Counted from the stretch's first letter, positions 1-64,000 are shown. The stretch: 64,000 nucleotides of DNA from an uncultured Bacteroidota bacterium (GCA_913041125.1 CAJWHM010000001.1:29698-93697), one strand, 5' to 3'. The notes: generated from the letters alone by a model not told the origin. A program made the numbers and translations.

Positions 1-1
1 T

Positions 2-199
2 AAAATTGAAGCAGCAAAAAAGAAAATTGAATGGGGTTCTCAAATAAGAAACTATGTCATGCATCCGTATAAATTAGTTAAAGACGTTAGATCACAACAT
101 GAAACAACTGATATTGATGGAGTGATGAATGGAGAAATTGATTCATTTTTAAAGGCATATTTAATGACTATGGGACAAAAGAATTTAAATAATTTTTAA
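2..199 (+). CDS. prfB: peptide chain release factor 2, C-terminal fragment (5' end outside window)
   Basis: Frame-2 translation ...[46 protein letters not shown]...NNF* matches the conserved RF2 C-terminus. Stop TAA 197-199 overlaps the next ATG (TAATG). Confidence 0.85.
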
Positions 200-813
200 T
201 GAAAATAAACAACATTATTTTTGACTTAGGTGGGGTTTTAATTGATTGGAATCCTGACTATGTTTTTCTCAACGAGTTTCAGGGAAATAAAGAAAAAATG
301 AAAGAATTTTACAATAAAGTTTGCACTTTTGATTGGAATGAAAATCAAGATGCAGGATATCCTTTAAAAAAAGCTACAGAGGATCGGATAAAACTTTTCC
401 CAGAATATGAAAATTTAATTCAAATGTATTACGGAAGATGGGAAGAAATGCTTGGTGGTGCAATAGAAGATTCAGTTTCAATCTTAAAGAAAATTGTAAA
501 AAACACAAATTACAAAGTAATAGCTTTAACAAATTGGAGTGCTGAAACTTTTCCTATTGCACTAAAAAGATATGATTTTCTTCATTGGTTTGAGGGAATT
601 GTAGTGTCAGGTACAGAAAAAACAAGAAAACCTTTTAAAAAAATTTACTATTTAACACTAGAAAGGTATAATTTAAAAGCTGCAAACTCATTATTTATAG
701 ATGACAATGAAAGAAACATATTTGCAGCTAAAGAAATTGGAATTAATACAATAAAATTTAATAATCCATCTCAATTAGAAAATGATTTAAAACTAATGGG
801 AGTAATTAAATAA
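199..813 (+). CDS. HAD-superfamily hydrolase (subfamily IA-like)
   Basis: N-terminal motif I IIFDLGGVLIDW, later LTNWS and FIDDN motifs typical of HAD phosphatases. Confidence 0.8.
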   Translation: MKINNIIFDLGGVLIDWNPDYVFLNEFQGNKEKMKEFYNKVCTFDWNENQDAGYPLKKATEDRIKLFPEYENLIQMYYGRWEEMLGGAIEDSVSILKKIVKNTNYKVIALTNWSAETFPIALKRYDFLHWFEGIVVSGTEKTRKPFKKIYYLTLERYNLKAANSLFIDDNERNIFAAKEIGINTIKFNNPSQLENDLKLMGVIK

Positions 814-1331
814 TGGATTTAAATTTTGAAAGGATTCGAAATGACAAACTAGATATTTTAAGGGATATTTCTGTAAAAACATTTATTGAAACTTTTGCAT
901 CTCAAAATAAAGAAGAAAATATTAAACAATATCTAGATGCAAAAATGAGTCTTGCCAACTTAAAAAAGGAACTCAATAATATGAATTCCTATTTTTATTT
1001 TATTATAGTTAATAACAAAATAATAGGCTACACAAAACTAAATTTTGGATCTGCACAAACTGAAGAAATTTTTATTGATAAAGCTTTTGAGGTTGAAAGA
1101 ATATATCTTTTATCTAAACATTCAAGAAAAGGTTACGGAAGAAAGGCGTTTGAAAATATTTTTCAAATTGGAAGGAAAAAAGGTTATAAGAAAATTTGGT
1201 TAGGGGTTTGGGAATATAATAAAAATGCGATTGAATTTTACAAACACATGGGATTCAAAATGTTTTCTAAACATTCATTTTTATTAGGCGATGATAATCA
1301 AACTGATCTTTTATTGAAAATAGATATTTAA
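813..1331 (+). CDS. GNAT family N-acetyltransferase
   Basis: 172 aa. Acetyl-CoA binding-like motif RKGYGRKAFENI followed by NKNAIEFYKHMGF, typical of GNAT folds. ATGA-type overlap with the upstream gene. Confidence 0.75.
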   Translation: MDLNFERIRNDKLDILRDISVKTFIETFASQNKEENIKQYLDAKMSLANLKKELNNMNSYFYFIIVNNKIIGYTKLNFGSAQTEEIFIDKAFEVERIYLLSKHSRKGYGRKAFENIFQIGRKKGYKKIWLGVWEYNKNAIEFYKHMGFKMFSKHSFLLGDDNQTDLLLKIDI

Positions 1332-1335
1332 TAAT

Positions 1336-2868
1336 TTAAAAAGGCGATTCAGTTTCATCATCATCTGATTGACCAAATATGTCATCTGGTTTTGGAAAAT
1401 TGTCACTTGATATTTTATCCAAACTTGGATTCATTTTTGAATGAAATTCAAATGGAGCGTCGAAAGTGTCCATATCTTCAAATTTTCCTAAATGAGCAAT
1501 AAATTTTAGACGAATATTATCCAATCCACCATTTCTATGCTTTGCAACTATAAGTTCCGCTTGACCTTCTGCTGGGGAGTGATCCACATCATCCCATTCG
1601 TCTATATTATAATATTCTGGACGATAAATAAATGAAACTATATCTGCATCTTGCTCAATTGCTCCTGACTCTCTGAGGTCAGATAACATAGGTCTTTTTG
1701 TTCCACCTCTTGTTTCAACTGCTCGAGACAACTGTGATAGAGCTATTACAGGTATGTTTAATTCTTTTGATAATGCCTTTAAATTTCTAGAGATTATAGA
1801 AATTTCTTGCTCTCTATTTCCTGCTCTATTGGATGAACCTACCGTCATTAATTGAAGGTAATCAACAATTATTAATTTAATTCCATGCTGAGATGCAAGT
1901 CTTCTTGATTTTGCACGCAAGTCAAATATAGATAATGATGGTGTATCATCTATGTATAAAGGAGCTTTTTCTAAATCTGTTACTTTAACATTAAGTTGTT
2001 GCCATTCATGATTTGCAAGTTTACCTGTTCTAAGTTTTTCAGATGATAAACCAGTCTCAGCAGAAATTAAACGGGTTATTAATTGAACTGAAGACATTTC
2101 TAATGAAAAGAAGGCAACAGGAATTTCTTTAATAACAGCTATATTTCTTGCCATTGATAATGTTAATGCAGTTTTTCCCATCCCTGGTCTAGCAGCGATA
2201 ATAATCAAATCACTTGGTTGCCACCCGGAAGTCAACTTATCTAATTTTTCAAAACCAGTACTAATACCACTTAAACCTTCTCTCTTAGAAATATCCTCGA
2301 TTCGCTTTTTTGCTTCTAAGACCAAATTTTGGGCAGACTCTGATGATTTTTTTATATTTCCCTGAGTTACATCATATAGTTTAGATTCAGCTTCATCTAA
2401 TAAATCAAAAACATCAGTACTATCTTTGTAAGCATTTTCGATAATTTCATTTGAAATCCTAATTAAACTACGCTGAATAAATTTTTGTAAAATAATACGC
2501 GCATGAAATTCTATGTGAGCAGATGATGCAACTCTTTGAGAAAGCTGTACTAAATAAAATTCCCCTCCTACAGACTCGAGTCTTCCGGTTTTTCTTAAAG
2601 CAGCTGAAACAGTCAATAAGTCTATTGGTTCAGAATCATGAAATAGTTGATAAATAGTTTCGAAAATGTATTTATGAGGTAATTTGTAAAATGCTTCAGG
2701 CTGCAAAAGATCAATTACTTCATCAACTCCTTTTTTATCTATCAACATTGCTCCTAAAACTGCCTCCTCAAGGTCAGTTGCTTGAGGTGGTATTTTACCC
2801 TGCTGAAGATCAATAACAGATGGGTTATTAGCAATTTTTTTAAGCCCTAAATGTTTTTTTTCTTCCAT
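1336..2868 (-). CDS. dnaB: replicative DNA helicase DnaB
   Basis: 510 aa. PPQATDLEEAVLGAML N-domain, Walker A ARPGMGKT, SLEMS, IIVDYLQLM and VIALSQLSR motifs. Confidence 0.95.
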   Translation of the reverse strand: MEEKKHLGLKKIANNPSVIDLQQGKIPPQATDLEEAVLGAMLIDKKGVDEVIDLLQPEAFYKLPHKYIFETIYQLFHDSEPIDLLTVSAALRKTGRLESVGGEFYLVQLSQRVASSAHIEFHARIILQKFIQRSLIRISNEIIENAYKDSTDVFDLLDEAESKLYDVTQGNIKKSSESAQNLVLEAKKRIEDISKREGLSGISTGFEKLDKLTSGWQPSDLIIIAARPGMGKTALTLSMARNIAVIKEIPVAFFSLEMSSVQLITRLISAETGLSSEKLRTGKLANHEWQQLNVKVTDLEKAPLYIDDTPSLSIFDLRAKSRRLASQHGIKLIIVDYLQLMTVGSSNRAGNREQEISIISRNLKALSKELNIPVIALSQLSRAVETRGGTKRPMLSDLRESGAIEQDADIVSFIYRPEYYNIDEWDDVDHSPAEGQAELIVAKHRNGGLDNIRLKFIAHLGKFEDMDTFDAPFEFHSKMNPSLDKISSDNFPKPDDIFGQSDDDETESPF

Positions 2869-2972
2869 GTTATAAAAGTAAGGACTTATATAATAAGTTT
2901 TAATAAAGTTTATCTTCTAACTATGAAGAAATGGATGTTTATAAGTGACAAAAAATTGTTAAAAACAAAAAA

Positions 2973-3926
2973 TTATTCTGAAACATTACCCATTGAAATA
3001 AATTTTTTACGTCGTTTGTCAATTCTTTCTTTTGTATTTAATTTTTTAATTCTTTTAAATGAAGAAAGTATTTCTTTTTTTACTTGATTAAAAGTTTCTT
3101 CTTTATCATAATGAGCTCCGCCCAAAGGTTCTTTAATTATTTTGTCAATCAATTTATTTTTAAGCATGTCTTTGGATGTTAATTTCAGCGCTTCAGCAGC
3201 ATTTTCTTTATATTCCCAACTTCTCCAAAGTATAGAGGAACAAGACTCTGGTGAAATAACTGAATACCAAGTATTTTCTAACATAAATATTTCGTCTCCA
3301 ACTCCTATACCTAAGGCTCCTCCAGATGCCCCTTCACCAATTATTATTACAATTATTGGAACAGATAAAGACATCATTTCGTATATGTTTCTAGCAATAG
3401 CCTCTCCTTGTCCTCGCTCCTCGGCTTCTAAACCTGGAAATGCCCCAGGTGTATCTACAAGTGTCACTATAGGGATATTAAATTTATCAGCAGATTTCAT
3501 TAATCTAAGGGCTTTTCGATAACCTTCTGGATTTGCCATTCCAAAATTTCTGTATTGGCGTGTTTTAGTGTTGTATCCCTTTTGTGTTCCAATAAACATA
3601 AAAGACTGATCTTCAATTTTACCTAAACCGCCAACCATGGCTTTGTCATCCATAACGTTTCTATCACCATGTAGCTCAAGAAAAGTTTGGCCACTTAATG
3701 CATTAATATAATCTAATGTATAGGGTCTTGAGGGGTGTCTTGACAGTTGTACTCTTTGCCATGCGGATAAATTACAATATATTTCTTCTTTCTTTTTTTT
3801 TAGTTTTTTTTCTATTTGAAGGCATGTTTCAGAAACATCTATCTTGCTTTCCTCACCTATTAACTTACATTTTTCAAGTTGATCATGTAATTCTTTAATA
3901 GGTAATTCAAAATCTAAGTATTCCAT
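2973..3926 (-). CDS. accA: acetyl-CoA carboxylase carboxyltransferase alpha subunit
   Basis: 317 aa. LDFELPI..., [35 protein letters not shown] and [10 protein letters not shown] motifs. Confidence 0.95.
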
Positions 3927-3968
3927 AATGATACATTATTACAAATTTAAAAATTCTTTACAATAGCT

Positions 3969-4856
3969 CTAATTATTATTCATTCTAAATTTCTTGTAGA
4001 GAGCACTTAAGAATATTGATCCCATAACAATCAAAAAACCTAAATAAAAGCTTGTACTTAAAAAAGACTTTTCTTTCCATATAACTAAAGATAGTAAAAC
4101 ACCATAAATTGGTTCGAGATTAATCACCATCATTACTGTAAATGGTGATAAATATTTCATAACTTTTATTGACAAATTAAAAGCAAAAGAAGTACCAACT
4201 AATCCTAAAATAAGCAACCATAATAAATCCATACCAGATATCTTAAAACTTTCAATATTGATATTATCAGAAAAACATGATAAAATTAAACCTAAAAATG
4301 ACCCAATAGTTAATTCATAAAATGATAAAGTTATAGGCCTTGCTTTTTTTACCATTTGTCCATTTAATATTGTAAATAGAGCTGACAAAAAAGCTGATAA
4401 AAACGCTATAGTAATACCAAAAAAATGTTCAAATTCTGCTTGATATATTACACCAATTCCAACTGCTGCAAATCCACCAAAAAAAACTTCATGTTTTAGT
4501 ATTTTCCTTCCATTTAATAAAGGATCTATTAATGCTGTAATCAAAGCTCCTGACGCCATCATACTTAGAGTTAAAGAAACACCAGCAATTTTTATAGCAT
4601 AAAAGAAAGTAAACCAATGTAAACCAATAAAAAATCCACCTAAAATAACTTTACCCCACATTGAACGATTTAAATAAAAATATTTTGGATTTATAATTAA
4701 AAAATAAACTGCAAGTCCAACAAAAGCAATAGACATTCTATATATTGTAAGCGGTAAAGCATCTATGGAGATTAGTTTACCAAGAATAGAGGCAAATCCA
4801 AAAATAATTACCAAAAAATGATATATTAAAAGATTCTTATTTTTATCGTTTAGCAT
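3969..4856 (-). CDS. DMT/EamA-family transporter
   Basis: 295 aa, about 10 predicted TM helices, duplicated EamA-like halves. Confidence 0.7.
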   Translation of the reverse strand: MLNDKNKNLLIYHFLVIIFGFASILGKLISIDALPLTIYRMSIAFVGLAVYFLIINPKYFYLNRSMWGKVILGGFFIGLHWFTFFYAIKIAGVSLTLSMMASGALITALIDPLLNGRKILKHEVFFGGFAAVGIGVIYQAEFEHFFGITIAFLSAFLSALFTILNGQMVKKARPITLSFYELTIGSFLGLILSCFSDNINIESFKISGMDLLWLLILGLVGTSFAFNLSIKVMKYLSPFTVMMVINLEPIYGVLLSLVIWKEKSFLSTSFYLGFLIVMGSIFLSALYKKFRMNNN

Positions 4857-5916
4857 TTCTCAATAAAAAAAAAGCCAATAGGCCAAAAATAAATAATGGA
4901 AGCCATGCAGCAATAAATGGTGAAAATGAAGATTTATTTACCATAACTCCAAAAATTTTATCAAAAAAAATGAATAGAAAGCCGAGTGTAATACCAAAGG
5001 CTAGGTTTACTCCCATACCTCCTCGACGCTTGAATGATGATACAGAAACTGCGATTAGAGTTAGTATAAAGGCTGAAATTGGTATACTCCATCTTTTATG
5101 CCTAACTAAAAGATGGTTATTAATTAAGGATGACCCCCTTAACCTTTCATCTTTTATAAATTGATTAAGATCTGAAAAAGTTAGAGTTTCAGCTATATAA
5201 TTTACAGGTGCTAAATCATTAATATTAAAATCAAAAATCGTGTCTTTACGAATGCTAGTTTCCAAAATTTCTTTATCACCTAGAAAAACTCTTTTTTTAT
5301 AATTAAACATTCTAAACAGACTATCTTTCTCTATCCATCTAATCCTTCTGGAACTTATTTTGAAATTCAATTTATTCTCGTTAAAATTTTCTAGTGTAAA
5401 ATCAGAAGCTTGTTTTCTGATCGGATCATAGTTGTTTACGTATATAAATTCATCATCATTAATTTGCAAAAAAACCTTATCAGTATTTCTTGCTTCTTTT
5501 TTAACTAAATATTTGTATCGAAAGTCATTAAATCCTTGATTTGATTTTGGAACTATATACATTCCAGCAAAAAAAGCGAAAAGTGCTATTAAAGTTGCAC
5601 TAATTAAAAATGGACGAAGAAATCTAAAAAATGAAATTCCTGAACTTAATATTGCTATTACCTCTGTATTATTTGCTAGTCTTGAAGTAAACCATATAAC
5701 AGAGAGAAATAAAAAAATAGGAAAAAGAAGATTCGCAAAATACCAAGTGAAATCAACATAATAATCAAAAATAGCCAATAAAGGAACTTCCTTTTCTTTT
5801 ATTTTGTCAATTTTTTCTGCTAAATCTACCATTATACCTATTGGAATAAATAATAAAATCATTACAAAAAAAGTGCCTAAATAACGTTTAATTATGTAAG
5901 AATCAATTAGTTTCAT
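4843..5916 (-). CDS. LptF/LptG (YjgP/YjgQ) family permease
   Basis: 357 aa. MKLIDSYIIKRYLGTF N-terminus and TM-periplasmic domain-TM layout characteristic of the LPS export permease family. Confidence 0.8.
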   Translation of the reverse strand: MKLIDSYIIKRYLGTFFVMILLFIPIGIMVDLAEKIDKIKEKEVPLLAIFDYYVDFTWYFANLLFPIFLFLSVIWFTSRLANNTEVIAILSSGISFFRFLRPFLISATLIALFAFFAGMYIVPKSNQGFNDFRYKYLVKKEARNTDKVFLQINDDEFIYVNNYDPIRKQASDFTLENFNENKLNFKISSRRIRWIEKDSLFRMFNYKKRVFLGDKEILETSIRKDTIFDFNINDLAPVNYIAETLTFSDLNQFIKDERLRGSSLINNHLLVRHKRWSIPISAFILTLIAVSVSSFKRRGGMGVNLAFGITLGFLFIFFDKIFGVMVNKSSFSPFIAAWLPLFIFGLLAFFLLRNAKR

Positions 5917-7047
5917 CTATAAACGAATTTGTAATTGCCTAACCATTTTTTCTTTCCAAATTCTAAAATTACCTTCTAAAATTTTATTTCTTGCTTCACG
6001 AACTAACCAAAGATAAAAACTCAAATTATGAATTGTTGCAATTTGTTTGCCTAGCATTTCGTTAACAGTAAATAGATGTCTGAGATAAGCTTTTGTATAA
6101 TCTGTATCTACAAAGCTGTAATTTGAATTGTCTAGGAGAGTAAAATCACTTTTCCATTTTTCATTTTTGATATTTATAATACCATCTGAGGTAAATATCA
6201 TCCCGTTTCGTGCATTTCTGGTAGGTAAAACACAATCAAACATGTCAACTCCAATCGCAATATTTTCTAAAAGATTCGCTGGGGTGCCAACTCCCATTAA
6301 ATATCGTGGTTTATTTTTAGGTAAAATTTCACACACCTCGTAAGCCATTGAGTACATTTCTTCAGAGGGTTCACCTACTGATAATCCTCCTATAGCATTT
6401 CCTGCTGCATTTTTTTCTGAAATAAAATGAGCAGACTCTTTTCTTAATTCTGCGTATGTACTCCCTTGAACTATTGGAAAAAGTGTCTGTTCATAATCAT
6501 AATTGTAAGAATATTTTTTATTAGCTTCAATGCAACGATCAAGCCACCTGTGAGTTCTTTCCATTGAGCTTTTAGCATAATTATATTCACAAGGAAATGG
6601 TGTGCACTCATCAAATGCCATTATTATATCAGCACCAATAAGTCTTTGAATTTCAATAGCATTCTCTGGTGTAAATAAATGATAAGAACCATCAATGTGA
6701 GATTTGAACTTAACACCATTTTCTTTAATTTTTCTATTTGTAGAAAGAGAATAAACTTGATAACCTCCAGAGTCAGTTAATATTGGTCTGTCCCAACCCA
6801 TAAATTTATGAATACCCCCTGCTCTATTAATAATTTTTGTTCCAGGACGGAGATACAAATGATATGTATTCCCGAGTATAATATCTGAATTAATTACGTT
6901 TTTTAAATCTCTCTGATGGACTCCTTTTACTGTTGCTAGAGTCCCTACTGGCATAAAGATTGGAGTCTCTATTTTTCCGTGATCTGTAGTTATTTGGCCT
7001 GCACGAGCATTTGTTTTACTATCAGTAGTTAGGAGTTTAAATTTCAT
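5917..7047 (-). CDS. tgt: tRNA-guanosine(34) transglycosylase
   Basis: 376 aa. TPIFMPVGT, LTDSGGYQV, AFDEC and GLSVGEP motifs. Confidence 0.95.
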   Translation of the reverse strand: MKFKLLTTDSKTNARAGQITTDHGKIETPIFMPVGTLATVKGVHQRDLKNVINSDIILGNTYHLYLRPGTKIINRAGGIHKFMGWDRPILTDSGGYQVYSLSTNRKIKENGVKFKSHIDGSYHLFTPENAIEIQRLIGADIIMAFDECTPFPCEYNYAKSSMERTHRWLDRCIEANKKYSYNYDYEQTLFPIVQGSTYAELRKESAHFISEKNAAGNAIGGLSVGEPSEEMYSMAYEVCEILPKNKPRYLMGVGTPANLLENIAIGVDMFDCVLPTRNARNGMIFTSDGIINIKNEKWKSDFTLLDNSNYSFVDTDYTKAYLRHLFTVNEMLGKQIATIHNLSFYLWLVREARNKILEGNFRIWKEKMVRQLQIRL

Positions 7048-7142
7048 CTGCTACAAATATAATATACAATTAATGAACTAAGCGTTCGAAAATTATTGTT
7101 AATTACTTCTTAAATTATGCCAACAAAAAAAAGAAATAGCAC

Positions 7143-7173
7143 TTTGATAATGTATGTACTTGGGTTATTTTTG
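7143..7173 (+). promoter_or_regulatory. candidate Bacteroidota sigma-A promoter for the transketolase genes
   Basis: TTTG (7143-7146), 19 nt, then TATTTTTG (7166-7173) fits the -33 TTTG / -7 TAnnTTTG consensus. It ends 18 nt before ATG 7191. Confidence 0.5.
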
Positions 7174-7190
7174 TTTTACAACTTATTAAG

Positions 7191-8036
7191 ATGCCAGATT
7201 TAAAATTACTTGAAAAAACAACAATACAAGTAAGAAGAGATATATTAAGAATGGTTCATAAAGTTAATTCTGGTCATCCTGGAGGATCACTAGGTTGTGC
7301 TGAATTTTTTGTATCTCTTTTTTTTGATCAATTGGAATTCACCCTGCCTTTTAAGATTGATGGTAAAAACGAAGATATTTTTTTTCTCTCAAATGGTCAC
7401 ATATCACCAGTTTTTTACAGTGTTTTAGCTCGTAGAGGATTTTTTCCTATAGAAGAGCTTAATACTTTTCGATTAATTAATTCGAGATTACAGGGTCACC
7501 CTACTACACACGAAGGTCTTCCTGGTATTAGAGTAGCTTCTGGCTCATTAGGTCAGGGATTGTCTGTAGCAATTGGATCTGCATTAACAAAAAAATTAGA
7601 TAAAGACTCTAAAACAGTTTTTGTGTTGATGGGAGATGGAGAGTTACAGGAAGGACAAAATTGGGAAGCTATTATGTACGCAGCTGCTAATAAAGTAGAC
7701 AACCTCATTGCTACTATTGATCTTAATGGAAGACAAATAGATGGAAATACCGATGATGTACTAGACTTGGGTGACCTAAACAATAAATTTATTTCATTTG
7801 GATGGGAGGTTATAGAACTAAATGATGGAAATTCAATAAATGAAGTAATCAATAAAATCAAAATAGCTAAAACAAAACTTGGCTATGGAAAACCTATTGT
7901 GATTTTAATGAAAACAGAAATGGGTAATGGAGTTGACTTCATGATGAATACTCATGCCTGGCATGGAAAAGCTCCAAATAATGAACAACTAAAAATAGCA
8001 TTAAGCCAAAATAAAGAAACCATAGGAGATTACTAG
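7191..8036 (+). CDS. transketolase, N-terminal (TPP-binding) subunit
   Basis: 281 aa. SGHPGGSLG, GHISP, GSLGQGLS and GDGELQEGQNWEA motifs. Split-type transketolase. Confidence 0.9.
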   Translation: MPDLKLLEKTTIQVRRDILRMVHKVNSGHPGGSLGCAEFFVSLFFDQLEFTLPFKIDGKNEDIFFLSNGHISPVFYSVLARRGFFPIEELNTFRLINSRLQGHPTTHEGLPGIRVASGSLGQGLSVAIGSALTKKLDKDSKTVFVLMGDGELQEGQNWEAIMYAAANKVDNLIATIDLNGRQIDGNTDDVLDLGDLNNKFISFGWEVIELNDGNSINEVINKIKIAKTKLGYGKPIVILMKTEMGNGVDFMMNTHAWHGKAPNNEQLKIALSQNKETIGDY

Positions 8037-8053
8037 TCTTCGTACAAACTTAA

Positions 8054-9007
8054 ATGATGAATTATATAAATCAAGGAAATAAAGACACTCGTTCAGGTTT
8101 TGGAGAAGGTCTTTATGAATTAGGAAAAACGAATCAAAACGTTGTTGCTCTTTGTGCTGATCTTGTTGGGTCTTTAAAAATGCAAAAATTTATAGATGAA
8201 TATCCTAATCGTTTTTTTCAAATCGGAATTGCTGAAGCTAATATGATGGGAATTGCAGCTGGACTCACTATAGGAGGCAAAATACCTTTTACAGGAACTT
8301 TTGCTAATTTTTCAACAGGTCGTGTATACGATCAAATTAGACAATCAATTGCGTACTCTGGAAAAAATGTTAAGATTTGTGCTTCACATGCTGGATTAAC
8401 ACTTGGAGAAGATGGAGCAACTCACCAAATTTTAGAAGATATTGGATTAATGAAAATGCTCCCAGGTATGACTGTTATAAATACTTGTGATTTTAACCAA
8501 ACAAAAAGTGCAACCCTAGCTGTTGCTGAACATAAAGGCCCTGTATATTTAAGATTCGGACGTCCTTCGGTTCCCAACTTTACAACTGATGATTTAGGTT
8601 TTAAAATCGGAAAAGGAATATTACTTAAGCCTGGAAAAGATGTTACAATTGTAGCAACGGGACACTTAGTTTGGGAATCTTTACAAGCTGCAAAAGAATT
8701 AGAAAAACAAAATATTGATGCTGAAATAATAAATATCCATACCATTAAGCCGCTTGATGATGAAATCATTTTGGAATCAGTAAAAAAAACAGGATGTTTA
8801 GTAAGTGCTGAAGAGCACAATTATCTAGGGGGTCTAGGTGAAAGTATTTCAAGAATAATTGTCAAAAATTATCCATGTCCTATGGAATTTATTGCTACAG
8901 AAGATACTTTCGGAGAATCTGGAACACCATCACAACTAATGAAAAAATATGGCCTAGATAAAGAAGCAATTATTAGAAAAGTATTAATATTAAAAAATCG
9001 AAAATAA
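8054..9007 (+). CDS. transketolase, C-terminal (pyrimidine-binding) subunit
   Basis: 317 aa. FQIGIAEANMMGIAAG, THAG..GEDGATHQ and EEHNYLGGLG motifs. Directly follows the N-terminal subunit. Confidence 0.9.
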   Translation: MMNYINQGNKDTRSGFGEGLYELGKTNQNVVALCADLVGSLKMQKFIDEYPNRFFQIGIAEANMMGIAAGLTIGGKIPFTGTFANFSTGRVYDQIRQSIAYSGKNVKICASHAGLTLGEDGATHQILEDIGLMKMLPGMTVINTCDFNQTKSATLAVAEHKGPVYLRFGRPSVPNFTTDDLGFKIGKGILLKPGKDVTIVATGHLVWESLQAAKELEKQNIDAEIINIHTIKPLDDEIILESVKKTGCLVSAEEHNYLGGLGESISRIIVKNYPCPMEFIATEDTFGESGTPSQLMKKYGLDKEAIIRKVLILKNRK

Positions 9008-9019
9008 ATTCTATTTTAA

Positions 9020-9613
9020 ATGATGAAACTAATAATATCAACATTTCTTATTTTTATAATATCATTTAAGTCCTTTGGTCAGTTAAATTATGGGATAAAG
9101 GCAGGTATAAGTCTTAATGCCTCTGGAGACATTACAAGTGCATCATCCGATTTATCATCTTTAGCTTTAATTAATGAAAATAAAAATGGATATTTTTTTG
9201 GAGGATACGCATCTTTGAAACTTCTTTTTTTGTATTTGCGTCCTGAATTACAATTTTCTTATCTAAATAGTACATTTGAATCAATTTCTTTGAGTCAATC
9301 AAAATTAGAAGCACCTATATCATTAGGTTTCAAATTATTACCCATAATAAGCATTTTTTCAGGTCCTACACTTCAATACAATTTTGAACCCGAAATTGAA
9401 AATTTTAGTTTATCTGCTCTAGAACAAAAGACATCTTTGGGAATTCACTTTGGTTTAAGAGCGCATCTAGGACCACTTAATGCAGATTTAAGATTTGACC
9501 GTGGTATAAACGAAAATGAGCTAAATTTATTGGAACAAAATGGTGTACCAATATCTGGCAGAATTGATACTAGATCCAATGTTTGGAGTATTGGCTTATC
9601 TTATAAACTATAA
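9020..9613 (+). CDS. outer-membrane beta-barrel (porin-family) protein
   Basis: Signal peptide, alternating beta-strand pattern, C-terminal WSIGLSYKL ending in an aromatic or hydrophobic residue. Confidence 0.65.
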   Translation: MMKLIISTFLIFIISFKSFGQLNYGIKAGISLNASGDITSASSDLSSLALINENKNGYFFGGYASLKLLFLYLRPELQFSYLNSTFESISLSQSKLEAPISLGFKLLPIISIFSGPTLQYNFEPEIENFSLSALEQKTSLGIHFGLRAHLGPLNADLRFDRGINENELNLLEQNGVPISGRIDTRSNVWSIGLSYKL

Positions 9614-10405
9614 ATCATCATTATCTAAGTAATCAGGTCTTCCATCTTCATCGTTATCATCAGGGAGTCCATTTCCATCGTTATCATATTCTTCCCCTGA
9701 AGGTATACCATCACCATCATGATCAGTTTCTTTAACTAAAAACATTTTTATTTTAAAAATTAGTGAAGAATATTCAGGTATTAATCCTGAAGCATTATTA
9801 TAATAAGCCAATCTAGATGGCATGAATATAGCTCCATATCCATAATTTTCGAATGTAGTAACGTTATTACTATCAACAGAAAATTCACCTGGTCTTAAAT
9901 TTGGCATCCCCTCTCTAAATCCTTGTACAACAGTTGTTAAATCGAACCATATTGGTGCAAAAGATCTATCAAAAAGAGTTTTGTCCAAAAGAATGCCCTC
10001 GTAAGATAAATAAACAGAGTCTGCTTTAGTTGGTGAGTTCCCAATTCCTTCATTTGCAATAAGTGCATAAATAGGGTGCTCAATAGTTTCTCCTTCGTTT
10101 GTTGTATAATTTGCAGTTTGCTTTAATACTTGGTTAATTAAAGGTATTTTATTTGAATTTTCGGCACTTATTGTATCAAAAACTAATTCTGGAATAATAT
10201 CATTATTTTGGAATTCTTCATAATTATAGAAATGTGTGGATAAAAAAGTTTCAATGTTATTCTTATCCTGGATGACTTGATCGGACTCCTCTCTTGGTGG
10301 AATGATTTCATTTTCGTCATTATTGCAAGACAAAACGAAAAAAATAAAAAGTAGGGTGTAAATTATTTTTTTCAAGAATTTTTTTTTTGATCGTGAAAGA
10401 TACAA
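9608..10405 (-). CDS. FKBP-type peptidyl-prolyl isomerase-like lipoprotein with Asp-rich Ca-binding-like tail
   Basis: Lipobox LSC. VYLSYEGILLD..FD.S..PIWFDL..VVQGFREGM...MPSRLAYY....IPEYSSLIFKIKM follows the FKBP domain pattern. C-terminal tail is DHDGDGIPSGEEYDNDGNGLPDDNDEDGRPDYLDNDD. Confidence 0.65.
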   Translation of the reverse strand: MYLSRSKKKFLKKIIYTLLFIFFVLSCNNDENEIIPPREESDQVIQDKNNIETFLSTHFYNYEEFQNNDIIPELVFDTISAENSNKIPLINQVLKQTANYTTNEGETIEHPIYALIANEGIGNSPTKADSVYLSYEGILLDKTLFDRSFAPIWFDLTTVVQGFREGMPNLRPGEFSVDSNNVTTFENYGYGAIFMPSRLAYYNNASGLIPEYSSLIFKIKMFLVKETDHDGDGIPSGEEYDNDGNGLPDDNDEDGRPDYLDNDDL

Positions 10406-10445
10406 TTTTCCTTTATTTTTGTTTGAAGTTAGTTAAGATTTATAA

Positions 10446-10826
10446 ATGAGAGTTGATCAATATTTATATAATGTAAGACAATTTAAATCAAGAAATATAG
10501 CTAGTCATGCTTGTAAAAATGGTCACGTTCAGATTAATGATAAAAATGTCAAGCCCTCTAGAGAAGTAGTCCCAACAGATTTGATTAAAATCAGAAAAAA
10601 TCAAATATGGAAAACATTTGAGATTTTTAATTTACCAAAAAATCGTATAAGTGCTAAATTAGTTGCTCTATATTGCATTGAAAAAACAGATAATTCAATT
10701 ATAGAAATCGAAAGTCTAAGAAAGCTTTCGTCAAATATTTTCAGAGAGCAAGGAAGGGGTAGACCTACAAAAAAGGAAAGACGTGAAATTGATAATATAC
10801 GTTTTGATAAAGATTTAAATGATTAA
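10446..10826 (+). CDS. RNA-binding S4 domain protein (Hsp15-like)
   Basis: MRVDQYLYNVRQFKSRNIASHACKNGHVQINDKNVKPS is an S4 alpha-L motif. Confidence 0.75.
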   Translation: MRVDQYLYNVRQFKSRNIASHACKNGHVQINDKNVKPSREVVPTDLIKIRKNQIWKTFEIFNLPKNRISAKLVALYCIEKTDNSIIEIESLRKLSSNIFREQGRGRPTKKERREIDNIRFDKDLND

Positions 10827-10841
10827 TTGAAATAAAAAGTA

Positions 10842-11345
10842 GTGATGATGCTTGGAAATAAAATTAAAGATGGTCTTGCTATAAAATCAAGTGTAAAAAG
10901 AATTGCTTATCAAATTTATGAAAACAATATTGACGAAAAGTCAATTGTTATTGTCGGTATTGGAAATCCTGGTAAAATTTTTAGAAATTTAATTGGAAAT
11001 TCAATAAAATCGATTTGTGATTTAAATCTAATTTTTGTTTCCTTAACAATTAAAAAGAAAAAGCTTTTAAATGTTGTAGAGAGTGATATTTCATTGGAAG
11101 AAATTAAAAATAAGTCAATTATAATTGTAGATGACGTACTAAATACAGGATCCACTCTTATTTATGCAGTATCATACTTTTTAAAAATTCCAGTAAAAAA
11201 AATTCAAACTGCTGTTATGGTAAATAGAAGTCATAAAAAGTTTCCAATCAAAGCAGACTTTAAAGGTATTTCACTCTCAACATCAGTGAACGAACATATA
11301 AGTGTAATTTTAGAAGGGAATGAAATTGGTGTCTATTTAAGTTAG
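10842..11345 (+). CDS. phosphoribosyltransferase family protein (PyrR-like)
   Basis: PRPP-binding loop IIIVDDVLNTGSTL. About 167 aa. Start could be ATG 10845 or 10848. Confidence 0.7.
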   Translation: MMMLGNKIKDGLAIKSSVKRIAYQIYENNIDEKSIVIVGIGNPGKIFRNLIGNSIKSICDLNLIFVSLTIKKKKLLNVVESDISLEEIKNKSIIIVDDVLNTGSTLIYAVSYFLKIPVKKIQTAVMVNRSHKKFPIKADFKGISLSTSVNEHISVILEGNEIGVYLS

Positions 11346-11867
11346 ATAAGTTTTAATTTCAGCAACTATTGTTTTAAGATTTTTTTTATCGGTAGATATT
11401 ATGTGTTTAGCTTTAAAATAAAATTGATTTCTTTCGAATAAGTGTTTATTGACGTATCCTTTAATTTCATCAATGTTTTTTAGATTATTAATTAAAGGCC
11501 TATTATTTTTATCATTTAAAAGTCTATTGCTTATTGAATCTACAGAAGATTTAAGATAAAATGTCAAATTTTCTTCTCGGTTATTTATATAATCTATGTT
11601 ATTGTAATAACAAGGTGTACCTCCTCCTAGAGAAATAATCATTGGACCTTTTAGATCTAAAATTTCTTTCAAAGCTTTGTTTTCAATTTTTCTAAAATAT
11701 AATTCCCCTTTTGTTTGAAAAATATCTGAAATATTTAAATCCCATTTTTCCTCAATATAATTATCTAAATCGTATAATTTATAGTTCAAATCCTGCTTTA
11801 AATATTTACCAATTGTTGTTTTTCCTGAACCCATGTAACCAAGTAAAACTAATTTAAATGCTCTCAT
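11337..11867 (-). CDS. aroK: shikimate kinase
   Basis: Walker A GYMGSGKTTIG, SLGGGTPCY and R-rich lid. 176 aa. Confidence 0.85.
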   Translation of the reverse strand: MRAFKLVLLGYMGSGKTTIGKYLKQDLNYKLYDLDNYIEEKWDLNISDIFQTKGELYFRKIENKALKEILDLKGPMIISLGGGTPCYYNNIDYINNREENLTFYLKSSVDSISNRLLNDKNNRPLINNLKNIDEIKGYVNKHLFERNQFYFKAKHIISTDKKNLKTIVAEIKTYLT

Positions 11868-11943
11868 AATGATATATAAGAAGCAAATTTATAAGAAATG
11901 AAGATGTAAAATTCATATTTGATATTATATTTGCACGCTCAAT

Positions 11944-12016
11944 GATTCGGTAGCTCAGTTGGTAGAGCATCTCCCTTTTAAGGAGAGGGTCCTGGGTTCG
12001 AGACCCAGCCGAATCA
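11944..12016 (+). tRNA. tRNA-Lys (anticodon UUU), copy 1
   Basis: 73 nt cloverleaf. Acceptor GATTCGG/CCGAATC, D arm GCTCAGTTGGTAGAGC, anticodon loop CTTTTAA, T arm GGGTTCGAGACCC. Confidence 0.9.
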
Positions 12017-12024
12017 CTAAAAAT

Positions 12025-12097
12025 GACTTGGTAGCTCAGTTGGTAGAGCATCTCCCTTTTAAGGAGAGGGTCCTGGGTTCGAGACCCAGCCAAGTCA
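12025..12097 (+). tRNA. tRNA-Lys (anticodon UUU), copy 2
   Basis: Interior 59 nt identical to copy 1. Acceptor GACTTGG/CCAAGTC has two compensatory pair changes. Confidence 0.9.
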
Positions 12098-12107
12098 CTT
12101 TTTTTTT

Positions 12108-12191
12108 GCACACGTGGCGGAATTGGTAGACGCGCTAGCTTGAGGGGCTAGTGAGATTTATCTCGTGGAAGTTCGAGTCTTCTCGTGTGCA
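12108..12191 (+). tRNA. tRNA-Leu (anticodon GAG)
   Basis: 84 nt. Acceptor GCACACG/CGTGTGC, anticodon stem CTAGC/GCTAG with loop TTGAGGG, long variable arm, T arm GAAGTTCGAGTCTTC. Confidence 0.85.
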
Positions 12192-12231
12192 CACATCAAT
12201 TTTTTTTATTATATTTGTTTAAGCTTTTATA

Positions 12232-13170
12232 ATGAGTATTGAACATATGGATAGGATAAAAAGCACATTCAGTATAAAAAATCTTGAAAATCTTTCTGGT
12301 ATTAAAGCCCATACACTAAGAATATGGGAAAAAAGATATAATCTTTTATCACCTGAGAGAACAAATACTAATATTAGGAGATATAGTCTAGACAGTTTAA
12401 GAAAGCTCTTAAATGTAACTTTACTTTACAATCATGGTTTCAAAATTTCAAAAATTGCAAGTTTAAATTCAGATGAAATCCCAAAACTTGTTAGAAGCAT
12501 TGCTCTAAAAACAAACTCAGAACAAGTAGCTATAAACGCATTTAAACTAGCAATGATCAACTTTGATTATGAATTATTTGATGCCAATTATGAAGAGATT
12601 TTGGATAACCATGATTTTGAATACCTATTCATGCAAATATTCATGCCTCTAATGAAGGAGTTAGGTATCTTATGGCAAACTGGAGCTATATCACCATCTC
12701 ACGAGCATTTTATTACAAACCTAGTGAAACAAAAAATACACTTGCAAACTGAGTCCTTACAAAGAAGGAAGTTCAATAGTTCAGAGCTCCCAATTTTTGT
12801 GCTTTTTTTGCCTGAAAATGAAATTCATGAGCTTGGTATACTGTATCTAAATTACCTAATTCTCTACAAAGGTTATCGTACAATTTTTTTAGGTCAATCA
12901 TTACAAACTTCAAGCCTTGAAACACTCTATAGTTATGATACAAAATTCAACTTTGTTAGCTATTTAACAGTTGAACCAAATAGTGATGAAATTATGCCTT
13001 TTTTAAATGCATTCTATAAACAGATTTTGGAGAATCATGATTCAAAATTAATACTTTTCGGTCCACAACAAATTTCTATAGACAAGGAAAACCTTCCGAA
13101 AAAAATTGAACTACACAGATCAGTAGAATCATTTATTCATAAATACTTTCCTGCTAAAGTTCTTATTTAA
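12232..13170 (+). CDS. MerR-family transcriptional regulator with C-terminal B12-binding-like domain (CarH/LitR-like)
   Basis: N-terminal MerR HTH (IKAHTLRIWEKRYNLLSPERT..NIRRY). C-terminal VLFLPENEIHELGILYL...IFLG resembles the D/ExHxxG cobalamin-binding motif. Sits next to crtB/crtZ. Confidence 0.7.
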   Translation: MSIEHMDRIKSTFSIKNLENLSGIKAHTLRIWEKRYNLLSPERTNTNIRRYSLDSLRKLLNVTLLYNHGFKISKIASLNSDEIPKLVRSIALKTNSEQVAINAFKLAMINFDYELFDANYEEILDNHDFEYLFMQIFMPLMKELGILWQTGAISPSHEHFITNLVKQKIHLQTESLQRRKFNSSELPIFVLFLPENEIHELGILYLNYLILYKGYRTIFLGQSLQTSSLETLYSYDTKFNFVSYLTVEPNSDEIMPFLNAFYKQILENHDSKLILFGPQQISIDKENLPKKIELHRSVESFIHKYFPAKVLI

Positions 13171-13225
13171 TCTTTAACTCTATTTTTTTATATTTACATA
13201 GGCTTATTTGTAAGGTGATAAAGCT

Positions 13226-14065
13226 ATGAAAAATTTTTACGACAAAGTAACCGAAAACTGTAGCAAAATTGTAACCCAATCATATAGTACGTCCTTCTCT
13301 TTGGCTACAAAAATGTTAGACTCTTCAATAAGAAATCATATATACAATATCTATGGTTTTGTAAGATTTGCAGACGAAATAGTTGACACCTTTCATGATT
13401 TCCCAAAAGAAGAATTACTTAACCGCTTTGAAAAAGACTTAAATTTTAGCTTAGAAAAAAAAATAAGTTTAAATCCTATTCTTAATTCCTTTCAATTAAC
13501 AGTTAATAAATACAATATTGATAGAAAACTCATATCTGCTTTTCTAAAAAGTATGCGTTGGGATTTAAATAAAAATATTTATAAAACAGATAAAGAATAC
13601 AAAGAATATATCTATGGGTCTGCAGATGTAGTAGGACTTATGTGTCTAAAAGTATTTGTGAAAGGTGACGATAACTTATATTTTAAATTAAAGCCTGCAG
13701 CTATGTCATTGGGATCTGCTTTTCAAAAAGTAAATTTTTTAAGAGATTTAAAAAAAGATTATCAGGAACTTGATAGAACTTATTTTCCAAACGTTGATTT
13801 TAATCATTTTGATGAAGAAACCAAAACAAATATTATTAAAGAAATAGAAAATGATTTTAATTTAGCGCTCAAAGGCATTTTTGATTTACCGATCGAATCA
13901 AGATTTGGTGTTTATACAGCCTACAAATATTATAATAAGCTTTTAAAAAAATTAAAAAACATCCCATCAAAAAAGATTCAAAACACAAGGATAAGAGTTC
14001 CTAACTACCAGAAAATGGGTGTTTTTGCAAGAAGTTATTTAAAATATAGACTTAACCTGCTATGA
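13226..14065 (+). CDS. crtB: phytoene synthase
   Basis: YSTSFSLATKML, IYGFVRFADEIVD, YIYGSADVVGLM and FQKVNFLRD motifs of the squalene/phytoene synthase family. Confidence 0.9.
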   Translation: MKNFYDKVTENCSKIVTQSYSTSFSLATKMLDSSIRNHIYNIYGFVRFADEIVDTFHDFPKEELLNRFEKDLNFSLEKKISLNPILNSFQLTVNKYNIDRKLISAFLKSMRWDLNKNIYKTDKEYKEYIYGSADVVGLMCLKVFVKGDDNLYFKLKPAAMSLGSAFQKVNFLRDLKKDYQELDRTYFPNVDFNHFDEETKTNIIKEIENDFNLALKGIFDLPIESRFGVYTAYKYYNKLLKKLKNIPSKKIQNTRIRVPNYQKMGVFARSYLKYRLNLL

Positions 14066-14069
14066 TTTT

Positions 14070-14513
14070 ATGATTTTACTTTGGTTAATAACTCTAATAG
14101 TTACTTTTATTTTTATGGAATTTGTTGCATGGTTTTCACACAAATATATTATGCATGGTTTTTTATGGTCATGGCATAAAGATCATCATATTAAAAATCA
14201 TAAATCTTGGTTTGAAAGAAACGACTTGTTTTTTTTATTTTATGCCTTAATAAGTTCAGGATTTGTGATTCTTTGGGGTGAAGCAAACTTTTGGTTTGGT
14301 TTACCAATCGCCTTAGGTATTTTTATTTATGGTTTAACATATTTTATTGTTCATGACATTTTTATTCACCAGAGATTTAAAATGTTTAGAAATGTTAACA
14401 ATAAGTATGCAAAAGGCATAAGACGTGCACATAAAATTCATCATAAAAATATAAATAAGGAAAATGGAGAATCTTTTGGTATGCTGTGGGTTCCACTAAA
14501 ATATTTCAAATAG
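14070..14513 (+). CDS. crtZ: beta-carotene hydroxylase (fatty-acid hydroxylase superfamily)
   Basis: 147 aa. His boxes HKYIMH, HKDHH, HDIFIHQR and HKIHH, with TM helices. Confidence 0.85.
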   Translation: MILLWLITLIVTFIFMEFVAWFSHKYIMHGFLWSWHKDHHIKNHKSWFERNDLFFLFYALISSGFVILWGEANFWFGLPIALGIFIYGLTYFIVHDIFIHQRFKMFRNVNNKYAKGIRRAHKIHHKNINKENGESFGMLWVPLKYFK

Positions 14514-15923
14514 TTACTTCTTGAGCCAATTATTTACAAAATTGCAATTGCGACTATCTTTATTGACATTTACATAAGTTTCCTCAATTTTCTTTAACAT
14601 CCAATTTTCAATCGTTTTGAGTTGCTTTTCTTTTAATGCAAGACTCTTTATGCGTGAGTAATCGAGAGAATAATCTGCTTTGTGCTCATCAAATCTATTA
14701 CTGACTTTTAAAATTTTATACTTTTTTAAACCAGAACGTTCCTCTTCAACAAGAGGCTGAGAAATTTCACCATCTTTTAAATTTCTAATTTGACTGTATA
14801 AAACAGGGTCTAGATTTGTAAGTTCAAAACGAGTATCACCAGTCTGTGGGTTTATTAATACTCCACCGTTGAATTTAGTCTCTTTTTCATCGGAAAAAGC
14901 AAGAGCTGCATTTGAAAAAGTGATTTCCTCGTCAATTAAACGTTTTCTTAGTGTATCTAATTTCTTTTTAGCATCTTGAAGTTGAGAAGATTCAATCTTA
15001 GGTGTTAATAATATATGTCTAATGTCTACTTCTTGTCCACGTATTTTATCAACTTTTAGTATATGCCACCCAAAATCAGTCTTAAATGGATCAGAAATTT
15101 CACCTTCCTCTAAACTAAATGCTTCATCACGAAACTCTTTAACCATTCTTGGTCTTTTTCTATGTAATGTATACTTGCCTCCTGATGATCTTGATCCAGG
15201 ATCTTGTGAATATAGTAACGCTTTTGAAGCAAAACTTGAACCACGTTCTATAACATCTTCTTTAAAAGTTTTTAATCTATTGATAATACGATTTTCTTCT
15301 TTTTCACTTACTTCTGGTTCTATAACTATTTGAGAAATTTCTAGCTCCGTGCCGAAAATTGGTAAATCAATTGTTGGTATTGATTCAAAAAATATTCTAA
15401 CCTCTTCTGGTGTAACTTCAATGTTCTCAACAATTTTAGCTTGCATTAGTGATGAAAGTTTTTGGGTCTTATTGATTTCAAAGATTTCTTGTCTAAAAGT
15501 AGACTCATCATCTTTGTTGTAAAAATCAAGTACTTTTTCAATTGACCCTAGTTGCTGTGTGAAATTATCAATAATTTGATCTACAGTACTGTAAATTTCC
15601 TCAATACTAAACTCTAAACTATCTTGAATAGCATGATGAGCATATAACTTGTCTTCCATCAATTTCCCAAGTAATTGACATCGTGAAATACCTTTAGTCG
15701 GAATTCCCTGAGACTTCATTTCAACTAAAGTCTTATCTATATCAGACTCAAGTATTACATAGTCTCCAATTACAGCTGATACACCATCAACTTTAATTTT
15801 ACTAGTTTTTAAATTCTGATCTTGGGCAAACAAAAAACTACTAAAAAATAAGGCTAAGAATAGTTGTCTAATATTTTTCAAATGTTTTCGATTTAATTGC
15901 ATCTTGTAAGATATCTTTTTCAA
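14514..15923 (-). CDS. SurA-like peptidyl-prolyl isomerase (PpiC/parvulin type)
   Basis: Signal peptide, SurA-like N domain and parvulin motif FGWHILKV. Start may be the internal Met at 15902. Confidence 0.8.
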   Translation of the reverse strand: MKKISYKMQLNRKHLKNIRQLFLALFFSSFLFAQDQNLKTSKIKVDGVSAVIGDYVILESDIDKTLVEMKSQGIPTKGISRCQLLGKLMEDKLYAHHAIQDSLEFSIEEIYSTVDQIIDNFTQQLGSIEKVLDFYNKDDESTFRQEIFEINKTQKLSSLMQAKIVENIEVTPEEVRIFFESIPTIDLPIFGTELEISQIVIEPEVSEKEENRIINRLKTFKEDVIERGSSFASKALLYSQDPGSRSSGGKYTLHRKRPRMVKEFRDEAFSLEEGEISDPFKTDFGWHILKVDKIRGQEVDIRHILLTPKIESSQLQDAKKKLDTLRKRLIDEEITFSNAALAFSDEKETKFNGGVLINPQTGDTRFELTNLDPVLYSQIRNLKDGEISQPLVEEERSGLKKYKILKVSNRFDEHKADYSLDYSRIKSLALKEKQLKTIENWMLKKIEETYVNVNKDSRNCNFVNNWLKK

Positions 15924-16800
15924 ATTGCTTAATTAATTCCTGCTTACGCTTATTTAAAATAATATTTTTAATTTTTGATGTAATAATTTCATTTGGGGCT
16001 AATTCACCTTCATCTAAAAGGTCCTTTGTGAAGAACAAATATACCCCCAAAGTATCTTGAAAATTATAAAATTTTGATTTTTTTATGTATCTATCAAAAT
16101 TATTCTGGTTTAAAAAACTAACCTTAGAAATTAAATTATTTTTATTAATCCATAACGAATCTGACAGAAGGTAAGTATTATATTGGTATGATAATGAGTT
16201 TAAAAAAATTCTGTCGTCGCTATTAAATCTTTGAAAACTTAATTTAATTTTATCTTTATCTACATTGTAGGGTGGTAAATGTATATAACGGACTTTAAAT
16301 AGTGGCGCCTTCAATCTAAAAATTTCTTTGTTGTTGTTAAGAAACATATTTATCTCGTTCGAATTAATTATCGTATCTAAATTTTTGTTTAGGACTGCTT
16401 TTCGGTATGAATTTGTAAAAAGATCATCTCTGTAATCTTGGACCATTGTTTCTAATTTTATCAATGCACTCTGCGGAAGAATAATTTTTGCCTGTTTCAA
16501 TAGTAACTGTTTTCTTGCCCAATTATCTATAAAAGTATTTATTTTTAAAAGACTGTCTGATTTACTAATTGGTGATTTAATTATACCAACTATATCTTTT
16601 TTATACAAATAAGAAGTTCCAATTCTTGCAACAACTTCCTCGTTTACTTGTATCCAATTATTACAGGAGTTTAATAATGACAGAATAAGTAAAGTGACCA
16701 AAAACCCTTTCTTCGTGTATAAAAACAAAATATTGTAAACTTTATTAACAATATTGAAAGTTTTTTTTAATAAATTTTCTAAAATATTGATTTTTAACAT
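15868..16800 (-). CDS. hypothetical periplasmic protein (possible SurA-N-like chaperone)
   Basis: 310 aa ORF with lipobox-like LLNSC, co-oriented with and overlapping the SurA-like gene. No catalytic motif recognised. Confidence 0.55.
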   Translation of the reverse strand: MLKINILENLLKKTFNIVNKVYNILFLYTKKGFLVTLLILSLLNSCNNWIQVNEEVVARIGTSYLYKKDIVGIIKSPISKSDSLLKINTFIDNWARKQLLLKQAKIILPQSALIKLETMVQDYRDDLFTNSYRKAVLNKNLDTIINSNEINMFLNNNKEIFRLKAPLFKVRYIHLPPYNVDKDKIKLSFQRFNSDDRIFLNSLSYQYNTYLLSDSLWINKNNLISKVSFLNQNNFDRYIKKSKFYNFQDTLGVYLFFTKDLLDEGELAPNEIITSKIKNIILNKRKQELIKQFEKDILQDAIKSKTFEKY

Positions 16801-16866
16801 TTTAAATTGTTGAAAAAATTTTAATAAGTGTTGTTAATTTGTTAAATTGCATAAAATTTAGAGCTG

Positions 16867-17193
16867 TTGATTAGAAAATTACTTTTTTTCTTTCTCTTCC
16901 TAAATATACCTATTGCTTTAGCAACTAAACTACCTTACTCTAATTTTTCAAAAAACTTTTTTTCAACACAAGTTGATAAACTAGTACTATACAATAATGG
17001 AAGTATTTATCTAAAAGGTTTTGAGGGCCAAGGAATTGTTGAAATATATTCAATAATTGGAAATAAAATTTATGCTTTTGAACTTCAAAATCTAAATGAT
17101 GTTGCACTTTCATACCCATTGAAATCTGGTAATATGTACATTATAAGGGTAATCACAACTAAAAAAGCAGAAACATTTAAAATAGTAGCTTAG
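16867..17193 (+). CDS. small secreted protein consisting of signal peptide plus T9SS C-terminal sorting domain
   Basis: TTG start. LFFFLFLNIPIALA signal. C-terminal VEIYSIIGNKIY...LKSGNMYIIRV...TFKIV resembles a type-A Por secretion tail. Confidence 0.6.
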   Translation: MIRKLLFFFLFLNIPIALATKLPYSNFSKNFFSTQVDKLVLYNNGSIYLKGFEGQGIVEIYSIIGNKIYAFELQNLNDVALSYPLKSGNMYIIRVITTKKAETFKIVA

Positions 17194-17203
17194 TTATTGT
17201 CTA

Positions 17204-18679
17204 CTAACTAGGGCTATAATTTGGCGCCTCTTTAGTTATGCTTATATCATGTGGGTGACTCTCTTTCATACCCGCTGAAGTAATAGTAATGAACTTACCA
17301 TTAGCTTTTAACATAGCTATATTTTTAGCACCACAGTACCCCATTCCTGCTCGTAAACCTCCGACAAACTGGTGAATGCTTTCGTTTAAATCGCCTTTAA
17401 ATGGAACTCTGCCAACAATACCCTCCGGAACAAGTTTTTTAATATCGTCCTCTACATCTTGAAAATAACGATCTTTACTACCCATTTTCATAGCCTCAAC
17501 TGATCCCATTCCTCTATAGGTCTTATATTTTCTTCCTTCATAAATTATTGTCTCCCCTGGAGATTCTCGTGTTCCAGCTAACATTGAACCTAACATTACT
17601 GAATCTGCTCCTGCTGCAATAGCTTTAGGAATATCACCTGTAAATCGAATTCCTCCATCCGCAATAAGAGGTATATCAGTATCTACAAGAGCTTTTCTTA
17701 CTTCCATAATAGCAGATAATTGAGGGTATCCCACTCCAGCTATAACTCTTGTAGTACAAATAGATCCTGGTCCAATTCCCACTTTTATTGCGTCTGCTCC
17801 ATTTTTAATAAGATATTTAGCAGCGTCAGTAGTTGCTACATTTCCTACAATAATATCCAAATCGGAAAATTGTTTTTTCACTTTTTTAAGAACATCACTC
17901 ACCCCCTTTGAATGACCATGAGCAGTATCAATTACAATAGCATCTACTCCTGATTTGTTTAGTGCATTAACTCTGTCTAAAACGTCAGATGTTATACCCA
18001 CGGCTGCTGCAACCCTTAATCTTCCATATTCATCTTTGTTAGCCTTTGGTTTAGTTGAATGTTTTGTTATATCTCTAAATGTTATTAAACCTACTAGAAT
18101 ATTTCCCTTAGAAACCACTGGCAACTTTTCTATCTTATGTTTTTGTAGAATTTTTTCAGCATCCTTAAGTGATGTGCCCTCATTTACTGTGATAAGATTT
18201 TGACTTGTCATAACCTCCGTAATAGGTCTATTATTGTTTTTTTCGAATCTCAAGTCTCTATTTGTTACTATTCCAATAAGTTTATTATCATTATCAACAA
18301 CAGGGATTCCTCCTATTTTGAATTCTTTCATGTTTTCATTAGCATCAGAAACGAGAGCAGTACCAGGTAATGTTACAGGATCGATTATCATACCTGACTC
18401 TGACCTTTTAACTGCACGAACTCTAGCTGCTTGTTCTTCAATGGTCATGTTTTTATGTAACACACCAATACCTCCTTCTCTTGCCATAGCAATTGCCATT
18501 TCGCTTTCAGTTACAGTATCCATCGCAGCTGATACGATAGGAATATTCAAAGGGATGTTTTTACTGAATTTTGAAGTAATTGATACTTCCCTGGGGAGAA
18601 TTTCTGAATAGTCAGGAACTAAAAGGACATCGTCATAAGTAAGTCCTTGTCCAATAAATTTAACAGGAAACATAAGCAA
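17204..18679 (-). CDS. guaB: IMP dehydrogenase
   Basis: 491 aa. [10 protein letters not shown], tandem CBS pair, catalytic loop [11 protein letters not shown] and GGIRFTGD. Confidence 0.95.
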
Positions 18680-18876
18680 CTAATATATAATTAATTGCAT
18701 GCTAATGTACAAATTTTGTAACTCTTAAATTATCACTAAACAAAGAAAAATATTCAAAATCTAACAAAGCGTTAATTTATATTAATTCTAAAAAAAATAC
18801 AATTTAAATTTGGGACATTATAAAAGGGCATCATTCTTCATTTTATAATTAGTCTAGATTAACAACTACTAATTTT

Positions 18877-18900
18877 GAAGGGGTGCCCCCTTTTATTTAT
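18877..18900 (+). terminator. orphan intrinsic-terminator-like hairpin
   Basis: AAGGGG-TGC-CCCCTT stem-loop (18877-18891) followed by TTATTTAT. No + strand ORF lies upstream, because guaB is on the opposite strand. Confidence 0.35.
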
Positions 18901-18981
18901 AATAATTCTAAATAATTTTTTTTCTTTCAAACTTTTTAATATTTTTGCTCTGTTAATTTAGACTAATTATAAATAAAAGAA

Positions 18982-20232
18982 ATGAAAATTAAAAATTTAA
19001 TGATAGTAGGAACAGCTACAATTTTTTTTAGTTGTACGGAAACTGAAACAATCACTGAGATAGTTGAAGTGGAAAAAATAGTTACAGAGACAGTTACAGT
19101 TACTGAGACTGAAACCGTAACAAAAAATATATACATTTTGCCAGAGGAATATTCATTTACAAGAAATGGTCTTCAAACTGTATACTATACAGGACAAACT
19201 GCTAGACTGAAAATGGCTACAGAATTAAAAGGTCATATGAATGATAATTCAAAAACGAAAGATCAATTAGACACAATGTTTAATTCCGGAACAGGTTTTA
19301 CCGATTCAACACTGGATTCGAGTGGAAAAAAAGTAGGTAACAAAACTGCATCTTCGCCTGTTGCGTCTGCTACTGTAAAACCTCTTTTTGACGGATGGAT
19401 TGAAGATTTTACATCTAATGTTGCACCAGCAGTCTCTGCGGGTACTACAGCATCATCAGGAGTTGCAGGGTCCTATACAGACACAAAAGATGACGGAACA
19501 ACAGGTAGAACAGTAAAAGTAAATGCAAAAGGATTTGAATTAAACCAAATTTTTTCAAAGGGATTAATAGGGGCATTTCAGGTTGACCAAATTGTTAATA
19601 ACTATCTATCTTTTTCAAAACTTGATGGAGCTAGAGAAGACAATGACAATGGTGTTTATGGATATAAAAATGATCAGGCAGAAAATTATATTACCAAAAT
19701 GGAACATTATTGGGATGAAGGTTTTGGATATTTATATGGACTCGATAGTCAGTTTAAGCCTGGGTTAGGAGATGCGGCTACAGGAAAAGATACGGCAAAT
19801 CTTAATTATTATCTCAATAAAGTTAATTCAAAAGAAGAACCAGGTATCTCTCAAAAAATATATGATGCATTTATTGCTGGAAGAGCAGCAATTGTTGCAA
19901 AAGATTATGATGAAAGAGATAAACAAGCAGGGATTGTTTCTGCTGAAATTTCAAAAGTAATAGGTTATAAAGCAGAATCATACTTAAGGGATGGTGCTGA
20001 AGATATTACAAATGGAATGTGGGCTGATGCCCATCACGCCTTATCAGAAGGATATGGATTTATTTTGGGGTTACAATTCACAAAAAATTCTGAAGGGAAT
20101 CCTTACATGACAAATGAAGAAGTTAATTCAATGCTCGATAGACTTAGTGCTGGAGATGGAGGTTTTTGGGAAAGAACTCCAGAGGAATTAACCACCATGG
20201 CAGATGAAATTGCTCAAGCAACAGGTCTTTAA
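18982..20232 (+). CDS. DUF4856-like lipoprotein (imelysin-cluster associated)
   Basis: Lipobox FFSC. 416 aa. Position directly upstream of imelysin/HTTM/TonB-receptor genes as commonly seen in Bacteroidota. Family name from memory. Confidence 0.6.
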   Translation: MKIKNLMIVGTATIFFSCTETETITEIVEVEKIVTETVTVTETETVTKNIYILPEEYSFTRNGLQTVYYTGQTARLKMATELKGHMNDNSKTKDQLDTMFNSGTGFTDSTLDSSGKKVGNKTASSPVASATVKPLFDGWIEDFTSNVAPAVSAGTTASSGVAGSYTDTKDDGTTGRTVKVNAKGFELNQIFSKGLIGAFQVDQIVNNYLSFSKLDGAREDNDNGVYGYKNDQAENYITKMEHYWDEGFGYLYGLDSQFKPGLGDAATGKDTANLNYYLNKVNSKEEPGISQKIYDAFIAGRAAIVAKDYDERDKQAGIVSAEISKVIGYKAESYLRDGAEDITNGMWADAHHALSEGYGFILGLQFTKNSEGNPYMTNEEVNSMLDRLSAGDGGFWERTPEELTTMADEIAQATGL

Positions 20233-20337
20233 TAATATAAATTTTGTGCAAGGTTATAGCCATAAACCAATGAGTATTAGTTAAAAATAAACTGTTTCAT
20301 ATTAAATGTTTTTAAATTAATTAAATGCGCAAATAGA

Positions 20338-20370
20338 ATCAACTGCAATGAAAACTCATTGCAGTTGATC
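20338..20370 (+). terminator. perfect 13-bp hairpin between the DUF4856-like and imelysin genes
   Basis: ATCAACTGCAATG-AAAACT-CATTGCAGTTGAT followed by CATTTTAAAT. It ends 14 nt before ATG 20385. Confidence 0.5.
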
Positions 20371-20384
20371 ATTTTAAATAAGCT

Positions 20385-21590
20385 ATGAAAAAATATATTA
20401 CATTTTTACCACTTACAATAGTTTTAATTTCTATCCAGTGTTCCAGCGAGATGGATGACACTGACAACTTAGTTATTGATGAAACAATAACAACAGAAAT
20501 AGTCTCGGATAGTAATTCAACAGATAATAACAATAATTCAAATAGCTCTTCTTCGGATAGTGATTCAAATTCATTTAATCACAAAGAAATGCTAACTAAT
20601 TGGGTTGATAATATAATTATTCCTTCAATTACAAACTTTGATAATTCACTAGAAATATTTGAGGAGTCAGCTACAACTTTTGTTAATGCCCCAACAACAG
20701 AAACCCTCTCTAATTTAAAAGAAGCTTGGTTGTCTAGCTTTTTAAAATGGCAACATGTAGAAATGTTTGATATTGGTCTTTCTGAAGAAATTTTTTATAA
20801 AAATAGAATTAATCTTTATCCTACAAACGTAGAAAAAATTGAAAATAACATATCAGACCAAAATTATGACCTTGATGAGCCTGTCAATTTTTCTGCTCAA
20901 GGACTAAACGGTATAGATTATCTCTTATTTGGAATAGGTGAAAATGAAAATGAAATTATTTCTAAATTTTCAGATGAGAACTTAAACTATGGAAAGTATT
21001 TAACAGATCTAGTTGATAAGATGGTGTCACTTACTTCTGAAATTAAATTGAGTTGGAGTGATGAATATAAATCATCATTTATTAGCTCAACGGATAACAC
21101 TGCTTCCTCAAGTATAAACAAAGTAGTCAACGATTTCATATATTATTTTGAAAAGGGATATAGAGCAAATAAAATAGGGATTCCTGCGGGAGTGTTTTCT
21201 GATAAACCCCTCCCTAACAGAGTTGAAGCATATTATGGAAAAAATTATTCCAAAATACTTGCATTAGAAGCAACAGATGCTGTAAATTATTTTTTTAATG
21301 GAAATCATTCAAACGATACAGAATCTAAAGGATTAAGTATAAAAGATTATCTCGATTATCTTGAGGCAGATAAAGAAGAAAAGTTAAGTGAAAAAATAAA
21401 TAGTCAGCTTGAAAAAATAAAAACTAAAGTTTCAGAATTAAATACAAACTTTAGTGAACAAGTAAATCAGGAAAATCTTAAAATGCTAATTGCATATGAT
21501 GTAATTCAAGCTAATGTAGTTTTTTTAAAAGTTGATATGCTACAAGTGCTAAATATCAGTGTCGATTACGTGGATGCTGATGGTGATTAA
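20385..21590 (+). CDS. imelysin (peptidase M75-like) family lipoprotein
   Basis: Lipobox SIQC, Ser/Asn-rich linker, WQHVEMFDIG (HxxE-type) region and overall about 400 aa two-lobed layout. Confidence 0.65.
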   Translation: MKKYITFLPLTIVLISIQCSSEMDDTDNLVIDETITTEIVSDSNSTDNNNNSNSSSSDSDSNSFNHKEMLTNWVDNIIIPSITNFDNSLEIFEESATTFVNAPTTETLSNLKEAWLSSFLKWQHVEMFDIGLSEEIFYKNRINLYPTNVEKIENNISDQNYDLDEPVNFSAQGLNGIDYLLFGIGENENEIISKFSDENLNYGKYLTDLVDKMVSLTSEIKLSWSDEYKSSFISSTDNTASSSINKVVNDFIYYFEKGYRANKIGIPAGVFSDKPLPNRVEAYYGKNYSKILALEATDAVNYFFNGNHSNDTESKGLSIKDYLDYLEADKEEKLSEKINSQLEKIKTKVSELNTNFSEQVNQENLKMLIAYDVIQANVVFLKVDMLQVLNISVDYVDADGD

Positions 21591-21622
21591 TTATTTTTGC
21601 ACCAATATCATGTTATTTTTAA

Positions 21623-23008
21623 ATGAGAAAAACTGTAGTTGATTACATTAATAATAAAAAAACTCATTCATCAACATTAGCCTTTTTTAGAGTCACATTT
21701 GGAGCCTTAATGTTTTTATCAGTAATAAGGTTTTGGTCCAAGGGATGGATAAATTCTCTTTATGTAGAGCCTACGTTTCACTTTAAGTATTTTGGTTTTA
21801 GCTGGGTTCAGGATTTTGGTATTTATACTTACTTAGTGTTCGTTATATGTCTTGTTTCGTCACTTTTTGTTACAATAGGTTATAAATACAGAATATCAAT
21901 AATTTGCTTTTTTCTAGCCTTTACCTATGTTGAGTTAATTGATAAAACAACATATTTAAATCATTATTATTTGACAAGCTGCCTCTCATTTATAATGTGC
22001 TTTCTTCCTGCAGCAAACTATTTTTCAATTGACAATTTGATTTCAGGGCAAAAACATGAACACATCCCTGCTTGGACAGTTGATACGGTAAAGTTCTTTA
22101 TTTGTATTGTGTATTTTTATGCTGGAATAGCTAAGATAAATAGTGATTGGCTAATTGAAGCTCAACCTCTCTCGATTTGGCTAAAATCAAAATATGATTT
22201 ACCAATTATAGGAGAAACACTTCTTCAACAAAAATCAATTCATTATTTAGCTAGTTGGTTTGGAATGTTATATGATGTATTTATACCATTTTTTTTAATT
22301 TATTACAGAACAAGATATATAGCCTTCTTTTTTGTTATTGTTTTCCACGTGCTAACTAAAGTGTTTTTTCCTGCAATAGGAATGTTTCCCTACATAATGA
22401 TTTTTAGTGCAGTAATCTTTTTTGATTCAAAGCTTCATATTTTATTATTAGAAAAAATTAAGATGGTCCTTAATAAAACTTTGACATTTTTTAGAATAAA
22501 AATATCAAATACATCAAAAACAGTTTATAAGCCAATAATTATAAAAAAAATTATCCCATTTATTTTGGTGACTTTTTTATTAATACAAATTGTTTTTCCA
22601 TTTAGATACTTTCTCTATCCTGGAGAACTATTTTGGAATGAGCAAGGTTACAGGTTCTCATGGCGTGTTATGCTTATTGAGAAGCGAGGTGAAACCACAT
22701 TTAAAGTAAAAGATAGCATTACTAATAATTTTTTTTATGTAAAAAATGACGACTTTCTAACTCCCTTTCAAATTAAACAAATGAGTTTTCAACCAGACTT
22801 CATTTTAGAATATGCCCATTACCTAGGTGAACACTTTAAAAAACAGGGTCATAAAAATATTCAGATTTTTGCAGACAGTTTTGTTGCACTTAACGGAAGA
22901 CCCAGCCAAAGGTTTATTGATCCAAATATTGACCTTCTATCAAAAAAAGAATCATTTTACAACAAAAACTGGATTTTACCATTAAATGATGTTATCAAAG
23001 GGCTATAA
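21623..23008 (+). CDS. HTTM domain protein (vitamin K-dependent gamma-carboxylase-like membrane domain)
   Basis: LAFFRVTFGALMFLSVIRF...GWI N-terminus, multiple TM helices, soluble C-terminal domain. Confidence 0.7.
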   Translation: MRKTVVDYINNKKTHSSTLAFFRVTFGALMFLSVIRFWSKGWINSLYVEPTFHFKYFGFSWVQDFGIYTYLVFVICLVSSLFVTIGYKYRISIICFFLAFTYVELIDKTTYLNHYYLTSCLSFIMCFLPAANYFSIDNLISGQKHEHIPAWTVDTVKFFICIVYFYAGIAKINSDWLIEAQPLSIWLKSKYDLPIIGETLLQQKSIHYLASWFGMLYDVFIPFFLIYYRTRYIAFFFVIVFHVLTKVFFPAIGMFPYIMIFSAVIFFDSKLHILLLEKIKMVLNKTLTFFRIKISNTSKTVYKPIIIKKIIPFILVTFLLIQIVFPFRYFLYPGELFWNEQGYRFSWRVMLIEKRGETTFKVKDSITNNFFYVKNDDFLTPFQIKQMSFQPDFILEYAHYLGEHFKKQGHKNIQIFADSFVALNGRPSQRFIDPNIDLLSKKESFYNKNWILPLNDVIKGL

Positions 23009-25412
23009 CTTTCTTTTCTTTTTTCTAATTTCAAATCTTTATTGTCAGACAATAATTGAAGGGGTTGTCATTATAGATAATTTATATGATGAAAACACTA
23101 AAATAAATATTTATGAAAAAAGTCGTGGAATAATATCAACTGCAGAACCGAATATTCCTTTTGAAATAGAGGTTTTTAAAGATAAAATCGAATTAATCTT
23201 TATTGCGGAGGGATACCCTATTGTAAGAAAAAAGATTGATTTTTTAAGAGATGGGAACCCTTATATTACAGTTCAACTCAAAGCTGAGGAACTCTCAGAA
23301 GTTGTGATTAGTTCAAGAAAAAAAGAGATTTTTCTTTTAAAAAAAATGAATGACTTTGAAAAAACTGAAATTTATGCTGGAAAGAAGAGTGAAGTAATAT
23401 TGGTTGAACAGTCTATGGCCAACCTTGCATCAAATATCTCTAGACAAATTTATAATCAAATCCCAGGATTAAATATTTATCAAAATGATGATGCTGGACT
23501 TCAACTAAATATTGGAGGTAGAGGATTAGATCCAAATAGAACATCTAACTTTAACACCCGCCAAAATGGATATGATATAAGTGCAGATGTACTTGGATAC
23601 CCTGAAAGCTATTACACCCCGCCATCAGAAGGACTCGAAGAAGTTCAGATAATAAGAGGTGCTGCATCTCTCCAATATGGCACTCAATTTGGTGGTTTGA
23701 TAAATTTTAAATTAAAAAAACCAGACCCTTACAAACCTTTTTCTATTTTAACAAGAAATACGATAGGTTCAAATCAACTTTTAACAAACTTTACAATGGC
23801 ATCAGGTACAATTAAAAAATTTAAGTATCTAGGATTTTTTAATGGAAAAAAAGGAAATGGTTTCAGACCTAATTCTAAATTTAAATCTTCTAATTTTTTC
23901 TTTCAAGCTGGATATGATTTTTCTAATAGAACCTCATTAACAGGAGAAATTACTTATTTAAATTACTTAGCCCAACAAGGAGGTGGTTTGTCAGATGATA
24001 TGTTCCAGCAAAATCCTTTTCAAAGCAATAGAGCAAGAAATTGGTTTAATTTAGACTGGTTTTTATATAATTTGAAACTTGAACATACTTTTAGTAATCT
24101 ATCAAACCTAAGTATAAATTTATTTGGCCTTGATGCTGAAAGAAATTCGATAGGTTTTAGATCCAATCGAGTAAGTCAAATTGATCCAAATGAAGAAAGA
24201 GATCTAATTGTAGGCGATTTTAAAAATTTTGGAGCCGAGGTAAGATGGCTCAAGAGTTATTTTATTAAAGAGAAAAAATCTGTTTTTTTAGTCGGTGGAA
24301 AGTATTATAAATCAAATAATACTTCAGTACAAGGTCCTGGTTCTGAAGATTTTGATGCTGACTTTGATTTTTATTTAAATGAGTATCCAAATTATAATCA
24401 ACAATCTAATTATAACTATCCCAATAAAAATATTGCGATTTTTTCAGAAAATATATTTTATTTAACACCCAAACTTTCATTTACCCCAGGATTTAGATTT
24501 GAATATATAGAAACATCATCTATTGGTGAATACAAAAAAATCAATACTGATGCTGCAGGAAATGTGATTTTAAATAGAGTAATTCCGTCTTCAGAAATAA
24601 GAAAAAGAGAATTTGCCCTTCTTGGTTTAGGACTAGGATATAATTTTTCAGACAAGATGGAGTTCTATGGTAATATTTCACAAAATTACAGATCGGTAAC
24701 CTTTGCAGATATTAGCATAATAAACCCTGCATTTATTATTAATCCAGATATTACTGATGAAAGGGGATTTACAACAGATGTTGGAATAAGAGGTAAAAAC
24801 TTAAAATTATTTTCCTTTGATATCAATGTATTTAGAATAGGTTATGATAATAGAATTGGATTTATACAAAAAAAATTTTCTGATGGTAGTGTAAAAACAG
24901 AAAGAGGCAATGTAGGAAACGCAGTCATTTATGGTTTTGAATCTTTAGTAGATTTTAATTTTATTGAGGTATTGAAAATTGATAAAAAAAATTATTCATT
25001 TAATTATTTTATTAATTTATCATTAATAGATTCTGAATATGTAAGTTCTGAAACCCCTGGTATTGAGGGGAAAAAAGTTGAGTTTGTACCAAAAACAAAT
25101 TTAAAAACAGGTCTTAGAGCAGGATATAAAAATTTTTCACTCAATGCTCAATACAGTTTTCTTTCCGACCAATTTTCTGATTCAACGAATGCAATTAACG
25201 GTAATCTAAGTGGTGTTATTGGGCTAATACCTAGTTATGAAATTATCGATATTTCTGCTTCTTTTAAAAAAGGAATCTTCAAATTTGAAGTAGGCATAAA
25301 TAATTTATTAGATGAAAAATATTTTACCCGAAGAGCAACTGGTTATCCAGGTCCAGGAATAATACCCTCGCCAAATAGAAATTTATATATTACAACTCAG
25401 ATAAAATTTTAG
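22986..25412 (+). CDS. TonB-dependent receptor
   Basis: 808 aa. Plug region (IIRGAASLQYG), beta-barrel repeats, C-terminal ...LYITTQIKF. 23-nt overlap with the HTTM gene. Confidence 0.9.
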   Translation: MMLSKGYNFLFFFLISNLYCQTIIEGVVIIDNLYDENTKINIYEKSRGIISTAEPNIPFEIEVFKDKIELIFIAEGYPIVRKKIDFLRDGNPYITVQLKAEELSEVVISSRKKEIFLLKKMNDFEKTEIYAGKKSEVILVEQSMANLASNISRQIYNQIPGLNIYQNDDAGLQLNIGGRGLDPNRTSNFNTRQNGYDISADVLGYPESYYTPPSEGLEEVQIIRGAASLQYGTQFGGLINFKLKKPDPYKPFSILTRNTIGSNQLLTNFTMASGTIKKFKYLGFFNGKKGNGFRPNSKFKSSNFFFQAGYDFSNRTSLTGEITYLNYLAQQGGGLSDDMFQQNPFQSNRARNWFNLDWFLYNLKLEHTFSNLSNLSINLFGLDAERNSIGFRSNRVSQIDPNEERDLIVGDFKNFGAEVRWLKSYFIKEKKSVFLVGGKYYKSNNTSVQGPGSEDFDADFDFYLNEYPNYNQQSNYNYPNKNIAIFSENIFYLTPKLSFTPGFRFEYIETSSIGEYKKINTDAAGNVILNRVIPSSEIRKREFALLGLGLGYNFSDKMEFYGNISQNYRSVTFADISIINPAFIINPDITDERGFTTDVGIRGKNLKLFSFDINVFRIGYDNRIGFIQKKFSDGSVKTERGNVGNAVIYGFESLVDFNFIEVLKIDKKNYSFNYFINLSLIDSEYVSSETPGIEGKKVEFVPKTNLKTGLRAGYKNFSLNAQYSFLSDQFSDSTNAINGNLSGVIGLIPSYEIIDISASFKKGIFKFEVGINNLLDEKYFTRRATGYPGPGIIPSPNRNLYITTQIKF

Positions 25413-25470
25413 AATTTTATCATCTTGAGTTTATCTTAACTTTTATGAACAATATTCTTAATTTAAAATT

Positions 25471-26088
25471 CTAAGGATACAATAAGACTAAAGCAATAAA
25501 TACTAAAACTACACCCTGAATTTTTTTCCAAAATGATTTTTTAGTATGAGACAAAATCCTTTTACCTAATTTGTCTGATAGCATTGATATCATCAAAAAA
25601 ATAATTAAAGCCTGAATTATAAAAATACCTCCTAAAATTAAGAACTGTAAATTATATGATAAATCATTTGAGAAAATAAATCCAGGGAAAAAACCTATAA
25701 AGAAGAGACTCACTTTTGGATTACTAATATTCATTATAAAACCCGTTAAAAAAAAACGTTTCTTCAAATTAGCAGAAACTTCTTTTTGTTTATTATTTGA
25801 AGCTTTATTTAAATCATATGCCAAATAAATTAAATATGCTGCACCTGATATTTCAACAATACGAATCCAATGTGGATATATTTCAAAAAAAATTCCCAAC
25901 CCAAGCATTATCAATAGTGTATGGATTACAAGTCCTGTACACAGACCTAAAGAAATCTTTGATCCATTTTTCCAACCTTCAGATATACTAGTTGTTATAA
26001 CAAACAAAATGTCTGGACCAGGTAAAAGTGTCAGACTAATTGAAGAAATTATAAAAAGTAAAATTGTATTATAATCCATTTTAGACAA
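25471..26088 (-). CDS. LysE-family amino-acid exporter
   Basis: 205 aa, 6 TM helices. N-terminal LLPGPD motif, NPK motif mid-protein. Confidence 0.8.
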   Translation of the reverse strand: MSKMDYNTILLFIISSISLTLLPGPDILFVITTSISEGWKNGSKISLGLCTGLVIHTLLIMLGLGIFFEIYPHWIRIVEISGAAYLIYLAYDLNKASNNKQKEVSANLKKRFFLTGFIMNISNPKVSLFFIGFFPGFIFSNDLSYNLQFLILGGIFIIQALIIFLMISMLSDKLGKRILSHTKKSFWKKIQGVVLVFIALVLLYP

Positions 26089-26114
26089 ATTTATAGATAT
26101 ATTTGTACTTTAAA

Positions 26115-26906
26115 ATGATTGCTTTGAAGATGATAGAAAGATTACAAAATGAACTTCTCCCTCTTAGAGAAGAATTAAAAAATCACCCGATTTACAAATC
26201 AATAAATGACATAGATGATTTGAAAAAATTCATGGAATCTCACGTTTTTGCTGTATGGGATTTTATGTCACTTTTAAAACAACTTCAAAATCATTTAAGC
26301 TGCAATAATATACCTTGGAGTCCATCAGGTTATCCAAAAGCATCTAGATTAATAAATGAAATTGTTTGGGGAGAGGAATCTGACATTAATAAAAATGGAG
26401 TTGCTATGAGTCATTTTGAGATGTACATCGAAGCGATGAAGTCAATTAATGCAAATACCAAAGAGATTGATTATGTAATTAATGCTGTCAAAAAGAAAGA
26501 AGATATTTTCAAAATTCTAAGTAACTCATCACTCCCGAAACATATAATTGATTTTCTAAAGTTTACGTTTGAAGTTGTTAATTCTAATAATATTCATGTT
26601 ATAGCCGCAGTATTTACATTTGGAAGAGAAGACCTAATACCTGATATGTTCATACAGATAATCAAAAATTTAAAAATCGATACAGAAAAGGAGCTATCAG
26701 ATATAATATATTATTTTGAACGCCATATTGAAGTTGATTCTGACGAACACGGACCTTTAGCATTAGAAATGATTCAACAGCTATGTGGTAATGATAGTGA
26801 AAAATGGGAAGAGGCATTAATATACTCAAAAAAAGCTTTACAGTTAAGAATTGGTCTTTGGGATGGTATTATGGCTAATAAAAAAAACAAATTGAGTTTC
26901 GCTTAA
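26115..26906 (+). CDS. DUF3050-like (heme-oxygenase-like fold) protein
   Basis: HPIYKSI...ESHVFAVWDFMSLLKQLQ and ERHIEVDSDEHG motifs. ORF track starts at TTG 26103; ATG 26115 is preferred. Confidence 0.65.
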   Translation: MIALKMIERLQNELLPLREELKNHPIYKSINDIDDLKKFMESHVFAVWDFMSLLKQLQNHLSCNNIPWSPSGYPKASRLINEIVWGEESDINKNGVAMSHFEMYIEAMKSINANTKEIDYVINAVKKKEDIFKILSNSSLPKHIIDFLKFTFEVVNSNNIHVIAAVFTFGREDLIPDMFIQIIKNLKIDTEKELSDIIYYFERHIEVDSDEHGPLALEMIQQLCGNDSEKWEEALIYSKKALQLRIGLWDGIMANKKNKLSFA

Positions 26907-26943
26907 GTAGGATAAATTAAATTAAATTTATCACAAAAAACAA

Positions 26944-27951
26944 ATGAAACTTTACACTGTTATTTTATTTTTTTGTTTTAGTTGGTGCTTTTGTCAGAAC
27001 AGTTTAGATCCAAAACAATTTGCTGAAACAATAACTGCGAAAGAACTTAAGGAGAGCCTATATGTTTACGCATCAGACTATTTTCAAGGAAGAGAAACAG
27101 GAGAAATAGGCCAAAAAAGAGCTATAAATTTTTTACAAAATTTTTATTCAACTTCGCAAATACCTCCTGCAAATGGAACAGAAGACTATCTTCAAAAAAT
27201 GGAGTTGCCAATCAAAGGGATAAAAGTCAAAACAGAAAACGTAGCGGCAATTATAAAAGGGAATGATTTTCCAGAAGAATATATCTTAATCTCTGCACAC
27301 CTTGATCATATAGGAATAGATGATAACGGAGATATAAATAATGGTGCTGATGATGATGGTTCAGGTACAGTTGCACTTTTAGAAATAGCAGAAGCTTTTA
27401 AAAAAGCAGAATTAGCAGGAAAAAGTCCTAAAAGAAGTTTAATTTTTCTACATGTGACTGGTGAAGAAAAAGGGCTATTAGGCTCAAAATATTATACAGA
27501 AAATCCGCTTTATCCCTTAGAAAAAACGATGGCTAATTTGAATATAGATATGATAGGCAGAACTGATCTTTTACACAAAAAAGAAGAAAATTACATGTAT
27601 TTAATAGGTTCGAATATACTCTCTAATGATCTTCATTTATTGTCAGAAAAAATGAACGAAAAGTACACTAAACTTGATCTTGACTACAGATACAATGATC
27701 CCAATACATTGGTTTTTGAATTTGGAAAATATAAGCCAAACAGATATTACTTTAGATCTGATCATTACAATTTTGCAAAAAATAATATTCCTGTAATATT
27801 TTATTTTAGCGGAACTCATGAAGACTATCATAAACCTGGAGATACTGTGGATAAAATTTTATACAAAACGCTAGAGAAAAGAACAAAACTCATTTTCTAT
27901 ACAGCATGGGAATTAGCAAACAGAAAAAATAAAATTAAACTGAATAAATAA
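26944..27951 (+). CDS. M28-family zinc aminopeptidase
   Basis: Signal peptide. SAHLDH, GADDDGSG and GEEKGLLGS metal-ligand motifs. Confidence 0.85.
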   Translation: MKLYTVILFFCFSWCFCQNSLDPKQFAETITAKELKESLYVYASDYFQGRETGEIGQKRAINFLQNFYSTSQIPPANGTEDYLQKMELPIKGIKVKTENVAAIIKGNDFPEEYILISAHLDHIGIDDNGDINNGADDDGSGTVALLEIAEAFKKAELAGKSPKRSLIFLHVTGEEKGLLGSKYYTENPLYPLEKTMANLNIDMIGRTDLLHKKEENYMYLIGSNILSNDLHLLSEKMNEKYTKLDLDYRYNDPNTLVFEFGKYKPNRYYFRSDHYNFAKNNIPVIFYFSGTHEDYHKPGDTVDKILYKTLEKRTKLIFYTAWELANRKNKIKLNK

Positions 27952-27952
27952 T

Positions 27953-28582
27953 ATGAACTTAAAAAAAATAACAACGATAACCACCGCAATCATATTAATG
28001 ACATCTTTCTCATATGGACAAAATGATGAAATTATTATTGAAAACTCTGATAGTTTAAAAATTAAAAGAATAAATATTGGATTAAAAATTGGTATCCCCA
28101 ACATAGTTGGAGGATCAGCAGAGATAACTCTTCCAATATTGAATAACAGAATTTCACCTTATTTTGATATAAGTGGTTTTAATTTAGAAGCAGATGATAT
28201 AGAAACTAATTTTTCATATTCTGAATTTGGAGCAAATGTTTATTTAAATCAAAAAGGTAATGGTTTTTTTGTTTCGCTAGGAAGAGGACAATTTAATACT
28301 GAATTGACATTTAATGATTTAGATTTTGACGGAGCAAGAGGTAGTGCCACAACTGACTTTGATTTTGGTACTACAAACATAAAATTGGGTTTAAAATCAG
28401 GAGGTAGTTTTTATTTCCGTTTTGAAGTAGGATATGGAATAGGTGATATTCCGGATTCGATAAATTTTACGGCTACCTCAGGGGGTATAACAGAAACCTT
28501 TAGTGAAGATATTCCACCCATTCCTGGTTTGAGTTCAGGTGGTACAATAATTGGAAATATTGGTTTTGGTTTTGCTTTCTAA
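27953..28582 (+). CDS. outer-membrane beta-barrel protein, hypothetical
   Basis: Signal peptide, Gly/aromatic alternating strands, C-terminal GFGFAF. Confidence 0.6.
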   Translation: MNLKKITTITTAIILMTSFSYGQNDEIIIENSDSLKIKRINIGLKIGIPNIVGGSAEITLPILNNRISPYFDISGFNLEADDIETNFSYSEFGANVYLNQKGNGFFVSLGRGQFNTELTFNDLDFDGARGSATTDFDFGTTNIKLGLKSGGSFYFRFEVGYGIGDIPDSINFTATSGGITETFSEDIPPIPGLSSGGTIIGNIGFGFAF

Positions 28583-28663
28583 TTTGGAATTTAAATAGCT
28601 TTACAAATTGATATCTTTTTCAGGACAAAAATCACCACTATATTTGTGATTTTATAAAAAATT

Positions 28664-31054
28664 ATGATTAAGACTATTCTTGTTAAAAGGATAAATTACT
28701 ATTTATTCTTTCCAACAATTCTTCTTTTATTAATTTCTAATTTTTCATTAGCTCAAGAAAAATTTACTCTTTCAGGTTTTGTTTCAGATATTGATAGTAA
28801 GGAAACTCTCATTGGTGTGAATATTATTGTTCCTGAACTACAAATTGGGACAATTACTAATGATTATGGATTTTACTCTTTGACATTACCAAAAGGAAAT
28901 CATATTTTACAAATTAACTATCTAGGATATAGAACTAAAAAGGAAAATATTATTTTAAATGAAGATATAACAAAAAATTTTGGACTTAAACAGCAATCAG
29001 AAATCCTTGACGAAATAATTCTGGAGGAAAATATTGAGACACTTAATATAAAAAGCCCCCAAATGAGTGTAAACAGACTAGCGATTAATACAATAAAAAA
29101 AATCCCTGCTGTTTTAGGTGAAGCTGATATTATCAAATCAATAACATTGTTGCCTGGAGTTACAAATGCTGGTGAAGGAGCCTCTGGGTTTAACGTTAGA
29201 GGAGGTGCTGCAGATCAAAATTTGATTCTTTTAGATGAAGCTATAATATTTAATTCCTCACATTTATTTGGATTTTTTTCTGTATTTAATCCGGAGGCAA
29301 TAAAGGATATTCGATTATACAAAGGAGGGATTCCTGCTTTATATGGGGGAAGAGCTTCCTCAGTTCTAAATATTTATCAGAAAGAAGGGAATAAAAACGA
29401 ATTTAAAAGTCAAGGCGGGGTTGGATTAATATCTAGTCGATTACTTCTAGAGGGGCCATTAAAAAAAGGAAAAAGTTCATTTCTAATAGGTGGAAGAAGC
29501 AGTTATGCTCATCTATTCTTGCCATTAATAGAAAGTATTGATAATAACAAGGCCTATTTTTATGATTTAAATACCAAATTAAGTTATAATCTTAATGAAA
29601 AAAATACTTTGTATTTATCAGGATATTTTGGAAGAGATGTTTTTGATATTGATAATTTATTTGATTTAGCTTATGGCAATTCGGTTGCTAATTTTCGTTG
29701 GAATCATTTATTTTCTAATAAATTATTTTCAAACCTATCCCTAATTTATTCTGATTATGATTACACCTTGGATTTTGGACTAGCCGAATTTGATTGGAAT
29801 TTAGGCATAACAAACTTTAATTTTAAATATGATTTTAAAAATTATTTAAATGATAGAACTAAGTTAGAATACGGATTGAATAGTATTTATTACAAATTTG
29901 ATCCAGGATTAATTCAACCAACAGAAGAAACTTCTCCTATACAAACCAGAAAATTGGAAGACAAATTTGCATTTGAAAATGCATTATATACTGGATTGAA
30001 TTATAAACTTAAAAAAAATATAAATCTTCAATTAGGTTTAAGACTAAGTCAATTTATTCGCTTAGGACAAAAACTAAATACTTACCAAAACAACAATCCT
30101 CTTCTCTATATAGATTCCTCAAAAGCTTATGAAGAAGCAGTCCCAACGGGATCAATAAATTACTCAAAAGGAGATGTAATTAAAACTTTTACAAGACTAG
30201 AACCTCGTTTTTCATTAGCCTACCAAATAAGATCAAACCAGTCAGTTAAATTAAGTTACAACAGAATGGCACAATATTTACACCTAATATCTAACACTAA
30301 CTCCCCTACCCCAATAGATGTATGGGCTCCAAGTGGAAAATTTATAGACCCACAATTATTAGATCAGTTTGCGATTGGCTATTTCAAAACATTCAAAAAT
30401 AATAGCTATAATATTGAGTTAGAAGTTTTTCATAAAATGATTGAAAATAGATTAGATTATATTGATGGTGCAGAACTTATAGCAAATGATGCTATTGAAC
30501 AAGTCTTACTTAGTGGTGAAGCAAAGGCATCTGGTTTAGAGTTTTTAATAAGAAAGAACGAAGGAAGACTTACAGGATGGATCGCTTACACTTTATCTAG
30601 ATCAGAACAGAGAACACCTGGAAGAAATCAAAATGAAGTAGGGATAAATTATGGAGAATGGTATTTCACCCCCTATGATAAAACACATGATATTTCAATA
30701 ACATCAAACTATAATTTGAATAAAAAATGGGATTTTAACTTAAATTTTATATACCAAACCGGACAACCAATTACCTACCCTAACGCTCAGTATCAATTTT
30801 CTGGATTTTCAATTCCTAATTTTGAATCAAGAAACAGTAGTAGACTACCATCATATAACAGATTAGATGTTTCAGCTATATTGACTCCTGATAATAACAA
30901 AGGACAATGGATATTTGGAGTTTATAATATTTATAATAGGAAAAATGCAGCATCAATAAGGTTTCAAGAAAATCTAGATACTGGAATTAATGAAGCTTTA
31001 AGGCTAACAATTTTTGGAATTATTCCGTCTGTGACTTATAACTTTAAATTTTAA
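28664..31054 (+). CDS. TonB-dependent receptor with N-terminal carboxypeptidase-regulatory-like domain
   Basis: FTLSGFVSD...LIGVNI (CarbopepD_reg-like), plug region, barrel, terminal YNFKF. Confidence 0.9.
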   Translation: MIKTILVKRINYYLFFPTILLLLISNFSLAQEKFTLSGFVSDIDSKETLIGVNIIVPELQIGTITNDYGFYSLTLPKGNHILQINYLGYRTKKENIILNEDITKNFGLKQQSEILDEIILEENIETLNIKSPQMSVNRLAINTIKKIPAVLGEADIIKSITLLPGVTNAGEGASGFNVRGGAADQNLILLDEAIIFNSSHLFGFFSVFNPEAIKDIRLYKGGIPALYGGRASSVLNIYQKEGNKNEFKSQGGVGLISSRLLLEGPLKKGKSSFLIGGRSSYAHLFLPLIESIDNNKAYFYDLNTKLSYNLNEKNTLYLSGYFGRDVFDIDNLFDLAYGNSVANFRWNHLFSNKLFSNLSLIYSDYDYTLDFGLAEFDWNLGITNFNFKYDFKNYLNDRTKLEYGLNSIYYKFDPGLIQPTEETSPIQTRKLEDKFAFENALYTGLNYKLKKNINLQLGLRLSQFIRLGQKLNTYQNNNPLLYIDSSKAYEEAVPTGSINYSKGDVIKTFTRLEPRFSLAYQIRSNQSVKLSYNRMAQYLHLISNTNSPTPIDVWAPSGKFIDPQLLDQFAIGYFKTFKNNSYNIELEVFHKMIENRLDYIDGAELIANDAIEQVLLSGEAKASGLEFLIRKNEGRLTGWIAYTLSRSEQRTPGRNQNEVGINYGEWYFTPYDKTHDISITSNYNLNKKWDFNLNFIYQTGQPITYPNAQYQFSGFSIPNFESRNSSRLPSYNRLDVSAILTPDNNKGQWIFGVYNIYNRKNAASIRFQENLDTGINEALRLTIFGIIPSVTYNFKF

Positions 31055-31056
31055 CG

Positions 31057-31872
31057 ATGAGAAAATTTTCTTTATTAATATATGTTTCTATAATTTTTAT
31101 TAATTGTGAAGACCCAATAGATGTCTCCTTAAATGACACTAAAGAAATTTTAGTTGTAGAAGCTTTTATCAATTGGATTAAAGAAAATAAAACCACTGAA
31201 CAAGTGGTGAATTTATCTTTAAGTAGTCCATATTTTAATACTGATTTCAAAGCTGCAAATAATGCTAATGTTGTAATTGAAGATGAGCATGGGAATACCT
31301 TTAACTTTTATGAGCAAGGTAATTCAGGACGATATCTAAGTAGTGATACAATTCCTTACAAATTCGATGAGACTTTTACTTTGAAAATTGAATTTAAAGG
31401 AGAAGAATATATTGCAAAAGAATCACTTATTTCAGTAAGTTCAATTGAAAGAATAGAACAAGAAACCGTAAATCTTTTTAGTAATGAATCTGTTCAATTG
31501 GAAGCACACGCTTTTGATCCAGTAGATGAAAGAAACTATAGTTTTTTTGAATTTGTTGGCGATAAATTAGAAGTTTCTGAATATAATCTATTTCGAGATG
31601 ATTTTAGTAATGGAGGTGAATATTATGGATTTCTTTTAGACTCAAAATTAAAAACCGGAGATTCCATAAGAATTCGCCAATATGGATTATCTAATATAGC
31701 ATACAATTATTGGTATCTATTAATATTTCAAAATACTCAGCAAGGGGGGCCATTCCAAACCAATCCAGTTAATTTAGTTGGAAACATTATACATGAATCT
31801 GACTCAAATCTAAATCCTCTAGGTTACTTTAGAGTCTCTGAAACCTCAGAGGTTAACTACATCATAAAATAA
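31057..31872 (+). CDS. DUF4249-like lipoprotein (partner of the preceding TonB receptor)
   Basis: Lipobox FINC. Starts 2 nt after the receptor stop. This receptor+DUF4249 pairing is common in Bacteroidota (from memory). Confidence 0.65.
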   Translation: MRKFSLLIYVSIIFINCEDPIDVSLNDTKEILVVEAFINWIKENKTTEQVVNLSLSSPYFNTDFKAANNANVVIEDEHGNTFNFYEQGNSGRYLSSDTIPYKFDETFTLKIEFKGEEYIAKESLISVSSIERIEQETVNLFSNESVQLEAHAFDPVDERNYSFFEFVGDKLEVSEYNLFRDDFSNGGEYYGFLLDSKLKTGDSIRIRQYGLSNIAYNYWYLLIFQNTQQGGPFQTNPVNLVGNIIHESDSNLNPLGYFRVSETSEVNYIIK

Positions 31873-31915
31873 ATATTACATAATAAGTTTTGGTAAAATA
31901 GAGGTAAATCAAAAA

Positions 31916-31940
31916 AAACCGTCAAATTTCATGACGGTTT
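31916..31940. terminator. bidirectional intrinsic terminator hairpin
   Basis: AAACCGTCA-AATTTCA-TGACGGTTT, flanked by an A-run on the left and TTTATT on the right. It can terminate either strand. Confidence 0.6.
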
Positions 31941-32107
31941 ATTAAACAAATTGGTTTATGATGAGCAACTATATTATTTAGTTGCATTATAAAAGTAATA
32001 AAAATTGATTTATTTTAAACCTATAATTTATCTTTTTTAATACAACTAAATATAATTTTATATTATTGTAATTTTTACAACCAATATAATTATCAAAGAC
32101 ATCCAAA

Positions 32108-32305
32108 ATGAAAAATATCTTTACTGAACATCCCAAATCTGTTGGTGAATCTTATTTGAAACATTTTATGTTTGCTATTAATATTGGTGCAAAATTATTT
32201 CTCTGGGGTATAATTGCTATAATTCATGCTATTTTACCTTTTACATTTAAAACATACGTATCATCAAGAATTAAAGAATTATATCATAAAATAAATAGAC
32301 GATGA
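32108..32305 (+). CDS. small membrane protein, hypothetical
   Basis: 65 aa, one or two hydrophobic helices (LFLWGIIAIIHAILPF). Confidence 0.45.
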   Translation: MKNIFTEHPKSVGESYLKHFMFAINIGAKLFLWGIIAIIHAILPFTFKTYVSSRIKELYHKINRR

Positions 32306-32324
32306 GTAAATGGAAATTAAATAT

Positions 32325-32789
32325 TTATCTAAGTGTCTCTAGTACGATAACACCAGCTCTAGCTTGTTTTCCCCATCGATTAGTTTCTGCAGCACTTACT
32401 AAAATTTTTACTTTCCTAATTAAAGGAGACAATGCCTGAACGTCTAATGGTGGAGAATTAAATTGTTGGCCATTAATAATCCACAATGGATAAATCTTAG
32501 ATGATTCTTCTGTAAATGTTTGATACTGTCTTAGTATTGGTAATCCGTTTGATTGTCTTGAAGTTGGTAAATGATACTTTAGTGCAAGATACCAAGTCTG
32601 AGCATTTTCATCAATACCCCACTGATTTAGTCCCATAGCTTTATACCTTGCTATAATATCTTGTTCTTTTTTCTTTCTTTTCATATCTCTTATTTCTTTT
32701 CTAGTAAGCCCTTTCAAGTAAACTTTATCTTCTTGAGAAAATGAAATATTAAATATGAAAAAAATAATCAATAGTGATGAAATTTTCAT
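32325..32789 (-). CDS. hypothetical secreted protein
   Basis: 154 aa with signal peptide MKISSLLIIFFIFNISFSQ. No recognised domain. Confidence 0.55.
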   Translation of the reverse strand: MKISSLLIIFFIFNISFSQEDKVYLKGLTRKEIRDMKRKKKEQDIIARYKAMGLNQWGIDENAQTWYLALKYHLPTSRQSNGLPILRQYQTFTEESSKIYPLWIINGQQFNSPPLDVQALSPLIRKVKILVSAAETNRWGKQARAGVIVLETLR

Positions 32790-32877
32790 AAAATGAATAT
32801 GTAAGAATTGATATTTAAAGGTTTTAAAAATTTAATCATTTTTAGAAAAATATGGATATTATATGTTAATAACAATT

Positions 32878-33057
32878 CTAATTATTAGAACATTCCCCAT
32901 CTGTATATATAGTAATGCCATCAATTCCTGCGAAACATTCGTTGCCATATGTTTTCCCATTGATTCCACATACTGGAAAATAATTATCATCACATGGGCT
33001 AGCACTAGTGCAAGAAAAAATAAAAGCTACTAAGAATAATAAATAAAATTTCTTCAT
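32878..33057 (-). CDS. Kazal-type protease-inhibitor-like small lipoprotein (59 aa, absent from ORF track)
   Basis: Hand translation gives MKKFYLLFLVAFIFSCTSASPCDDNYFPVCGINGKTYGNECFAGIDGITIYTDGECSNN*. Lipobox FSC, and PVCGxxGxTYxNxC...GxC is the Kazal signature. Confidence 0.6.
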   Translation of the reverse strand: MKKFYLLFLVAFIFSCTSASPCDDNYFPVCGINGKTYGNECFAGIDGITIYTDGECSNN

Positions 33058-33205
33058 TGGTTTTGCTTTTATTAGAAGTTTTACTCAATGTAATAAAATT
33101 ATTTAAATCAATTTTGATTCTAAATTGTAGATATTTTATAAATAAATCCTGATTCAAAATACATTCAATCTCTGAAAAAATCCTTTATATTTACTCGTTT
33201 TTTAT

Positions 33206-33280
33206 GGTGGTTGTAGCTCAGTTGGTTAGAGCGCCTGATTGTGGTTCAGGAAGTCGTCGGTTCGAGCCCGATCTTCCACC
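33206..33280 (+). tRNA. tRNA-His (anticodon GUG) with encoded G-1
   Basis: Anticodon stem CCTGA/TCAGG with loop TTGTGGT. G-1 (33206) sits opposite C73. D arm GCTCAGTTGGTTAGAGC, T loop TTCGAGC. The acceptor stem has two adjacent T:T mismatches. Confidence 0.8.
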
Positions 33281-33283
33281 CTT

Positions 33284-33310
33284 AAGGGATTCTTTTGAGT
33301 CCCTTTTTTT
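33284..33310 (+). terminator. intrinsic terminator after tRNA-His
   Basis: AAGGGATTC-TTTT-GAGTCCCTT (9 bp including one G-U pair) followed by a 5-T run (33306-33310). Confidence 0.75.
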
Positions 33311-33471
33311 ATAGGGATTAACCAACTGCATTCTCCAAAAAAGCGAATACAAGTTTAAGAACGATTTACACTTAAATATACGAAATATAGACCAGTTTTG
33401 GCACGTATTTGGCACGCTAATTTAGTCGAAATTCATTCGAGACTATGTCTCTCATTGCAACTATATAGGGA

Positions 33472-33544
33472 CTCTGACGAGATTACTCCATTAAATATAT
33501 ATTGATCTACTCTATTTATGGCACTTTTAGAACTGTCATGTTGT
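33472..33544 (+). repeat. R3 element copy 1 (about 75-nt conserved intergenic element)
   Basis: CTCTGACGAGATTACTCCATTAAATATATATTGATCTACTCT... The first 42 nt differ at one position from copy 2 at 36359. Confidence 0.8.
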
Positions 33545-33548
33545 ATAA

Positions 33549-33600
33549 CAATAAATAGTATTAGTTATGGAAAAGAATTGGGACAAAATATTATTTTAGT
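33549..33600 (+). repeat. R2 element copy a
   Basis: CAATAAATAGTATTAGTTATGGAAAAGAATTGGGACAAAATATTATTTTAGT. Related copies at 37921 and 38323. Confidence 0.7.
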
Positions 33601-33603
33601 TTT

Positions 33604-33759
33604 ATGAATGATTTAAATTCTATTAAAAAATACAAATGCAATAGTTGTTCAAAAGAGATTGATTTTATTTGGGCAAGTAGTATTTATAATAACAATGAAT
33701 TTTCTAGACTTTGTACAAATTGTAGGGATGACTTGCTCAATAATTTGTATAAAAAATGA
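33604..33759 (+). CDS. small CxxC...CxxC zinc-ribbon protein (51 aa, absent from ORF track)
   Basis: Hand translation gives MNDLNSIKKYKCNSCSKEIDFIWASSIYNNNEFSRLCTNCRDDLLNNLYKK*. Stop TGA lies inside M1 motif copy a. Confidence 0.45.
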   Translation: MNDLNSIKKYKCNSCSKEIDFIWASSIYNNNEFSRLCTNCRDDLLNNLYKK

Positions 33760-33787
33760 TTGAAGTTCCTTCCTATACTTTTGTTAT
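33756..33787 (+). repeat. M1 junction motif copy a (stump)
   Basis: ATGATTGAAGTTCCTTCCTATAC... The frame closes after 16 codons. Confidence 0.7.
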
Positions 33788-33832
33788 TGATAATTTTATA
33801 AATTAGGTGATAAATAACTTAAATATAATTTT

Positions 33833-34099
33833 ATGAACTTAATGCTAACTGCAAGCTGTAATGATGCTGATGATTTTAAAATAAATGGCTATGAAAAATT
33901 TAAGCACGAGTTTGATGATTGGTGTGATTCTTCAAAATGTGTTTTTTGTAAAATTGATAATCAAAATGTTTTAGAACTATTTTTTGATGTAAATCCTCCC
34001 AAACTTCAAGAGTGGTTAGCTAAACCATCCACTCAACAAATGTTTAAAGAACATAATCTTATTCCAAAAAGATATTCTTTTGAGCCACTATCAATATAA
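33833..34099 (+). CDS. hypothetical protein
   Basis: 88 aa ORF with no recognised domain. Confidence 0.5.
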   Translation: MNLMLTASCNDADDFKINGYEKFKHEFDDWCDSSKCVFCKIDNQNVLELFFDVNPPKLQEWLAKPSTQQMFKEHNLIPKRYSFEPLSI

Positions 34100-34106
34100 A
34101 TAGCTA

Positions 34107-34271
34107 ATGCAATATTTAATCAGAAATAATTGGGGAGTTTTTTTTATTGGATTTTTCATTGCAATAGGGGATTCTCTTTTTTATTATGAATCGATTGCTT
34201 CTATTATAGGATTTTCACTAATGGTATTTTCATTTTATTTAATGAACTTAAAGTCAAAGCAAAAGAAATAA
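34107..34271 (+). CDS. small membrane protein (54 aa, absent from ORF track)
   Basis: MQYLIRNNWGVFFIGFFIAIGDSLFYYESIASIIGFSLMVFSFYLMNLKSKQKK*. Two hydrophobic helices. Stop TAA abuts the next ATG (TAAATG). Confidence 0.45.
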   Translation: MQYLIRNNWGVFFIGFFIAIGDSLFYYESIASIIGFSLMVFSFYLMNLKSKQKK

Positions 34272-34472
34272 ATGACAGAAGTTCCTTTATACCCTAATGG
34301 TTATCCATGTAAATGCTCTGGTGAGTGTAACTATTCTAAAGCTTATGAAGATGCTGGAAAACCAAAATATATAGATTTTGATAAGTTTACACGAAAAGAC
34401 TTTTCTCCAATAAGTGAAGAGGAAATTCTAATAAATAATTATCTTATAACCGAATATTGTTTAAAGAAATAA
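34272..34472 (+). CDS. small Cys-rich hypothetical protein (intact member of the M1-headed family)
   Basis: MTEVPLYPNGYPCKCSGECNYSKAY... 66 aa. The 5' end is M1 motif copy b. A frameshifted paralogue lies at 38876. Confidence 0.55.
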   Translation: MTEVPLYPNGYPCKCSGECNYSKAYEDAGKPKYIDFDKFTRKDFSPISEEEILINNYLITEYCLKK

Positions 34473-34690
34473 TGAAAAAAGAATATAAAGTTGAAGTAGT
34501 TAAAGAAGGTGCTCTAGGTACAATCTTTCTTGGATCAAGTAAAATGCCATTAAAAAAAATGGAAGAAGTAATGAATAAATACGGAGAAGATGGATGGGAT
34601 GTTGAATTTCAATTAGTTGAGAAAAGAAGACTATTATTTCTCTGGTCAAGAGAAGCTGCTATAATTACTTTTTCAAGAGAAAAGAATTAA
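34472..34690 (+). CDS. DUF4177-like small protein
   Basis: MKKEYKVEVVKEG...MNKYGEDGWDVEF...AIITFSRE resembles the DUF4177 pattern (YKVV...GWELV...ilER). TAATG overlap with the upstream ORF. The ORF track offers an alternative start at 34457. Confidence 0.55.
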   Translation: MKKEYKVEVVKEGALGTIFLGSSKMPLKKMEEVMNKYGEDGWDVEFQLVEKRRLLFLWSREAAIITFSREKN

Positions 34691-34730
34691 AACTTTATTT
34701 TTAATTTTAGGAAATTAAAACCGAATAAAG

Positions 34731-35285
34731 ATGAAAAACTTAATAATTCTATTTTTTTTGCCAGTATTAATTATTACTAGTTGTGTAAACATAGAATCTT
34801 CTAATCAATCAACTGAAAGCAAACCAATTGTAATTGGTTATGAAAGTGATAAAAACAACAAATACAAAATCGTAAATGGCGATATTAATTCAGTAGAAAT
34901 TGTTAAAGCATACTTTGATGCATACAATAAAAAAGATCTCCAAGCAGTATACAATTTGGAACACGAGGATGTTTTACTTTTTGCCCCTAATGGGATGACA
35001 ATTGAAAGTTCAAAACAACACCTAGAAGGCGGAGAAAAGTTTTTAGCAGCCAATCAATATGCAAAATGGGATATTATTTGGTCTATATCAACTCATGTAA
35101 ATTTTGAAAATAAGCCAACTGAAAATTGGGTTACATCTGGAATCCTCGTGTCTTATGGAAAAGATAAAGCATCAAAAACTTCAGTTAGTAGAGTTGTTGA
35201 TCTTATGATTAAAGACGGTAAAGTTAAAAAAGGATACATTCATCAACGTCAATTATCAGAAACTGAAAAATCTAGTAATGAATGA
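34731..35285 (+). CDS. SnoaL/NTF2-like lipoprotein
   Basis: Lipobox ITSC. VEIVKAYFDAYNKKDLQAVYNL is typical of the N-terminal helix of SnoaL-like domains. Confidence 0.6.
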   Translation: MKNLIILFFLPVLIITSCVNIESSNQSTESKPIVIGYESDKNNKYKIVNGDINSVEIVKAYFDAYNKKDLQAVYNLEHEDVLLFAPNGMTIESSKQHLEGGEKFLAANQYAKWDIIWSISTHVNFENKPTENWVTSGILVSYGKDKASKTSVSRVVDLMIKDGKVKKGYIHQRQLSETEKSSNE

Positions 35286-35312
35286 TGGATAAATTTTATT
35301 AGTATAAAAGCT

Positions 35313-36101
35313 CTATTTTTTGTCCTCATTATCAGAAATCATCAAAGGAGTTTTTCCATTTGTAATAATTATTTTTGAATTATTAGAAGCAGATAATTCT
35401 CTAAATACTTCAATTGCTTTGTTTTTTAAGACATTCTCTGTAAGACCTTCGGATATAATTATTTGTGCATCTCTTTCCCCTTTAGCACTAATAATTTTCC
35501 TTTCTGCTTCTTTTTTCTCTTGATTTAAAACAAACTCCATCCTCATTGCGTCCTGTTCTGCCTGTAATTTCCTTTCAATTGAACTGGCTAAACCGCGGGG
35601 TAGGCGAATTTGTTTCATTAAAACAGCAATCAAATCAACACCATTAGCTTGCTTTTCTAAATTAATTTTCATCTTGGACAAAATTTCACCCTCAATTTTT
35701 GATCTAACACCTGAATGCATATCTTTAGCAAAAAACTGTGCGCAAACATCAGATGCAGCTGATCTAAAGACGCTAGTAACTATTGATTCGTAATTTTTAC
35801 CTAAATTTTCCAAAACAGAAGCAACTTTATCTTCTTCAAGTCTATATAAAATTGATATTTCTGATTCTACACTTAAACCTTCTTTACTTGGAAGACTTAA
35901 TATTAGTTTAATATTCTGTGTTTGAGTTGATTCCTTTACAACTTTGCTTATTATAGGATTGTAAACCACCGATCCCTCTTTGACAACCTTGTCTGAAAAT
36001 TTACCTAACTTTTGTTTTATTCCAACTTCACCTGGTCTAATTATAGCGCAACTGACTATTAGATGAGAAATTACCAAAACAATAAAATTCTTTACCTTCA
36101 T
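35313..36101 (-). CDS. SPFH/band-7 (prohibitin-like) lipoprotein
   Basis: Lipobox VSC. GEVGIKQKLGKF..., coiled Ala/Glu-rich C-terminal part (RKLQAEQDAMRMEF...). Confidence 0.8.
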   Translation of the reverse strand: MKVKNFIVLVISHLIVSCAIIRPGEVGIKQKLGKFSDKVVKEGSVVYNPIISKVVKESTQTQNIKLILSLPSKEGLSVESEISILYRLEEDKVASVLENLGKNYESIVTSVFRSAASDVCAQFFAKDMHSGVRSKIEGEILSKMKINLEKQANGVDLIAVLMKQIRLPRGLASSIERKLQAEQDAMRMEFVLNQEKKEAERKIISAKGERDAQIIISEGLTENVLKNKAIEVFRELSASNNSKIIITNGKTPLMISDNEDKK

Positions 36102-36265
36102 ATTCGGAACTTTAATTTTTAATATAGTAATATTGAATAACTTTTATTTAATAAATTAAAATTATTCATAATTAAAATACAATCATTATAAACTTATGGA
36201 TAATTCTTATATAGACATTTGATAGAATTATATGTTCACCTTGCCTAGGATACTAAATTATTGGC

Positions 36266-36320
36266 ATATCCTTTTCTTGTAAATCAGGTATTCCTAATCC
36301 TGTTCATTAAGTTCCGTGAC
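36266..36320 (+). repeat. R4 element copy D (5' module only)
   Basis: ATATCCTTTT...AATCCTGTTCATTAAGTTCCGTGAC. The last 25 nt match R4 copy B (ATCCTCTTCATTAAGTACAGTGAC) closely. Confidence 0.6.
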
Positions 36321-36358
36321 CTTCGTGTCTTTGACACTCGGAGCTCAATAAATACTGG

Positions 36359-36433
36359 CTCTGACGAGACTACTCCATTAAATATATATTGATCTACTCT
36401 CTATTTCTGGCATCTTTGCAACTGCCATATTGT
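36359..36433 (+). repeat. R3 element copy 2
   Basis: CTCTGACGAGACTACTCCATTAAATATATATTGATCTACTCTCTATTTCTGGCATCTTTGCAACTGCCATATTGT. By eye, 8 substitutions and one 2-nt indel versus copy 1. Confidence 0.8.
36388..36418 (+). promoter_or_regulatory. candidate promoter embedded in R3 copy 2
   Basis: ATTG, 19 nt, then CATCTTTG approximates the TTTG-N19-TAnnTTTG consensus. It lies 45 nt upstream of ATG 36463. Confidence 0.3.
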
Positions 36434-36462
36434 TTTACTAATTTTAAGAAAATCCAAAACAA

Positions 36463-37149
36463 ATGAAAAGTCTTGTTGCAAAGTACTTGGTGGAATTTAT
36501 AGTCATCATAACTGGTATCTCTTTATCGTTCTATGTTGAGAATTTAAATCAGAATAATTACAAAGAAAATTTAAAGAATCAGTCATTGAAAAGAGTACTA
36601 AAAAATTTAGAGACTGATACTAGAGATTTTGAATTTAATTTAGAAGCAAATAGGAAAGCAATATATTCTTCAGACTGGATATCTGAAAGAAATAATAATT
36701 TACAATTTTATTCAAAAGATTCTGTTGGATTTCATTTAAACAGAGCAATATACTTTAATACAATTTTTGTTGATAATCAAGAGGAGTATCGTGGATTACA
36801 AAATTCAGGATTGATTGAGTTAATTGAAAATGAAAATATTGTTACCAATCTTCAACAAAAATACATAGTACACGAGTTTTTTAAAAAAATTGAAAACTCC
36901 ATAATGGATAGACGATTATATTTAGATGATTTCGCAAACAGAAATTTAAAATATAAGAGTTACAAAACAGATAATTTAGGTTTAGCTATTGACAGAATTT
37001 ATACAGGAAAACAAAATATCCCGCAGCACATAATTGAGGCTTTAAAAGACAAAAGGACATATCATAATTTTTACATAAAACGAATAAAGTCTAGATTAAA
37101 GGCAGATACTAATTTGGTAGAATTAATTAAAAATGAAATAAATGATTGA
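36463..37149 (+). CDS. hypothetical N-terminally membrane-anchored protein
   Basis: 228 aa. N-terminal helix YLVEFIVIITGISLSFYV. The layout recalls a Flavobacteriia-specific DUF family, which I cannot name with certainty. Confidence 0.6.
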   Translation: MKSLVAKYLVEFIVIITGISLSFYVENLNQNNYKENLKNQSLKRVLKNLETDTRDFEFNLEANRKAIYSSDWISERNNNLQFYSKDSVGFHLNRAIYFNTIFVDNQEEYRGLQNSGLIELIENENIVTNLQQKYIVHEFFKKIENSIMDRRLYLDDFANRNLKYKSYKTDNLGLAIDRIYTGKQNIPQHIIEALKDKRTYHNFYIKRIKSRLKADTNLVELIKNEIND

Positions 37150-37170
37150 AGTACCTCAAACTATTTTAGC
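37142..37170 (+). repeat. M1 junction motif copy c (stump)
   Basis: ATGATTGAAGTACCTCAAACTATTTTAGC. The stop of the preceding ORF (TGA 37147-37149) lies inside it. Confidence 0.6.
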
Positions 37171-37173
37171 TTT

Positions 37174-37893
37174 ATGAGTAAAAAACTTTCTGCTATTCGT
37201 GGATTAGTTTTTGCAAAACTGAATTTAAGTTATATTTTAATTGTATTTCTTTCTTGTTTAAATATTATTGGACAAGAGAAATTAAATAATAGTGGCTCAA
37301 CATCTTATCGAAAGGATCAAATTTATTTTGGAGCATCTTTTATGCTTCTTAATAGTGATCAAGAAAAATTTAAACGTCAAGGGATTTCAAAACAATTTCA
37401 ACTTGGTTTTGTAAGAGATATTCCATTAATTTCTTCTCGTAAATTAGCAATTGGTTTAGGACTGGGATATTCTTTTCAAGACTATAATTCTAATCTTGTT
37501 AGATTTAATATTAACAATGGAAATTCAATTTTTATAATAAATTATACCTTAAATCAAAAATCTAAATTATCATTTAATTTCATTGAATTCCCAATTTCTT
37601 TAAGATGGAGAAATATCTCCTTTAATAATAAATTTGAAAGAGTTTACGCAGGATTCAAATTTCAAAGGAATTTTCTTTCAAAACTGAAATATAGAAATGG
37701 TGATATAAAAAATATTTCTGATGAAGTTAATAATTGGAACAAAGAGTTATACTTAAGTTTTGGCTATAACACATGGAACGTTTATCTCTCGTATGATTTG
37801 AACCAAATTATGAAAAACTTTTATAACCAATATTCTGGTAAATCGTTTAATGTTAAATCTATAAAAATCGGACTGATTTTCTATATGCTATAA
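37174..37893 (+). CDS. outer-membrane beta-barrel (PorT/OprF-N-like) protein
   Basis: Signal sequence, alternating strands, C-terminal IKIGLIFYML. Confidence 0.6.
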   Translation: MSKKLSAIRGLVFAKLNLSYILIVFLSCLNIIGQEKLNNSGSTSYRKDQIYFGASFMLLNSDQEKFKRQGISKQFQLGFVRDIPLISSRKLAIGLGLGYSFQDYNSNLVRFNINNGNSIFIINYTLNQKSKLSFNFIEFPISLRWRNISFNNKFERVYAGFKFQRNFLSKLKYRNGDIKNISDEVNNWNKELYLSFGYNTWNVYLSYDLNQIMKNFYNQYSGKSFNVKSIKIGLIFYML

Positions 37894-37920
37894 ATGTCAT
37901 AGATTTTTTATTTTAGAAGA

Positions 37921-37972
37921 TAAAAATAGCTATAGTTATGGGAAAGAATTGGGAAGAAACATTATCTTATTC
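37921..37972 (+). repeat. R2 element copy b
   Basis: TAAAAATAGCTATAGTTATGGGAAAGAATTGGGAAGAAACATTATCTTATTC. Confidence 0.65.
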
Positions 37973-38140
37973 ATATGAAATATTTAAAATTACTTTGATT
38001 AATATCACTTGTATCTTTTGCAATATATTTTATAATAGAGTGGCTTGAAAGTGGTTTTGATTCTGTAATTTTTGCATCGTGAATTGCTATTTTGTTTTCA
38101 GGTGTTGGATTTCTTCATAAAAAATAAATTCTTTTACTAT

Positions 38141-38293
38141 ATGATTCATAAACTAAAAAATTTTGGTTTTTCAATCACATGTTTTGCAATACTATTTAAG
38201 CTAATGTCATGGCAGTACGCTGATAAACTTCTAATAGTAGGATTAAGTTCTTTAGGAATTTCTTATCTGATTAAAGTTTTTAAAAATGATTAA
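38141..38293 (+). CDS. small membrane protein
   Basis: MIHKLKNFGFSITCFAILFKLMSWQYADKLLIVGLSSLGISYLIKVFKND*. The ORF track extends to a non-ATG start at 38072, which is less likely. Confidence 0.45.
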   Translation: MIHKLKNFGFSITCFAILFKLMSWQYADKLLIVGLSSLGISYLIKVFKND

Positions 38294-38318
38294 TGTTTCT
38301 TTACACCCTAATGGTTAA
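38286..38318 (+). repeat. M1 junction motif copy d (stump)
   Basis: ATGATTAATGTTTCTTTACACCCTAATGGTTAA. It contains the stop of the preceding ORF (TAA 38291-38293), and its own frame closes after 10 codons. Confidence 0.7.
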
Positions 38319-38322
38319 ACCC

Positions 38323-38376
38323 ATAAATAGTGTTATTGGTTATGAAAAAGAATTGAGGCAAAATATTAATTTAGTT
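38323..38376 (+). repeat. R2 element copy c
   Basis: ATAAATAGTGTTATTGGTTATGAAAAAGAATTGAGGCAAAATATTAATTTAGTT. Confidence 0.65.
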
Positions 38377-38397
38377 ATTGATAAATACTATTGTAAG

Positions 38398-38568
38398 ATG
38401 GAAAAAAATAAGGTAAGTTTTGAAAAGAAAAAACTTGACAGATTAAGTTCTTTCAGATTTAAAATGAATTTTTGGCTATTAAATAAATTAGGTCTTGAGG
38501 GATTTAGGATAATACACGTAGTTGGAGGAATGCTAATTACTGTATTGGTATATGAGTTTATCCTATAA
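38398..38568 (+). CDS. small membrane protein
   Basis: MEKNKVSFEKKKLDRLSSFRFKMNFWLLNKLGLEGFRIIHVVGGMLITVLVYEFIL*. The longer ORF-track version (38293) reads through the M1 and R2 repeat remnants, so the internal ATG is preferred. Confidence 0.4.
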   Translation: MEKNKVSFEKKKLDRLSSFRFKMNFWLLNKLGLEGFRIIHVVGGMLITVLVYEFIL

Positions 38569-38597
38569 TTTAGAATATTGTTTAAAATAAAACAACA

Positions 38598-38786
38598 ATG
38601 AAAAACATTCTAATTAAATACAATAACCACTTTTCGGCTGTTATGATATTAGGAATAGGTATAGGTACTATATATCCAGATGAAACTGCAAATGATAATT
38701 ATATTTCTGCTGGGATTTATTTATTTGCTGCGTTATGCGCTTTACTGTCATTAACAGGAACTATCTTAAAATATTTTACAAAATAA
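38598..38786 (+). CDS. small membrane protein
   Basis: 62 aa, two hydrophobic helices. Confidence 0.4.
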   Translation: MKNILIKYNNHFSAVMILGIGIGTIYPDETANDNYISAGIYLFAALCALLSLTGTILKYFTK

Positions 38787-38875
38787 CTTGATTTATGAAG
38801 TTAGCATTAAACATTTTTTACATTTGTCTTGCATTTTTTCTTAGTGCTATTGCCTAATAGAGTAATTTTTACTTT

Positions 38876-39078
38876 ATGACGGAAGTTCCTTTATACCCAA
38901 ATGGTTATCCTTGTAAATGCTCTGGTAAGTGTAACTACTCTAAAGCTTATAAAGATGCAGAAAACCAAAATATATAGATTTTGATAAGTTTATAGGAAAA
39001 AGATTTTTCTCCAATAAGTGAGGAAGAAATTCTAATAAATAATTATATTAAGAGAGAGTATTGTTTAAATAAATAACA
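38876..39078 (+). pseudogene. frameshifted paralogue of the 34272..34472 Cys-rich gene
   Basis: About 200 bp colinear with 34272-34474. A 1-nt deletion (GCTGGAAAACC to GCAGAAAACC) gives a premature TAG at 38975-38977. A later +1 insertion restores the register only after that stop. Confidence 0.75.
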
Positions 39079-39507
39079 ATGAAAAAAATATTTTTAGTAG
39101 TCCTTTCAAGCTTAACTTTTTACTCATGTATTTCAGTAAAGTTCCCAGATTCAATTAACGCTGATATAAAAGTTGATGCTGAAAAAGAAATAGAAAGAAA
39201 AAAACTACACCATACTGTTGGATTCAAGTTCAAAGAAGGATCACCTTTAGATTCAATTAAAGAAAGTGCCCAAAATACTTTAGGAAAAATAGAACTATAC
39301 GCTGGAAATTTTAAATATGGTGATAATAATGTGAGTTCTATTGACCAGAAATACGCTAGAGGACATCAGCATATACTTCATGTAACTTTTTGGAGCGAGT
39401 ATGACAGAGACTCTCTTTACATGCCCCATCCACTTCATATTCAATTTGGAACTAAATGGGGGAAGTATGTTGATGAGATAGTTGTATTTGATGTTTGGGA
39501 GAAATAA
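39079..39507 (+). CDS. Dabb (stress-responsive alpha/beta-barrel) domain lipoprotein
   Basis: Lipobox FYSC. LHHTVGFKFKEGS...HILHVTFWSEYDRDSLYMPHPLHIQF fits the Dabb domain pattern. Confidence 0.65.
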   Translation: MKKIFLVVLSSLTFYSCISVKFPDSINADIKVDAEKEIERKKLHHTVGFKFKEGSPLDSIKESAQNTLGKIELYAGNFKYGDNNVSSIDQKYARGHQHILHVTFWSEYDRDSLYMPHPLHIQFGTKWGKYVDEIVVFDVWEK

Positions 39508-39600
39508 AACCTCCTTCTTTTTAATAATTTGGCAGTTCTAAATGTTTATAAATTAAGCAGAAATATAAAAACTTACAATTATAACTTAACAATAAACTAT

Positions 39601-39658
39601 ATCATCGAAATATCCTCCTAATTAAATTCAGGGTCTAATTTGTATATTGTTGGATATT
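39601..39658 (+). repeat. R4 element copy A
   Basis: ATCATCGAAATATCCTCCTAATTAAATTCAGGGTCTAATTTGTATATTGTTGGATATT. The ends AATATCC/GGATATT can pair. Confidence 0.7.
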
Positions 39659-39676
39659 AACCAGAATTGAATTAAA

Positions 39677-40081
39677 ATGAAAATCAAAACTATTTTTAAA
39701 ATCAATATTGCCTTAATTTTCTTACAAGGCCTTCCTTTATTTATTTCTTTGTTCTCACCAGAATTTAAAATGATGTTATTAGGTGATGTCTTCGGGAATA
39801 ATCCTTCTGATGATGCTATAATGATGTTTGACCAATTTGCCCTTGTTTTAGGTCTTGTTATTATTGGAATAATAGCATTAATCTATGGTTCACTTTCATT
39901 TAATGACATAAACGTATTAAGAAGATTATCACTGCTTTATTTTGCTCTTGCAGGATTTTTTGCACTTCCTGATTTAATAAGTGCCTTTAAAGGCGAACCA
40001 ACAGCTCCTCTTCCTGTAATTGTTTTAGGGTTAATTGGTCTTGGTTTATTTTATTACGGATCAAGGAAAGGAACTATTTAA
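39677..40081 (+). CDS. hypothetical membrane protein
   Basis: 134 aa, 4 predicted TM helices. Confidence 0.55.
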   Translation: MKIKTIFKINIALIFLQGLPLFISLFSPEFKMMLLGDVFGNNPSDDAIMMFDQFALVLGLVIIGIIALIYGSLSFNDINVLRRLSLLYFALAGFFALPDLISAFKGEPTAPLPVIVLGLIGLGLFYYGSRKGTI

Positions 40082-40134
40082 TCATTTGAATATCCTCTTC
40101 ATTAAGTACAGTGACTAATTTGTATATTAGGATA
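40081..40134 (+). repeat. R4 element copy B
   Basis: ATCATTTGAATATCCTCTTCATTAAGTACAGTGACTAATTTGTATATTAGGATA. The ends TATCCT/AGGATA can pair. It starts at the last base of the preceding stop codon. Confidence 0.7.
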
Positions 40135-40171
40135 AAATAATCATATTTAAGACTCTCCATAAAGGCAATTA

Positions 40172-40531
40172 ATGGAAACAATAAATCTTAATGATAAATA
40201 CAAGCTGTTTAATGAAAAATGGAGTCCACATAGTATTGCTGAACTTAATGGACAGCAAGTCCTGATAGCTAAAGTTGAAGGAGATTTTGTTTGGCACTCT
40301 CATGAAGAAGAAGACGAACTTTTTCATGTTGTAAAAGGAAAATTGACCATAGAATTTCGAGATAAAACAGTTGAATTATCTTCCGGTGAGTTGCTTTTAG
40401 TCCCTAAAGGAGTAGAACATCGTCCAAGAGCTGAAAAAGAAACTTGGATTTTACTTTTTGAGCCCTTAGGAATCAAACATACTGGAGAAAAAACTACAGA
40501 GATTACAAAATTTCACTACCCTAAAATATAG
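40172..40531 (+). CDS. cupin domain protein
   Basis: 119 aa. HSHEEEDELFHVVKG...VPKGVEHRP fits the cupin motifs G(X)5HxH...E and G(X)5PxG(X)2H. Confidence 0.75.
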   Translation: METINLNDKYKLFNEKWSPHSIAELNGQQVLIAKVEGDFVWHSHEEEDELFHVVKGKLTIEFRDKTVELSSGELLLVPKGVEHRPRAEKETWILLFEPLGIKHTGEKTTEITKFHYPKI

Positions 40532-40561
40532 ATCTCTCTCAAATATTTAAATAAAAAATTT

Positions 40562-41488
40562 ATGAAAAAAATGACTCTTATTTTAATGTTTACTCACCTA
40601 ATTTGTGTTTCTCAACATTCAAAAATTGAAAATTTTAAAATTACTATCCTTTCTACAATGCTTTCAGACACTCATGTTGGGGAGTGGGGTTTTTCAGCTT
40701 TAATTGAAGCGGATGGTCAAAAAGTTTTGTTTGACACTGGCTCGAGAGAGAAAACAGTTATTCAAAATGCGAATGAATTAAATATTAATCTCGATCATAT
40801 TGATAATGTTTTTTTAAGTCACAATCATAAAGATCATACTGGTGGATTAATCAGTTTAAAAAAAGAATTTCCAAATTCTTTTTCAAAAGCACATATTGGA
40901 GAAGGAATTTTTTATTCAAGACCTAATTCAAACGGAACAAGCCACTATATTTTAAATAATAAAAATTCACTTGAATCATTAGGTGTTAAGTTTATAACTC
41001 ATATTAATCCTTCACAAATTATGAAAGGCTTATGGACAACAGGTCAAATTCCAAGAAAATATGATGAAAAAAATTGGAGTGAATTAGGAAAGATAATTGA
41101 TTTAAACGGGAAGTTAGTTGAAGATACTATACCAGAAGACCAATCTTTATTTTTTGACACAGAAAAAGGAATAGTATTAGTAAGTGGTTGTGGGCACGCA
41201 GGTCTTATAAATACAATTAATTATATAAAAAATATAATTCCAAATAGACCTATTTATAAAATTATAGGAGGTTTTCATTTATTGAATTTAAAGCAAAATA
41301 AGCTGAAATGGACGGCAAAAAAGATGAAAGAATTTGGAGTAAAATATTTTGTAGGAGCTCACTGTACAGGATTAAATTCAACATATTCAATACGAAATTT
41401 TATGAATTTATCATCCAAAAATGCTTTAGTAGGTTCAGTTGGAACTTATATCACTGAAGAAGGAATATTTCCAGGGTATATGCAATAA
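40562..41488 (+). CDS. MBL-fold metallo-hydrolase (secreted)
   Basis: Signal peptide. SHNHKDHTGG (HxHxDH), later GCGHAG and GAHCTG. Confidence 0.75.
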   Translation: MKKMTLILMFTHLICVSQHSKIENFKITILSTMLSDTHVGEWGFSALIEADGQKVLFDTGSREKTVIQNANELNINLDHIDNVFLSHNHKDHTGGLISLKKEFPNSFSKAHIGEGIFYSRPNSNGTSHYILNNKNSLESLGVKFITHINPSQIMKGLWTTGQIPRKYDEKNWSELGKIIDLNGKLVEDTIPEDQSLFFDTEKGIVLVSGCGHAGLINTINYIKNIIPNRPIYKIIGGFHLLNLKQNKLKWTAKKMKEFGVKYFVGAHCTGLNSTYSIRNFMNLSSKNALVGSVGTYITEEGIFPGYMQ

Positions 41489-41559
41489 TTATAACAACTA
41501 TTTAGGATTAATTAAGTTTAGTAAATAATTTATATTTATAATTGATTAGCCATAAACAA

Positions 41560-42159
41560 ATGTCAAGATTTTTTGTGTTGAATCTAAGCCTAATAATTAC
41601 TTGTTGTTACAGGACAGATATTGTGCAATACGGATCTGCAAACACTGACCCTGCTACATTTGCAAGTGGACAACAACTCCCAACTAAACCAAAAGACTTA
41701 ACATACTTCTGCAATCCAGCAGGTCTTGGAAGAAAAGGTTGTAAATTTTTATCTAAATATGATGGTACAATATGGGCAGATACAGAAAATTATTATAGTG
41801 ACTTTTCAGATATACAATTTTTAAACATTGCATATTTCATATCCTTCTTTGATATTAACAATGATGTTTCATATTGCAAAGGATGGAGACCAGGTGAAAA
41901 TACTTATGATGGAATAAAATGGAATATAAAAATCAAAAAAAATGAATGGGATGAGTTTTGGTTTGATTATGAATTTTATGGGACAAGTCAAGAAATTGAA
42001 TATACTATAACTTATAAATATGAAGTAATTGATGGTTTACTTCATTTTTCAAATACAGAGGGACAAGAATTTATTTTCCACCCATCTAAAAAAAATTATT
42101 CAAAAGATTTAATTGACACAGGGGAAATAATTGAACAAGAAGGTTGTATGTTTTTTTAA
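41560..42159 (+). CDS. hypothetical lipoprotein
   Basis: ATG 41560 gives MSRFFVLNLSLIITCC... The ORF track starts at TTG 41542. No domain recognised. Confidence 0.5.
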   Translation: MSRFFVLNLSLIITCCYRTDIVQYGSANTDPATFASGQQLPTKPKDLTYFCNPAGLGRKGCKFLSKYDGTIWADTENYYSDFSDIQFLNIAYFISFFDINNDVSYCKGWRPGENTYDGIKWNIKIKKNEWDEFWFDYEFYGTSQEIEYTITYKYEVIDGLLHFSNTEGQEFIFHPSKKNYSKDLIDTGEIIEQEGCMFF

Positions 42160-42178
42160 TTAGAAAAAATATATTAAC

Positions 42179-42235
42179 GGAATATCCTATTGATTCAATT
42201 AATCTTTTACTAAAATCCAGTTATGGGATAATTAA
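42179..42235 (+). repeat. R4-like element copy C, fused to an R2-like remnant
   Basis: GGAATATCCTATTGATTCAATTAATC...CCAGTTATGGGATAATTAAC. TATCC (42183) and GGATA (42226) can pair. Confidence 0.45.
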
Positions 42236-42352
42236 CATTTATTTAAGATTGTATAAAAAAGTATTGATATAAAATGTGTTAAGTAAATTCAAATTTGGAA
42301 TTTCAGTAATTTTTCAGTAATTTCAGTTCCCTTTCAAAAAAAAGATTGCAAA

Positions 42353-42496
42353 ATGAAACTATCTCATACCAGAAAATATACTTTAAAGCAAGCTTGTGGT
42401 TGCACCAACTGTGCTTGTGGATATGTTGATAGAGTTACTCTTGAAAAAGAGAAAGATAAAGGTTTTAATAGAAAGTATCCTTATTTCGCTGACTAG
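42353..42496 (+). CDS. Cys-rich small protein (47 aa, absent from ORF track)
   Basis: MKLSHTRKYTLKQACGCTNCACGYVDRVTLEKEKDKGFNRKYPYFAD*. Preceded by three helically phased TTCAGT(A/T) repeats at 42301-42328. Confidence 0.35.
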   Translation: MKLSHTRKYTLKQACGCTNCACGYVDRVTLEKEKDKGFNRKYPYFAD

Positions 42497-42571
42497 TTTA
42501 TCCCTCCCCCATATTTTTTTCTTTAGTCTTAAGTGAAACTGTAAGTTTAGCAATGCCAATATTTATTTAAT

Positions 42572-42754
42572 ATGAAAGTATTTAAAAAATTATTTTTTTA
42601 CTTCCTTCTCTTTACTGGGATTATTCTATCAACTTCACATTTAGGAGATAATTATATGGGTATAAGTGATGAAGAAGGTTATTTATTAACTGTTGGAATC
42701 TGCTGCCTCATGGCTTTCTTTTTAGAATATTTCCTTCCAAAGATTAGAAAATAA
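42572..42754 (+). CDS. small membrane protein
   Basis: 60 aa, two hydrophobic helices. Confidence 0.4.
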   Translation: MKVFKKLFFYFLLFTGIILSTSHLGDNYMGISDEEGYLLTVGICCLMAFFLEYFLPKIRK

Positions 42755-42801
42755 ATATTACGGTTTCAAGCGCACATTAAATTTTCGATATTTTTGTTTA
42801 A

Positions 42802-42996
42802 ATGAACAAATACATTTTTACTGTTTCATTACTTTGTTGGGCAAATATTGGATTATTTTATGTTTTTTATTTGTTGAAATTAGAAACTGTATTAATTGGA
42901 GTTTTTCGTGAATTAACACTAATTCCGTCTTTTTTAGGGGGTGTCCTTTTACCATTACTTTTAGTTAATAATTTTTTCAAAAAAAAAAAAAAATGA
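42802..42996 (+). CDS. small membrane protein
   Basis: 64 aa, two hydrophobic helices, poly-Lys tail. Stop TGA lies inside M1 copy f. Confidence 0.4.
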   Translation: MNKYIFTVSLLCWANIGLFYVFYLLKLETVLIGVFRELTLIPSFLGGVLLPLLLVNNFFKKKKK

Positions 42997-43025
42997 TTCA
43001 AGTTCCATTATGTTCAAATAGTTAT
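42993..43025 (+). repeat. M1 junction motif copy f (stump)
   Basis: ATGATTCAAGTTCCATTATGTTCAAATAGTTAT (MIQVPLCSNSY versus MTEVPLYPNGY). The frame closes after 28 codons. Confidence 0.65.
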
Positions 43026-43140
43026 TTTATCAGTTCTCTTTATCATTTAAATCTTTCAAACAATATAAACGTTCTATGAAAACAAAATATATTGATTTAA
43101 ATATTTTAAATTAATTTTAGACATTATTCTAATAAATAAT

Positions 43141-43239
43141 ATGGGTAATCTTTCAAAAATTCAAAAGTTATTAATTGCAGCTGGTCTCTGGATTGCAGCT
43201 GGTTTTTTTTTCTATATGTATTATATTGACAATAAATAA
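43141..43239 (+). CDS. possible 32-aa membrane peptide
   Basis: MGNLSKIQKLLIAAGLWIAAGFFFYMYYIDNK*. Single helix. Weak call. Confidence 0.25.
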   Translation: MGNLSKIQKLLIAAGLWIAAGFFFYMYYIDNK

Positions 43240-43263
43240 AGTTTGATTATCAAGTAATTTTAA

Positions 43264-43908
43264 ATGATGAAATATTTATTGGTTTTACTATTAGTATCTA
43301 ATATAACGTTCAGTCAACAAGTTGATACAAATGAAATAAGTATTGTTAAAAATATTGAGGGTTTAAATGCAAATCAAATTTTTTCAAGATTAAACCTTAT
43401 TATAGACAATGTCTTCAATTCTGCTGACGATATTATCCAATTGAATGATTCAAATTCAAATAACATTATAATCAAAGCAAACGCAGAAATTCCTGTACCA
43501 AATCAAAATAAAATAATGTATCCCAACGCAATTATTGATTATCCGGATGAAATAATGTATTCACATAGATATACCTTTAATGTATCATGTAAAGATGGTA
43601 GATATAAAATGAAAATTAATTTTAATAGAGGGGAATTTATTGGAAAAACAAATAGCAACCCTAAAAGTCCATACTTAGCTATAATGCATCCAACTTCAGG
43701 ATTTATAGCAGAACAAGTTTATTTGTGGAAAAATGAGGTTAAAACTAAAGATTGGATACTTGTTTCAAAAAAGAAAAAAAAATTATTAATCGAGGCAATA
43801 CCATCTCATATAAAAGAGTATTCTAAAAATTTAGAAACTTATGGGAAATATATATTTAATTTAATTCATGATAGTATACTGGAAAGTAAATACGAAGATA
43901 ATTGGTGA
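43264..43908 (+). CDS. hypothetical secreted protein (possibly DUF4468-like)
   Basis: Signal peptide LLVLLLVSNITFSQQ. 214 aa. Family guess from the N-terminal pattern only. Confidence 0.5.
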   Translation: MMKYLLVLLLVSNITFSQQVDTNEISIVKNIEGLNANQIFSRLNLIIDNVFNSADDIIQLNDSNSNNIIIKANAEIPVPNQNKIMYPNAIIDYPDEIMYSHRYTFNVSCKDGRYKMKINFNRGEFIGKTNSNPKSPYLAIMHPTSGFIAEQVYLWKNEVKTKDWILVSKKKKKLLIEAIPSHIKEYSKNLETYGKYIFNLIHDSILESKYEDNW

Positions 43909-44045
43909 TTATAAATAATTTTTGTGTTTTTGTGCAGCTATGATATTATCAAAAGTCAGGAATATAAATGAAATTTGGGCTAGCTATCCGAATAAAAAAA
44001 TATGGTTGGATGATTTTTTTAAAATCAGAAAGAATAATTTTTAGG

Positions 44046-44783
44046 CTACTTTCTTGAATTAATTTTTGCTAATAACCTTAATATTTCTAAATACAACCAT
44101 ATCAATGTTACTAATAGACCAAAAGCACCATACCATTCCATATACTTAGAAACCCCCTTCTCTGCTCCCTCTTCAATAAAATCAAAATCTAAGACAAGGT
44201 TTAAAGAAGCAATTATTACTACAACTACACTAAACCCAATACTTAAAGGTGAAGAATTATTTATATTCATAATACTAATCCCTGATCCAAAAAACCCCAT
44301 AATAAAATTTATAAGGTAAACTATAGCTATTCCTCCAGTTGCAGCAAATATTCCAAGTTTAAAATTTTCAGTTGGTTTAATGTAACCTGATCTATATGCA
44401 ATTAATAGAGATACTAAGATTCCTAATGTTAATAATATTGCATTTGTTACTATCCCGTTATATAAAGAATTATACATGTAAGATATTCCTCCTAACATAG
44501 CTCCTTCTAGGGATGCATAAATGGGAACCGTTATTGGAGCCCATTCTTTTTTAAATACAGTAATAATAGCGACTACAAATCCCCCTATTCCACAACCAAC
44601 TAATAAAACAGGATTAACTACATCAAAAGTAAAATATCCGGTACCTACAAGCAGCAAAAGACTTATCGCTGTTTTATTTACAGTCCCTTCTATAGTCATC
44701 TGATTATCAGATAAAATTGTATTAGAAAAAGTTTTAGAAGATAGAACTGGGTTGCCTGATCTTAAGGATAGATGTCTATTCAT
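44046..44783 (-). CDS. Bax inhibitor-1/YccA-like membrane protein
   Basis: N-terminal RSGNPVL motif followed by about 7 TM helices. 245 aa. Confidence 0.75.
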   Translation of the reverse strand: MNRHLSLRSGNPVLSSKTFSNTILSDNQMTIEGTVNKTAISLLLLVGTGYFTFDVVNPVLLVGCGIGGFVVAIITVFKKEWAPITVPIYASLEGAMLGGISYMYNSLYNGIVTNAILLTLGILVSLLIAYRSGYIKPTENFKLGIFAATGGIAIVYLINFIMGFFGSGISIMNINNSSPLSIGFSVVVVIIASLNLVLDFDFIEEGAEKGVSKYMEWYGAFGLLVTLIWLYLEILRLLAKINSRK

Positions 44784-44850
44784 ATTTATTTTTTTTCATA
44801 GATAACAAATATATGACGTAAAAAAATAAATTTAATGTCATGGCTTAAAA

Positions 44851-44899
44851 ATATCCTTTAAAATAAATAAGTTCATTAGTAACAACTAATTTATATTTA
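44851..44899 (+). repeat. R4 element copy E (with internal insertion)
   Basis: ATATCCT-ttaaaataaataag-TTCATTAGTAACAACTAATTTATATTTA is colinear with copy B except for a 14-nt insert. Confidence 0.5.
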
Positions 44900-45293
44900 A
44901 AATCAAGTTTTTTACATTAATTAACATTATGACTTAAATAAATTACAATGTTTTATCCATAATTTTTTACTATTTGATTATTAGATATAACGATTTTGTT
45001 GAATTGATTTGATATTTGTTTGTTTAGAAATTTACAAATCAAAATGGGGTATAGTCGATTGTATGATGCAGATTGATTTATGTTGAATTTTGACTTACGG
45101 TTTAATTCTATACTATATCCCGTTTTTTGTTACTAAGTTGGTTTTTTTGAATGTGGGGAATTAAGTGCTATGAGAAAGAAAATAACATCACTTATCTACA
45201 CCTTTTTCTATAAAACAATAAGTTTTGAATTTGTGAAAATATTCTTTGACCAATAATTAATCATAGTCAATAAAATATTTATATTTAAGTATT

Positions 45294-45467
45294 ATGAAAT
45301 TTTTAGAAAAGTATTACCCTATATTACTGGCTTTTTTAAGCTTCCTTTATTCCATTTTTTTATGGTTTACTGGAAATGAAATGGAAGGAATTTATGTGGG
45401 TCTATGGCCAGTAACAATTTTAGCTTTCGCTATTGCCTTGAGACAAAGAAGAAACGATAGTAAGTAA
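45294..45467 (+). CDS. small membrane protein (57 aa, absent from ORF track)
   Basis: MKFLEKYYPILLAFLSFLYSIFLWFTGNEMEGIYVGLWPVTILAFAIALRQRRNDSK*. TAATG overlap with the next sORF. Confidence 0.4.
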   Translation: MKFLEKYYPILLAFLSFLYSIFLWFTGNEMEGIYVGLWPVTILAFAIALRQRRNDSK

Positions 45468-45589
45468 TGAAAAATATCTTAATGTTTATTGTTGGATTCA
45501 TTTTTTTTGCGATCTATGTATTCTTTTATTTTAAAATTGTTTTAAGACAAAAATTTGGAAAAAAAAAGAAAGAAAGCAATAAATCTTAA
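45467..45589 (+). CDS. small membrane peptide (40 aa)
   Basis: MKNILMFIVGFIFFAIYVFFYFKIVLRQKFGKKKKESNKS*. Translationally coupled to the preceding sORF. Confidence 0.35.
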   Translation: MKNILMFIVGFIFFAIYVFFYFKIVLRQKFGKKKKESNKS

Positions 45590-45663
45590 AATTAAGACTG
45601 ATTTATTATAATTAAGACTGTTATTTATATCTTACTTTTCATTAACTATAAACTAAACATTAA

Positions 45664-46587
45664 ATGAAGAAAATTATTATACTTACGTTCCTTTTAATTC
45701 CTCTTTCATCTTTTACACAAAAAAATAATAACGGAAAAGTTTATGATAAACACCCAGCTATTGACAAGGTAAATAAATTTACCAGTGCATGGATTAGTGG
45801 TGATACTGAAACATTAAAAAGTCTCACAGGTGATAATTTTAAAATGGGTAGTTCTATGAATAACAATCCTAACTATAAGGGGGGTGATATTAATAACCTT
45901 GTTGGACAGTCACGTTGGATGAGTAATAATTTTGTAAATATATCATTAAAGGACAGAGGGCAAGCATACTCGGATGCTATTGAGTATAAAAGATCTGGAC
46001 TGTTTGTTCAAACTTTTCAAGAATTTATTGCTTGGGATAAGAACAATGGTTTTAAAATTAAAACACCTTTTAATGCAACTTTTGTATTCGATAAAAAAGG
46101 AGAAAAAATAATTCGTTTTTGGTGGTCTGACAACCAGGCAGTGTGGCAAAAATGGAACTTATCAAGACAAACTATTAAAAATGGTACAATCTATAAAGAT
46201 CATCCTTACATAGGAAAAGTCCGTCAAATTTGGTTCAATTTGGCAATGGGAAATATAGATGAAGTTTGGAAAGACTTCTCTCCGAATTCAAGAATATATG
46301 ATCTTAACTTAATAGATAAAGATTATAATAATTTAACTGATCATCAGAAATACGTAGGTGAAGTTTTTAGTAAATATGATTTAATATCAATTGATGAAGT
46401 TGGCTATCCTGACTACATTGACTACGAAGGAGACGGAGGTACTGTTTTGGCTTGGTATAATATGATTGTGAAAAATAAAAAAACAAAGAAAAATATTACA
46501 TTAAAATTTCATTCTCAACATGATTTTAATGAAGAGGGAATAATTGTTACGGAGTATTTATATTATAATGCTAATCTGCTGAAATAA
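45664..46587 (+). CDS. hypothetical secreted protein (possibly tandem NTF2/SnoaL-like domains)
   Basis: Signal peptide. Two segments begin with SnoaL-like helices (VNKFTSAWISGDTETLKSL and VRQIWFNLAMGNIDEVWKDF). Confidence 0.55.
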   Translation: MKKIIILTFLLIPLSSFTQKNNNGKVYDKHPAIDKVNKFTSAWISGDTETLKSLTGDNFKMGSSMNNNPNYKGGDINNLVGQSRWMSNNFVNISLKDRGQAYSDAIEYKRSGLFVQTFQEFIAWDKNNGFKIKTPFNATFVFDKKGEKIIRFWWSDNQAVWQKWNLSRQTIKNGTIYKDHPYIGKVRQIWFNLAMGNIDEVWKDFSPNSRIYDLNLIDKDYNNLTDHQKYVGEVFSKYDLISIDEVGYPDYIDYEGDGGTVLAWYNMIVKNKKTKKNITLKFHSQHDFNEEGIIVTEYLYYNANLLK

Positions 46588-46632
46588 TATTCTATTCCCT
46601 TATTTCGATATTATGTTTTTATTATTTAAAAA

Positions 46633-47187
46633 TTGAAAAAAATATTCTTATTTTTTTTTCATTCCCTAATTATAGCTCAACAAGCACAACACCAAGATAA
46701 TTACGGATATGATGGACCTAGAAGGTTCCAGTACCCTTCTGAAGATATAAATTCTTTATGGGAAAAAATAGGAGATGATAGATTTTATCATAATAAATTT
46801 TTACCATCTATAATTAACGGAAATAAGGTTAAAGTTAAATTTGATGCATACTCTGATTTAATGTATGTGAATTTTCGCCCAAATTGGAACGAATATATTT
46901 CACCCAGCTCAAATGATTTAATTATATTATTAGACAATAAGGAACCTTGGATTGCATTTAATCAAAAATGGTACAGACTATTATTTAGAGATGGAAATTC
47001 ATCTTATTTATACAAGCCAATTAAAGAGTTATTTCAAGAAAGAGAAGCTTCTTCCGGTTATCAAAGAAATGAGCCACCAGAATTCAAATTAGAAGAAAAA
47101 TATTTTATTTTAAAAGACGGAGAATTAAGTAAGCTTAAAAGAAAGGAGATCAAAAAGCTTGCCTTAGAAAAAATAATAAAAGGTTAA
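46633..47187 (+). CDS. hypothetical secreted protein
   Basis: TTG start, signal-like N-terminus. No domain recognised. Confidence 0.45.
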   Translation: MKKIFLFFFHSLIIAQQAQHQDNYGYDGPRRFQYPSEDINSLWEKIGDDRFYHNKFLPSIINGNKVKVKFDAYSDLMYVNFRPNWNEYISPSSNDLIILLDNKEPWIAFNQKWYRLLFRDGNSSYLYKPIKELFQEREASSGYQRNEPPEFKLEEKYFILKDGELSKLKRKEIKKLALEKIIKG

Positions 47188-47223
47188 AATATTACATAAT
47201 CAATGTAATTTATAAATGATAAA

Positions 47224-48207
47224 TCATGTATTCTCCATTGGATATAATATTTTATTTTGTTCTCTGATCTCATCCATTAACACTACTAGGTCTAAAGTGT
47301 TTTTTTGAGTCCAAAGGGGGGATTGGATATAACCTTTTCGTAAACAATTATTCGCTTCTTCTATTTCATATGAATAACCTTTACCTTTGAAATTAAAATT
47401 ACGCTTTAATCTCTTTTCTCCTCTCACAAGGGTTAAAGAAGGTGATTCATGCCATCTTGAGTCAATATAAATTTCTCCTTTTTCACCGCATATTCTAGCT
47501 ATCATTTCTTCATTATGAGAAAAGCTTGAATATAAAACAGCGTGTGAATTCTCATATGATAATAAAATACCGATTTGCTTATCAACACCACTACTAGTTT
47601 TTATCGCGTTAGATTTTATATCTTTTGGCTTACCTAAAACTAAATAAGCAAGAAATAGTGGATATATTCCTATATCTAAAAGGCTACCTCCAGCTTTGTG
47701 AGGATTAAATAAACGTGAATCAATACTCCTTTTTAAGCCATTAAAACTAAAAGAAGCATTAATATAACGTATCGGGCCAATCATATCTTCTTTTAACCAA
47801 CTTAAGAGTTGCTTAAAGGTTGGATTAAACCTAGTCCACAATGCCTCCATTAAAAATGAACTGTTCTTTTTTGAACACTTAATTAGGTTCTGAACTTGAC
47901 TTTTATTTATTGCCAAGGGTTTTTCACACAAAACAGCTTTTTTATTTGATAGTGCTTCAAAAGAATATTTGTAATGGTCTTGATTTAGGGTAGCTACATA
48001 TATAATATCAATTTCTTTATCTAAAATTAATTTTTGGTAGTTATTATAAAATTTTTTTACATTAAATTCTACTGCGAATTTTTCTGCTACTTGTTCTCTA
48101 GAAGAGGCCACTCCATAAAGTTTACATCCATTAACTTTTGATAAGTCTGTAGCAAATTTATGAGCAATATTGCCTAGACCAAGTATTCCCCACCTAATTA
48201 CTTCCAT
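47224..48207 (-). CDS. Gfo/Idh/MocA-family NAD(P)-dependent oxidoreductase
   Basis: IRWGILGLGNIAHKF Rossmann N-terminus and the EKP motif (LCEKPLA). Confidence 0.85.
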   Translation of the reverse strand: MEVIRWGILGLGNIAHKFATDLSKVNGCKLYGVASSREQVAEKFAVEFNVKKFYNNYQKLILDKEIDIIYVATLNQDHYKYSFEALSNKKAVLCEKPLAINKSQVQNLIKCSKKNSSFLMEALWTRFNPTFKQLLSWLKEDMIGPIRYINASFSFNGLKRSIDSRLFNPHKAGGSLLDIGIYPLFLAYLVLGKPKDIKSNAIKTSSGVDKQIGILLSYENSHAVLYSSFSHNEEMIARICGEKGEIYIDSRWHESPSLTLVRGEKRLKRNFNFKGKGYSYEIEEANNCLRKGYIQSPLWTQKNTLDLVVLMDEIREQNKILYPMENT

Positions 48208-48935
48208 TATTGGCGTATTAGATCAAATAAATTACCAATAGAAAGTTGCTGCTTAGATGTAAATCCTTCACCCGCAGAAGTTCCAATAATGCGTCCTAAG
48301 TTTTGTGCTCTATATTTTACACTCTCAATAAAGTTTTTACTACTAATTGGAGTTTCAATTTCTCCTGAATGTGGATTATAAAATTGACTTTTAAAAGCAC
48401 TTACCGCTTGAAGTTTTTTGTCTAAATGACTAGAAATATCTAAAATAATATCTGGCTCTAAATCATCCCATTGGATGTACTCAAGGATTAATTTTGGCCT
48501 CCATGAATCCTGAATAGCTCCTGTACTATCAAAAGTTTCGATTTTATTTAATCCGCTTAAAAAACATGATTCATTTACTAATTTATTTCCTTTACTATGA
48601 TCTATATGTCTATCCCTAAAAGCGTTGCAGAGGACTATTTTTGGTTTAAATGATCTTATTTTTTTAATGACAGCAATCTGGTGGGATTCGTCATTTTTAA
48701 AAAATCCATCTTTAAATTTTAAGTTTTCACGGTATTTAATATTTAAAATATTTGCCGCATTTTGAGCTTCTTTTTTTCTTTTTTGAACATCACCCCTTGT
48801 CCCCAATTCACCTTCCGTAAGATCAATTATAGCGACGGATTTCCCTTGACTAATAGAAAGAGATAGTGTTCCTGCACAACCTAATTCCACATCATCTGGA
48901 TGGGCTCCAAAAGCTAAAATATCAACTTGAGTCAT
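48207..48935 (-). CDS. bshB1: PIG-L family deacetylase, bacillithiol biosynthesis BshB1-like
   Basis: ILAFGAHPDDVELGCAGT, HIDH and the length or layout of BshB1. The gene symbol is an inference from family resemblance. Confidence 0.7.
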   Translation of the reverse strand: MTQVDILAFGAHPDDVELGCAGTLSLSISQGKSVAIIDLTEGELGTRGDVQKRKKEAQNAANILNIKYRENLKFKDGFFKNDESHQIAVIKKIRSFKPKIVLCNAFRDRHIDHSKGNKLVNESCFLSGLNKIETFDSTGAIQDSWRPKLILEYIQWDDLEPDIILDISSHLDKKLQAVSAFKSQFYNPHSGEIETPISSKNFIESVKYRAQNLGRIIGTSAGEGFTSKQQLSIGNLFDLIRQ

Positions 48936-50095
48936 GAAATAATTCTTATGGTATTTAATAAATCATTTTTTAAATCGTCGAAAGACTCAATACCAGTTGA
49001 AAATCGAATCAATTGAGAATTGATTCCCTGCTGCTCCCTCTCATCATCAGTCAATAGAGCATGAGAAGTCAATCTAGGGCTTAGGGCAGTACTTTCTATT
49101 CCAGCAAGACTCATAGTAGGCTTAATTAAATTCAGATTAAGAAGGAATTTTTTAGAATCTATTTCTGGAACTAATTCAAATGATAACATGCCCCCAAAAC
49201 CATTCATTTGCTTTACAGCTATATTATGATTTGGATGATGATTCAAACCTGGATAGTAAACTTTCGAAATCCACGATTCATTGTCTAAGAATTCTGCTAT
49301 TTTTAATGCATTCTCATTCTGAGCTTGAACTCGTAAAAAAAGAGTTTTTATGCTTCTTTCTAATAACCAAACAGTCATTTCACTCAGACTACCTCCAAGG
49401 TTCTTTGCTAAATTGTAAATTTTTTTAATTCTTTTTTTAGAACCCAATACGGCCCCTGCACATATATCACTATGACCTCCTAAATATTTCGTAGCACTAT
49501 GGAGCACTATGTCAATTCCATATTTTATTGGATTTTGATTTACTGGACTTGCAAATGTATTATCAATCATTGTCCAGATATTTTTGTCTTTAGCAAGCTC
49601 ACTTATTGAAGATAAATCTACTATTTTTAAAGTTGGATTACTTGGGGTTTCAATATAAATGCCTTTTGTATTAGCCTTTATTTCATTTTCAAAATCAATG
49701 ACTAATATTCCATTGGTAAAACTAAATTCTATTCCATACTTTGGAAATTCTTTTTTTATAAAATTACGAGTACCACCATATAAATCGTTTTGAAATATTA
49801 CATGATCTCCATATTTTAAATGTGATAGTAGTGCGTTAGATATTGCAGACATACCCGAACTAAAGATAAGTCCAGCTTCAGCTGCTTCTAATGAGGCAAT
49901 CTTTTTTGCTAAACCTATCTGATTTGGTGTGTTAAAATATCTTGGATACTGATTAAATTCAACATCTGTGAATTTATATGATGTAGACATGAAAATCGGT
50001 GATGTTGCACCCCCATACTGTTTATCAACAAGTTCACCAGCATGAACACACTTAGTTTTAAATTTTTCTTCTCCTTTCATTAATTTTCTATCCAT
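48932..50095 (-). CDS. PLP-dependent trans-sulfuration enzyme (cystathionine gamma-synthase/lyase family)
   Basis: SATKYLGGHSD PLP-lysine motif and the Cys/Met-metabolism family layout. A start at 50080 (TAATG overlap with gpx) is equally possible. Confidence 0.85.
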   Translation of the reverse strand: MDRKLMKGEEKFKTKCVHAGELVDKQYGGATSPIFMSTSYKFTDVEFNQYPRYFNTPNQIGLAKKIASLEAAEAGLIFSSGMSAISNALLSHLKYGDHVIFQNDLYGGTRNFIKKEFPKYGIEFSFTNGILVIDFENEIKANTKGIYIETPSNPTLKIVDLSSISELAKDKNIWTMIDNTFASPVNQNPIKYGIDIVLHSATKYLGGHSDICAGAVLGSKKRIKKIYNLAKNLGGSLSEMTVWLLERSIKTLFLRVQAQNENALKIAEFLDNESWISKVYYPGLNHHPNHNIAVKQMNGFGGMLSFELVPEIDSKKFLLNLNLIKPTMSLAGIESTALSPRLTSHALLTDDEREQQGINSQLIRFSTGIESFDDLKNDLLNTIRIIS

Positions 50096-50631
50096 GTTAT
50101 AACTGAAGGGTCATTAGGTTGGGTTCTAGGAGATAATACTTTAGCTAATTTTCCATCAGAGCTAATTAGATACTTTTGAAAATTCCATGAGACACTTGAA
50201 CTAATAACACCGTTCTTTGATTCTTGTGTAAGAAACTGATAGATGGGATGCATATTCTTTCCCCTAACTGAAATTTTACTCATCATTGGAAACGTTACAC
50301 CATAGTTTTTTTCACAAAAAATGGCAATTTCTTCATTTGAACCTGGTTCTTGGAAAAGAAAGTTATTAGCTGGAAAACCAATAATTACAAAGTTTTTATC
50401 AATATACTTTTCGTAAAGGGCTTGAAGTTTTTTATATTGTGGTGTGAGACCACACTTAGATGCAGTGTTAACAATCATGATTTTTTTCCCTTTCAGACTA
50501 TTAAAATCAAATATATCTCCTTCTAAGTTTGTTACCTTGAATTTATATATGGTCTTTTCTTGGTCTATTTGAGCAGTTGAATTAAATGATGTAATCATAA
50601 ATATTAAAATAGGTAGTTTTCTAAATATCAT
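50080..50631 (-). CDS. glutathione peroxidase family protein (Cys type)
   Basis: NTASKCGLTPQY, GFPANNF and WNFQKYL motifs. N-terminal signal-like segment. Confidence 0.85.
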   Translation of the reverse strand: MIFRKLPILIFMITSFNSTAQIDQEKTIYKFKVTNLEGDIFDFNSLKGKKIMIVNTASKCGLTPQYKKLQALYEKYIDKNFVIIGFPANNFLFQEPGSNEEIAIFCEKNYGVTFPMMSKISVRGKNMHPIYQFLTQESKNGVISSSVSWNFQKYLISSDGKLAKVLSPRTQPNDPSVITWIEN

Positions 50632-50751
50632 TGCCAGTTTTTAATCAATAGATGAAAGAAGATCAATAGATATTGAAAATCCATTGATTTGTTCTTAACA
50701 ATTTTTTTTTCAAAGGTCGCAGATTTATTTTAAAGAAAAAAATCTTATTAA

Positions 50752-51036
50752 TTAAACTACCTCAGCACTTAATCCAGCTTCAAGTAGAGCTTTACACTTA
50801 GGAACTAATTCTTCTAGTAAACCCGTTTTTACTACACATTTACCTGAATAATGAACTATATAAGCACATTGTTCAGCTTGAATATAAGTGTGCTCACAAA
50901 TTTTAACCAGACACTCTATAACATGATCAAAAGTGTTCACATCATCGTTATATAAAATTATTTCATGTTCCCTAGACTCAAGAATAGATATGTCTTCTAT
51001 TTCTTTTGGCTTAATATTTGGATCTTTATCAGGCAT
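50752..51036 (-). CDS. clpS: ATP-dependent Clp protease adaptor ClpS
   Basis: 94 aa. ILYNDDVNTFDHVIECLVKICEH...AEQCAYIVHYSGKCVV. Confidence 0.85.
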   Translation of the reverse strand: MPDKDPNIKPKEIEDISILESREHEIILYNDDVNTFDHVIECLVKICEHTYIQAEQCAYIVHYSGKCVVKTGLLEELVPKCKALLEAGLSAEVV

Positions 51037-51862
51037 AATTAAATCTTAATGAACACCAGTCATTTTTTTGTTTTTGATCTGTCAAATATAAACCGAACCT
51101 TTTACACTTATTTTTAATCTTAAGAATGTCTTTGACATAAAAGCCTGATAGAATTAAATCACCATTTAAATTTAAAGAATTTGAATAATCTGGAATCTGT
51201 TGGATTAATACATTAAGATTTATGTTTGCAAAAATTACATCATAAAGAGTTTTTTTTTGATCAATCTTATCATCAAAAATTAAATTTATATTATCGCATT
51301 TATTAATTTGTATGTTTTCTTTTGAGCTTTCTATACATGCTGGATTATTGTCTATTGCATCAATTTTATCTGCACCAAGTTTAGAGGCTAAAATTGCTAA
51401 TATACTTGTTCCACACCCCATATCTAATATCGATTTGTCTTTTAAATTTATTTTTAAAGCAAACTTCATCATCATAAAAGTTGTTTCGTGATGACCAGTC
51501 CCAAAACTCATTCTTGGGTTAATAACAAGTTCATATTTTTTACCAAACTTCTCGTGGAAATCAGCTCTAATTAAACAGTTTGAATCAATTTCGATGGGTT
51601 TAAAATTTTTTTCCCATTTTAGATTCCAGTTTTCAAAAGGAATTTTTCTTGATTTTAATTCAATTTTAATTGCATCATTACTGAAAAGATCGATCTTATT
51701 TAAAAGAGATTCTCTGAATTCCAACTCTTTAATATAGGCATTAATTCCGTTTTTTGTAATCTCAAAGCTTTCAAATGGTAAATTTTGTAGTTGCGCAAAC
51801 AAAATCTCAGTCCAAGGCTCTTTCGGAACAACTCTAAAATGCAAACCTAAATAGGTATCCAT
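51029..51862 (-). CDS. prmA: ribosomal protein L11 methyltransferase
   Basis: INPRMSFGTGHHETT and SAM motif LDMGCGTSILAI. Confidence 0.85.
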   Translation of the reverse strand: MDTYLGLHFRVVPKEPWTEILFAQLQNLPFESFEITKNGINAYIKELEFRESLLNKIDLFSNDAIKIELKSRKIPFENWNLKWEKNFKPIEIDSNCLIRADFHEKFGKKYELVINPRMSFGTGHHETTFMMMKFALKINLKDKSILDMGCGTSILAILASKLGADKIDAIDNNPACIESSKENIQINKCDNINLIFDDKIDQKKTLYDVIFANINLNVLIQQIPDYSNSLNLNGDLILSGFYVKDILKIKNKCKRFGLYLTDQKQKNDWCSLRFNYA

Positions 51863-52611
51863 TAAAACGCATTTACAATAGCCATAAAATCGTCTGCATT
51901 AAGTGATGCACCTCCAATTAAGCCACCATTAACATCTGAACCTTTAAATATTTCTTTAACATTACTTGGTTTTACACTACCACCGTATAATATAGATACA
52001 TTATTTGCCAAATTATCATTATATCTATTTGAAATAATTTTTCGGATATAAGCATGCATTTCTTGTGCTTGAGAAGGAGAAGCTGTCTCACCTGTTCCAA
52101 TAGCCCATACCGGCTCATACGCTAAAACTATTTTTTTCCAATCTAATTCAGACATATTAAAAAGAGTGCTACTAAGTTGTTTATTAATAATCTCAAATTG
52201 TCGGCCAGATTTACGATCATCAAGTTCTTCTCCAAAACAAAATATTATTTCCATATCTGATTCAATTGCAGATTTTACTTTATTATTTAGTATTTCATCT
52301 GATTCATGATACAAGGATCTTCTTTCAGAGTGCCCAATAATTACAGAATTTACTCCTATTGATTTTAGCATTGCAGCTGAAACTTCTCCAGTAAAAGCAC
52401 CTGAAGAAGCTGCATTCATATTTTGAGCTGCGACACTAATTTGTGTACCCTTCAGCATTTGAATACTTTGGTCTAAGTGAGTATATGATGGGGCAACAAT
52501 AACGCGAACATCGTCTGGAATTTTGTAAGAATTTAATTTATTCAAAAGGCTTTTTGTTTGCTCTTTATCATTATTCATTTTCCAATTACCTGCTACAATT
52601 TTGTTCTTCAT
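51862..52611 (-). CDS. tpiA: triosephosphate isomerase
   Basis: AGNWKMN, IIGHSERR, YEPVWAIGTG and GGSV motifs. Confidence 0.95.
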   Translation of the reverse strand: MKNKIVAGNWKMNNDKEQTKSLLNKLNSYKIPDDVRVIVAPSYTHLDQSIQMLKGTQISVAAQNMNAASSGAFTGEVSAAMLKSIGVNSVIIGHSERRSLYHESDEILNNKVKSAIESDMEIIFCFGEELDDRKSGRQFEIINKQLSSTLFNMSELDWKKIVLAYEPVWAIGTGETASPSQAQEMHAYIRKIISNRYNDNLANNVSILYGGSVKPSNVKEIFKGSDVNGGLIGGASLNADDFMAIVNAF

Positions 52612-52614
52612 AAG

Positions 52615-53688
52615 CTAAGTTATTTTAATTCTTGGATCCAAATATGTATATATTAAATCGACTACAATATTAATTATAATAAATAGAAAGGCAATCACAA
52701 TAACAGAACCCATTACAACTGGAATATCTAATTTATTCAATGCCTCTACAATTTCTTTTCCAAGTCCATTCCAACCAAAAATATATTCTACAAAAATTGA
52801 CCCTGCTAATAGTGAGGCAAACCAGCCTGATACTGCAGTTATTACGGGATTAATTGCATTTTTTAATGCATGTCTAAAAATTACTTGCTTTTTTGAAAGT
52901 CCCTTTGAATAAGCTGTTCTAATATAATCTTGAGATAATACCTCAATTAAATTATTTCGTATAAGTTGAGTAATTACAGCAAGAGGACGAATACCAAGAA
53001 CAATTGATGGTAGTATTAAATTTTTCCACATTACATTATGTGTTTCTCCTAAATCGTCTAATTCATAAAAACTTCCTGTCATATTTAATTGAGTGTAAGA
53101 ATTTAAAACGAAACCGAATAACCATGAGAATAAAATGGCACTAAAAAAAGATGGAATACTCATTCCCAAAGTACTTATTAGAAGAAGAATTCGGTCTATC
53201 AATTGGTCTTTATAAATTGTAGAAATTATCCCTAATAAAAGTCCAATAAAAACTGCAATAATCATTGATGATATTGCTAAAATTGCCGTATTAGGTAAAG
53301 TCTCTTTAATAATTTGATTAACTGGCTTGCCTAATTTTTGATAAGATGTTCTAAAGAAAGGTGATTTCAAAATCAATACATTATTATTCTTTTTAAATAG
53401 AATTTTACCTCCATAAACATGAGGGTCATAATGAGAAAAATTATTTTTATTTAGACTATGGAATGAAATTGGAGACAAGTCATTTAAATAATAAAAATAT
53501 TGATCAATTATTGGTAAATCAAAACCAAATTTTTTTCTAATTGATTTAATCTGTTCGCTATTTTCATTTTGATCTAACATCATTTGAGCTGGATCACCTG
53601 GAAGTACAGTGAATAAAAAAAATACTAATGTTGCAACACCAAATAGTGCAAAAAGTGAATGCAAAGCTTTACTTAATAAATAAAACAT
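52615..53688 (-). CDS. ABC transporter permease (DppB/OppB-like)
   Basis: 357 aa. N-terminal helix, large loop, EAA-like segment YIRTAYSKGLSKKQVIFRHALKNA. Confidence 0.8.
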   Translation of the reverse strand: MFYLLSKALHSLFALFGVATLVFFLFTVLPGDPAQMMLDQNENSEQIKSIRKKFGFDLPIIDQYFYYLNDLSPISFHSLNKNNFSHYDPHVYGGKILFKKNNNVLILKSPFFRTSYQKLGKPVNQIIKETLPNTAILAISSMIIAVFIGLLLGIISTIYKDQLIDRILLLISTLGMSIPSFFSAILFSWLFGFVLNSYTQLNMTGSFYELDDLGETHNVMWKNLILPSIVLGIRPLAVITQLIRNNLIEVLSQDYIRTAYSKGLSKKQVIFRHALKNAINPVITAVSGWFASLLAGSIFVEYIFGWNGLGKEIVEALNKLDIPVVMGSVIVIAFLFIIINIVVDLIYTYLDPRIKIT

Positions 53689-54224
53689 TATCTACTTAGG
53701 TGTATCAGTGCAAATATTGAATAATTAATCATATCATGATAATTAGCTTCTATACCCTCACTAACGAGTGTTTTTCCGTTATTTTCTTCAATTTGCTTCA
53801 CACGTAATAATTTTTGCAAGATTAAATCTGTTAATGAACTTACTCTCATTTCCTTCCATGCCTCTCCATAGTCATGGTTTTTATTTTGCATTAGTTCAAA
53901 TGTGATATTGATTTGTTCATCATAATTTTTTAAAGCTGATGAGGAATTTAAATCTGGATGGTCTACATGTCCAAGTTTTATTTGAATTAATGCCATTATA
54001 CTATAATTAATAATTCCAATAAATTCAGATTCCTGACCTTCATTGACTTTTCTGGTTTTATTCGTTTGCAGGCTCCTAATTCGTTGAGCTTTAATATATA
54101 TTTGATCTGTTAAGGAAGTTAACCTGAGTATTCGCCATGCAGAACCATAATCTTCAAGTTTTTTTTCAAAAAGGCTTCTGCATTGAAAAACAATTTTTTT
54201 ATACTCTTTTTCTGTAGCTTCCAT
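53688..54224 (-). CDS. DUF1599-like protein
   Basis: Two internal repeats (YGSAWRILRLTSLTDQIYIKAQRI and YGEAWKEMRVSSLTDLILQKLLRV). Divergent from folP, as I recall for this family. Confidence 0.6.
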   Translation of the reverse strand: MEATEKEYKKIVFQCRSLFEKKLEDYGSAWRILRLTSLTDQIYIKAQRIRSLQTNKTRKVNEGQESEFIGIINYSIMALIQIKLGHVDHPDLNSSSALKNYDEQINITFELMQNKNHDYGEAWKEMRVSSLTDLILQKLLRVKQIEENNGKTLVSEGIEANYHDMINYSIFALIHLSR

Positions 54225-54235
54225 TTAATTTAAGT

Positions 54236-55114
54236 TTGTATATATTTCTTAATTATTTAAAAATAAAAGTTATCAAAAATAATACTTCATCTCATTTAAT
54301 TCGTATACGTGAACAATTAATTGAATTAACTACACCCAAAATTATGGGTATTTTAAATTTAACAGATAATTCATTTTATGACGGAGGAAAGTACAACTCA
54401 ATAAAATCTGCAATTTTACAAACAAAGAAAATGATTGATGAGGGTGCATTTTTTATTGATATAGGTGTAGCTAGCAGTAAACCAGGTAGTAATATAATCA
54501 GTCCAAAGGATGAAATTAAAATTCTTGCACCTTATTTAAAGCATATTTTAAAGGAATTTCCTAATACTTTTTTTTCAATAGACACATATAATAGTCAAGT
54601 TGCAAAAATGAGTCTTGATCTTGGTGTTTCAATGATAAATGATATATCTGGAGGAGACATAGACCCTAAAATGTATTCTGTCGTTAGCGCATATATGGTT
54701 CCTTACCTCATGATGCACATGAAAGGTATGCCAAAAACAATGCAAAATCGTCCTATTTATGGTGATATTGTTAGCGAAGTAATTTATAGTTTTAGCAATA
54801 AAATAGAAAAAGCAAGATCATCTGGAATTAATGATATTTTGATTGATCCCGGTTTTGGTTTTGCAAAGAATATAAATCATAATTTTAATTTGTTAAATAA
54901 TTTGTCTTTACTTAATTCCTTAAAGTGTCCAATTGTTGTCGGGGTATCAAGAAAATCGATGATATACAAAACCTTAGGATGCAATCCGAAACAAGCTTTA
55001 AATGGAACAAGTGTATTAAATACATTGTGTTTAGACCGTGGAGCAAAAATATTAAGAGTTCATGATGTTAAGGAAGCAAAAGAATGCATTAGTTTATGGA
55101 CAATGCTGCATTAG
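54236..55114 (+). CDS. folP: dihydropteroate synthase
   Basis: IMGILNLTDNSFYDGG, IDIGVASSKPG, INDISGG, DPGFGFAK and VGVSRKS motifs. TTG start is uncertain. Confidence 0.9.
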   Translation: MYIFLNYLKIKVIKNNTSSHLIRIREQLIELTTPKIMGILNLTDNSFYDGGKYNSIKSAILQTKKMIDEGAFFIDIGVASSKPGSNIISPKDEIKILAPYLKHILKEFPNTFFSIDTYNSQVAKMSLDLGVSMINDISGGDIDPKMYSVVSAYMVPYLMMHMKGMPKTMQNRPIYGDIVSEVIYSFSNKIEKARSSGINDILIDPGFGFAKNINHNFNLLNNLSLLNSLKCPIVVGVSRKSMIYKTLGCNPKQALNGTSVLNTLCLDRGAKILRVHDVKEAKECISLWTMLH

Positions 55115-55144
55115 TTTTTTCTTAAATTTACAAAAAGTAAAATT

Positions 55145-55933
55145 TTGAATATTACGGACTTTATAGATTTTTCGTTTATAGATATAATCGATATATTGTT
55201 AGTTGCCTTATTATTATTTTACTTATATAAACTCGTAAGAGGAACTGTAGCTATAAATATTTTTATTGGAATTGTAATTATATATCTAATCTGGAGGTTA
55301 ACAGATTTGCTTAGCATGGATGTGTTAAGTAATATTTTAGGAAATTTCATTAGCGTTGGTTTTTTTGCCCTTATCGTTGTTTTTCAGCAGGAAATCAGAA
55401 GGTTTTTATTACTCTTAGGGTCTACCAATTTTACGAATAGAAGAAACGTCATTCGTTATTTTAAATTTTTAAATCAAAGCCAAGAATCCTTAAATTTAAA
55501 TCTAAATATTTTTGTCAATTCTTGTTTTGAAATGTCAAAAAATAAAACAGGGGCTATCATTGTATTAAAAAGAACTAATACTTTGGACTTTATTCTTAAT
55601 GAAAGTAATTTGTCACAAATAAGAATAACTCCGCAAGTTCTAGAAAGTGTTTTTTTTAAAAATAGTCCTCTTCATGACGGAGCTATCATTATTGAAAATA
55701 ACACCATCGTTGCAACAAGAGTAATTTTGCCTGTTTCGGAAAGTAGTGATTTACCATCTAGCTATGGGCTTAGACATAGGGCAGCCCTTGGAATTGCTGA
55801 AAAAACGGATTCAATAGTTGTCGTTATTTCAGAGCAAACAGGTAAAATTGTATATTTTAAAGGTGGAGAGTTTATTAAAATTAAATCTAAGGAAATGCTT
55901 AATGAATTAGTTATACAGGATCTTAATAAATAA
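55145..55933 (+). CDS. cdaA: diadenylate cyclase CdaA (DisA_N domain)
   Basis: Three N-terminal TM helices, then GAIIVLKR, LHDGAIII, GLRHRAALGIAE and VVVISEQTGKI motifs. TTG start. Confidence 0.85.
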   Translation: MNITDFIDFSFIDIIDILLVALLLFYLYKLVRGTVAINIFIGIVIIYLIWRLTDLLSMDVLSNILGNFISVGFFALIVVFQQEIRRFLLLLGSTNFTNRRNVIRYFKFLNQSQESLNLNLNIFVNSCFEMSKNKTGAIIVLKRTNTLDFILNESNLSQIRITPQVLESVFFKNSPLHDGAIIIENNTIVATRVILPVSESSDLPSSYGLRHRAALGIAEKTDSIVVVISEQTGKIVYFKGGEFIKIKSKEMLNELVIQDLNK

Positions 55934-57700
55934 TCAATTTATAAGCTCTTCCTCAAACTGGAGTTTATAAAGCTTTGAGTAATGACCCTCATTTAAATTA
56001 ATCAATTCTTTATGGGTTCCTTCTTCAACTATTCTTCCTTTTTCCATCATAATAATTCGATCTGCATTTCTTATGGTTGCTAACCTGTGTGCAATTATGA
56101 TTGAAGTTTTACCTTTTGTGATTTTTTCAGTAGCTTCTTGAATTATCTCTTCAGAATAGCTATCGATAGATGATGTAGCCTCATCTAAAACTAAAATTTC
56201 TGGGTTGGAAATGTAAGCTCTTAAAAAAGCTATTAATTGACGTTGTCCTGAAGAAAGTGTTACACCTCGTTCTTTAACATTATAATCATATCCTCCAGGT
56301 AAAGAAGAAATAAAGTCGTGAACACCAATATTCTTAGCAGAATTTATAACCTCAGTTTTTGATATTTCATTATTAAATAAAGTAATATTGTTATAAATAG
56401 TATCCGCAAAAAGAATTACATCTTGTAATACTATCGCTATATGTTTTCTCAATTCTTTTAAATCATATGATCTTATTGATTTACTATCAATTGTTATTTC
56501 TCCAGAATCAAATTCATATAATCGAGACAATAAATTTATTATTGTTGACTTTCCAGCACCAGTTGAACCTACAATAGCTACAGTTTCTCCAGCTTTTATT
56601 TTTAGATTTATTTTATTTAGAACCGTCTCACCAGGAACATAAGAAAATTTTAAGTTTTTAAAATGAATATTCCCTTCTATAGTTTTTGGAATATATTTCC
56701 CTTTTTTAACAATACTATTTTCAGTTTCTAGAATATCAAATATTCTATCAGCAGCAACCATTCCCATTTGTAATGAATTAAATTTATCTGCTATCTGACG
56801 TAAAGGCCTGAAAAGCATTTGTGACATTTGTATAAATAAAAAAATCGTCCCTAGTGAAATATTATTTTCAGAAATAACACTAAATCCTCCATACCAGACT
56901 AATAAACCTATAGTAACAGATGACGAAATTTCTGCAATTGGAAAAAATATAGAATTGAACCAAACGGTTTTTAACCATGCCTTTTTATGCTTTTCATTTA
57001 TTTCAATGAATTTATTATACTCAATTTTTTCACGATGAAATAGTTGTACAATTTTAATTCCGCTTATTCTTTCTTGGACAAATGAGTTTAGATTTGAAAC
57101 TTGTAAACGAACTTCTTCAAATGCTTTTTTCATTGATTTTTGAAATAAGCGAGTAGCATAAACAATAACTGGTAGAATAGAAAAAACGATTAGTGATAAT
57201 TGCCAATCTACTAAGATCATAATTACGATTACAAAAGACATTTTCAATAGATCAGCAATGATCATAAATAAACCTTGTGAAAAAATACTTGAAATTGTTT
57301 CAATATCATTTACAGATCTTGTTACCAAACGCCCTATAGATGTTTTATCGAAATAAGCCATCTTAAAATGAATTATTTTATCGAATAATTCTGTACGTAG
57401 GTCTTTAATTACTTTCTGTCCCAACCAATTTGCATAAAAAACGAATAAAAACTGAAAAACAACTTCCAATATAAGAGCAAATAACATCAAACATATAAGG
57501 AATAACATTCCAGAATAATTTTTTGGCCTTATGAAATCGTCAACAGTTATTTTTAGTAAATACGGTGTTAAGCTTGAAAAAACAGATAATAAAATTGCTG
57601 TAATACTTACGAAATAAAAGGTAAGTTTAAATGGCTTTATGAATACAAAAAGCTTTTTAAAAAGTTTTATGTCAAAAATTTTGCCACTAACCTTAGTCAT
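55934..57700 (-). CDS. ABC transporter, fused permease/ATPase (MsbA-like exporter)
   Basis: 6 TM helices, then Walker A GSTGAGKST, signature LSSGQRQ and Walker B ILVLDEATS. Confidence 0.9.
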   Translation of the reverse strand: MTKVSGKIFDIKLFKKLFVFIKPFKLTFYFVSITAILLSVFSSLTPYLLKITVDDFIRPKNYSGMLFLICLMLFALILEVVFQFLFVFYANWLGQKVIKDLRTELFDKIIHFKMAYFDKTSIGRLVTRSVNDIETISSIFSQGLFMIIADLLKMSFVIVIMILVDWQLSLIVFSILPVIVYATRLFQKSMKKAFEEVRLQVSNLNSFVQERISGIKIVQLFHREKIEYNKFIEINEKHKKAWLKTVWFNSIFFPIAEISSSVTIGLLVWYGGFSVISENNISLGTIFLFIQMSQMLFRPLRQIADKFNSLQMGMVAADRIFDILETENSIVKKGKYIPKTIEGNIHFKNLKFSYVPGETVLNKINLKIKAGETVAIVGSTGAGKSTIINLLSRLYEFDSGEITIDSKSIRSYDLKELRKHIAIVLQDVILFADTIYNNITLFNNEISKTEVINSAKNIGVHDFISSLPGGYDYNVKERGVTLSSGQRQLIAFLRAYISNPEILVLDEATSSIDSYSEEIIQEATEKITKGKTSIIIAHRLATIRNADRIIMMEKGRIVEEGTHKELINLNEGHYSKLYKLQFEEELIN

Positions 57701-58449
57701 ATTTGTAAAAATATAGATTTAGGATATTCTACTTCAATAAGGAACAAGCCTTTTGCTGGAGCTGAAAATCCGGCCAAGGAACGATCTCTGCTATTTAATA
57801 TGTATTCAAGGTTTTTCAAAGTTTTCTTTTTCAATCCAATTTCTAATAATGTACCTACTATTGCGCGTACCATATTTCTTAAAAATCTGTTGGAAGAAAT
57901 TGTAAATATATATCCCTGATTCGAATTCTTCCAATAAGCCTCACTAATATTACAAATGTATGTTTTTACATCTGAATTAGATTTTGAGAAACATTTAAAA
58001 TCTCGGTGATCAAGAATAATTTTTGAAGCCTTATTCATCAACTCTAAATCCAAGGGGTTTTTAAAAAAATAATGAAAATCATTTTCAAAAGCGTTTTTAT
58101 GTTTTGATATATGATATTCGTAGGTTCTAGAAATTGCATCAAAACGAGCATGGGCCTTCTCTCTTACTGGAAATAATGATTCTATTACTACATCGTGAGG
58201 AAGAAATTGATTTAACTCGTATACTAAATTTGATATTATTCCTTTTTCAATGTTTGCATCAAAGTGAGCAAACATTTGTCTTGCATGAACTCCTGTATCT
58301 GTTCTGCCAGCAGCTGTAAGACTTATTGAATCTCGCAATATAGTTTTTATTGAATCCTCAATTACCTCTTGAACAGAAATAGCATTAGGTTGACGTTGCC
58401 AGCCATGATAATTTTTACCCGAGTAAGAGAATTCAAGAAAAAAACGCAT
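57697..58449 (-). CDS. truA: tRNA pseudouridine(38-40) synthase
   Basis: YSGKNYHGWQRQ, AAGRTDTGVHA and RFLRNMVR motifs. Confidence 0.9.
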   Translation of the reverse strand: MRFFLEFSYSGKNYHGWQRQPNAISVQEVIEDSIKTILRDSISLTAAGRTDTGVHARQMFAHFDANIEKGIISNLVYELNQFLPHDVVIESLFPVREKAHARFDAISRTYEYHISKHKNAFENDFHYFFKNPLDLELMNKASKIILDHRDFKCFSKSNSDVKTYICNISEAYWKNSNQGYIFTISSNRFLRNMVRAIVGTLLEIGLKKKTLKNLEYILNSRDRSLAGFSAPAKGLFLIEVEYPKSIFLQI

Positions 58450-58585
58450 ATTTATTTTTACAAGCGTAAATATAATTTTAATTCATGCTAACAGCAATAT
58501 ATTAGTGGTCTTTGCTATTTAAATTTTGAAATCAATTCTTTTGCCTTAAAAACTTATTTTTACCAATATTTTTAATTAGTGAAAT

Positions 58586-59080
58586 TTGAAAAAAATTCTT
58601 CTCCTTTCTGATACTCATGGACATTTAGATGATAAAATTATAAAATATGTTAATCAAGCAGATGAGGTCTGGCATGCAGGGGATATAGGAAAAAAAGAAA
58701 TTATAAATTATTTAACAGAGTTAAAACCATTAAAAGCAGTTTTTGGAAATATTGACGACAAAAAAATACGATTAATTACAAAAGAATTTTTATACTTCAA
58801 TTATGAAAAGAATAAAATTCTTATTACTCATATTGCAGGTTATCCAGGAAAATATAATAAAAATGTTAATAGACTTATTTCTATATATGAACCTAACATA
58901 TTAGTTTGTGGACATTCACATATATTAAAAGTAATGTATGATAAAAAAAATAAGCATCTCCATTTAAATCCAGGAGCGGCTGGAATTTCAGGATTTCATA
59001 ATATAAGAACGATGTTACGATTTAAATTAGATTCTGATAAAATAAAGGAATTAGAAATCATTGAATTAGGTAAGAGATAA
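58586..59080 (+). CDS. metallophosphoesterase (YfcE/MJ0936 family)
   Basis: LLLSDTHG, HAGD, GNID and GHSH motifs. TTG start. Confidence 0.8.
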   Translation: MKKILLLSDTHGHLDDKIIKYVNQADEVWHAGDIGKKEIINYLTELKPLKAVFGNIDDKKIRLITKEFLYFNYEKNKILITHIAGYPGKYNKNVNRLISIYEPNILVCGHSHILKVMYDKKNKHLHLNPGAAGISGFHNIRTMLRFKLDSDKIKELEIIELGKR

Positions 59081-59082
59081 TT

Positions 59083-59454
59083 TCACCGAATTCTATCTAC
59101 TGAACGAATCAAATCTTCATCTTTTAAAATAGCTTTTCTAGCAAAAAATGCTAAAACTAATTGTATAAAAGAAGAAGAAATGTGAAAATAAGTTGGTTCT
59201 AGTTTAATTCCATTTAATAAATAAATGAAATAGTAAGTTATTATTGAAATAAAAACAAAATACAACATCAAACAAATTCTTGCTTGAACTAAACGGTAAT
59301 GAAATAGAAAAATGTTTATAAATGAAACTATTGCTACAAATAAAAATATATTGTTAACGATCGATTTACTTTGTACTTCATATGAAAAATAAAATGTAGT
59401 TAAGGATAGAAGAGATAAAATGAGTATTAATAATGTTTGTATTCGCTGTATCAT
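59083..59454 (-). CDS. DUF4293-like membrane protein
   Basis: MIQRIQTLLILI N-terminus and 4 TM helices. Family name from memory. Confidence 0.55.
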   Translation of the reverse strand: MIQRIQTLLILILSLLSLTTFYFSYEVQSKSIVNNIFLFVAIVSFINIFLFHYRLVQARICLMLYFVFISIITYYFIYLLNGIKLEPTYFHISSSFIQLVLAFFARKAILKDEDLIRSVDRIR

Positions 59455-59571
59455 TAATCAATTATAAAATTAATTTTTTATAAAGAACCTTTTGTTTTAA
59501 AAAAATTTGTAATATTGTTCACTCTCAAATTTAAGTGGAAATATTACCACAACAATAATTCTAAACATTTA

Positions 59572-61110
59572 ATGTACGAAATAGCTACTCTTAAAACAAA
59601 GAAACTACCTGAATTACAAGAAATTGCAAAAAAAATAGGTATTAAAAAAACTGCTGGTTTAAAAAAACTGGATTTAATATATCAAATAGTTGATTTAATA
59701 GCCTCAAAACCAGATGAAAACACGGCTTCAAAATTTGATTCTAATAATGAAATCAAAGAAAAAACAGATTCTAAAATCGAGAAAAAGGCTCCCATAAAAG
59801 TTTTACCTGTCCAAAAATTAAAAAATAAAACATCCAACGATTCTAAAAAGGACTTTAAAACTCAAAATCTAGATAATCAGATAATTAATCAGAACAAAAA
59901 GAACGGAAATCCTAAAAATAAATCAAATAGCAATAGAAACGAATATAATCACAATAGAGACAATAAAAGCCGTTATCGTCAACCAGATTTTGAATTTGAT
60001 GGTATCGTTGAAACAGAAGGAGTTCTTGAAATGATGCAAGAGGGTTATGGTTTTTTGCGTTCATCTGATTATAACTATCTTTCTTCTCCAGACGATGTAT
60101 ATGTATCACAATCTCAAATTCGTCTATTTGGTCTAAAAACTGGTGATACAGTTTTAGGTTCTGTAAGGCCGCCGAAAGAGGGTGAAAGATTTTTTCCTCT
60201 GATAAAAGTTGATAAAATAAATGGATTAGATCCAAAATTAGTCCGTGATAGGGTTTCTTTTCAGCACCTCACACCACTTTTCCCTCAAGAAAAATTTAAT
60301 GTTGCTGAAAAAAAGAGTACAATTTCTTCAAGAATAATGGATCTTTTCTGCCCGATAGGAAAGGGACAGAGGGGTATGATTGTATCGCAACCTAAAACTG
60401 GTAAAACTATGTTACTAAAGGATATAGCTAATGCTATAGCCGCAAATCATCCAGAAGTATATCAGCTGATTTTACTAATTGATGAGAGACCAGAAGAGGT
60501 GACTGACATGCAACGAAATGTTGATGGTGAGGTAGTTGCCTCAACTTTTGATGAGCCTGCTGAAAGACATGTAAAAGTTGCGAATATAGTCTTAGAAAAA
60601 GCAAAACGCTTAGTTGAATGTGGGCACGATGTCGTTATATTACTTGACTCTATAACTCGACTAGCTAGAGCCTACAATACTGTTCAACCTGCTTCAGGTA
60701 AAATATTAAGTGGTGGGGTTGATGCAAATGCATTGCATAAACCTAAACGTTTCTTTGGTGCCGCAAGGAATATTGAAAACGGTGGTTCATTATCAATAAT
60801 TGCTACTGCATTAACTGAAACAGGTTCAAAAATGGATGAAGTAATTTTTGAGGAATTTAAGGGGACAGGTAACATGGAGCTTCAATTAGATCGACGCATC
60901 GCCAATAGAAGAATTTTTCCTGCTATAGATTTGGTTTCGTCAAGTACAAGACGTGATGATCTATTATTAGATGAAAATACAATAAAGAGGATGTGGATAA
61001 TGAGAAAATACTTAGCTGACATGAACCCAGTTGAAGCGATGGAATTCATAAATGACAGGTTTACTCGAACTCAAAATAATGAAGAGTTTTTAATTTCAAT
61101 GAATTCTTAA
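59572..61110 (+). CDS. rho: transcription termination factor Rho with N-terminal Asn/Lys-rich insertion
   Basis: [23 protein letters not shown] (Rho_N), RNA-binding [14 protein letters not shown], Walker A PKTGKT and [10 protein letters not shown]. The ORF track start 59515 is probably too early. Confidence 0.9.
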
Positions 61111-61164
61111 CAAAATATATACTATTTTGAACCAGTCTTTAATTCTAAATTTTATTGGGTAAAT

Positions 61165-61416
61165 TTAGAGTGTAGAAATGTATTTCGTTAGTTTCGACTT
61201 TAAATTACCAGCTTTATTAACGTGTATGATATTTTTCTTAGCTAGTTTATCAATAAGAGATATGACTGCTGGAAACATTTTTTTTGCTTCTTTCTTATTA
61301 GCCGTCTCCTTCAATTTTTTGATAGCATTTCTTGTAGTTTTATGCTGTAGACGATTAACCAGTCTTTTTTTGTCGTTAGAACGGATGCGTTTTAATGCAG
61401 ATTTATGATTTGCCAT
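61165..61416 (-). CDS. rpsT: 30S ribosomal protein S20
   Basis: MANHKSALKRIRSNDKKRLVNR... 83 aa, basic. Confidence 0.9.
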   Translation of the reverse strand: MANHKSALKRIRSNDKKRLVNRLQHKTTRNAIKKLKETANKKEAKKMFPAVISLIDKLAKKNIIHVNKAGNLKSKLTKYISTL

Positions 61417-61433
61417 ATATTATTTTCTATTTG

Positions 61434-61505
61434 TAGCCCGTAGGGGAATCGAACCCCTCTTTCCAGGATGAAAACCTGGCGTCCTAACCGATAGACGAAC
61501 GGGCC
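61434..61505 (-). tRNA. tRNA-Glu (anticodon UUC)
   Basis: Reverse complement is GGCCCGTTCGTCTATCGGTTAGGACGCCAGGTTTTCATCCTGGAAAGAGGGGTTCGATTCCCCTACGGGCTA. Anticodon loop TTTTCAT. The 1:72 pair is G-U. Confidence 0.85.
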
Positions 61506-61576
61506 AAAATTTACGTGCGCAAATGTACACGTAATATTGTTATTAAGCAAGAACAAAATAAAACTTAAAATATTGA

Positions 61577-63055
61577 TCAATACGCTTTAGCAAAAAACAC
61601 TCTCCCTTTTGATGGTTTTCCTGAATAAACACAAGCACCCGTTTCCTTTTTGTTTTCTAACGGTATACATCTAATAGTTGCTTTTGTCTCATTTTTTATA
61701 GCATTCTCAGTGACTTCAGTTCCATCCCAATGAGCCAATATAAAACCACCCTTTTTGTTTAAAACATCCTTAAAGTCTTCAAAAGAATCTACTGTAGTTA
61801 TATTGTCTTTTTGGAATTTTTTTGCTCTATCAAATAAGGTTTTTTGAATATCAATTAACTGATTTTTTATGTATTTAGGCAATTCATTCTGTGACACTAT
61901 ATTTTTTGAAAAATCGTCACGACGAGCTACTTCGACATTTCTATTTTCAATATCTTTTGGTCCTATGGCAATTCTTAGTGGAACTCCCTTCAATTCATAT
62001 TCGTTAAATTTAAATCCGGGTTTAAAATTATCCCTATTATCAAGCTTAACTCTAATGTTATTATTAATTAATTCGGATTTTATTTTTTCAGCAACCTTTA
62101 AAACCTCTTTCATTTGTTCTTCTCCCCTATATATTGGAACTATAACTACTTGATATGGTGCCAAATTCGGTGGTAAAACTAAGCCATTGTCATCACTGTG
62201 GGTCATGATTAATGCTCCTATTAATCGGGTAGATACCCCCCAAGATGTTGCCCAAACATATTCTAACCCTCCATTTTTAGAAGCAAATTTGACATCAAAG
62301 GCTTTAGCAAAATTTTGACCTAAAAAATGAGAGGTCCCAGCTTGAAGTGCTTTACCGTCTTGCATTAGGGCTTCTATACAAAATGTTTCTTCAGCACCTG
62401 CAAACCTTTCACTCAAACTTTTAGTCCCCTGAATAACTGGAATAGACATAAAGTTTTCAACAAAATTTGCATAAATTTTATTCATAAGTTTTGCTTCATC
62501 AAGAGCCTCTTGTTTTGTTGTGTGTGCAGTATGTCCTTCTTGCCACAAAAACTCTGCTGTTCTTAAAAAAAGTCTTGTTCTCATTTCCCATCTAACTACG
62601 TTAGCCCACTGATTTATTAATATTGGTAAGTCTCTATATGATTGAATCCATGATTTATAAGTATTCCATATAACGGCTTCACTTGTAGGGCGAACAATAA
62701 GCTCCTCTTCTAGTTTAGCATTAGGATCTACAATTAGTTTACCTTTATTATTACCATCATTTTTTAATCTGTAGTGAGTGACAACTGCACATTCTTTAGC
62801 AAAACCTTCAGCGTTTTTTTCTTCTGCCTCAAACAAACTCTTCGGCACAAATAGAGGAAAATAAGCATTTTCATGTCCAGTTTCTTTAAACATTTTGTCA
62901 AGTTCATTTTGCATTTTTTCCCATATTGCATAACCATATGGTTTGATAACCATACATCCACGAACAGCTGAATTTTCGGCAAGATCAGCTTGAACAACAA
63001 TCTCATTATACCATTTAGAATAATCTTCTTTTCTTGGAGTTATTTTATTAGCCAT
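61577..63055 (-). CDS. proS: prolyl-tRNA synthetase (archaeal/eukaryote-like short type)
   Basis: [20 protein letters not shown]..., class II motifs ([23 protein letters not shown]), C-terminal ...GRVFFAKAY. The ORF-track start 63106 is probably too early. Confidence 0.9.
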
Positions 63056-63147
63056 AAATTTTTGGCATAGAATTTGCCTATATTTAATTATTAAAAATAA
63101 TATCACAAAACTAATCCTTTTGTATCACATTTCTTAGTTCAATTAAT

Positions 63148-64000
63148 ATGAAAACTACAAGGTCATTTTTTATTTCAGTAAAACAATTTTTTGTTTATCT
63201 AGCTGTTTTAACTTTAACTAGTTGCGGGAGTTTCCAGTTTTCCTCTTATTACTCAAATGATGGAATTTATTCAACTGAAAAAAATATTACCTCAAAAGGA
63301 AAGAAAAATGTGGACAATAATTATTATGCTCAATATTTTAAAAATGCAGCAGAGTTAGGTATTCTAGATAATAATTCTGAATCAATCATATTTACAGATG
63401 TAGATTCATACAACAGTATTTCTGAAAACCAAGAAGAAGTAATTTTGAATGACTTTTCACAAAAACCTTGGGGAGATGAAACATCACAAACTGAAATAAT
63501 TTTATTTAACAATAGACCAAACTTTATGTGGGGTCTTTCTGGGTTTGCTTTTAATAATTCTCCCTTTTGGAATGGATTCTATTCAAATCCCTATCGCTTT
63601 GGATATGGAAGGTTTTATAATCCTTGGTTTTACGATTCTTTTTTAAACCCATTTGGAGGTTTTGCAGGAATGTGGGGAGGGTTTGACCCTTTTTATTCCC
63701 CTTTCGGTTTTGGTGGATTTTATAATCCATATGGTTATGGATTTGGTTATAGAAATAGATTTTTCAATCGCTGGCCCTATGGAATAAATCGATGGAACAG
63801 ATTTAATGATTATTATGGAAACGATCTTAGAAGAAGAAATAGTAGTGATTATAGATCAACAATAGCAAGAATTAAATCAGGAAGAGGAGAAAAAACATAT
63901 AATAACTCAAGTGATAATAGAAGAAGAGAGCGATCAAATAATAAAGAAAAATCCTCTCAAAATATTCAAAATACTTTAAATAGAATAAACGTTGGTCGTG
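63148..64000 (+). CDS. hypothetical lipoprotein with aromatic/Gly/Asn-rich low-complexity region (3' end outside window)
   Basis: Open frame from ATG 63148 to the window end, so it is not in the ORF track. MKTTRSFF...LTLTSCGS lipobox, later NPYRFGYGRFYNPWFYDSFLNPFGGFAGMWGGFDPFYSPFGFGGFYNPYGYGFGYRNRFF. Confidence 0.6.
   Translation, partial: MKTTRSFFISVKQFFVYLAVLTLTSCGSFQFSSYYSNDGIYSTEKNITSKGKKNVDNNYYAQYFKNAAELGILDNNSESIIFTDVDSYNSISENQEEVILNDFSQKPWGDETSQTEIILFNNRPNFMWGLSGFAFNNSPFWNGFYSNPYRFGYGRFYNPWFYDSFLNPFGGFAGMWGGFDPFYSPFGFGGFYNPYGYGFGYRNRFFNRWPYGINRWNRFNDYYGNDLRRRNSSDYRSTIARIKSGRGEKTYNNSSDNRRRERSNNKEKSSQNIQNTLNRINVGR

Follow-up and report, generated by a model that had tools for sequence, protein, structure and literature searches.

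A tRNA-His island of small genes, integrase remnants and repeat-bounded cassettes in an uncultured marine Flavobacteriaceae population

Layout of the island and its strain variation

The window, a stretch of 64,000 nucleotides from an uncultured marine Flavobacteriaceae population, carries a 14-kb island of small genes between an intact tRNA-His gene and a convergent Gfo/Idh/MocA gene that forms the right border (Table 1). The tRNA-His gene, which the initial annotation had rightly taken as the upstream anchor but placed at 33206-33280, serves as the target of integration and marks the attL side. Some 29 small ORFs occupy the interval and, as stated earlier, only two of them are on the minus strand; the plus-strand ORFs comprise 22 of at least 50 aa and about five shorter ones. 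The reported couplings between neighboring genes are also present, with TAATG, TAAATG or ATGA overlaps read at 33757, 34269-34274, 37142-37149, 37174-37177, 38291-38295 and 45465-45469. Pfam records for identical genes on contig L001 list Dabb, Cupin_2, Lactamase_B, Band_7, BaxI, DUF4177, OMP_b-brl_2 and DUF4468, and the first five bear out the enzyme-like folds that had been proposed, whereas SnoaL_2 gives a weak match only (E 0.002). GC content is about 27% in the island versus about 29% in the window, and composition is not anomalous.

At least four families of interspersed repeats had been proposed for the spacers. All are real, but they are not one kind of junction, and only the family that we call Md is a family-wide cassette junction. 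Ma is the first 16 nt, at the 5′ end, of a gene family encoding 66 aa (F29). Mb, which is conserved at the amino-acid level on direct reading of the sequence, is a short coding segment of a small-ORF family, and Mc, noted earlier at 33462 and 36349, is the duplicated tRNA-downstream arm of an integrated element. Reading of the spacers confirms that they contain gene stumps, and the 200-bp duplicate is found as described, with a frameshift in its second copy (34272-34483 versus 38876-39087, 83-89% identical); both prove to be pieces of the single gene family F29. Full-length repeat copies, and copies with at most two mismatches, occur only at 33.4-43.0 kb of the window, and outside this range the Ma (16 nt) and Mb (20 nt) motifs give just matches with three or four mismatches, and a 13-mer gives one near-match.

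The picture of a tRNA-anchored, cassette-like, strain-variable island is upheld by sibling contigs, in which gene layouts differ between conserved flanks. Hypervariability had been ascribed to the island as a whole; it applies to the left 6 kb but not to the remainder, which is conserved among siblings. The strain breakpoints located by blastn (33557, 37140, 38858 and 39592) all fall on repeats, so that variable junctions and junction repeats do coincide; one of them lies at the 12-codon F29 stump and another beside the first intact Md junction. The arm directly downstream of the tRNA gene is kept in all sibling strains, whose common left flank stops where it ends, and it was compared with both arm copies of sibling L012. 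Genes for proteins of 134, 205 and 60 aa in the conserved part recur in the Md arrays of other species. The comparisons draw entirely on metagenome, MAG and SAG assemblies.

Table 1. Features of the island, in window coordinates
Feature	Position	Strand	Remarks
tRNA-His (GTG), intact	33207-33281	+	ARAGORN and Rfam
tRNA-downstream arm	33282-33557	+	terminator hairpin, tandem TTTGGCAC motif, Mc copy 1
TTTTGGCACGTATTTGGCACGC	33396-33417	+	two 8-mers one helical turn apart; single copy in window
Mc repeat	33462-33513, 36349-36400		90% identical
Cargo of a degraded element	33558-36251		51-aa, 88-aa, 54-aa, 66-aa (F29), DUF4177, SnoaL-like lipoprotein, Band_7 (-)
Hypervariable segment	33558-39591		at least 7 gene layouts among contigs with 98-99% identical flanks
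Mb repeat	33564 (33564-33583, +), 37935, 38339		encodes ..SYGKELGQNI..
Ma repeat AAATGATTGAAGTTCC	33754, 34270, 37140, 38284, 38874, 42991		
F29 stumps, further	33754-33769, 38284-38299		
88-aa gene cassette	33784-34103	+	96% identical to cassettes in SAGs AG-404-F06 and AG-920-B11 (two other species)
F29, intact 66-aa gene	34272-34472	+	MTEVPLYPNGY...
Band_7/SPFH gene	35313-36101	-	
Tyrosine-recombinase gene stump	36252-36313	-	last ~20 codons including decayed Md
Md repeat	36297, 39601-39648, 40081-40128		
Second arm copy, truncated	36311-36451	+	includes Mc copy 2
F29 stump, 12-codon mini-ORF	37142-37177	+	overlaps 228-aa gene stop and 239-aa gene start
F29 duplicate, frameshifted	38876-39087	+	intact at same position in sibling contig L016
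Older, population-conserved part	39592-47223		98-99.6% conserved among sibling contigs
Md cassette junction, intact	39597-39681	+	TAA stop, 32-nt Md, ~43-nt leader to ATG of 134-aa gene; nhmmer E 8e-18
Md cassette junction, intact	40077-40146	+	upstream of cupin gene; nhmmer E 3.7e-11
Leader-like match, weak	41509-41563		nhmmer E 0.4
Md-like, degenerate	42171-42199	+	after 205-aa gene; nhmmer E 0.85, weak
F29 third copy, heavily decayed	42991-43140	+	repeat families D3, D9, D17 and sequence reading
BaxI gene	44046-44783	-	
Gfo/Idh/MocA gene	47224-48207	-	right border

Integrase genes and remnants of attachment sites

No recombinase or transposase was found among the window ORFs of at least 180 aa, and the earlier remark that no recombinase is in sight is correct for intact genes. 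It fails for remnants and for siblings, since the window has a 62-nt integrase stump, L012 carries an intact gene for a 347-aa tyrosine recombinase inside the same island (PF00589, E 8.6e-12), and sibling L013 has a broken copy there. The stump matches the 3′ end of the L012 integrase gene at 49 of 62 nt, aligns in tblastn as IPDLQEKDMPII versus IPELNEEDMPMI, and includes an Md copy that is decayed (E 0.009 with the nhmmer Md profile).

In L012 and L013 the 3′ 60 nt of tRNA-His are repeated perfectly 6.2-6.6 kb downstream, beside the integrase gene. The complete element in these siblings runs from the full tRNA-His through arm and cargo to the integrase gene, which is on the opposite strand, and then to the arm motif and the 60-nt partial tRNA-His. 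The window yielded no fragment of a partial tRNA-His. Its second arm copy matches the arm that lies 3′ of the partial tRNA in L012 (121/141 nt) and the window's own first arm (93/117 nt). A deletion of about 1.3 kb took the body of the integrase gene together with the arm motif and the partial tRNA, and the second arm copy is the remnant of attR. The segment from 33558 to 36251, flanked by the attL arm on one side and the integrase stump on the other, is the cargo of this degraded element, and its F29, DUF4177 and SnoaL genes are also carried as cargo by the intact element in L012.

In L012 and L013 the arm motif TTTTGGCACGTATTTGGCACGC directly adjoins the start codon of the integrase gene, at 66 nt from the partial tRNA, and it adjoins the start codon at about 25 other integrase loci as well; in other genomes it lies approximately 100-200 nt after tRNA-Ala, tRNA-Asn and tRNA-Met. 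We regard it as a candidate arm-type integrase binding site, although it may also be read as a sigma-54-like sequence. In L130, two elements are stacked in tandem at tRNA-Asn, and in the relative L109 an integrase of the same family sits directly beside Gfo/Idh/MocA.

The integrase of the siblings and the stump and second arm of the window identify the locus as a tRNA-anchored island that integrative elements have built, and islands of this kind are already known. Additive islands of this sort have been described in Alteromonas (PMC4119200), as have tycheposon-built islands in Prochlorococcus (bioRxiv 10.1101/2020.12.28.424599). As in those cases, the tRNA target is conserved, strains differ by the presence or absence of gene blocks, integrase elements stack in tandem and leave decayed integrases and partial tRNAs, and most of the DNA in the island has ceased to be part of an active element. 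Here, however, the hosts are Flavobacteriaceae, whose elements are without replication or packaging hallmark genes, and a conserved 75-bp junction, derived from the 3′ end of the integrase gene itself, divides the cargo into units of one gene each.

The Md junction and its distribution

The junction, of about 75 bp, consists of a two-way TTAA stop, a 32-nt Md core and a promoter-like leader up to the ATG. The core is the reverse complement of the last 11 codons of the integrase, and a logo of 237 Md copies has a sharp left edge, with the ATG at +75/76. When integrases were retrieved by protein motifs, independently of Md, 48 of 77 ended in Md, and third codon positions have a pairwise identity of 0.87 over the last 11 codons versus mostly 0.40-0.60 elsewhere in the gene.

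The exact Md pattern was found in 88 tiles of 8 kb from about 45 assemblies, nearly all of them marine Flavobacteriaceae; a few Md contigs of 2-8 kb are binned in other taxa. Loci are few and dispersed in each genome, with up to eight same-orientation copies per 8 kb. The arrays stand beside tRNA genes, on the tRNA 3′ side in 26 of 34 relations, and abut the 3′ ends of integrase genes. Beyond these ends Md reaches 1.23 copies per 10 kb, with 29/29 in the same orientation, and upstream of the integrase 0.43 per 10 kb. Apart from the integrase gene, no machinery gene recurs in the arrays.

Individual cassettes share 87-99% identity across species, next to neighbors that are non-homologous. The window's cassette at 39598-40126 has an 88% identical counterpart in a North Sea MAG, and both ends of the match lie in Md; L012 and L013 share their integrase (95% nt) yet differ in the adjoining Md-bounded cassettes. 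In one case, L046 and L071, cassette order is permuted. Linkage to the upstream cassette stops at about -4, and linkage to the downstream cassette starts at about +31. Cassettes move singly between arrays and species, with exchange points that map inside Md. No description of an Md single-gene exchange system was found in the literature searched.

Origin of the island and of cassette exchange

We consider it probable that the locus is an additive tRNA-His island formed from small elements with the 347-aa integrase, since decayed, whose cargo consists of Md-bounded single-gene cassettes. Such elements would insert into the 3′ part of a tRNA gene by means of the tyrosine recombinase, and cassettes would be inserted next to the integrase 3′ end with Md as the recombination site, an integron-like logic in which the insertion site overlaps the end of the recombinase gene. 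Further elements integrating in tandem at the tRNA would then enlarge the islands, which would afterwards lose integrases and att sites. Exchange at Md is most likely catalyzed by the elements' own integrase, although RecA-type exchange within the 32 nt of identity is almost as likely. Several observations count against this explanation. The window has just two intact Md junctions and neither an intact integrase nor a partial tRNA, and the assemblies showed no circular intermediate and no empty site. Most junctions in the window are Ma, Mb or plain intergenic, and much of the local shuffling may therefore be homologous or illegitimate recombination, as between F29 or arm copies. Moreover, many distant integrases (46-50% identity) carry Md at their own 3′ end only, with no array, and Md could thus be primarily a conserved coding end.

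It is possible, though we lean against it, that an island of the same origin exchanges its cassettes at Md by no site-specific process, with RecA-dependent recombination or gene conversion swapping, inserting and deleting them, for example after uptake of foreign DNA. The 32-nt block would be kept nearly identical by its coding role, specifying the conserved C-terminus of the integrase, and by its place next to the promoter-like leader. Consistent with this, Md shows no dyad symmetry by eye and no conserved fold by RNAalifold, and the last ~40 codons of the integrases look homogenized (third-position identity 0.72-0.87), as gene conversion predicts. The same Md also accompanies integrases that target tRNA His, Asn, Ala, Arg, Met and Val, which is awkward if their variable core-binding regions must recognize it. 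The few variable positions within Md are linked to neither flanking cassette, and fit scattered crossovers or homogenization equally well as a fixed crossover. Nevertheless, 32 nt is about the minimum for RecA-type exchange, yet exchange seems frequent and interspecies, and no crossovers are seen in the moderately conserved leader, where downstream linkage is complete from +35. Homologous exchange would also leave unexplained why an integrase 3′ end with the same sharp edges precedes every cassette, and why arrays are concentrated beyond integrase 3′ ends, where every copy has the same orientation.

Other origins fit less of the evidence. Generic REP- or MITE-like elements with no causal tie to island variability could account for Md at several loci per genome and for a 60-nt stretch with a single Md in a cupin-like pseudogene of L007 that is missing from L003 and L008. 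This is very unlikely, since in the ~50 kb of the window outside the island the Md profile finds nothing better than E = 1, and contigs of 1.1-1.4 Mb hold just three to five clustered loci that match the exact pattern, so that the genome-wide spread raised as a caveat by the initial annotation is not seen. Md also has fixed orientation, fixed spacing to ORFs and a preference for the tRNA 3′ side, and it falls on strain breakpoints and on the borders of cassettes; reading the sequences by eye revealed no terminal inverted repeats. Tandem accretion, decayed integrases, tRNA integration and partial tRNA repeats recall Prochlorococcus tycheposon islands (bioRxiv 10.1101/2020.12.28.424599), but a remnant of a phage, a PICI-like phage satellite or a tycheposon-type element is a highly improbable source. 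Capsid, terminase, primase, helicase and excisionase genes are unrecorded in the L012 element, nor do they recur in the arrays; no match to the Md pattern exists among 2.9 million IMG/VR contigs, 50,697 phage records hold no similar integrase, and the junction is absent from PLSDB plasmids.

In outline the arrays resemble those of sedentary integrons: both are unidirectional, hold small, mostly uncharacterized genes separated by a species-wide conserved repeat, have a tyrosine recombinase at one end, and contain cassettes that are individually mobile and shuffled. Sedentary chromosomal integrons, such as Vibrio superintegrons, have near-identical VCR/attC repeats. We give almost no credence to a chromosomal integron, or a CALIN (an attC cluster without an integrase) served by IntI in trans, which is contradicted on three defining features. 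The recombinase is not IntI (30 bits for TIGR02249 against a cut-off of 265, and 13.5 against 435 for PRK15417). As first noted from the sequence, the repeats are not attC-like, and RNAalifold predicts 0 pairs over 36 sequences; Md is conserved in sequence and not in structure. Arrays begin at the recombinase gene's 3′ end, overlapping its coding sequence, and not at the 5′ end. Each Md cassette also has its own conserved promoter-like leader, and the whole platform is a tRNA-integrating element. In SSV-type integrases the attachment site lies inside the integrase gene, which integration splits; there too a recombination-associated repeat overlaps recombinase coding sequence, whereas the Md overlap is confined to the last 11 codons and the tRNA att site is at the gene's other end. 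The host XerC/D act on the pdif sites of Acinetobacter plasmids, which are dyads of 28 bp (11-6-11) that alternate in orientation. The pdif/Xer modules are likewise discrete gene modules with short conserved bounding sites that are exchanged between replicons, but the copies of Md are without exception direct repeats and show no visible dyad.

The initial annotation had left a choice between a recombinase acting in trans and an undescribed mode of accretion. Because tandem integration at tRNA genes is directly seen in L012 and L130, accretion of the island needs no new mechanism; exchange at the level of Md cassettes, however, may still be one.

Strain variation and gene content of the tRNA-His island

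Sibling loci were found in public assemblies through two proteins of the window, a 308-aa metallo-beta-lactamase (MBL) protein and a 59-aa Kazal-like protein, which gave 20 loci, some in Tara Oceans and some in marine long-read metagenomes. L003-L008 and L013 come from ENA ERZ28548058-087 and L012 from ERZ25073868. The flanks of the sibling contigs are 98-99.9% identical to the window by blastn, and ORF clustering distinguishes at least seven layouts between flanks that are 98-99% identical. For example, in the window the tRNA is followed by families F50, F51, F52, F29, DUF4177, SnoaL and Band_7 and then by F49, OMP and further genes, in sibling L003 by F30, F31, OMP and others up to F1, and L005, L006, L020 and L009 each have another different layout. 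The left flank is common to all contigs up to 33557 and the right part from 39592 on, so the hypervariable part is 33558-39591; blastn homology also breaks internally at 37140 and 38858, and all four breakpoints lie on repeats (see table). The hypervariability that the initial annotation ascribed to the whole island thus holds for this segment, but 39592-47223 is stable within this population; its proposal that variable junctions fall on repeats was correct. None of the GTDB tiles is more than 97% identical to the window beyond the tRNA. After a second partial tRNA-His, L013 (1-3600) and L004 (1-6000; 725-kb contig of ERZ28548059) carry a different tRNA-downstream sequence (hereafter, arm), with TCTGCCCCT-AAA-TCTGCCCCT repeats; TonB-receptor fragments and a His_kinase/LytTR pair come next. 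The arrangement resembles an element of another type stacked at this tRNA, and the island there reaches ~27 kb.

Features of the island in the window (nucleotide positions)
Feature	Position	Strand	Remark
tRNA-His(GTG)	33207-33281	+	ARAGORN and Rfam
Tandem motif TTTGGCAC-GTA-TTTGGCAC	33396-33417		115 nt after intact tRNA-His
Mc copies	33462, 36349
Breakpoint	33557		directly after Mc, directly before Mb
Ma stumps (shorter pieces)	33754, 37140, 38284
F29, intact copy	34272
200-bp duplicate	34272-34483, 38876-39087		second copy frameshifted
Band_7 gene	35313-36101	-	one of two - strand island genes
Integrase stump	36252-36313		49/62 nt identical to integrase 3' end
Md family	36297, 39601, 40081
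Second arm copy	36311-36451		121/141 nt match to arm after partial tRNA in L012
Breakpoint	37140		Ma stump
Mini-ORF MIEVPQTILAL*	37142-37177		12 codons
Breakpoint	38858		directly before F29 duplicate
F29, frameshifted copy	38876		intact at same position in L016
Breakpoint	39592		directly before an Md
308-aa MBL-fold protein	40562-41488		matches PF23023 (Anti-Pycsar Apyc1)
205-aa lipoprotein-like gene	41542-42159
F29, decayed copy	42991
BaxI gene	44046-44783	-	one of two - strand island genes
Gfo/Idh/MocA gene	47224-48207		convergent with island; right border of ORF array

Between tRNA-His and the Gfo/Idh/MocA gene, the + strand carries 22 ORFs of 50 aa or more and some five smaller ORFs, and the - strand carries two genes, a unidirectional array of small ORFs as first described. 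Pfam matches on the identical genes of contig L001 (Dabb, Cupin_2, Lactamase_B, Band_7, BaxI, DUF4177, OMP_b-brl_2 and DUF4468) bear out the enzyme-like folds proposed earlier (Dabb, cupin, MBL, SPFH as Band_7 and BI-1 as BaxI), and the TAATG and TAAATG stop/start overlaps are present in the sequence, together with ATGA types. GC content is unremarkable, and Rfam at gathering thresholds returns tRNAs only. The interspersed repeats and the frameshifted 200-bp duplicate were also recovered by repeat search. When the window was scanned from end to end with fuzzy motifs, every full-length copy and every copy with two mismatches or fewer fell within 33.4-43.0 kb; beyond this range there are only 3- or 4-mismatch matches to 16- or 20-nt motifs and one 13-mer near-match.

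The 66-aa gene F29 begins with Ma (AAATGATTGAAGTTCC), and its neighbours on both sides differ from strain to strain, which identifies F29 as a recurrent recombination partner. Mb encodes ..SYGKELGQNI.. in all three copies and belongs to a small-ORF family. The sequence CTGACGAG within Mc was considered as a possible hammerhead core; this was dropped, as Mc is part of a duplicated tRNA-downstream arm. The 12-codon mini-ORF derives from an F29 stump and overlaps both the stop of a 228-aa gene (ATGATTGA) and the start of a 239-aa gene (ATGA), possibly forming a translational-coupling chain.

Two cargo genes deserve comment. The 308-aa protein has a signal-peptide-like hydrophobic N-terminus, so it seems more likely to be a secreted or periplasmic hydrolase than an anti-defence protein. 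The 205-aa gene is one of a family that reaches five paralogues in one 8-kb tile of other species (L036, L084, L076), at 82-93% nucleotide identity within such a tile, and sibling strains carry a 192-aa paralogue of it in place of the Dabb cassette.

A tRNA-integrating element and the remnant of its integrase

In sibling locus L012, the island contains a 347-aa ORF that matches PF00589 (E 8.6e-12), has Y330 as its catalytic Tyr and lies on the strand opposite to the cassettes; a broken copy occurs in the same island of L013. The nearest solved structures are those of generic Xer-type recombinases, XerA 4a8e (E 7e-8) and XerH. The final 26 nt of tRNA-His recur without mismatch beside the L012 integrase and once more in L013. 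Read along the sequence, L012 has the intact tRNA-His, 6.6 kb of cargo, the integrase, TTTTGGCACGTATTTGGCA at its start codon and, 66 nt past TTTTGGCACGTATTTGGCA, the 3' 60 nt of tRNA-His followed by a near-identical terminator region, which makes a direct repeat of ~110 nt. In L012, L013 and L130 the partial tRNA repeat is exact over at least 26 nt and, by reading, extends to ~60 nt plus ~50 nt of near-identical downstream sequence. By its sequence organization, L012 bears the standard footprint of integration at a tRNA 3' end. At tRNA-Asn in L130, two elements are stacked, and the older one has a truncated integrase.

The initial annotation found no recombinase in the window. This stands for recombinase and transposase genes among ORFs of at least 180 aa, but a 62-nt stump of the integrase persists there, translating as IPDLQEKDMPII against IPELNEEDMPMI in L012. 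The stump adjoins a second copy of the arm, and the window holds no other tRNA fragment. Since the stump is fused to the second arm, it follows that ~1.3 kb was deleted here, comprising the body of the integrase, the arm motif, the partial tRNA and the beginning of the second arm. The second arm also explains the Mc repeat, as the tRNA-downstream arm was duplicated by integration. Moreover, the sequence following Mc is a mosaic among strains, with the 228-aa gene after the first arm in L012 and after the second arm in the window, and the arm copies have thus served as recombination substrates as well. Of the features of a tRNA-targeting element, a recombinase at one end is intact in L012, broken in L013 and reduced to the stump in the window; the flanking repeat in the window consists of the duplicated arm without its tRNA fragment; and presence or absence between conserved flanks is observed. 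It is possible that an integrase resides elsewhere in the genome of the window organism.

The tandem TTTGGCAC motif found downstream of tRNA-His in the window occurs in relatives on the opposite strand, directly at the integrase start codon (L012, L013, L130 and ~25 other integrase loci), and also ~100-200 nt after other tRNAs. Its position both at the integrase start and after the tRNA suggests an attP whose core is flanked by the motif on either side, the arrangement expected of arm-type sites, for which TTTGGCACGTATTTGGCA would be the candidate target of the integrase N-terminal domain. The motif would fit sigma-54 -24/-12 spacing (TGGCACG-N4-TGGCA) equally well.

Locus L109 (9850-11044) carries an integrase, 70% identical, directly beside Gfo/Idh/MocA, preceded by the arm motif and only ~62 nt of the 5' part of tRNA-His. 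Retention of the 5' part indicates an att geometry or island orientation unlike that of the window lineage. Integrase homologues on contigs of 42-44 kb had raised the suspicion of a phage; the one that was checked, L109, is chromosomal, its contig ending at the island beside Gfo/Idh/MocA. In the window, no Md, arm motif or small-ORF array adjoins the tRNAs for Lys, Lys and Leu (11944-12192) or Glu (61433-61505), so in this stretch of the genome the island is specific to tRNA-His.

The Md junction and exchange of single cassettes

Cassettes are joined by Md, a 32-nt core extended by a leader to a junction of ~75 nt. Its consensus is TTAA|ATCATCGGCATATCCTCTTCATTAAGTTCAGG, then gAgTAATTTGTATATTg...TTAACyATAAATCAATTAAA-ATG, with 1.5-1.9 bits per position. 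The first 32-35 nt are the reverse complement of the last 11 codons and stop of the integrase (...PELNEEDMPMI*), and the TTAA at the left edge provides a stop codon on either strand. The upstream ORF stops at a TAA at -3 in 37 of 168 cases, the next ATG is mostly at +75/76, and the leader (TAATTTGTATATT) appears promoter-like. In many arrays a second conserved leader, AAGAAAAACACGGAGTAGAGATATT..., replaces it, as in L027, L048, L054, L062, L070 and L095. Md shares GTTCAGG(A/G)AGT (10/11) with the anticodon arm of tRNA-His, which was taken as coincidence (estimated chance 0.03-0.1), as the same Md lies beside other tRNAs.

An exact-pattern scan of one genome per GTDB species, in 8-kb tiles, located Md in 88 tiles from ~45 assemblies, nearly all of them uncultured marine Flavobacteriaceae MAGs or SAGs, the exceptions being a few 2-8-kb contigs assigned to other taxa. 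Within a genome the tiles mark a few scattered loci, such as three regions of a 1.13-Mb contig, and arrays hold up to eight copies per 8 kb in the same orientation. In all ten tiles with a full-length integrase match (49-77% identity) the integrase ends in an Md, and in 26 of 34 tRNA-Md relations (Ala, Arg, Asn, His, Met, Val, Ser) the array is on the 3' side of the tRNA. The association also holds for 80 integrase loci from JGI metagenomes chosen by protein motifs, independently of Md, where Md is the integrase end in 48 of 77. Beyond the integrase 3' ends of this set lie a further 29 Md copies, all in the same orientation; their density there is 1.23 per 10 kb, and that on the 5' side is 0.43 per 10 kb. 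Many distant integrases have only their own terminal Md and no array. Integrases that are 49% identical overall are near-identical over the last ~40 codons. At third codon positions, the pairwise identity reaches 0.87 within the last 11 codons, whereas most values for the rest of the gene are 0.40-0.60; the conserved codons at the 3' end include GAG and CCG, which are expected to be rare at 29% GC.

In all-against-all blastn, HSPs tend to terminate at Md, on the left between -5 and 0 and on the right between +25 and +35. Single Md-to-Md units are common to different species at 87-99% identity with non-homologous adjoining units, such as cassettes of L103 and L107 (99.4% over 628 nt), L089 and L103 (97.8%), L012 and L039 (93.8%) and the window (39598-40126) and L107 (88%). 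A block at 33784-34103 of the window is 96% identical to L023 and L099; it lies between two Md copies in L023 and has none in the window. Cassette order also varies, a-b in L046 being b-x-a in L071, and L012 and L013 have integrase and partial tRNA 95% identical in nucleotides next to different Md-bounded cassettes. Array cargo consists of small secreted, membrane or lipoproteins, and clustering of array genes identified the integrase as the only recurrent machinery gene.

The comparative sequences are all metagenome, MAG or SAG assemblies, and chimeras at individual loci are possible. The largest assembly k-mers named in contig titles (k119-k141) exceed the 75-nt junction, and these structures are seen in long-read contigs too.

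Relation to known systems and mechanism

An integron is defined by the tyrosine recombinase IntI with its integron-specific insertion, and its array starts at attI, beside the 5' end of the divergently transcribed intI. An attC site is an imperfect palindrome that folds as a hairpin, its structure more conserved than its sequence. Md cassettes resemble integron cassettes in being individually mobile, reorderable single genes. However, Md arrays abut and overlap the 3' end of the integrase, and the L012 integrase scores only 30.1 bits against TIGR02249 (cut-off 265) and 13.5 against PRK15417 (cut-off 435). RNAalifold predicts 0 pairs over 36 junctions, in agreement with the initial remark that they are not attC-like; an apparent hairpin from ATATCC...GGATAT pairs in a few junctions is not conserved. 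An integron or CALIN was rejected on these grounds. A dif-type site is a 28-bp 11-6-11 dyad of alternating orientation; Md copies are all direct repeats, and by eye no dyad is seen in the consensus.

Generic, genome-wide repeats of the REP type, the alternative foreseen in the initial annotation, or of the MITE type can also be set aside. The Md profile has no match better than E = 1 in the rest of the window outside the island, the exact pattern is found at few clustered loci on contigs of 1.1-1.4 Mb, and copies are associated with tRNAs and integrases. In L007 (2890-2950), 60 nt with a single Md and the stop of a cupin-like ORF are absent from the otherwise collinear L003 and L008. The difference reflects either a deletion in a decaying gene or an Md that can move alone; it was considered as a sign that Md is a MITE, but a deletion in a decaying pseudogene explains it equally well. 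Searches for the Md pattern in IMG/VR, for the junction consensus in PLSDB plasmids and for similar integrases in INPHARED phages found nothing; the elements are not evidently phage- or plasmid-borne.

Tycheposons are marked by primase/helicase or capsid/terminase genes besides an integrase. None of these hallmark Pfam families is present among the L012 element genes or the recurrent array families, as judged by recorded Pfam matches and clustering only. The tRNA-adjacent 'additive' islands of Alteromonas vary via added gene blocks (PMC4119200), and tycheposons indicate that tRNA islands can arise by tandem integration and decay of integrase elements (bioRxiv 10.1101/2020.12.28.424599). The window island is an ordinary, decayed member of this known kind. 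Literature searches gave no description of such arrays or of three of their features, namely the cargo in the form of single-gene cassettes, the junction derived from the integrase 3' end, and the exchange and permutation of cassettes between species.

How cassettes are exchanged was approached by a linkage test on 64 pairs with the same upstream and a different downstream cassette, 65 converse pairs and 22,041 unrelated pairs, integrase-type junctions being left out. The upstream cassette stays linked as far as about -4 to -1, and the downstream cassette becomes linked from about +31, fully so from +35; within Md the mismatch rate is 0.09-0.15, against 0.12-0.17 in unrelated pairs. Loss of linkage across Md places the exchange points inside it. 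The data are compatible with a fixed crossover or with scattered ones and cannot separate the two; Md polymorphisms located no fixed crossover, the variable positions being few and linked to neither side. RecA-type exchange within the 32-nt block of identity might produce such junctions, and we rate it nearly as likely as site-specific recombination. Site-specific recombination at Md, of integron-like logic and with the element's own integrase as the most plausible catalyst, is a reading that we favor tentatively, while rating it short of probable. In uncultured marine Flavobacteriaceae, the tRNA-integrating element would then be a cassette-capture platform, whose tyrosine recombinase would also recombine a 32-nt site over its own last 11 codons. 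Through this site, promoter-bearing single-gene cassettes would be inserted, excised and swapped between species, making the platform an integron analogue that lacks IntI and attC hairpins and whose 'attI' lies where the recombinase gene ends (3'). That such an undescribed platform exists, with a recombinase acting at its own 3'-end site, is a serious possibility at somewhat less than even chances.

Streamlined ocean bacteria have large flexible gene pools and few recognised vehicles that move genes. In an abundant, largely uncultured group of marine Flavobacteriaceae, we can tie a strain-variable tRNA island to a specific integrase family, and part of its cargo circulates as single-gene units with up to 99% identity between species. 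Even if the exchange is homologous, the junction is a practical marker for the limits of cassettes and islands in this group, and metagenomes can be searched for it by its simple sequence signature. Should the 32-nt junction prove to be a genuine recombination site, it would represent a second, independently evolved answer to the problem that integrons solve, the capture and reshuffling of single genes.

What the first reader, a model, noticed from the sequence alone, without database searches (positions are those of the whole stretch)
33756..43025. M1: a 30-nt motif recurring six times exactly at the 3' boundary of unrelated ORFs
The six copies are: 33756 ATGATTGAAGTTCCTTCCTATAC; 34272 ATGACAGAAGTTCCTTTATACCCTAATGGTTA; 37142 ATGATTGAAGTACCTCAAAC; 38286 ATGATTAATGTTTCTTTACACCCTAATGGTTA; 38876 ATGACGGAAGTTCCTTTATACCCAAATGGTTA; 42993 ATGATTCAAGTTCCATTATGTTCAAATAGTTA. 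In two copies the motif heads a real or recently real gene (MTEVPLYPNGYPCKC...). In the other four only the first 20-30 nt survive and the frame closes after 10-28 codons. At five of the six copies (all but 38876, which has no substantial ORF abutting it) the stop codon of the preceding, unrelated ORF lies inside the motif or directly abuts its ATG: TGA 33757, TAA 34269, TGA 37147, TAA 38291, TGA 42994. These stops fall in different registers, so what is conserved is a DNA-level joint rather than one coupling frame. I see two readings. Either M1 is a recombination joint at which cassettes are inserted upstream of an anchor gene, leaving a stump each time, or every cassette once carried its own copy of the Cys-rich gene and these copies decayed.
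Basis: seen in the sequence. Interest (0 to 1): 0.65.

Follow-up and report, generated by a model that had tools for sequence, protein, structure and literature searches.

The report
Leftover gene starts in a tRNA island
The repeated 30-base motif is the start of a small cysteine-rich gene carried by mobile elements that pile up next to a tRNA gene in an uncultured marine flavobacterium; four of the six copies are decayed or truncated leftovers of that gene, so it is not a special DNA joining site.

Summary

The "recombination joint" reading is not supported. M1 is the first about 10 codons of a 66-aa cysteine-rich orphan gene, restricted to marine Flavobacteriaceae.
- In relatives this gene follows a conserved 330-nt non-coding module just 3' of a tRNA gene (His, Met, Asn; partly Val).
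- In two relatives that unit is closed by a tyrosine integrase and a partial tRNA repeat.
- The window island, downstream of tRNA-His, is a degraded array of such units: one intact gene, one frameshifted copy, one decayed full-length copy and three 5' stumps (16, 23 and 32 nt).

Pre-decay states of the stumps exist in other genomes, and stump lengths there differ (9, 11, 68+ nt). In 483 kb from other lineages all 51 M1 matches head recognisable gene copies. Only the first 9 nt are constrained at the DNA level.

ATGATTGA carries TGA in both alternative frames, which explains the stops. Strain-level breakpoints map to other repeats (the module and a 95-nt "R85" promoter repeat), not to M1.

The parts
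33207..33281 (+). tRNA-His(GTG); the island starts directly 3' of it
33281..33610 (+). Full 330-nt non-coding 'module' (terminator hairpin, sigma54-like TGGCACGTATTTGGCA, D8 and D1 sub-repeats). The same module follows tRNA-Met in L002, tRNA-His in L012 and tRNA-Asn in L054.
33604..33759 (+). ORF51, a zinc-ribbon-like small ORF. Its stop (ATGA) overlaps M1 copy 1. The ORF51 + intact Cys gene pair is found in L003, L004, L019, L061, L062, L067 and L042.
33756..33778 (+). M1 copy 1: a 23-nt 5' stump of the Cys gene
   Evidence: 95% homology with L003 ends at 33778, while the gene continues in L003; no gene-like remainder
34107..34271 (+). ORF54, a small membrane ORF. Its TAA abuts the ATG of copy 2.
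   Evidence: an RNA contig spans this junction
34272..34472 (+). M1 copy 2: the intact 66-aa Cys-rich gene (MTEVPLYPNGYPCKC...)
36253..36312 (-). Remnant of the 3' end of a tyrosine-integrase gene (GLGIPDLQEKDMPII*, with stops upstream)
36323..36438 (+). Partial module (profile positions 163-278) joined to the integrase remnant. The integrase body, the partial tRNA and the left part of the module have been deleted.
36463..37149 (+). ORF228. Its last codons, AAT GAT TGA, lie inside M1 copy 3. In L038 the same ORF is followed by an intact Cys gene.
37142..37157 (+). M1 copy 3: a 16-nt stump. It is followed at 37162-37177 by a D1-tail (TATTTTAGCTTTATGA) that supplies the ATG of the OMP gene.
37924..37988 (+). 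D1b, the right-hand piece of a module copy
38072..38293 (+). ORF73. Its TAA lies at nt 6-8 of M1 copy 4. In L032 its homologue is followed by an intact Cys gene + DUF4177.
38286..38317 (+). M1 copy 4: a 32-nt stump joined directly to D1c (38319-38392)
38876..39076 (+). M1 copy 5: a full-length, frameshifted Cys gene. It is intact in sister strain L024.
39597..39694 (+). R85 repeat (integrase-3'-end-like arm + Bacteroidetes -7 box + 5'UTR + ATG). Strain-level breakpoints map here.
40076..40175 (+). Second R85 repeat
42802..42996 (+). ORF64. Its stop (ATGA) overlaps M1 copy 6.
42993..43190 (+). M1 copy 6: probably a heavily decayed full-length Cys pseudogene
   Evidence: (D9)

Best explanation
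M1 is the translation start plus the first about 10 codons of a small (66 aa) cysteine-rich orphan gene. In marine Flavobacteriaceae this gene sits near the tRNA-proximal end of small integrative elements.

The element layout in relatives is: tRNA gene, then a 330-nt conserved non-coding module, then 0-2 variable small 'slot' ORFs, then the Cys gene, then cargo genes that each have an R85 promoter repeat, then a tyrosine integrase on the opposite strand, then a partial tRNA repeat.

Several such units accumulated downstream of tRNA-His in the window's lineage and were then eroded by deletions. The integrases, the partial tRNAs and most module copies are gone. The Cys gene survives once intact, once frameshifted, once as a decayed full-length relic, and three times as a 16-32-nt 5' stump.

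The head survives because the upstream ORF is packed against it. Its stop codon lies in or directly before ATGATTGA, which carries TGA in both alternative frames, and TAA often precedes the ATG. Deletions that go further left would damage the upstream gene.

What is shown:
- the identity of M1 as a gene head;
- the unit architecture in relatives;
- the integrase remnant in the window;
- pre-decay states in other genomes;
- the absence of M1 breakpoints between strains.

What is inferred:
- that the units arrived by successive integrase-mediated insertions;
- that selection on the upstream stop codon protects the stumps;
- that swaps of slot ORFs use the module and the Cys gene as flanking homology.
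For: 1. Gene family. The search found 42 protein clusters (59-89% identity where all or nearly all of the query is matched; lower in fragments), all from marine metagenomes or uncultured Flavobacteriaceae genomes. The core YPCKC..C.YSKAYE.AG.P.YID is invariant. Only 21 representatives exist among 1.84 billion proteins, many of them truncated.

2. Link to tRNA genes.
- The gene lies 200-900 nt downstream of tRNA-His (L012), Met (L002), Val (L003, L019, L061) and Asn (L020, L054, L069).
- The same module follows His, Met and Asn tRNAs at 78-94% identity.

3. Complete elements in relatives.
- L012: full tRNA-His, module, Cys gene, cargo, Phage_integrase-family gene (Pfam E 6.7e-11), then a 61-nt partial tRNA-His (92%) and a second module.
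- L002: the same layout with tRNA-Met, an integrase 59-71% identical at protein level, and two partial tRNA-Met pieces.
- The window keeps an integrase 3' remnant fused to a partial module at 36253-36438.

4. Pre-decay states of the stump junctions.
- ORF51 + intact gene in L003 (95% identity, ending at M1 nt 23) and in six other loci.
- ORF228 + intact gene in L038 (91%).
- An ORF73 homologue + intact gene + DUF4177 in L032 (87.6%, ending at nt 32).
- Intact gene + OMP in L001, L005, L013 and L017.

5. No fixed cut point. Remnant lengths are 9 (L037), 11 (L034), 16, 23 and 32 (window) and 68+ (L003), plus full-length pseudogenes.

6. Other lineages. In 483 kb, 51 of 51 good M1 matches head recognisable gene copies. 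Nine other hits (six distinct) with 2 mismatches equal the shuffle expectation.

7. Ordinary coding conservation. Synonymous differences average 0.32 in codons 2-11, against 0.39 elsewhere. Only ATT-GAA (codons 2-3) is invariant.

8. Independent origin of units. The window's units are closer to units in other genomes than to each other. Copy 2 + DUF4177 is 94.5% identical to L032. Copy 5 + Dabb is 93.6% identical to L002. Copy 2 against copy 5 is 83-89%.

9. Packed upstream ORFs are general. In at least 10 unrelated upstream ORF families the stop lies at -2, +2 or +6 relative to the ATG. A metatranscriptome contig spans ORF88-ORF54-Cys gene.

10. Strain level.
- Eight contigs from different samples are 99.5-99.9% identical and collinear across all the stumps.
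- The structural variants that were found break in the module (33468>36362) or at R85 (39592-39595 and 42161), not at M1.
Against: - The window itself has no intact integrase and no partial tRNA-His, so successive integration is inferred from relatives.
- All three short stumps stop within the first 32 of 201 nt. Under a single uniform deletion each, the probability is about 0.002-0.004. I explain this by progressive erosion bounded on the left by the upstream stop codon, but I have not shown it.
- Each stump is followed by a D1 piece or a D1-like start region. This regularity could also come from a directed process.
- The many unrelated slot ORFs joined precisely to both D1 and M1 are not fully explained by random events.
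- One possible breakpoint near copy 6 in run X4 could not be examined, because the poly-A run trips the read-laying filter.
- The function of the Cys protein is unknown.
Confidence: 0.8

Rival explanations
1. M1 (perhaps together with the D1 tail) is a site-specific recombination site. Circular cassettes of the form D1-ORF(s)-M1 head would be inserted by a recombinase into the head of the anchor gene, leaving a stump each time. This would be an integron-like capture system.
For: - All copies have the same orientation.
- Each stump is followed by a D1 piece, and D1 directly precedes M1 in 'empty' sites (L016, L017, L020). Arrays therefore read D1-X-M1|D1-Y-M1.
- At least 10 unrelated ORFs are joined precisely to M1.
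- Relatives encode a tyrosine recombinase.
Against: - Remnant lengths vary (9, 11, 16, 23, 32, 68+ nt), and so do the entry points into D1.
- Single-stranded DNA folding shows no significant hairpin at any copy (z between -1.07 and +0.97).
- M1 evolves like coding sequence apart from its first 9 nt.
- There are no stumps in 483 kb of other lineages.
- The arrangement is fixed at over 99.5% identity in eight samples.
- The strain-level breakpoints found lie elsewhere.
- No supported M1-M1 joints were seen in four metagenomes.
Confidence: 0.07
2. The stumps are kept by selection as functional mini-ORFs or translation-coupling bridges. In this view MIEVP... leader peptides pass ribosomes from the upstream ORF to the next gene.
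For: - Copy 3 forms an exact relay. The stop of ORF228 lies inside the mini-ORF start region (ATGATTGA). The mini-ORF's own TGA (37175-37177) overlaps the ATG of the OMP gene at 37174.
- The first 9 nt are invariant at synonymous sites.
- An RNA contig crosses the M1 junction of copy 2.
- In L037 the first 9 nt (ATGACAGAA) start a different ORF.
Against: - Only one of the three stumps gives such a relay. The mini-ORF of copy 1 ends 27 nt before the next ATG, and that of copy 4 ends in non-coding D1.
- The mini-ORF peptides diverge after 5 residues.
- No stumps occur in other lineages.
- RNA coverage over stumps 3 and 4 is near zero.
Confidence: 0.08
3. The Cys gene and the module act as portable flanking homology. 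Slot ORFs and cargo are exchanged between elements and strains by ordinary homologous recombination, so the 5' edge of M1 is a recurrent boundary of exchange without being a site. This is compatible with the best explanation and may operate alongside it.
For: - The same gene body + DUF4177 has four different upstream partners, and similarity switches at the 5' edge of M1. The partners are ORF54 (window), an ORF73-like ORF (L032), ORF45 (L002) and ORF228 (L038).
- A minority variant in X2 joins module a to module b.
Against: - Any conserved gene in a variable context shows homology that starts at its ATG, so the pattern is not specific.
- No recent exchange event with both crossovers mapped was found.
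- The homology is short: 200 nt at 83-94% identity.
Confidence: 0.35

Closest known systems
Additive flexible genomic islands at tRNA genes (described for Alteromonas and other marine bacteria; PMC4898812)
   Same: - The island starts directly 3' of a tRNA gene.
- It consists of small accessory gene cassettes.
[quoted passage not shown]
- Content differs between related genomes.
   Different: - Here the repeated units carry a conserved 330-nt non-coding module, a conserved 66-aa orphan gene and a 95-nt promoter repeat.
- The host is a roughly 29% GC uncultured flavobacterium.
- In the window's lineage the island is largely frozen, at over 99.5% identity across samples.
Tycheposons of Prochlorococcus (bioRxiv 10.1101/2020.12.28.424599)
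   Same: - Small cargo-carrying elements with a tyrosine recombinase that integrate at several different tRNA genes.
- They stack in tandem, separated by partial tRNAs.
- They leave degenerate remnants that build islands in a streamlined marine genome. This is the paper's description, matched here.
   Different: - The phylum is different.
- No replication, primase or helicase module was seen.
- Integrase relatedness to tycheposon integrases was not tested.
- The module, the Cys gene and R85 have no described counterpart.
Integron cassette arrays (attI/attC)
   Same: - A one-directional array of small ORFs separated by a recurring short sequence.
- ORF stops often fall inside the repeat.
   Different: - There is no IntI next to the array.
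- M1 has no hairpin-forming inverted repeat.
- There is no fixed crossover point.
- M1 is simply coding sequence of a gene.
Overlapping stop-start junctions (ATGA) in compact operons
   Same: The upstream stop overlaps or abuts the ATG of the next gene at -2, +2 or +6, and the genes are co-transcribed.
   Different: The same downstream start serves at least 10 unrelated upstream ORFs, and it persists after the downstream gene itself has been lost.

Membership tests
Integron (attC/attI cassette system) | An IntI-type integrase gene adjacent to the array, with attI and the Pc promoter | tested here: not met
   No integrase ORF lies in or next to window 33.3-44 kb. There is only a 60-nt integrase 3' remnant at 36253-36312. 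In relatives the integrase sits at the far end of the element, next to a partial tRNA.
Integron (attC/attI cassette system) | Cassette-end sites are imperfect inverted repeats that fold as single-stranded hairpins | tested here: not met
   Single-stranded DNA folds of 100 nt around all six copies (three of them also on the - strand) give z-scores from -1.07 to +0.97 against shuffles.
Integron (attC/attI cassette system) | A fixed crossover position within the site | tested here: not met
   Remnants end at nt 9, 11, 16, 23, 32 and 68+.
tRNA-linked integrative-element island (additive island / tycheposon-like) | Located directly 3' of a tRNA gene | tested here: met
   tRNA-His is at 33207-33281 and the module starts at 33281.
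tRNA-linked integrative-element island (additive island / tycheposon-like) | [quoted passage not shown] | tested here: inconclusive
   There are none in the window. They are present in related islands: a 61-nt partial tRNA-His in L012, two partial tRNA-Met pieces in L002, and partial tRNA-Arg in L018 and L056.
tRNA-linked integrative-element island (additive island / tycheposon-like) | A tyrosine (or serine) recombinase belonging to the unit | tested here: inconclusive
   The window has only a C-terminal remnant, GLGIPDLQEKDMPII*. L012 has a Phage_integrase-family gene (Pfam E 6.7e-11; PHROG integrase E 1.8e-15), split in two. L002 has a homologue.
tRNA-linked integrative-element island (additive island / tycheposon-like) | The same element type is found at different tRNA genes and differs between strains | tested here: met
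   The module and Cys gene follow His, Met, Asn and Val tRNAs. Strain variants are L072 and L076, X1 lacking 42272-44059, and an X2 minority lacking unit A.
Tycheposon sensu stricto | A specific integrase clade and an associated replication or packaging module | not tested
Ordinary paralogous gene family with pseudogenes | The motif heads recognisable gene copies elsewhere | tested here: met
   51 of 51 in 483 kb of other lineages. The remaining 2-mismatch hits are at chance level.
Ordinary paralogous gene family with pseudogenes | Conservation of the motif is explained by the encoded protein (synonymous sites are free to vary) | tested here: met
   In 41 distinct intact genes the synonymous-difference fraction is 0.26-0.66 at codons 4-8 and 10-11 and 0.09 at codon 9, against a gene mean of about 0.39. 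Only codons 2-3 are invariant.
Translationally coupled overlapping genes | The stop of the upstream ORF overlaps or abuts the downstream ATG, and both lie on one transcript | tested here: met
   One search shows the positions -2, +2 and +6. An RNA contig covers 33816-34455 and another 34116-34318. Caveat: these are metatranscriptome contigs, and DNA carry-over is possible. Actual coupling cannot be tested here.

The most novel reading that the evidence does not exclude
The island units are not passive debris. In this reading they are products of an undescribed cassette system of marine Flavobacteriaceae.
- The element's tRNA-type tyrosine integrase would also recombine short secondary sites at gene boundaries.
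- One such site would be the R85 left arm, which is identical to the integrase's own 3' end. The other would be the D1-tail/M1 start region.
- That activity would capture and reshuffle single-ORF cargo, each ORF with its own promoter.
- M1 stumps and integrase-tail stumps would then be the scars of that activity.
Probability: 0.08. Interest if true: 0.75.

Novelty: new member of a known kind. Interest (0 to 1): 0.33.

Why it matters
As posed, the finding reduces to something ordinary. The motif is the head of a repeated small gene, and the short copies are its eroded remains in a tRNA-linked island.

What remains of value is the context.
- It points to an apparently undescribed family of small integrase-carrying cargo elements in abundant, uncultured, streamlined marine flavobacteria.
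- Their hallmarks are recognisable: a 330-nt module after the tRNA, a 66-aa Cys-rich orphan gene, and a 95-nt promoter repeat that starts with the integrase's own 3' end.
- They build islands in the way tycheposons do in Prochlorococcus.

These hallmarks could be used to find and delimit such islands in metagenomes. They also let one ask how cargo genes move in these organisms.

Tried and rejected
**Tests of M1 as a DNA or RNA site**
- Integron-like attC site: rejected on single-stranded DNA folding, on variable remnant lengths, and on coding-type conservation.
- Structured RNA or a known RNA family in 33150-43200: only the tRNA was found, even at E up to 1.

**Searches for a known home or function of the gene**
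- Phage or satellite origin: the Cys gene and module patterns are absent from IMG/VR. The protein is absent from the phage and plasmid collections. PHROGs hits only the integrase.
- Defence island: no PADLOC hits apart from a weak MBL match. NCBIfam gave no names.
- Function of the Cys protein: no Pfam, PHROG, NCBIfam or PADLOC family. The AlphaFold model has pLDDT 84.6 (three short helices) and no PDB fold match with E below 8.

**Searches in reads and contigs**
- M1-M1 joints or circles in reads: contigs from four metagenomes show only 20-22-nt-sided contig-end artefacts at M1.
A restart at 42994 showed only a contig that begins in the poly-A run.
- An exact look-up of ORF205 was not on record.
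- Strain comparison in the P0019 clade (L006-L011): collinear across the gene, with the breakpoint elsewhere.

**Other checks**
- Tail-only fragments of the Cys gene in the window: none found with a whole-gene profile. Tails of 15 nt or less would escape detection.
- Simple internal deletion as the origin of stump 3: rejected. The first 110 nt of the OMP gene also differ from the L013-type gene.

Full report
**1. Observation**

The window is a roughly 29% GC bacterial chromosome segment with ordinary housekeeping genes and five tRNAs.

The five stop codons said to lie in or against the motif are real ORF ends. A profile built from the six copies finds only those six in 64 kb (E 1e-8 to 1e-4; the next hit has E 0.45). 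Pattern searches are far above shuffle expectation. The region begins 475 nt after tRNA-His (33207-33281).

**2. What M1 is**

Copy 34272 heads an intact 66-aa ORF, MTEVPLYPNGYPCKCSGECNYSKAYEDAGKPKYIDFDKF... Copy 38876 heads a frameshifted copy that is 83-89% identical at DNA level.

The protein belongs to a very small orphan family.
- A search of 5.8 billion proteins found 42 clusters, all from marine metagenomes.
- Only 21 representatives exist among 1.84 billion proteins, many of them truncated.
- Nine genomic loci were found, all in uncultured marine Bacteroidetes or Flavobacteriaceae single-cell or metagenome-assembled genomes.
- The N-terminus encoded by M1 is part of the conserved core: V4, Y11, P12, C13 and K14 are invariant.
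- There is no Pfam, PHROG, NCBIfam or PADLOC match. The AlphaFold model is confident (pLDDT 84.6) but has no PDB counterpart.

In 41 distinct intact genes, synonymous sites in codons 4-11 vary about as much as in the rest of the gene. Only ATT-GAA (codons 2-3) is invariant. M1 is therefore conserved as coding sequence, not as a DNA site. The exception is its first 9 nt.

**3. Context: a tRNA-linked family of integrative elements**

The 330 nt after tRNA-His (33281-33610, the 'module') is non-coding. It recurs at 78-94% identity directly after tRNA-Met in L002, tRNA-His in L012 and tRNA-Asn in L054. Its right-hand part (D1) follows tRNA-Val in L003. The Cys gene follows 200-900 nt downstream of the tRNA gene in these and other loci.

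L012 is syntenic with the window to the left of the island (86% over 7 kb). Its layout is:
- full tRNA-His, module, two small ORFs, the Cys gene, then cargo;
- a Phage_integrase-family gene on the minus strand;
- a 61-nt partial tRNA-His (92%) and a second module.

L002 has the same layout at tRNA-Met, with a homologous integrase and two partial tRNA-Met pieces. Another clade shows full plus partial tRNA-Arg or tRNA-Met pieces around the gene.

This is the signature of site-specific integrative elements stacking at tRNA genes. It has been described for additive genomic islands (PMC4898812) and for tycheposons (bioRxiv 10.1101/2020.12.28.424599).

The window has lost the integrases and partial tRNAs but keeps their traces:
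- an integrase C-terminal remnant (36253-36312, GLGIPDLQEKDMPII*) fused to the middle of a module copy (36323-36438);
- two further D1 pieces, at 37924 and 38319.

**4. The stumps are eroded gene copies**

For each stump-bearing junction there is a relative in which the same upstream ORF is followed by an intact gene.
- ORF51 + gene in L003. Identity is 95% and ends at M1 nt 23, exactly where the window's stump ends. The same pair occurs in L004, L019, L061, L062, L067 and L042.
- ORF228 + gene in L038 (91%, ending at nt 15).
- An ORF73 homologue + gene + DUF4177 in L032 (87.6%, ending at nt 32).
- The OMP gene that follows stump 3 is preceded by an intact Cys gene in L001, L005, L013 and L017.

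Other genomes carry remnants of other lengths. L034 has 11 nt after ORF228, followed by an ORF228 paralogue whose last codons AAT GAT TGA again lie in M1 of an intact gene. L037 has 9 nt, reused as the start of another ORF. L003 has a decayed 68+ nt.

Copy 42993 retains weak collinear similarity along the whole gene. Copy 38876 is an intact ORF in a sister strain (L024).

In 483 kb from other lineages every good M1 match (51) heads a recognisable gene copy. The few 2-mismatch extras equal the chance expectation.

**5. Why stops fall inside M1 in different registers**

ATGATTGA contains TGA in frame +1 (nt 2-4) and in frame +2 (nt 6-8). Many copies also have TAA directly before the ATG. Any ORF that is open up to M1 is therefore closed there.

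Across loci, at least 10 unrelated upstream ORF families end at -2, +2 or +6. The tight packing is thus a general property of intact copies, inherited by the stumps. Metatranscriptome contigs span ORF88-ORF54-Cys gene (33816-34455) and the ORF54/M1 junction, which is consistent with co-transcription.

The stumps probably persist because deletions reaching further left would remove the upstream gene's stop codon. This step is an inference.

**6. Tests of the joint hypothesis between strains**

Eight contigs from different samples (Tara and others) are 99.5-99.9% identical and fully collinear with window 30463-43150, stumps included. Four metagenomes hold the island at flank-like depth and show no supported M1-M1 joint.

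The structural variants I did find break elsewhere.
- A minority form in X2 joins module a to module b (33468>36362) and so lacks the first unit.
- L072 and L076 are collinear with the window only from 39592-39595 onward, which is the left edge of an R85 repeat.
- Contigs in X1, X2 and X4 join 42161 (the end of ORF205) to an R85. X1 lacks 42272-44059.

A possible breakpoint near copy 6 in X4 could not be resolved because of the poly-A run. M1 shows no hairpin and matches no RNA family.

**7. Residual oddities**

Three things are not fully explained.
- All three short stumps end within the first 32 nt.
- Each stump is followed by a D1 piece or a D1-like start region. Stump 3 is followed by TATTTTAGCTTTATGA, a 1-mismatch copy of the D1 tail that supplies the next gene's ATG.
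- D1 directly precedes M1 in 'empty' loci (L016, L017, L020).

Progressive deletion between the Cys gene of one unit and the D1 of the next accounts for this, if it is bounded by the functional ends of the flanking genes. The integrase-remnant/module fusion at 36312/36323 shows that such deletions occurred. A directed process is not strictly excluded, and I give it about 7-8%.

**8. Verdict**

The 'decayed copies' reading is supported and placed in context. The 'recombination joint' reading is not supported.

The motif itself is ordinary. The element family around it appears undescribed: three literature searches found no description for flavobacteria. It is a new member of a known kind.

Noticed in passing
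window 39597-39694, 40076-40175, about 42170-42260 (degenerate), 36253-36312; L012 (8 copies), L002 (6), L034 (5): R85 is a roughly 95-nt repeat in front of most cargo ORFs. Its left 36 nt or so are the reverse complement of the last 12 or so codons plus the stop of the element's integrase (PELNEEDMPMI*). The rest is a Bacteroidetes-type -7 box (TAATTTG), a 5'UTR and the ATG. All copies share the same junction between the integrase tail and the promoter. Strain-level breakpoints (L072, L076, X1/X4) map to it. It may be the real exchange boundary of cargo cassettes.
   Followed up: partly
window 33281-33610 (also L002 9220-9555 and 17276-17626; L012 9232-9512 and 14212-14494; L054 532-796): A 330-nt non-coding module is conserved at 78-94% identity after different tRNA genes. 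It contains a terminator hairpin, a near-consensus sigma54-type promoter (TGGCACGTATTTGGCA, about 33398), a 52-nt D8 box (CTCTGACGAGAYTACTCCATTAAATATATATTGATCTACTCT) and the D1 box, which ends in an ATG. It matches no Rfam family. Its function is unknown; it could be an att arm, a regulatory region or an RNA.
   Followed up: partly
window 33468>36362 (run X2): A minority of the population (depth about 6 of about 20) joins module a to module b. It therefore lacks the whole first unit: ORF51, stump 1, ORF88, ORF54, the intact Cys gene, DUF4177, the SnoaL-like gene, SPFH and the integrase remnant.
   Followed up: partly
window 42272-44059 (run X1): The dominant strain in X1 (flank depth about 50) lacks this 1.8-kb stretch (depth 0-3). 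The stretch includes ORF47, ORF60, ORF64, M1 copy 6 and the DUF4468 gene. The left end is at 42161, where contigs continue into an R85. The right end is near the 3' end of the BaxI gene.
   Followed up: partly
window 40562-41488: This metallo-beta-lactamase-fold ORF carries a precomputed Pfam hit to PF23023 (Anti-Pycsar_Apyc1) in the contig annotations. My own Pfam scan listed only Lactamase_B families. PADLOC gave a weak RTasMBL hit.
   Followed up: no
window 42353-42496: A second small cysteine-rich ORF (47 aa...QACGCTNCACGYVDRV...) has no family match. It is among the better-covered island segments in four metatranscriptomes (contigs covering 42336-42766).
   Followed up: no
window 34700-36078: The SnoaL-like lipoprotein gene and the convergent SPFH/band-7 gene form the most abundant RNA contig of the island in all four metatranscriptomes.
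   Followed up: no
L012 14540-15229 (-) compared with window 36463-37149 (+): The ORF228 homologue lies right after a module copy in both genomes but in opposite orientation. The inversion end points lie close to the ORF ends.
   Followed up: no
L018 6644-6718 and 16381-16424; L056 45-119 and 6682-6725; L047, L048, L057, L059: In another clade the Cys gene lies between a full tRNA (Arg or Met, on the opposite strand) and a copy of the tRNA's 5' half (nt 1-44). This points to related elements with a different att geometry.
   Followed up: no
window 45272-45552: This short stretch to the right of the island is similar (74-75%) to a stretch that lies to the left of the island in L002 (7941-8228) and is also present in L016. 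It starts with a D1-tail-like sequence at 45282 (2 mismatches).
   Followed up: no
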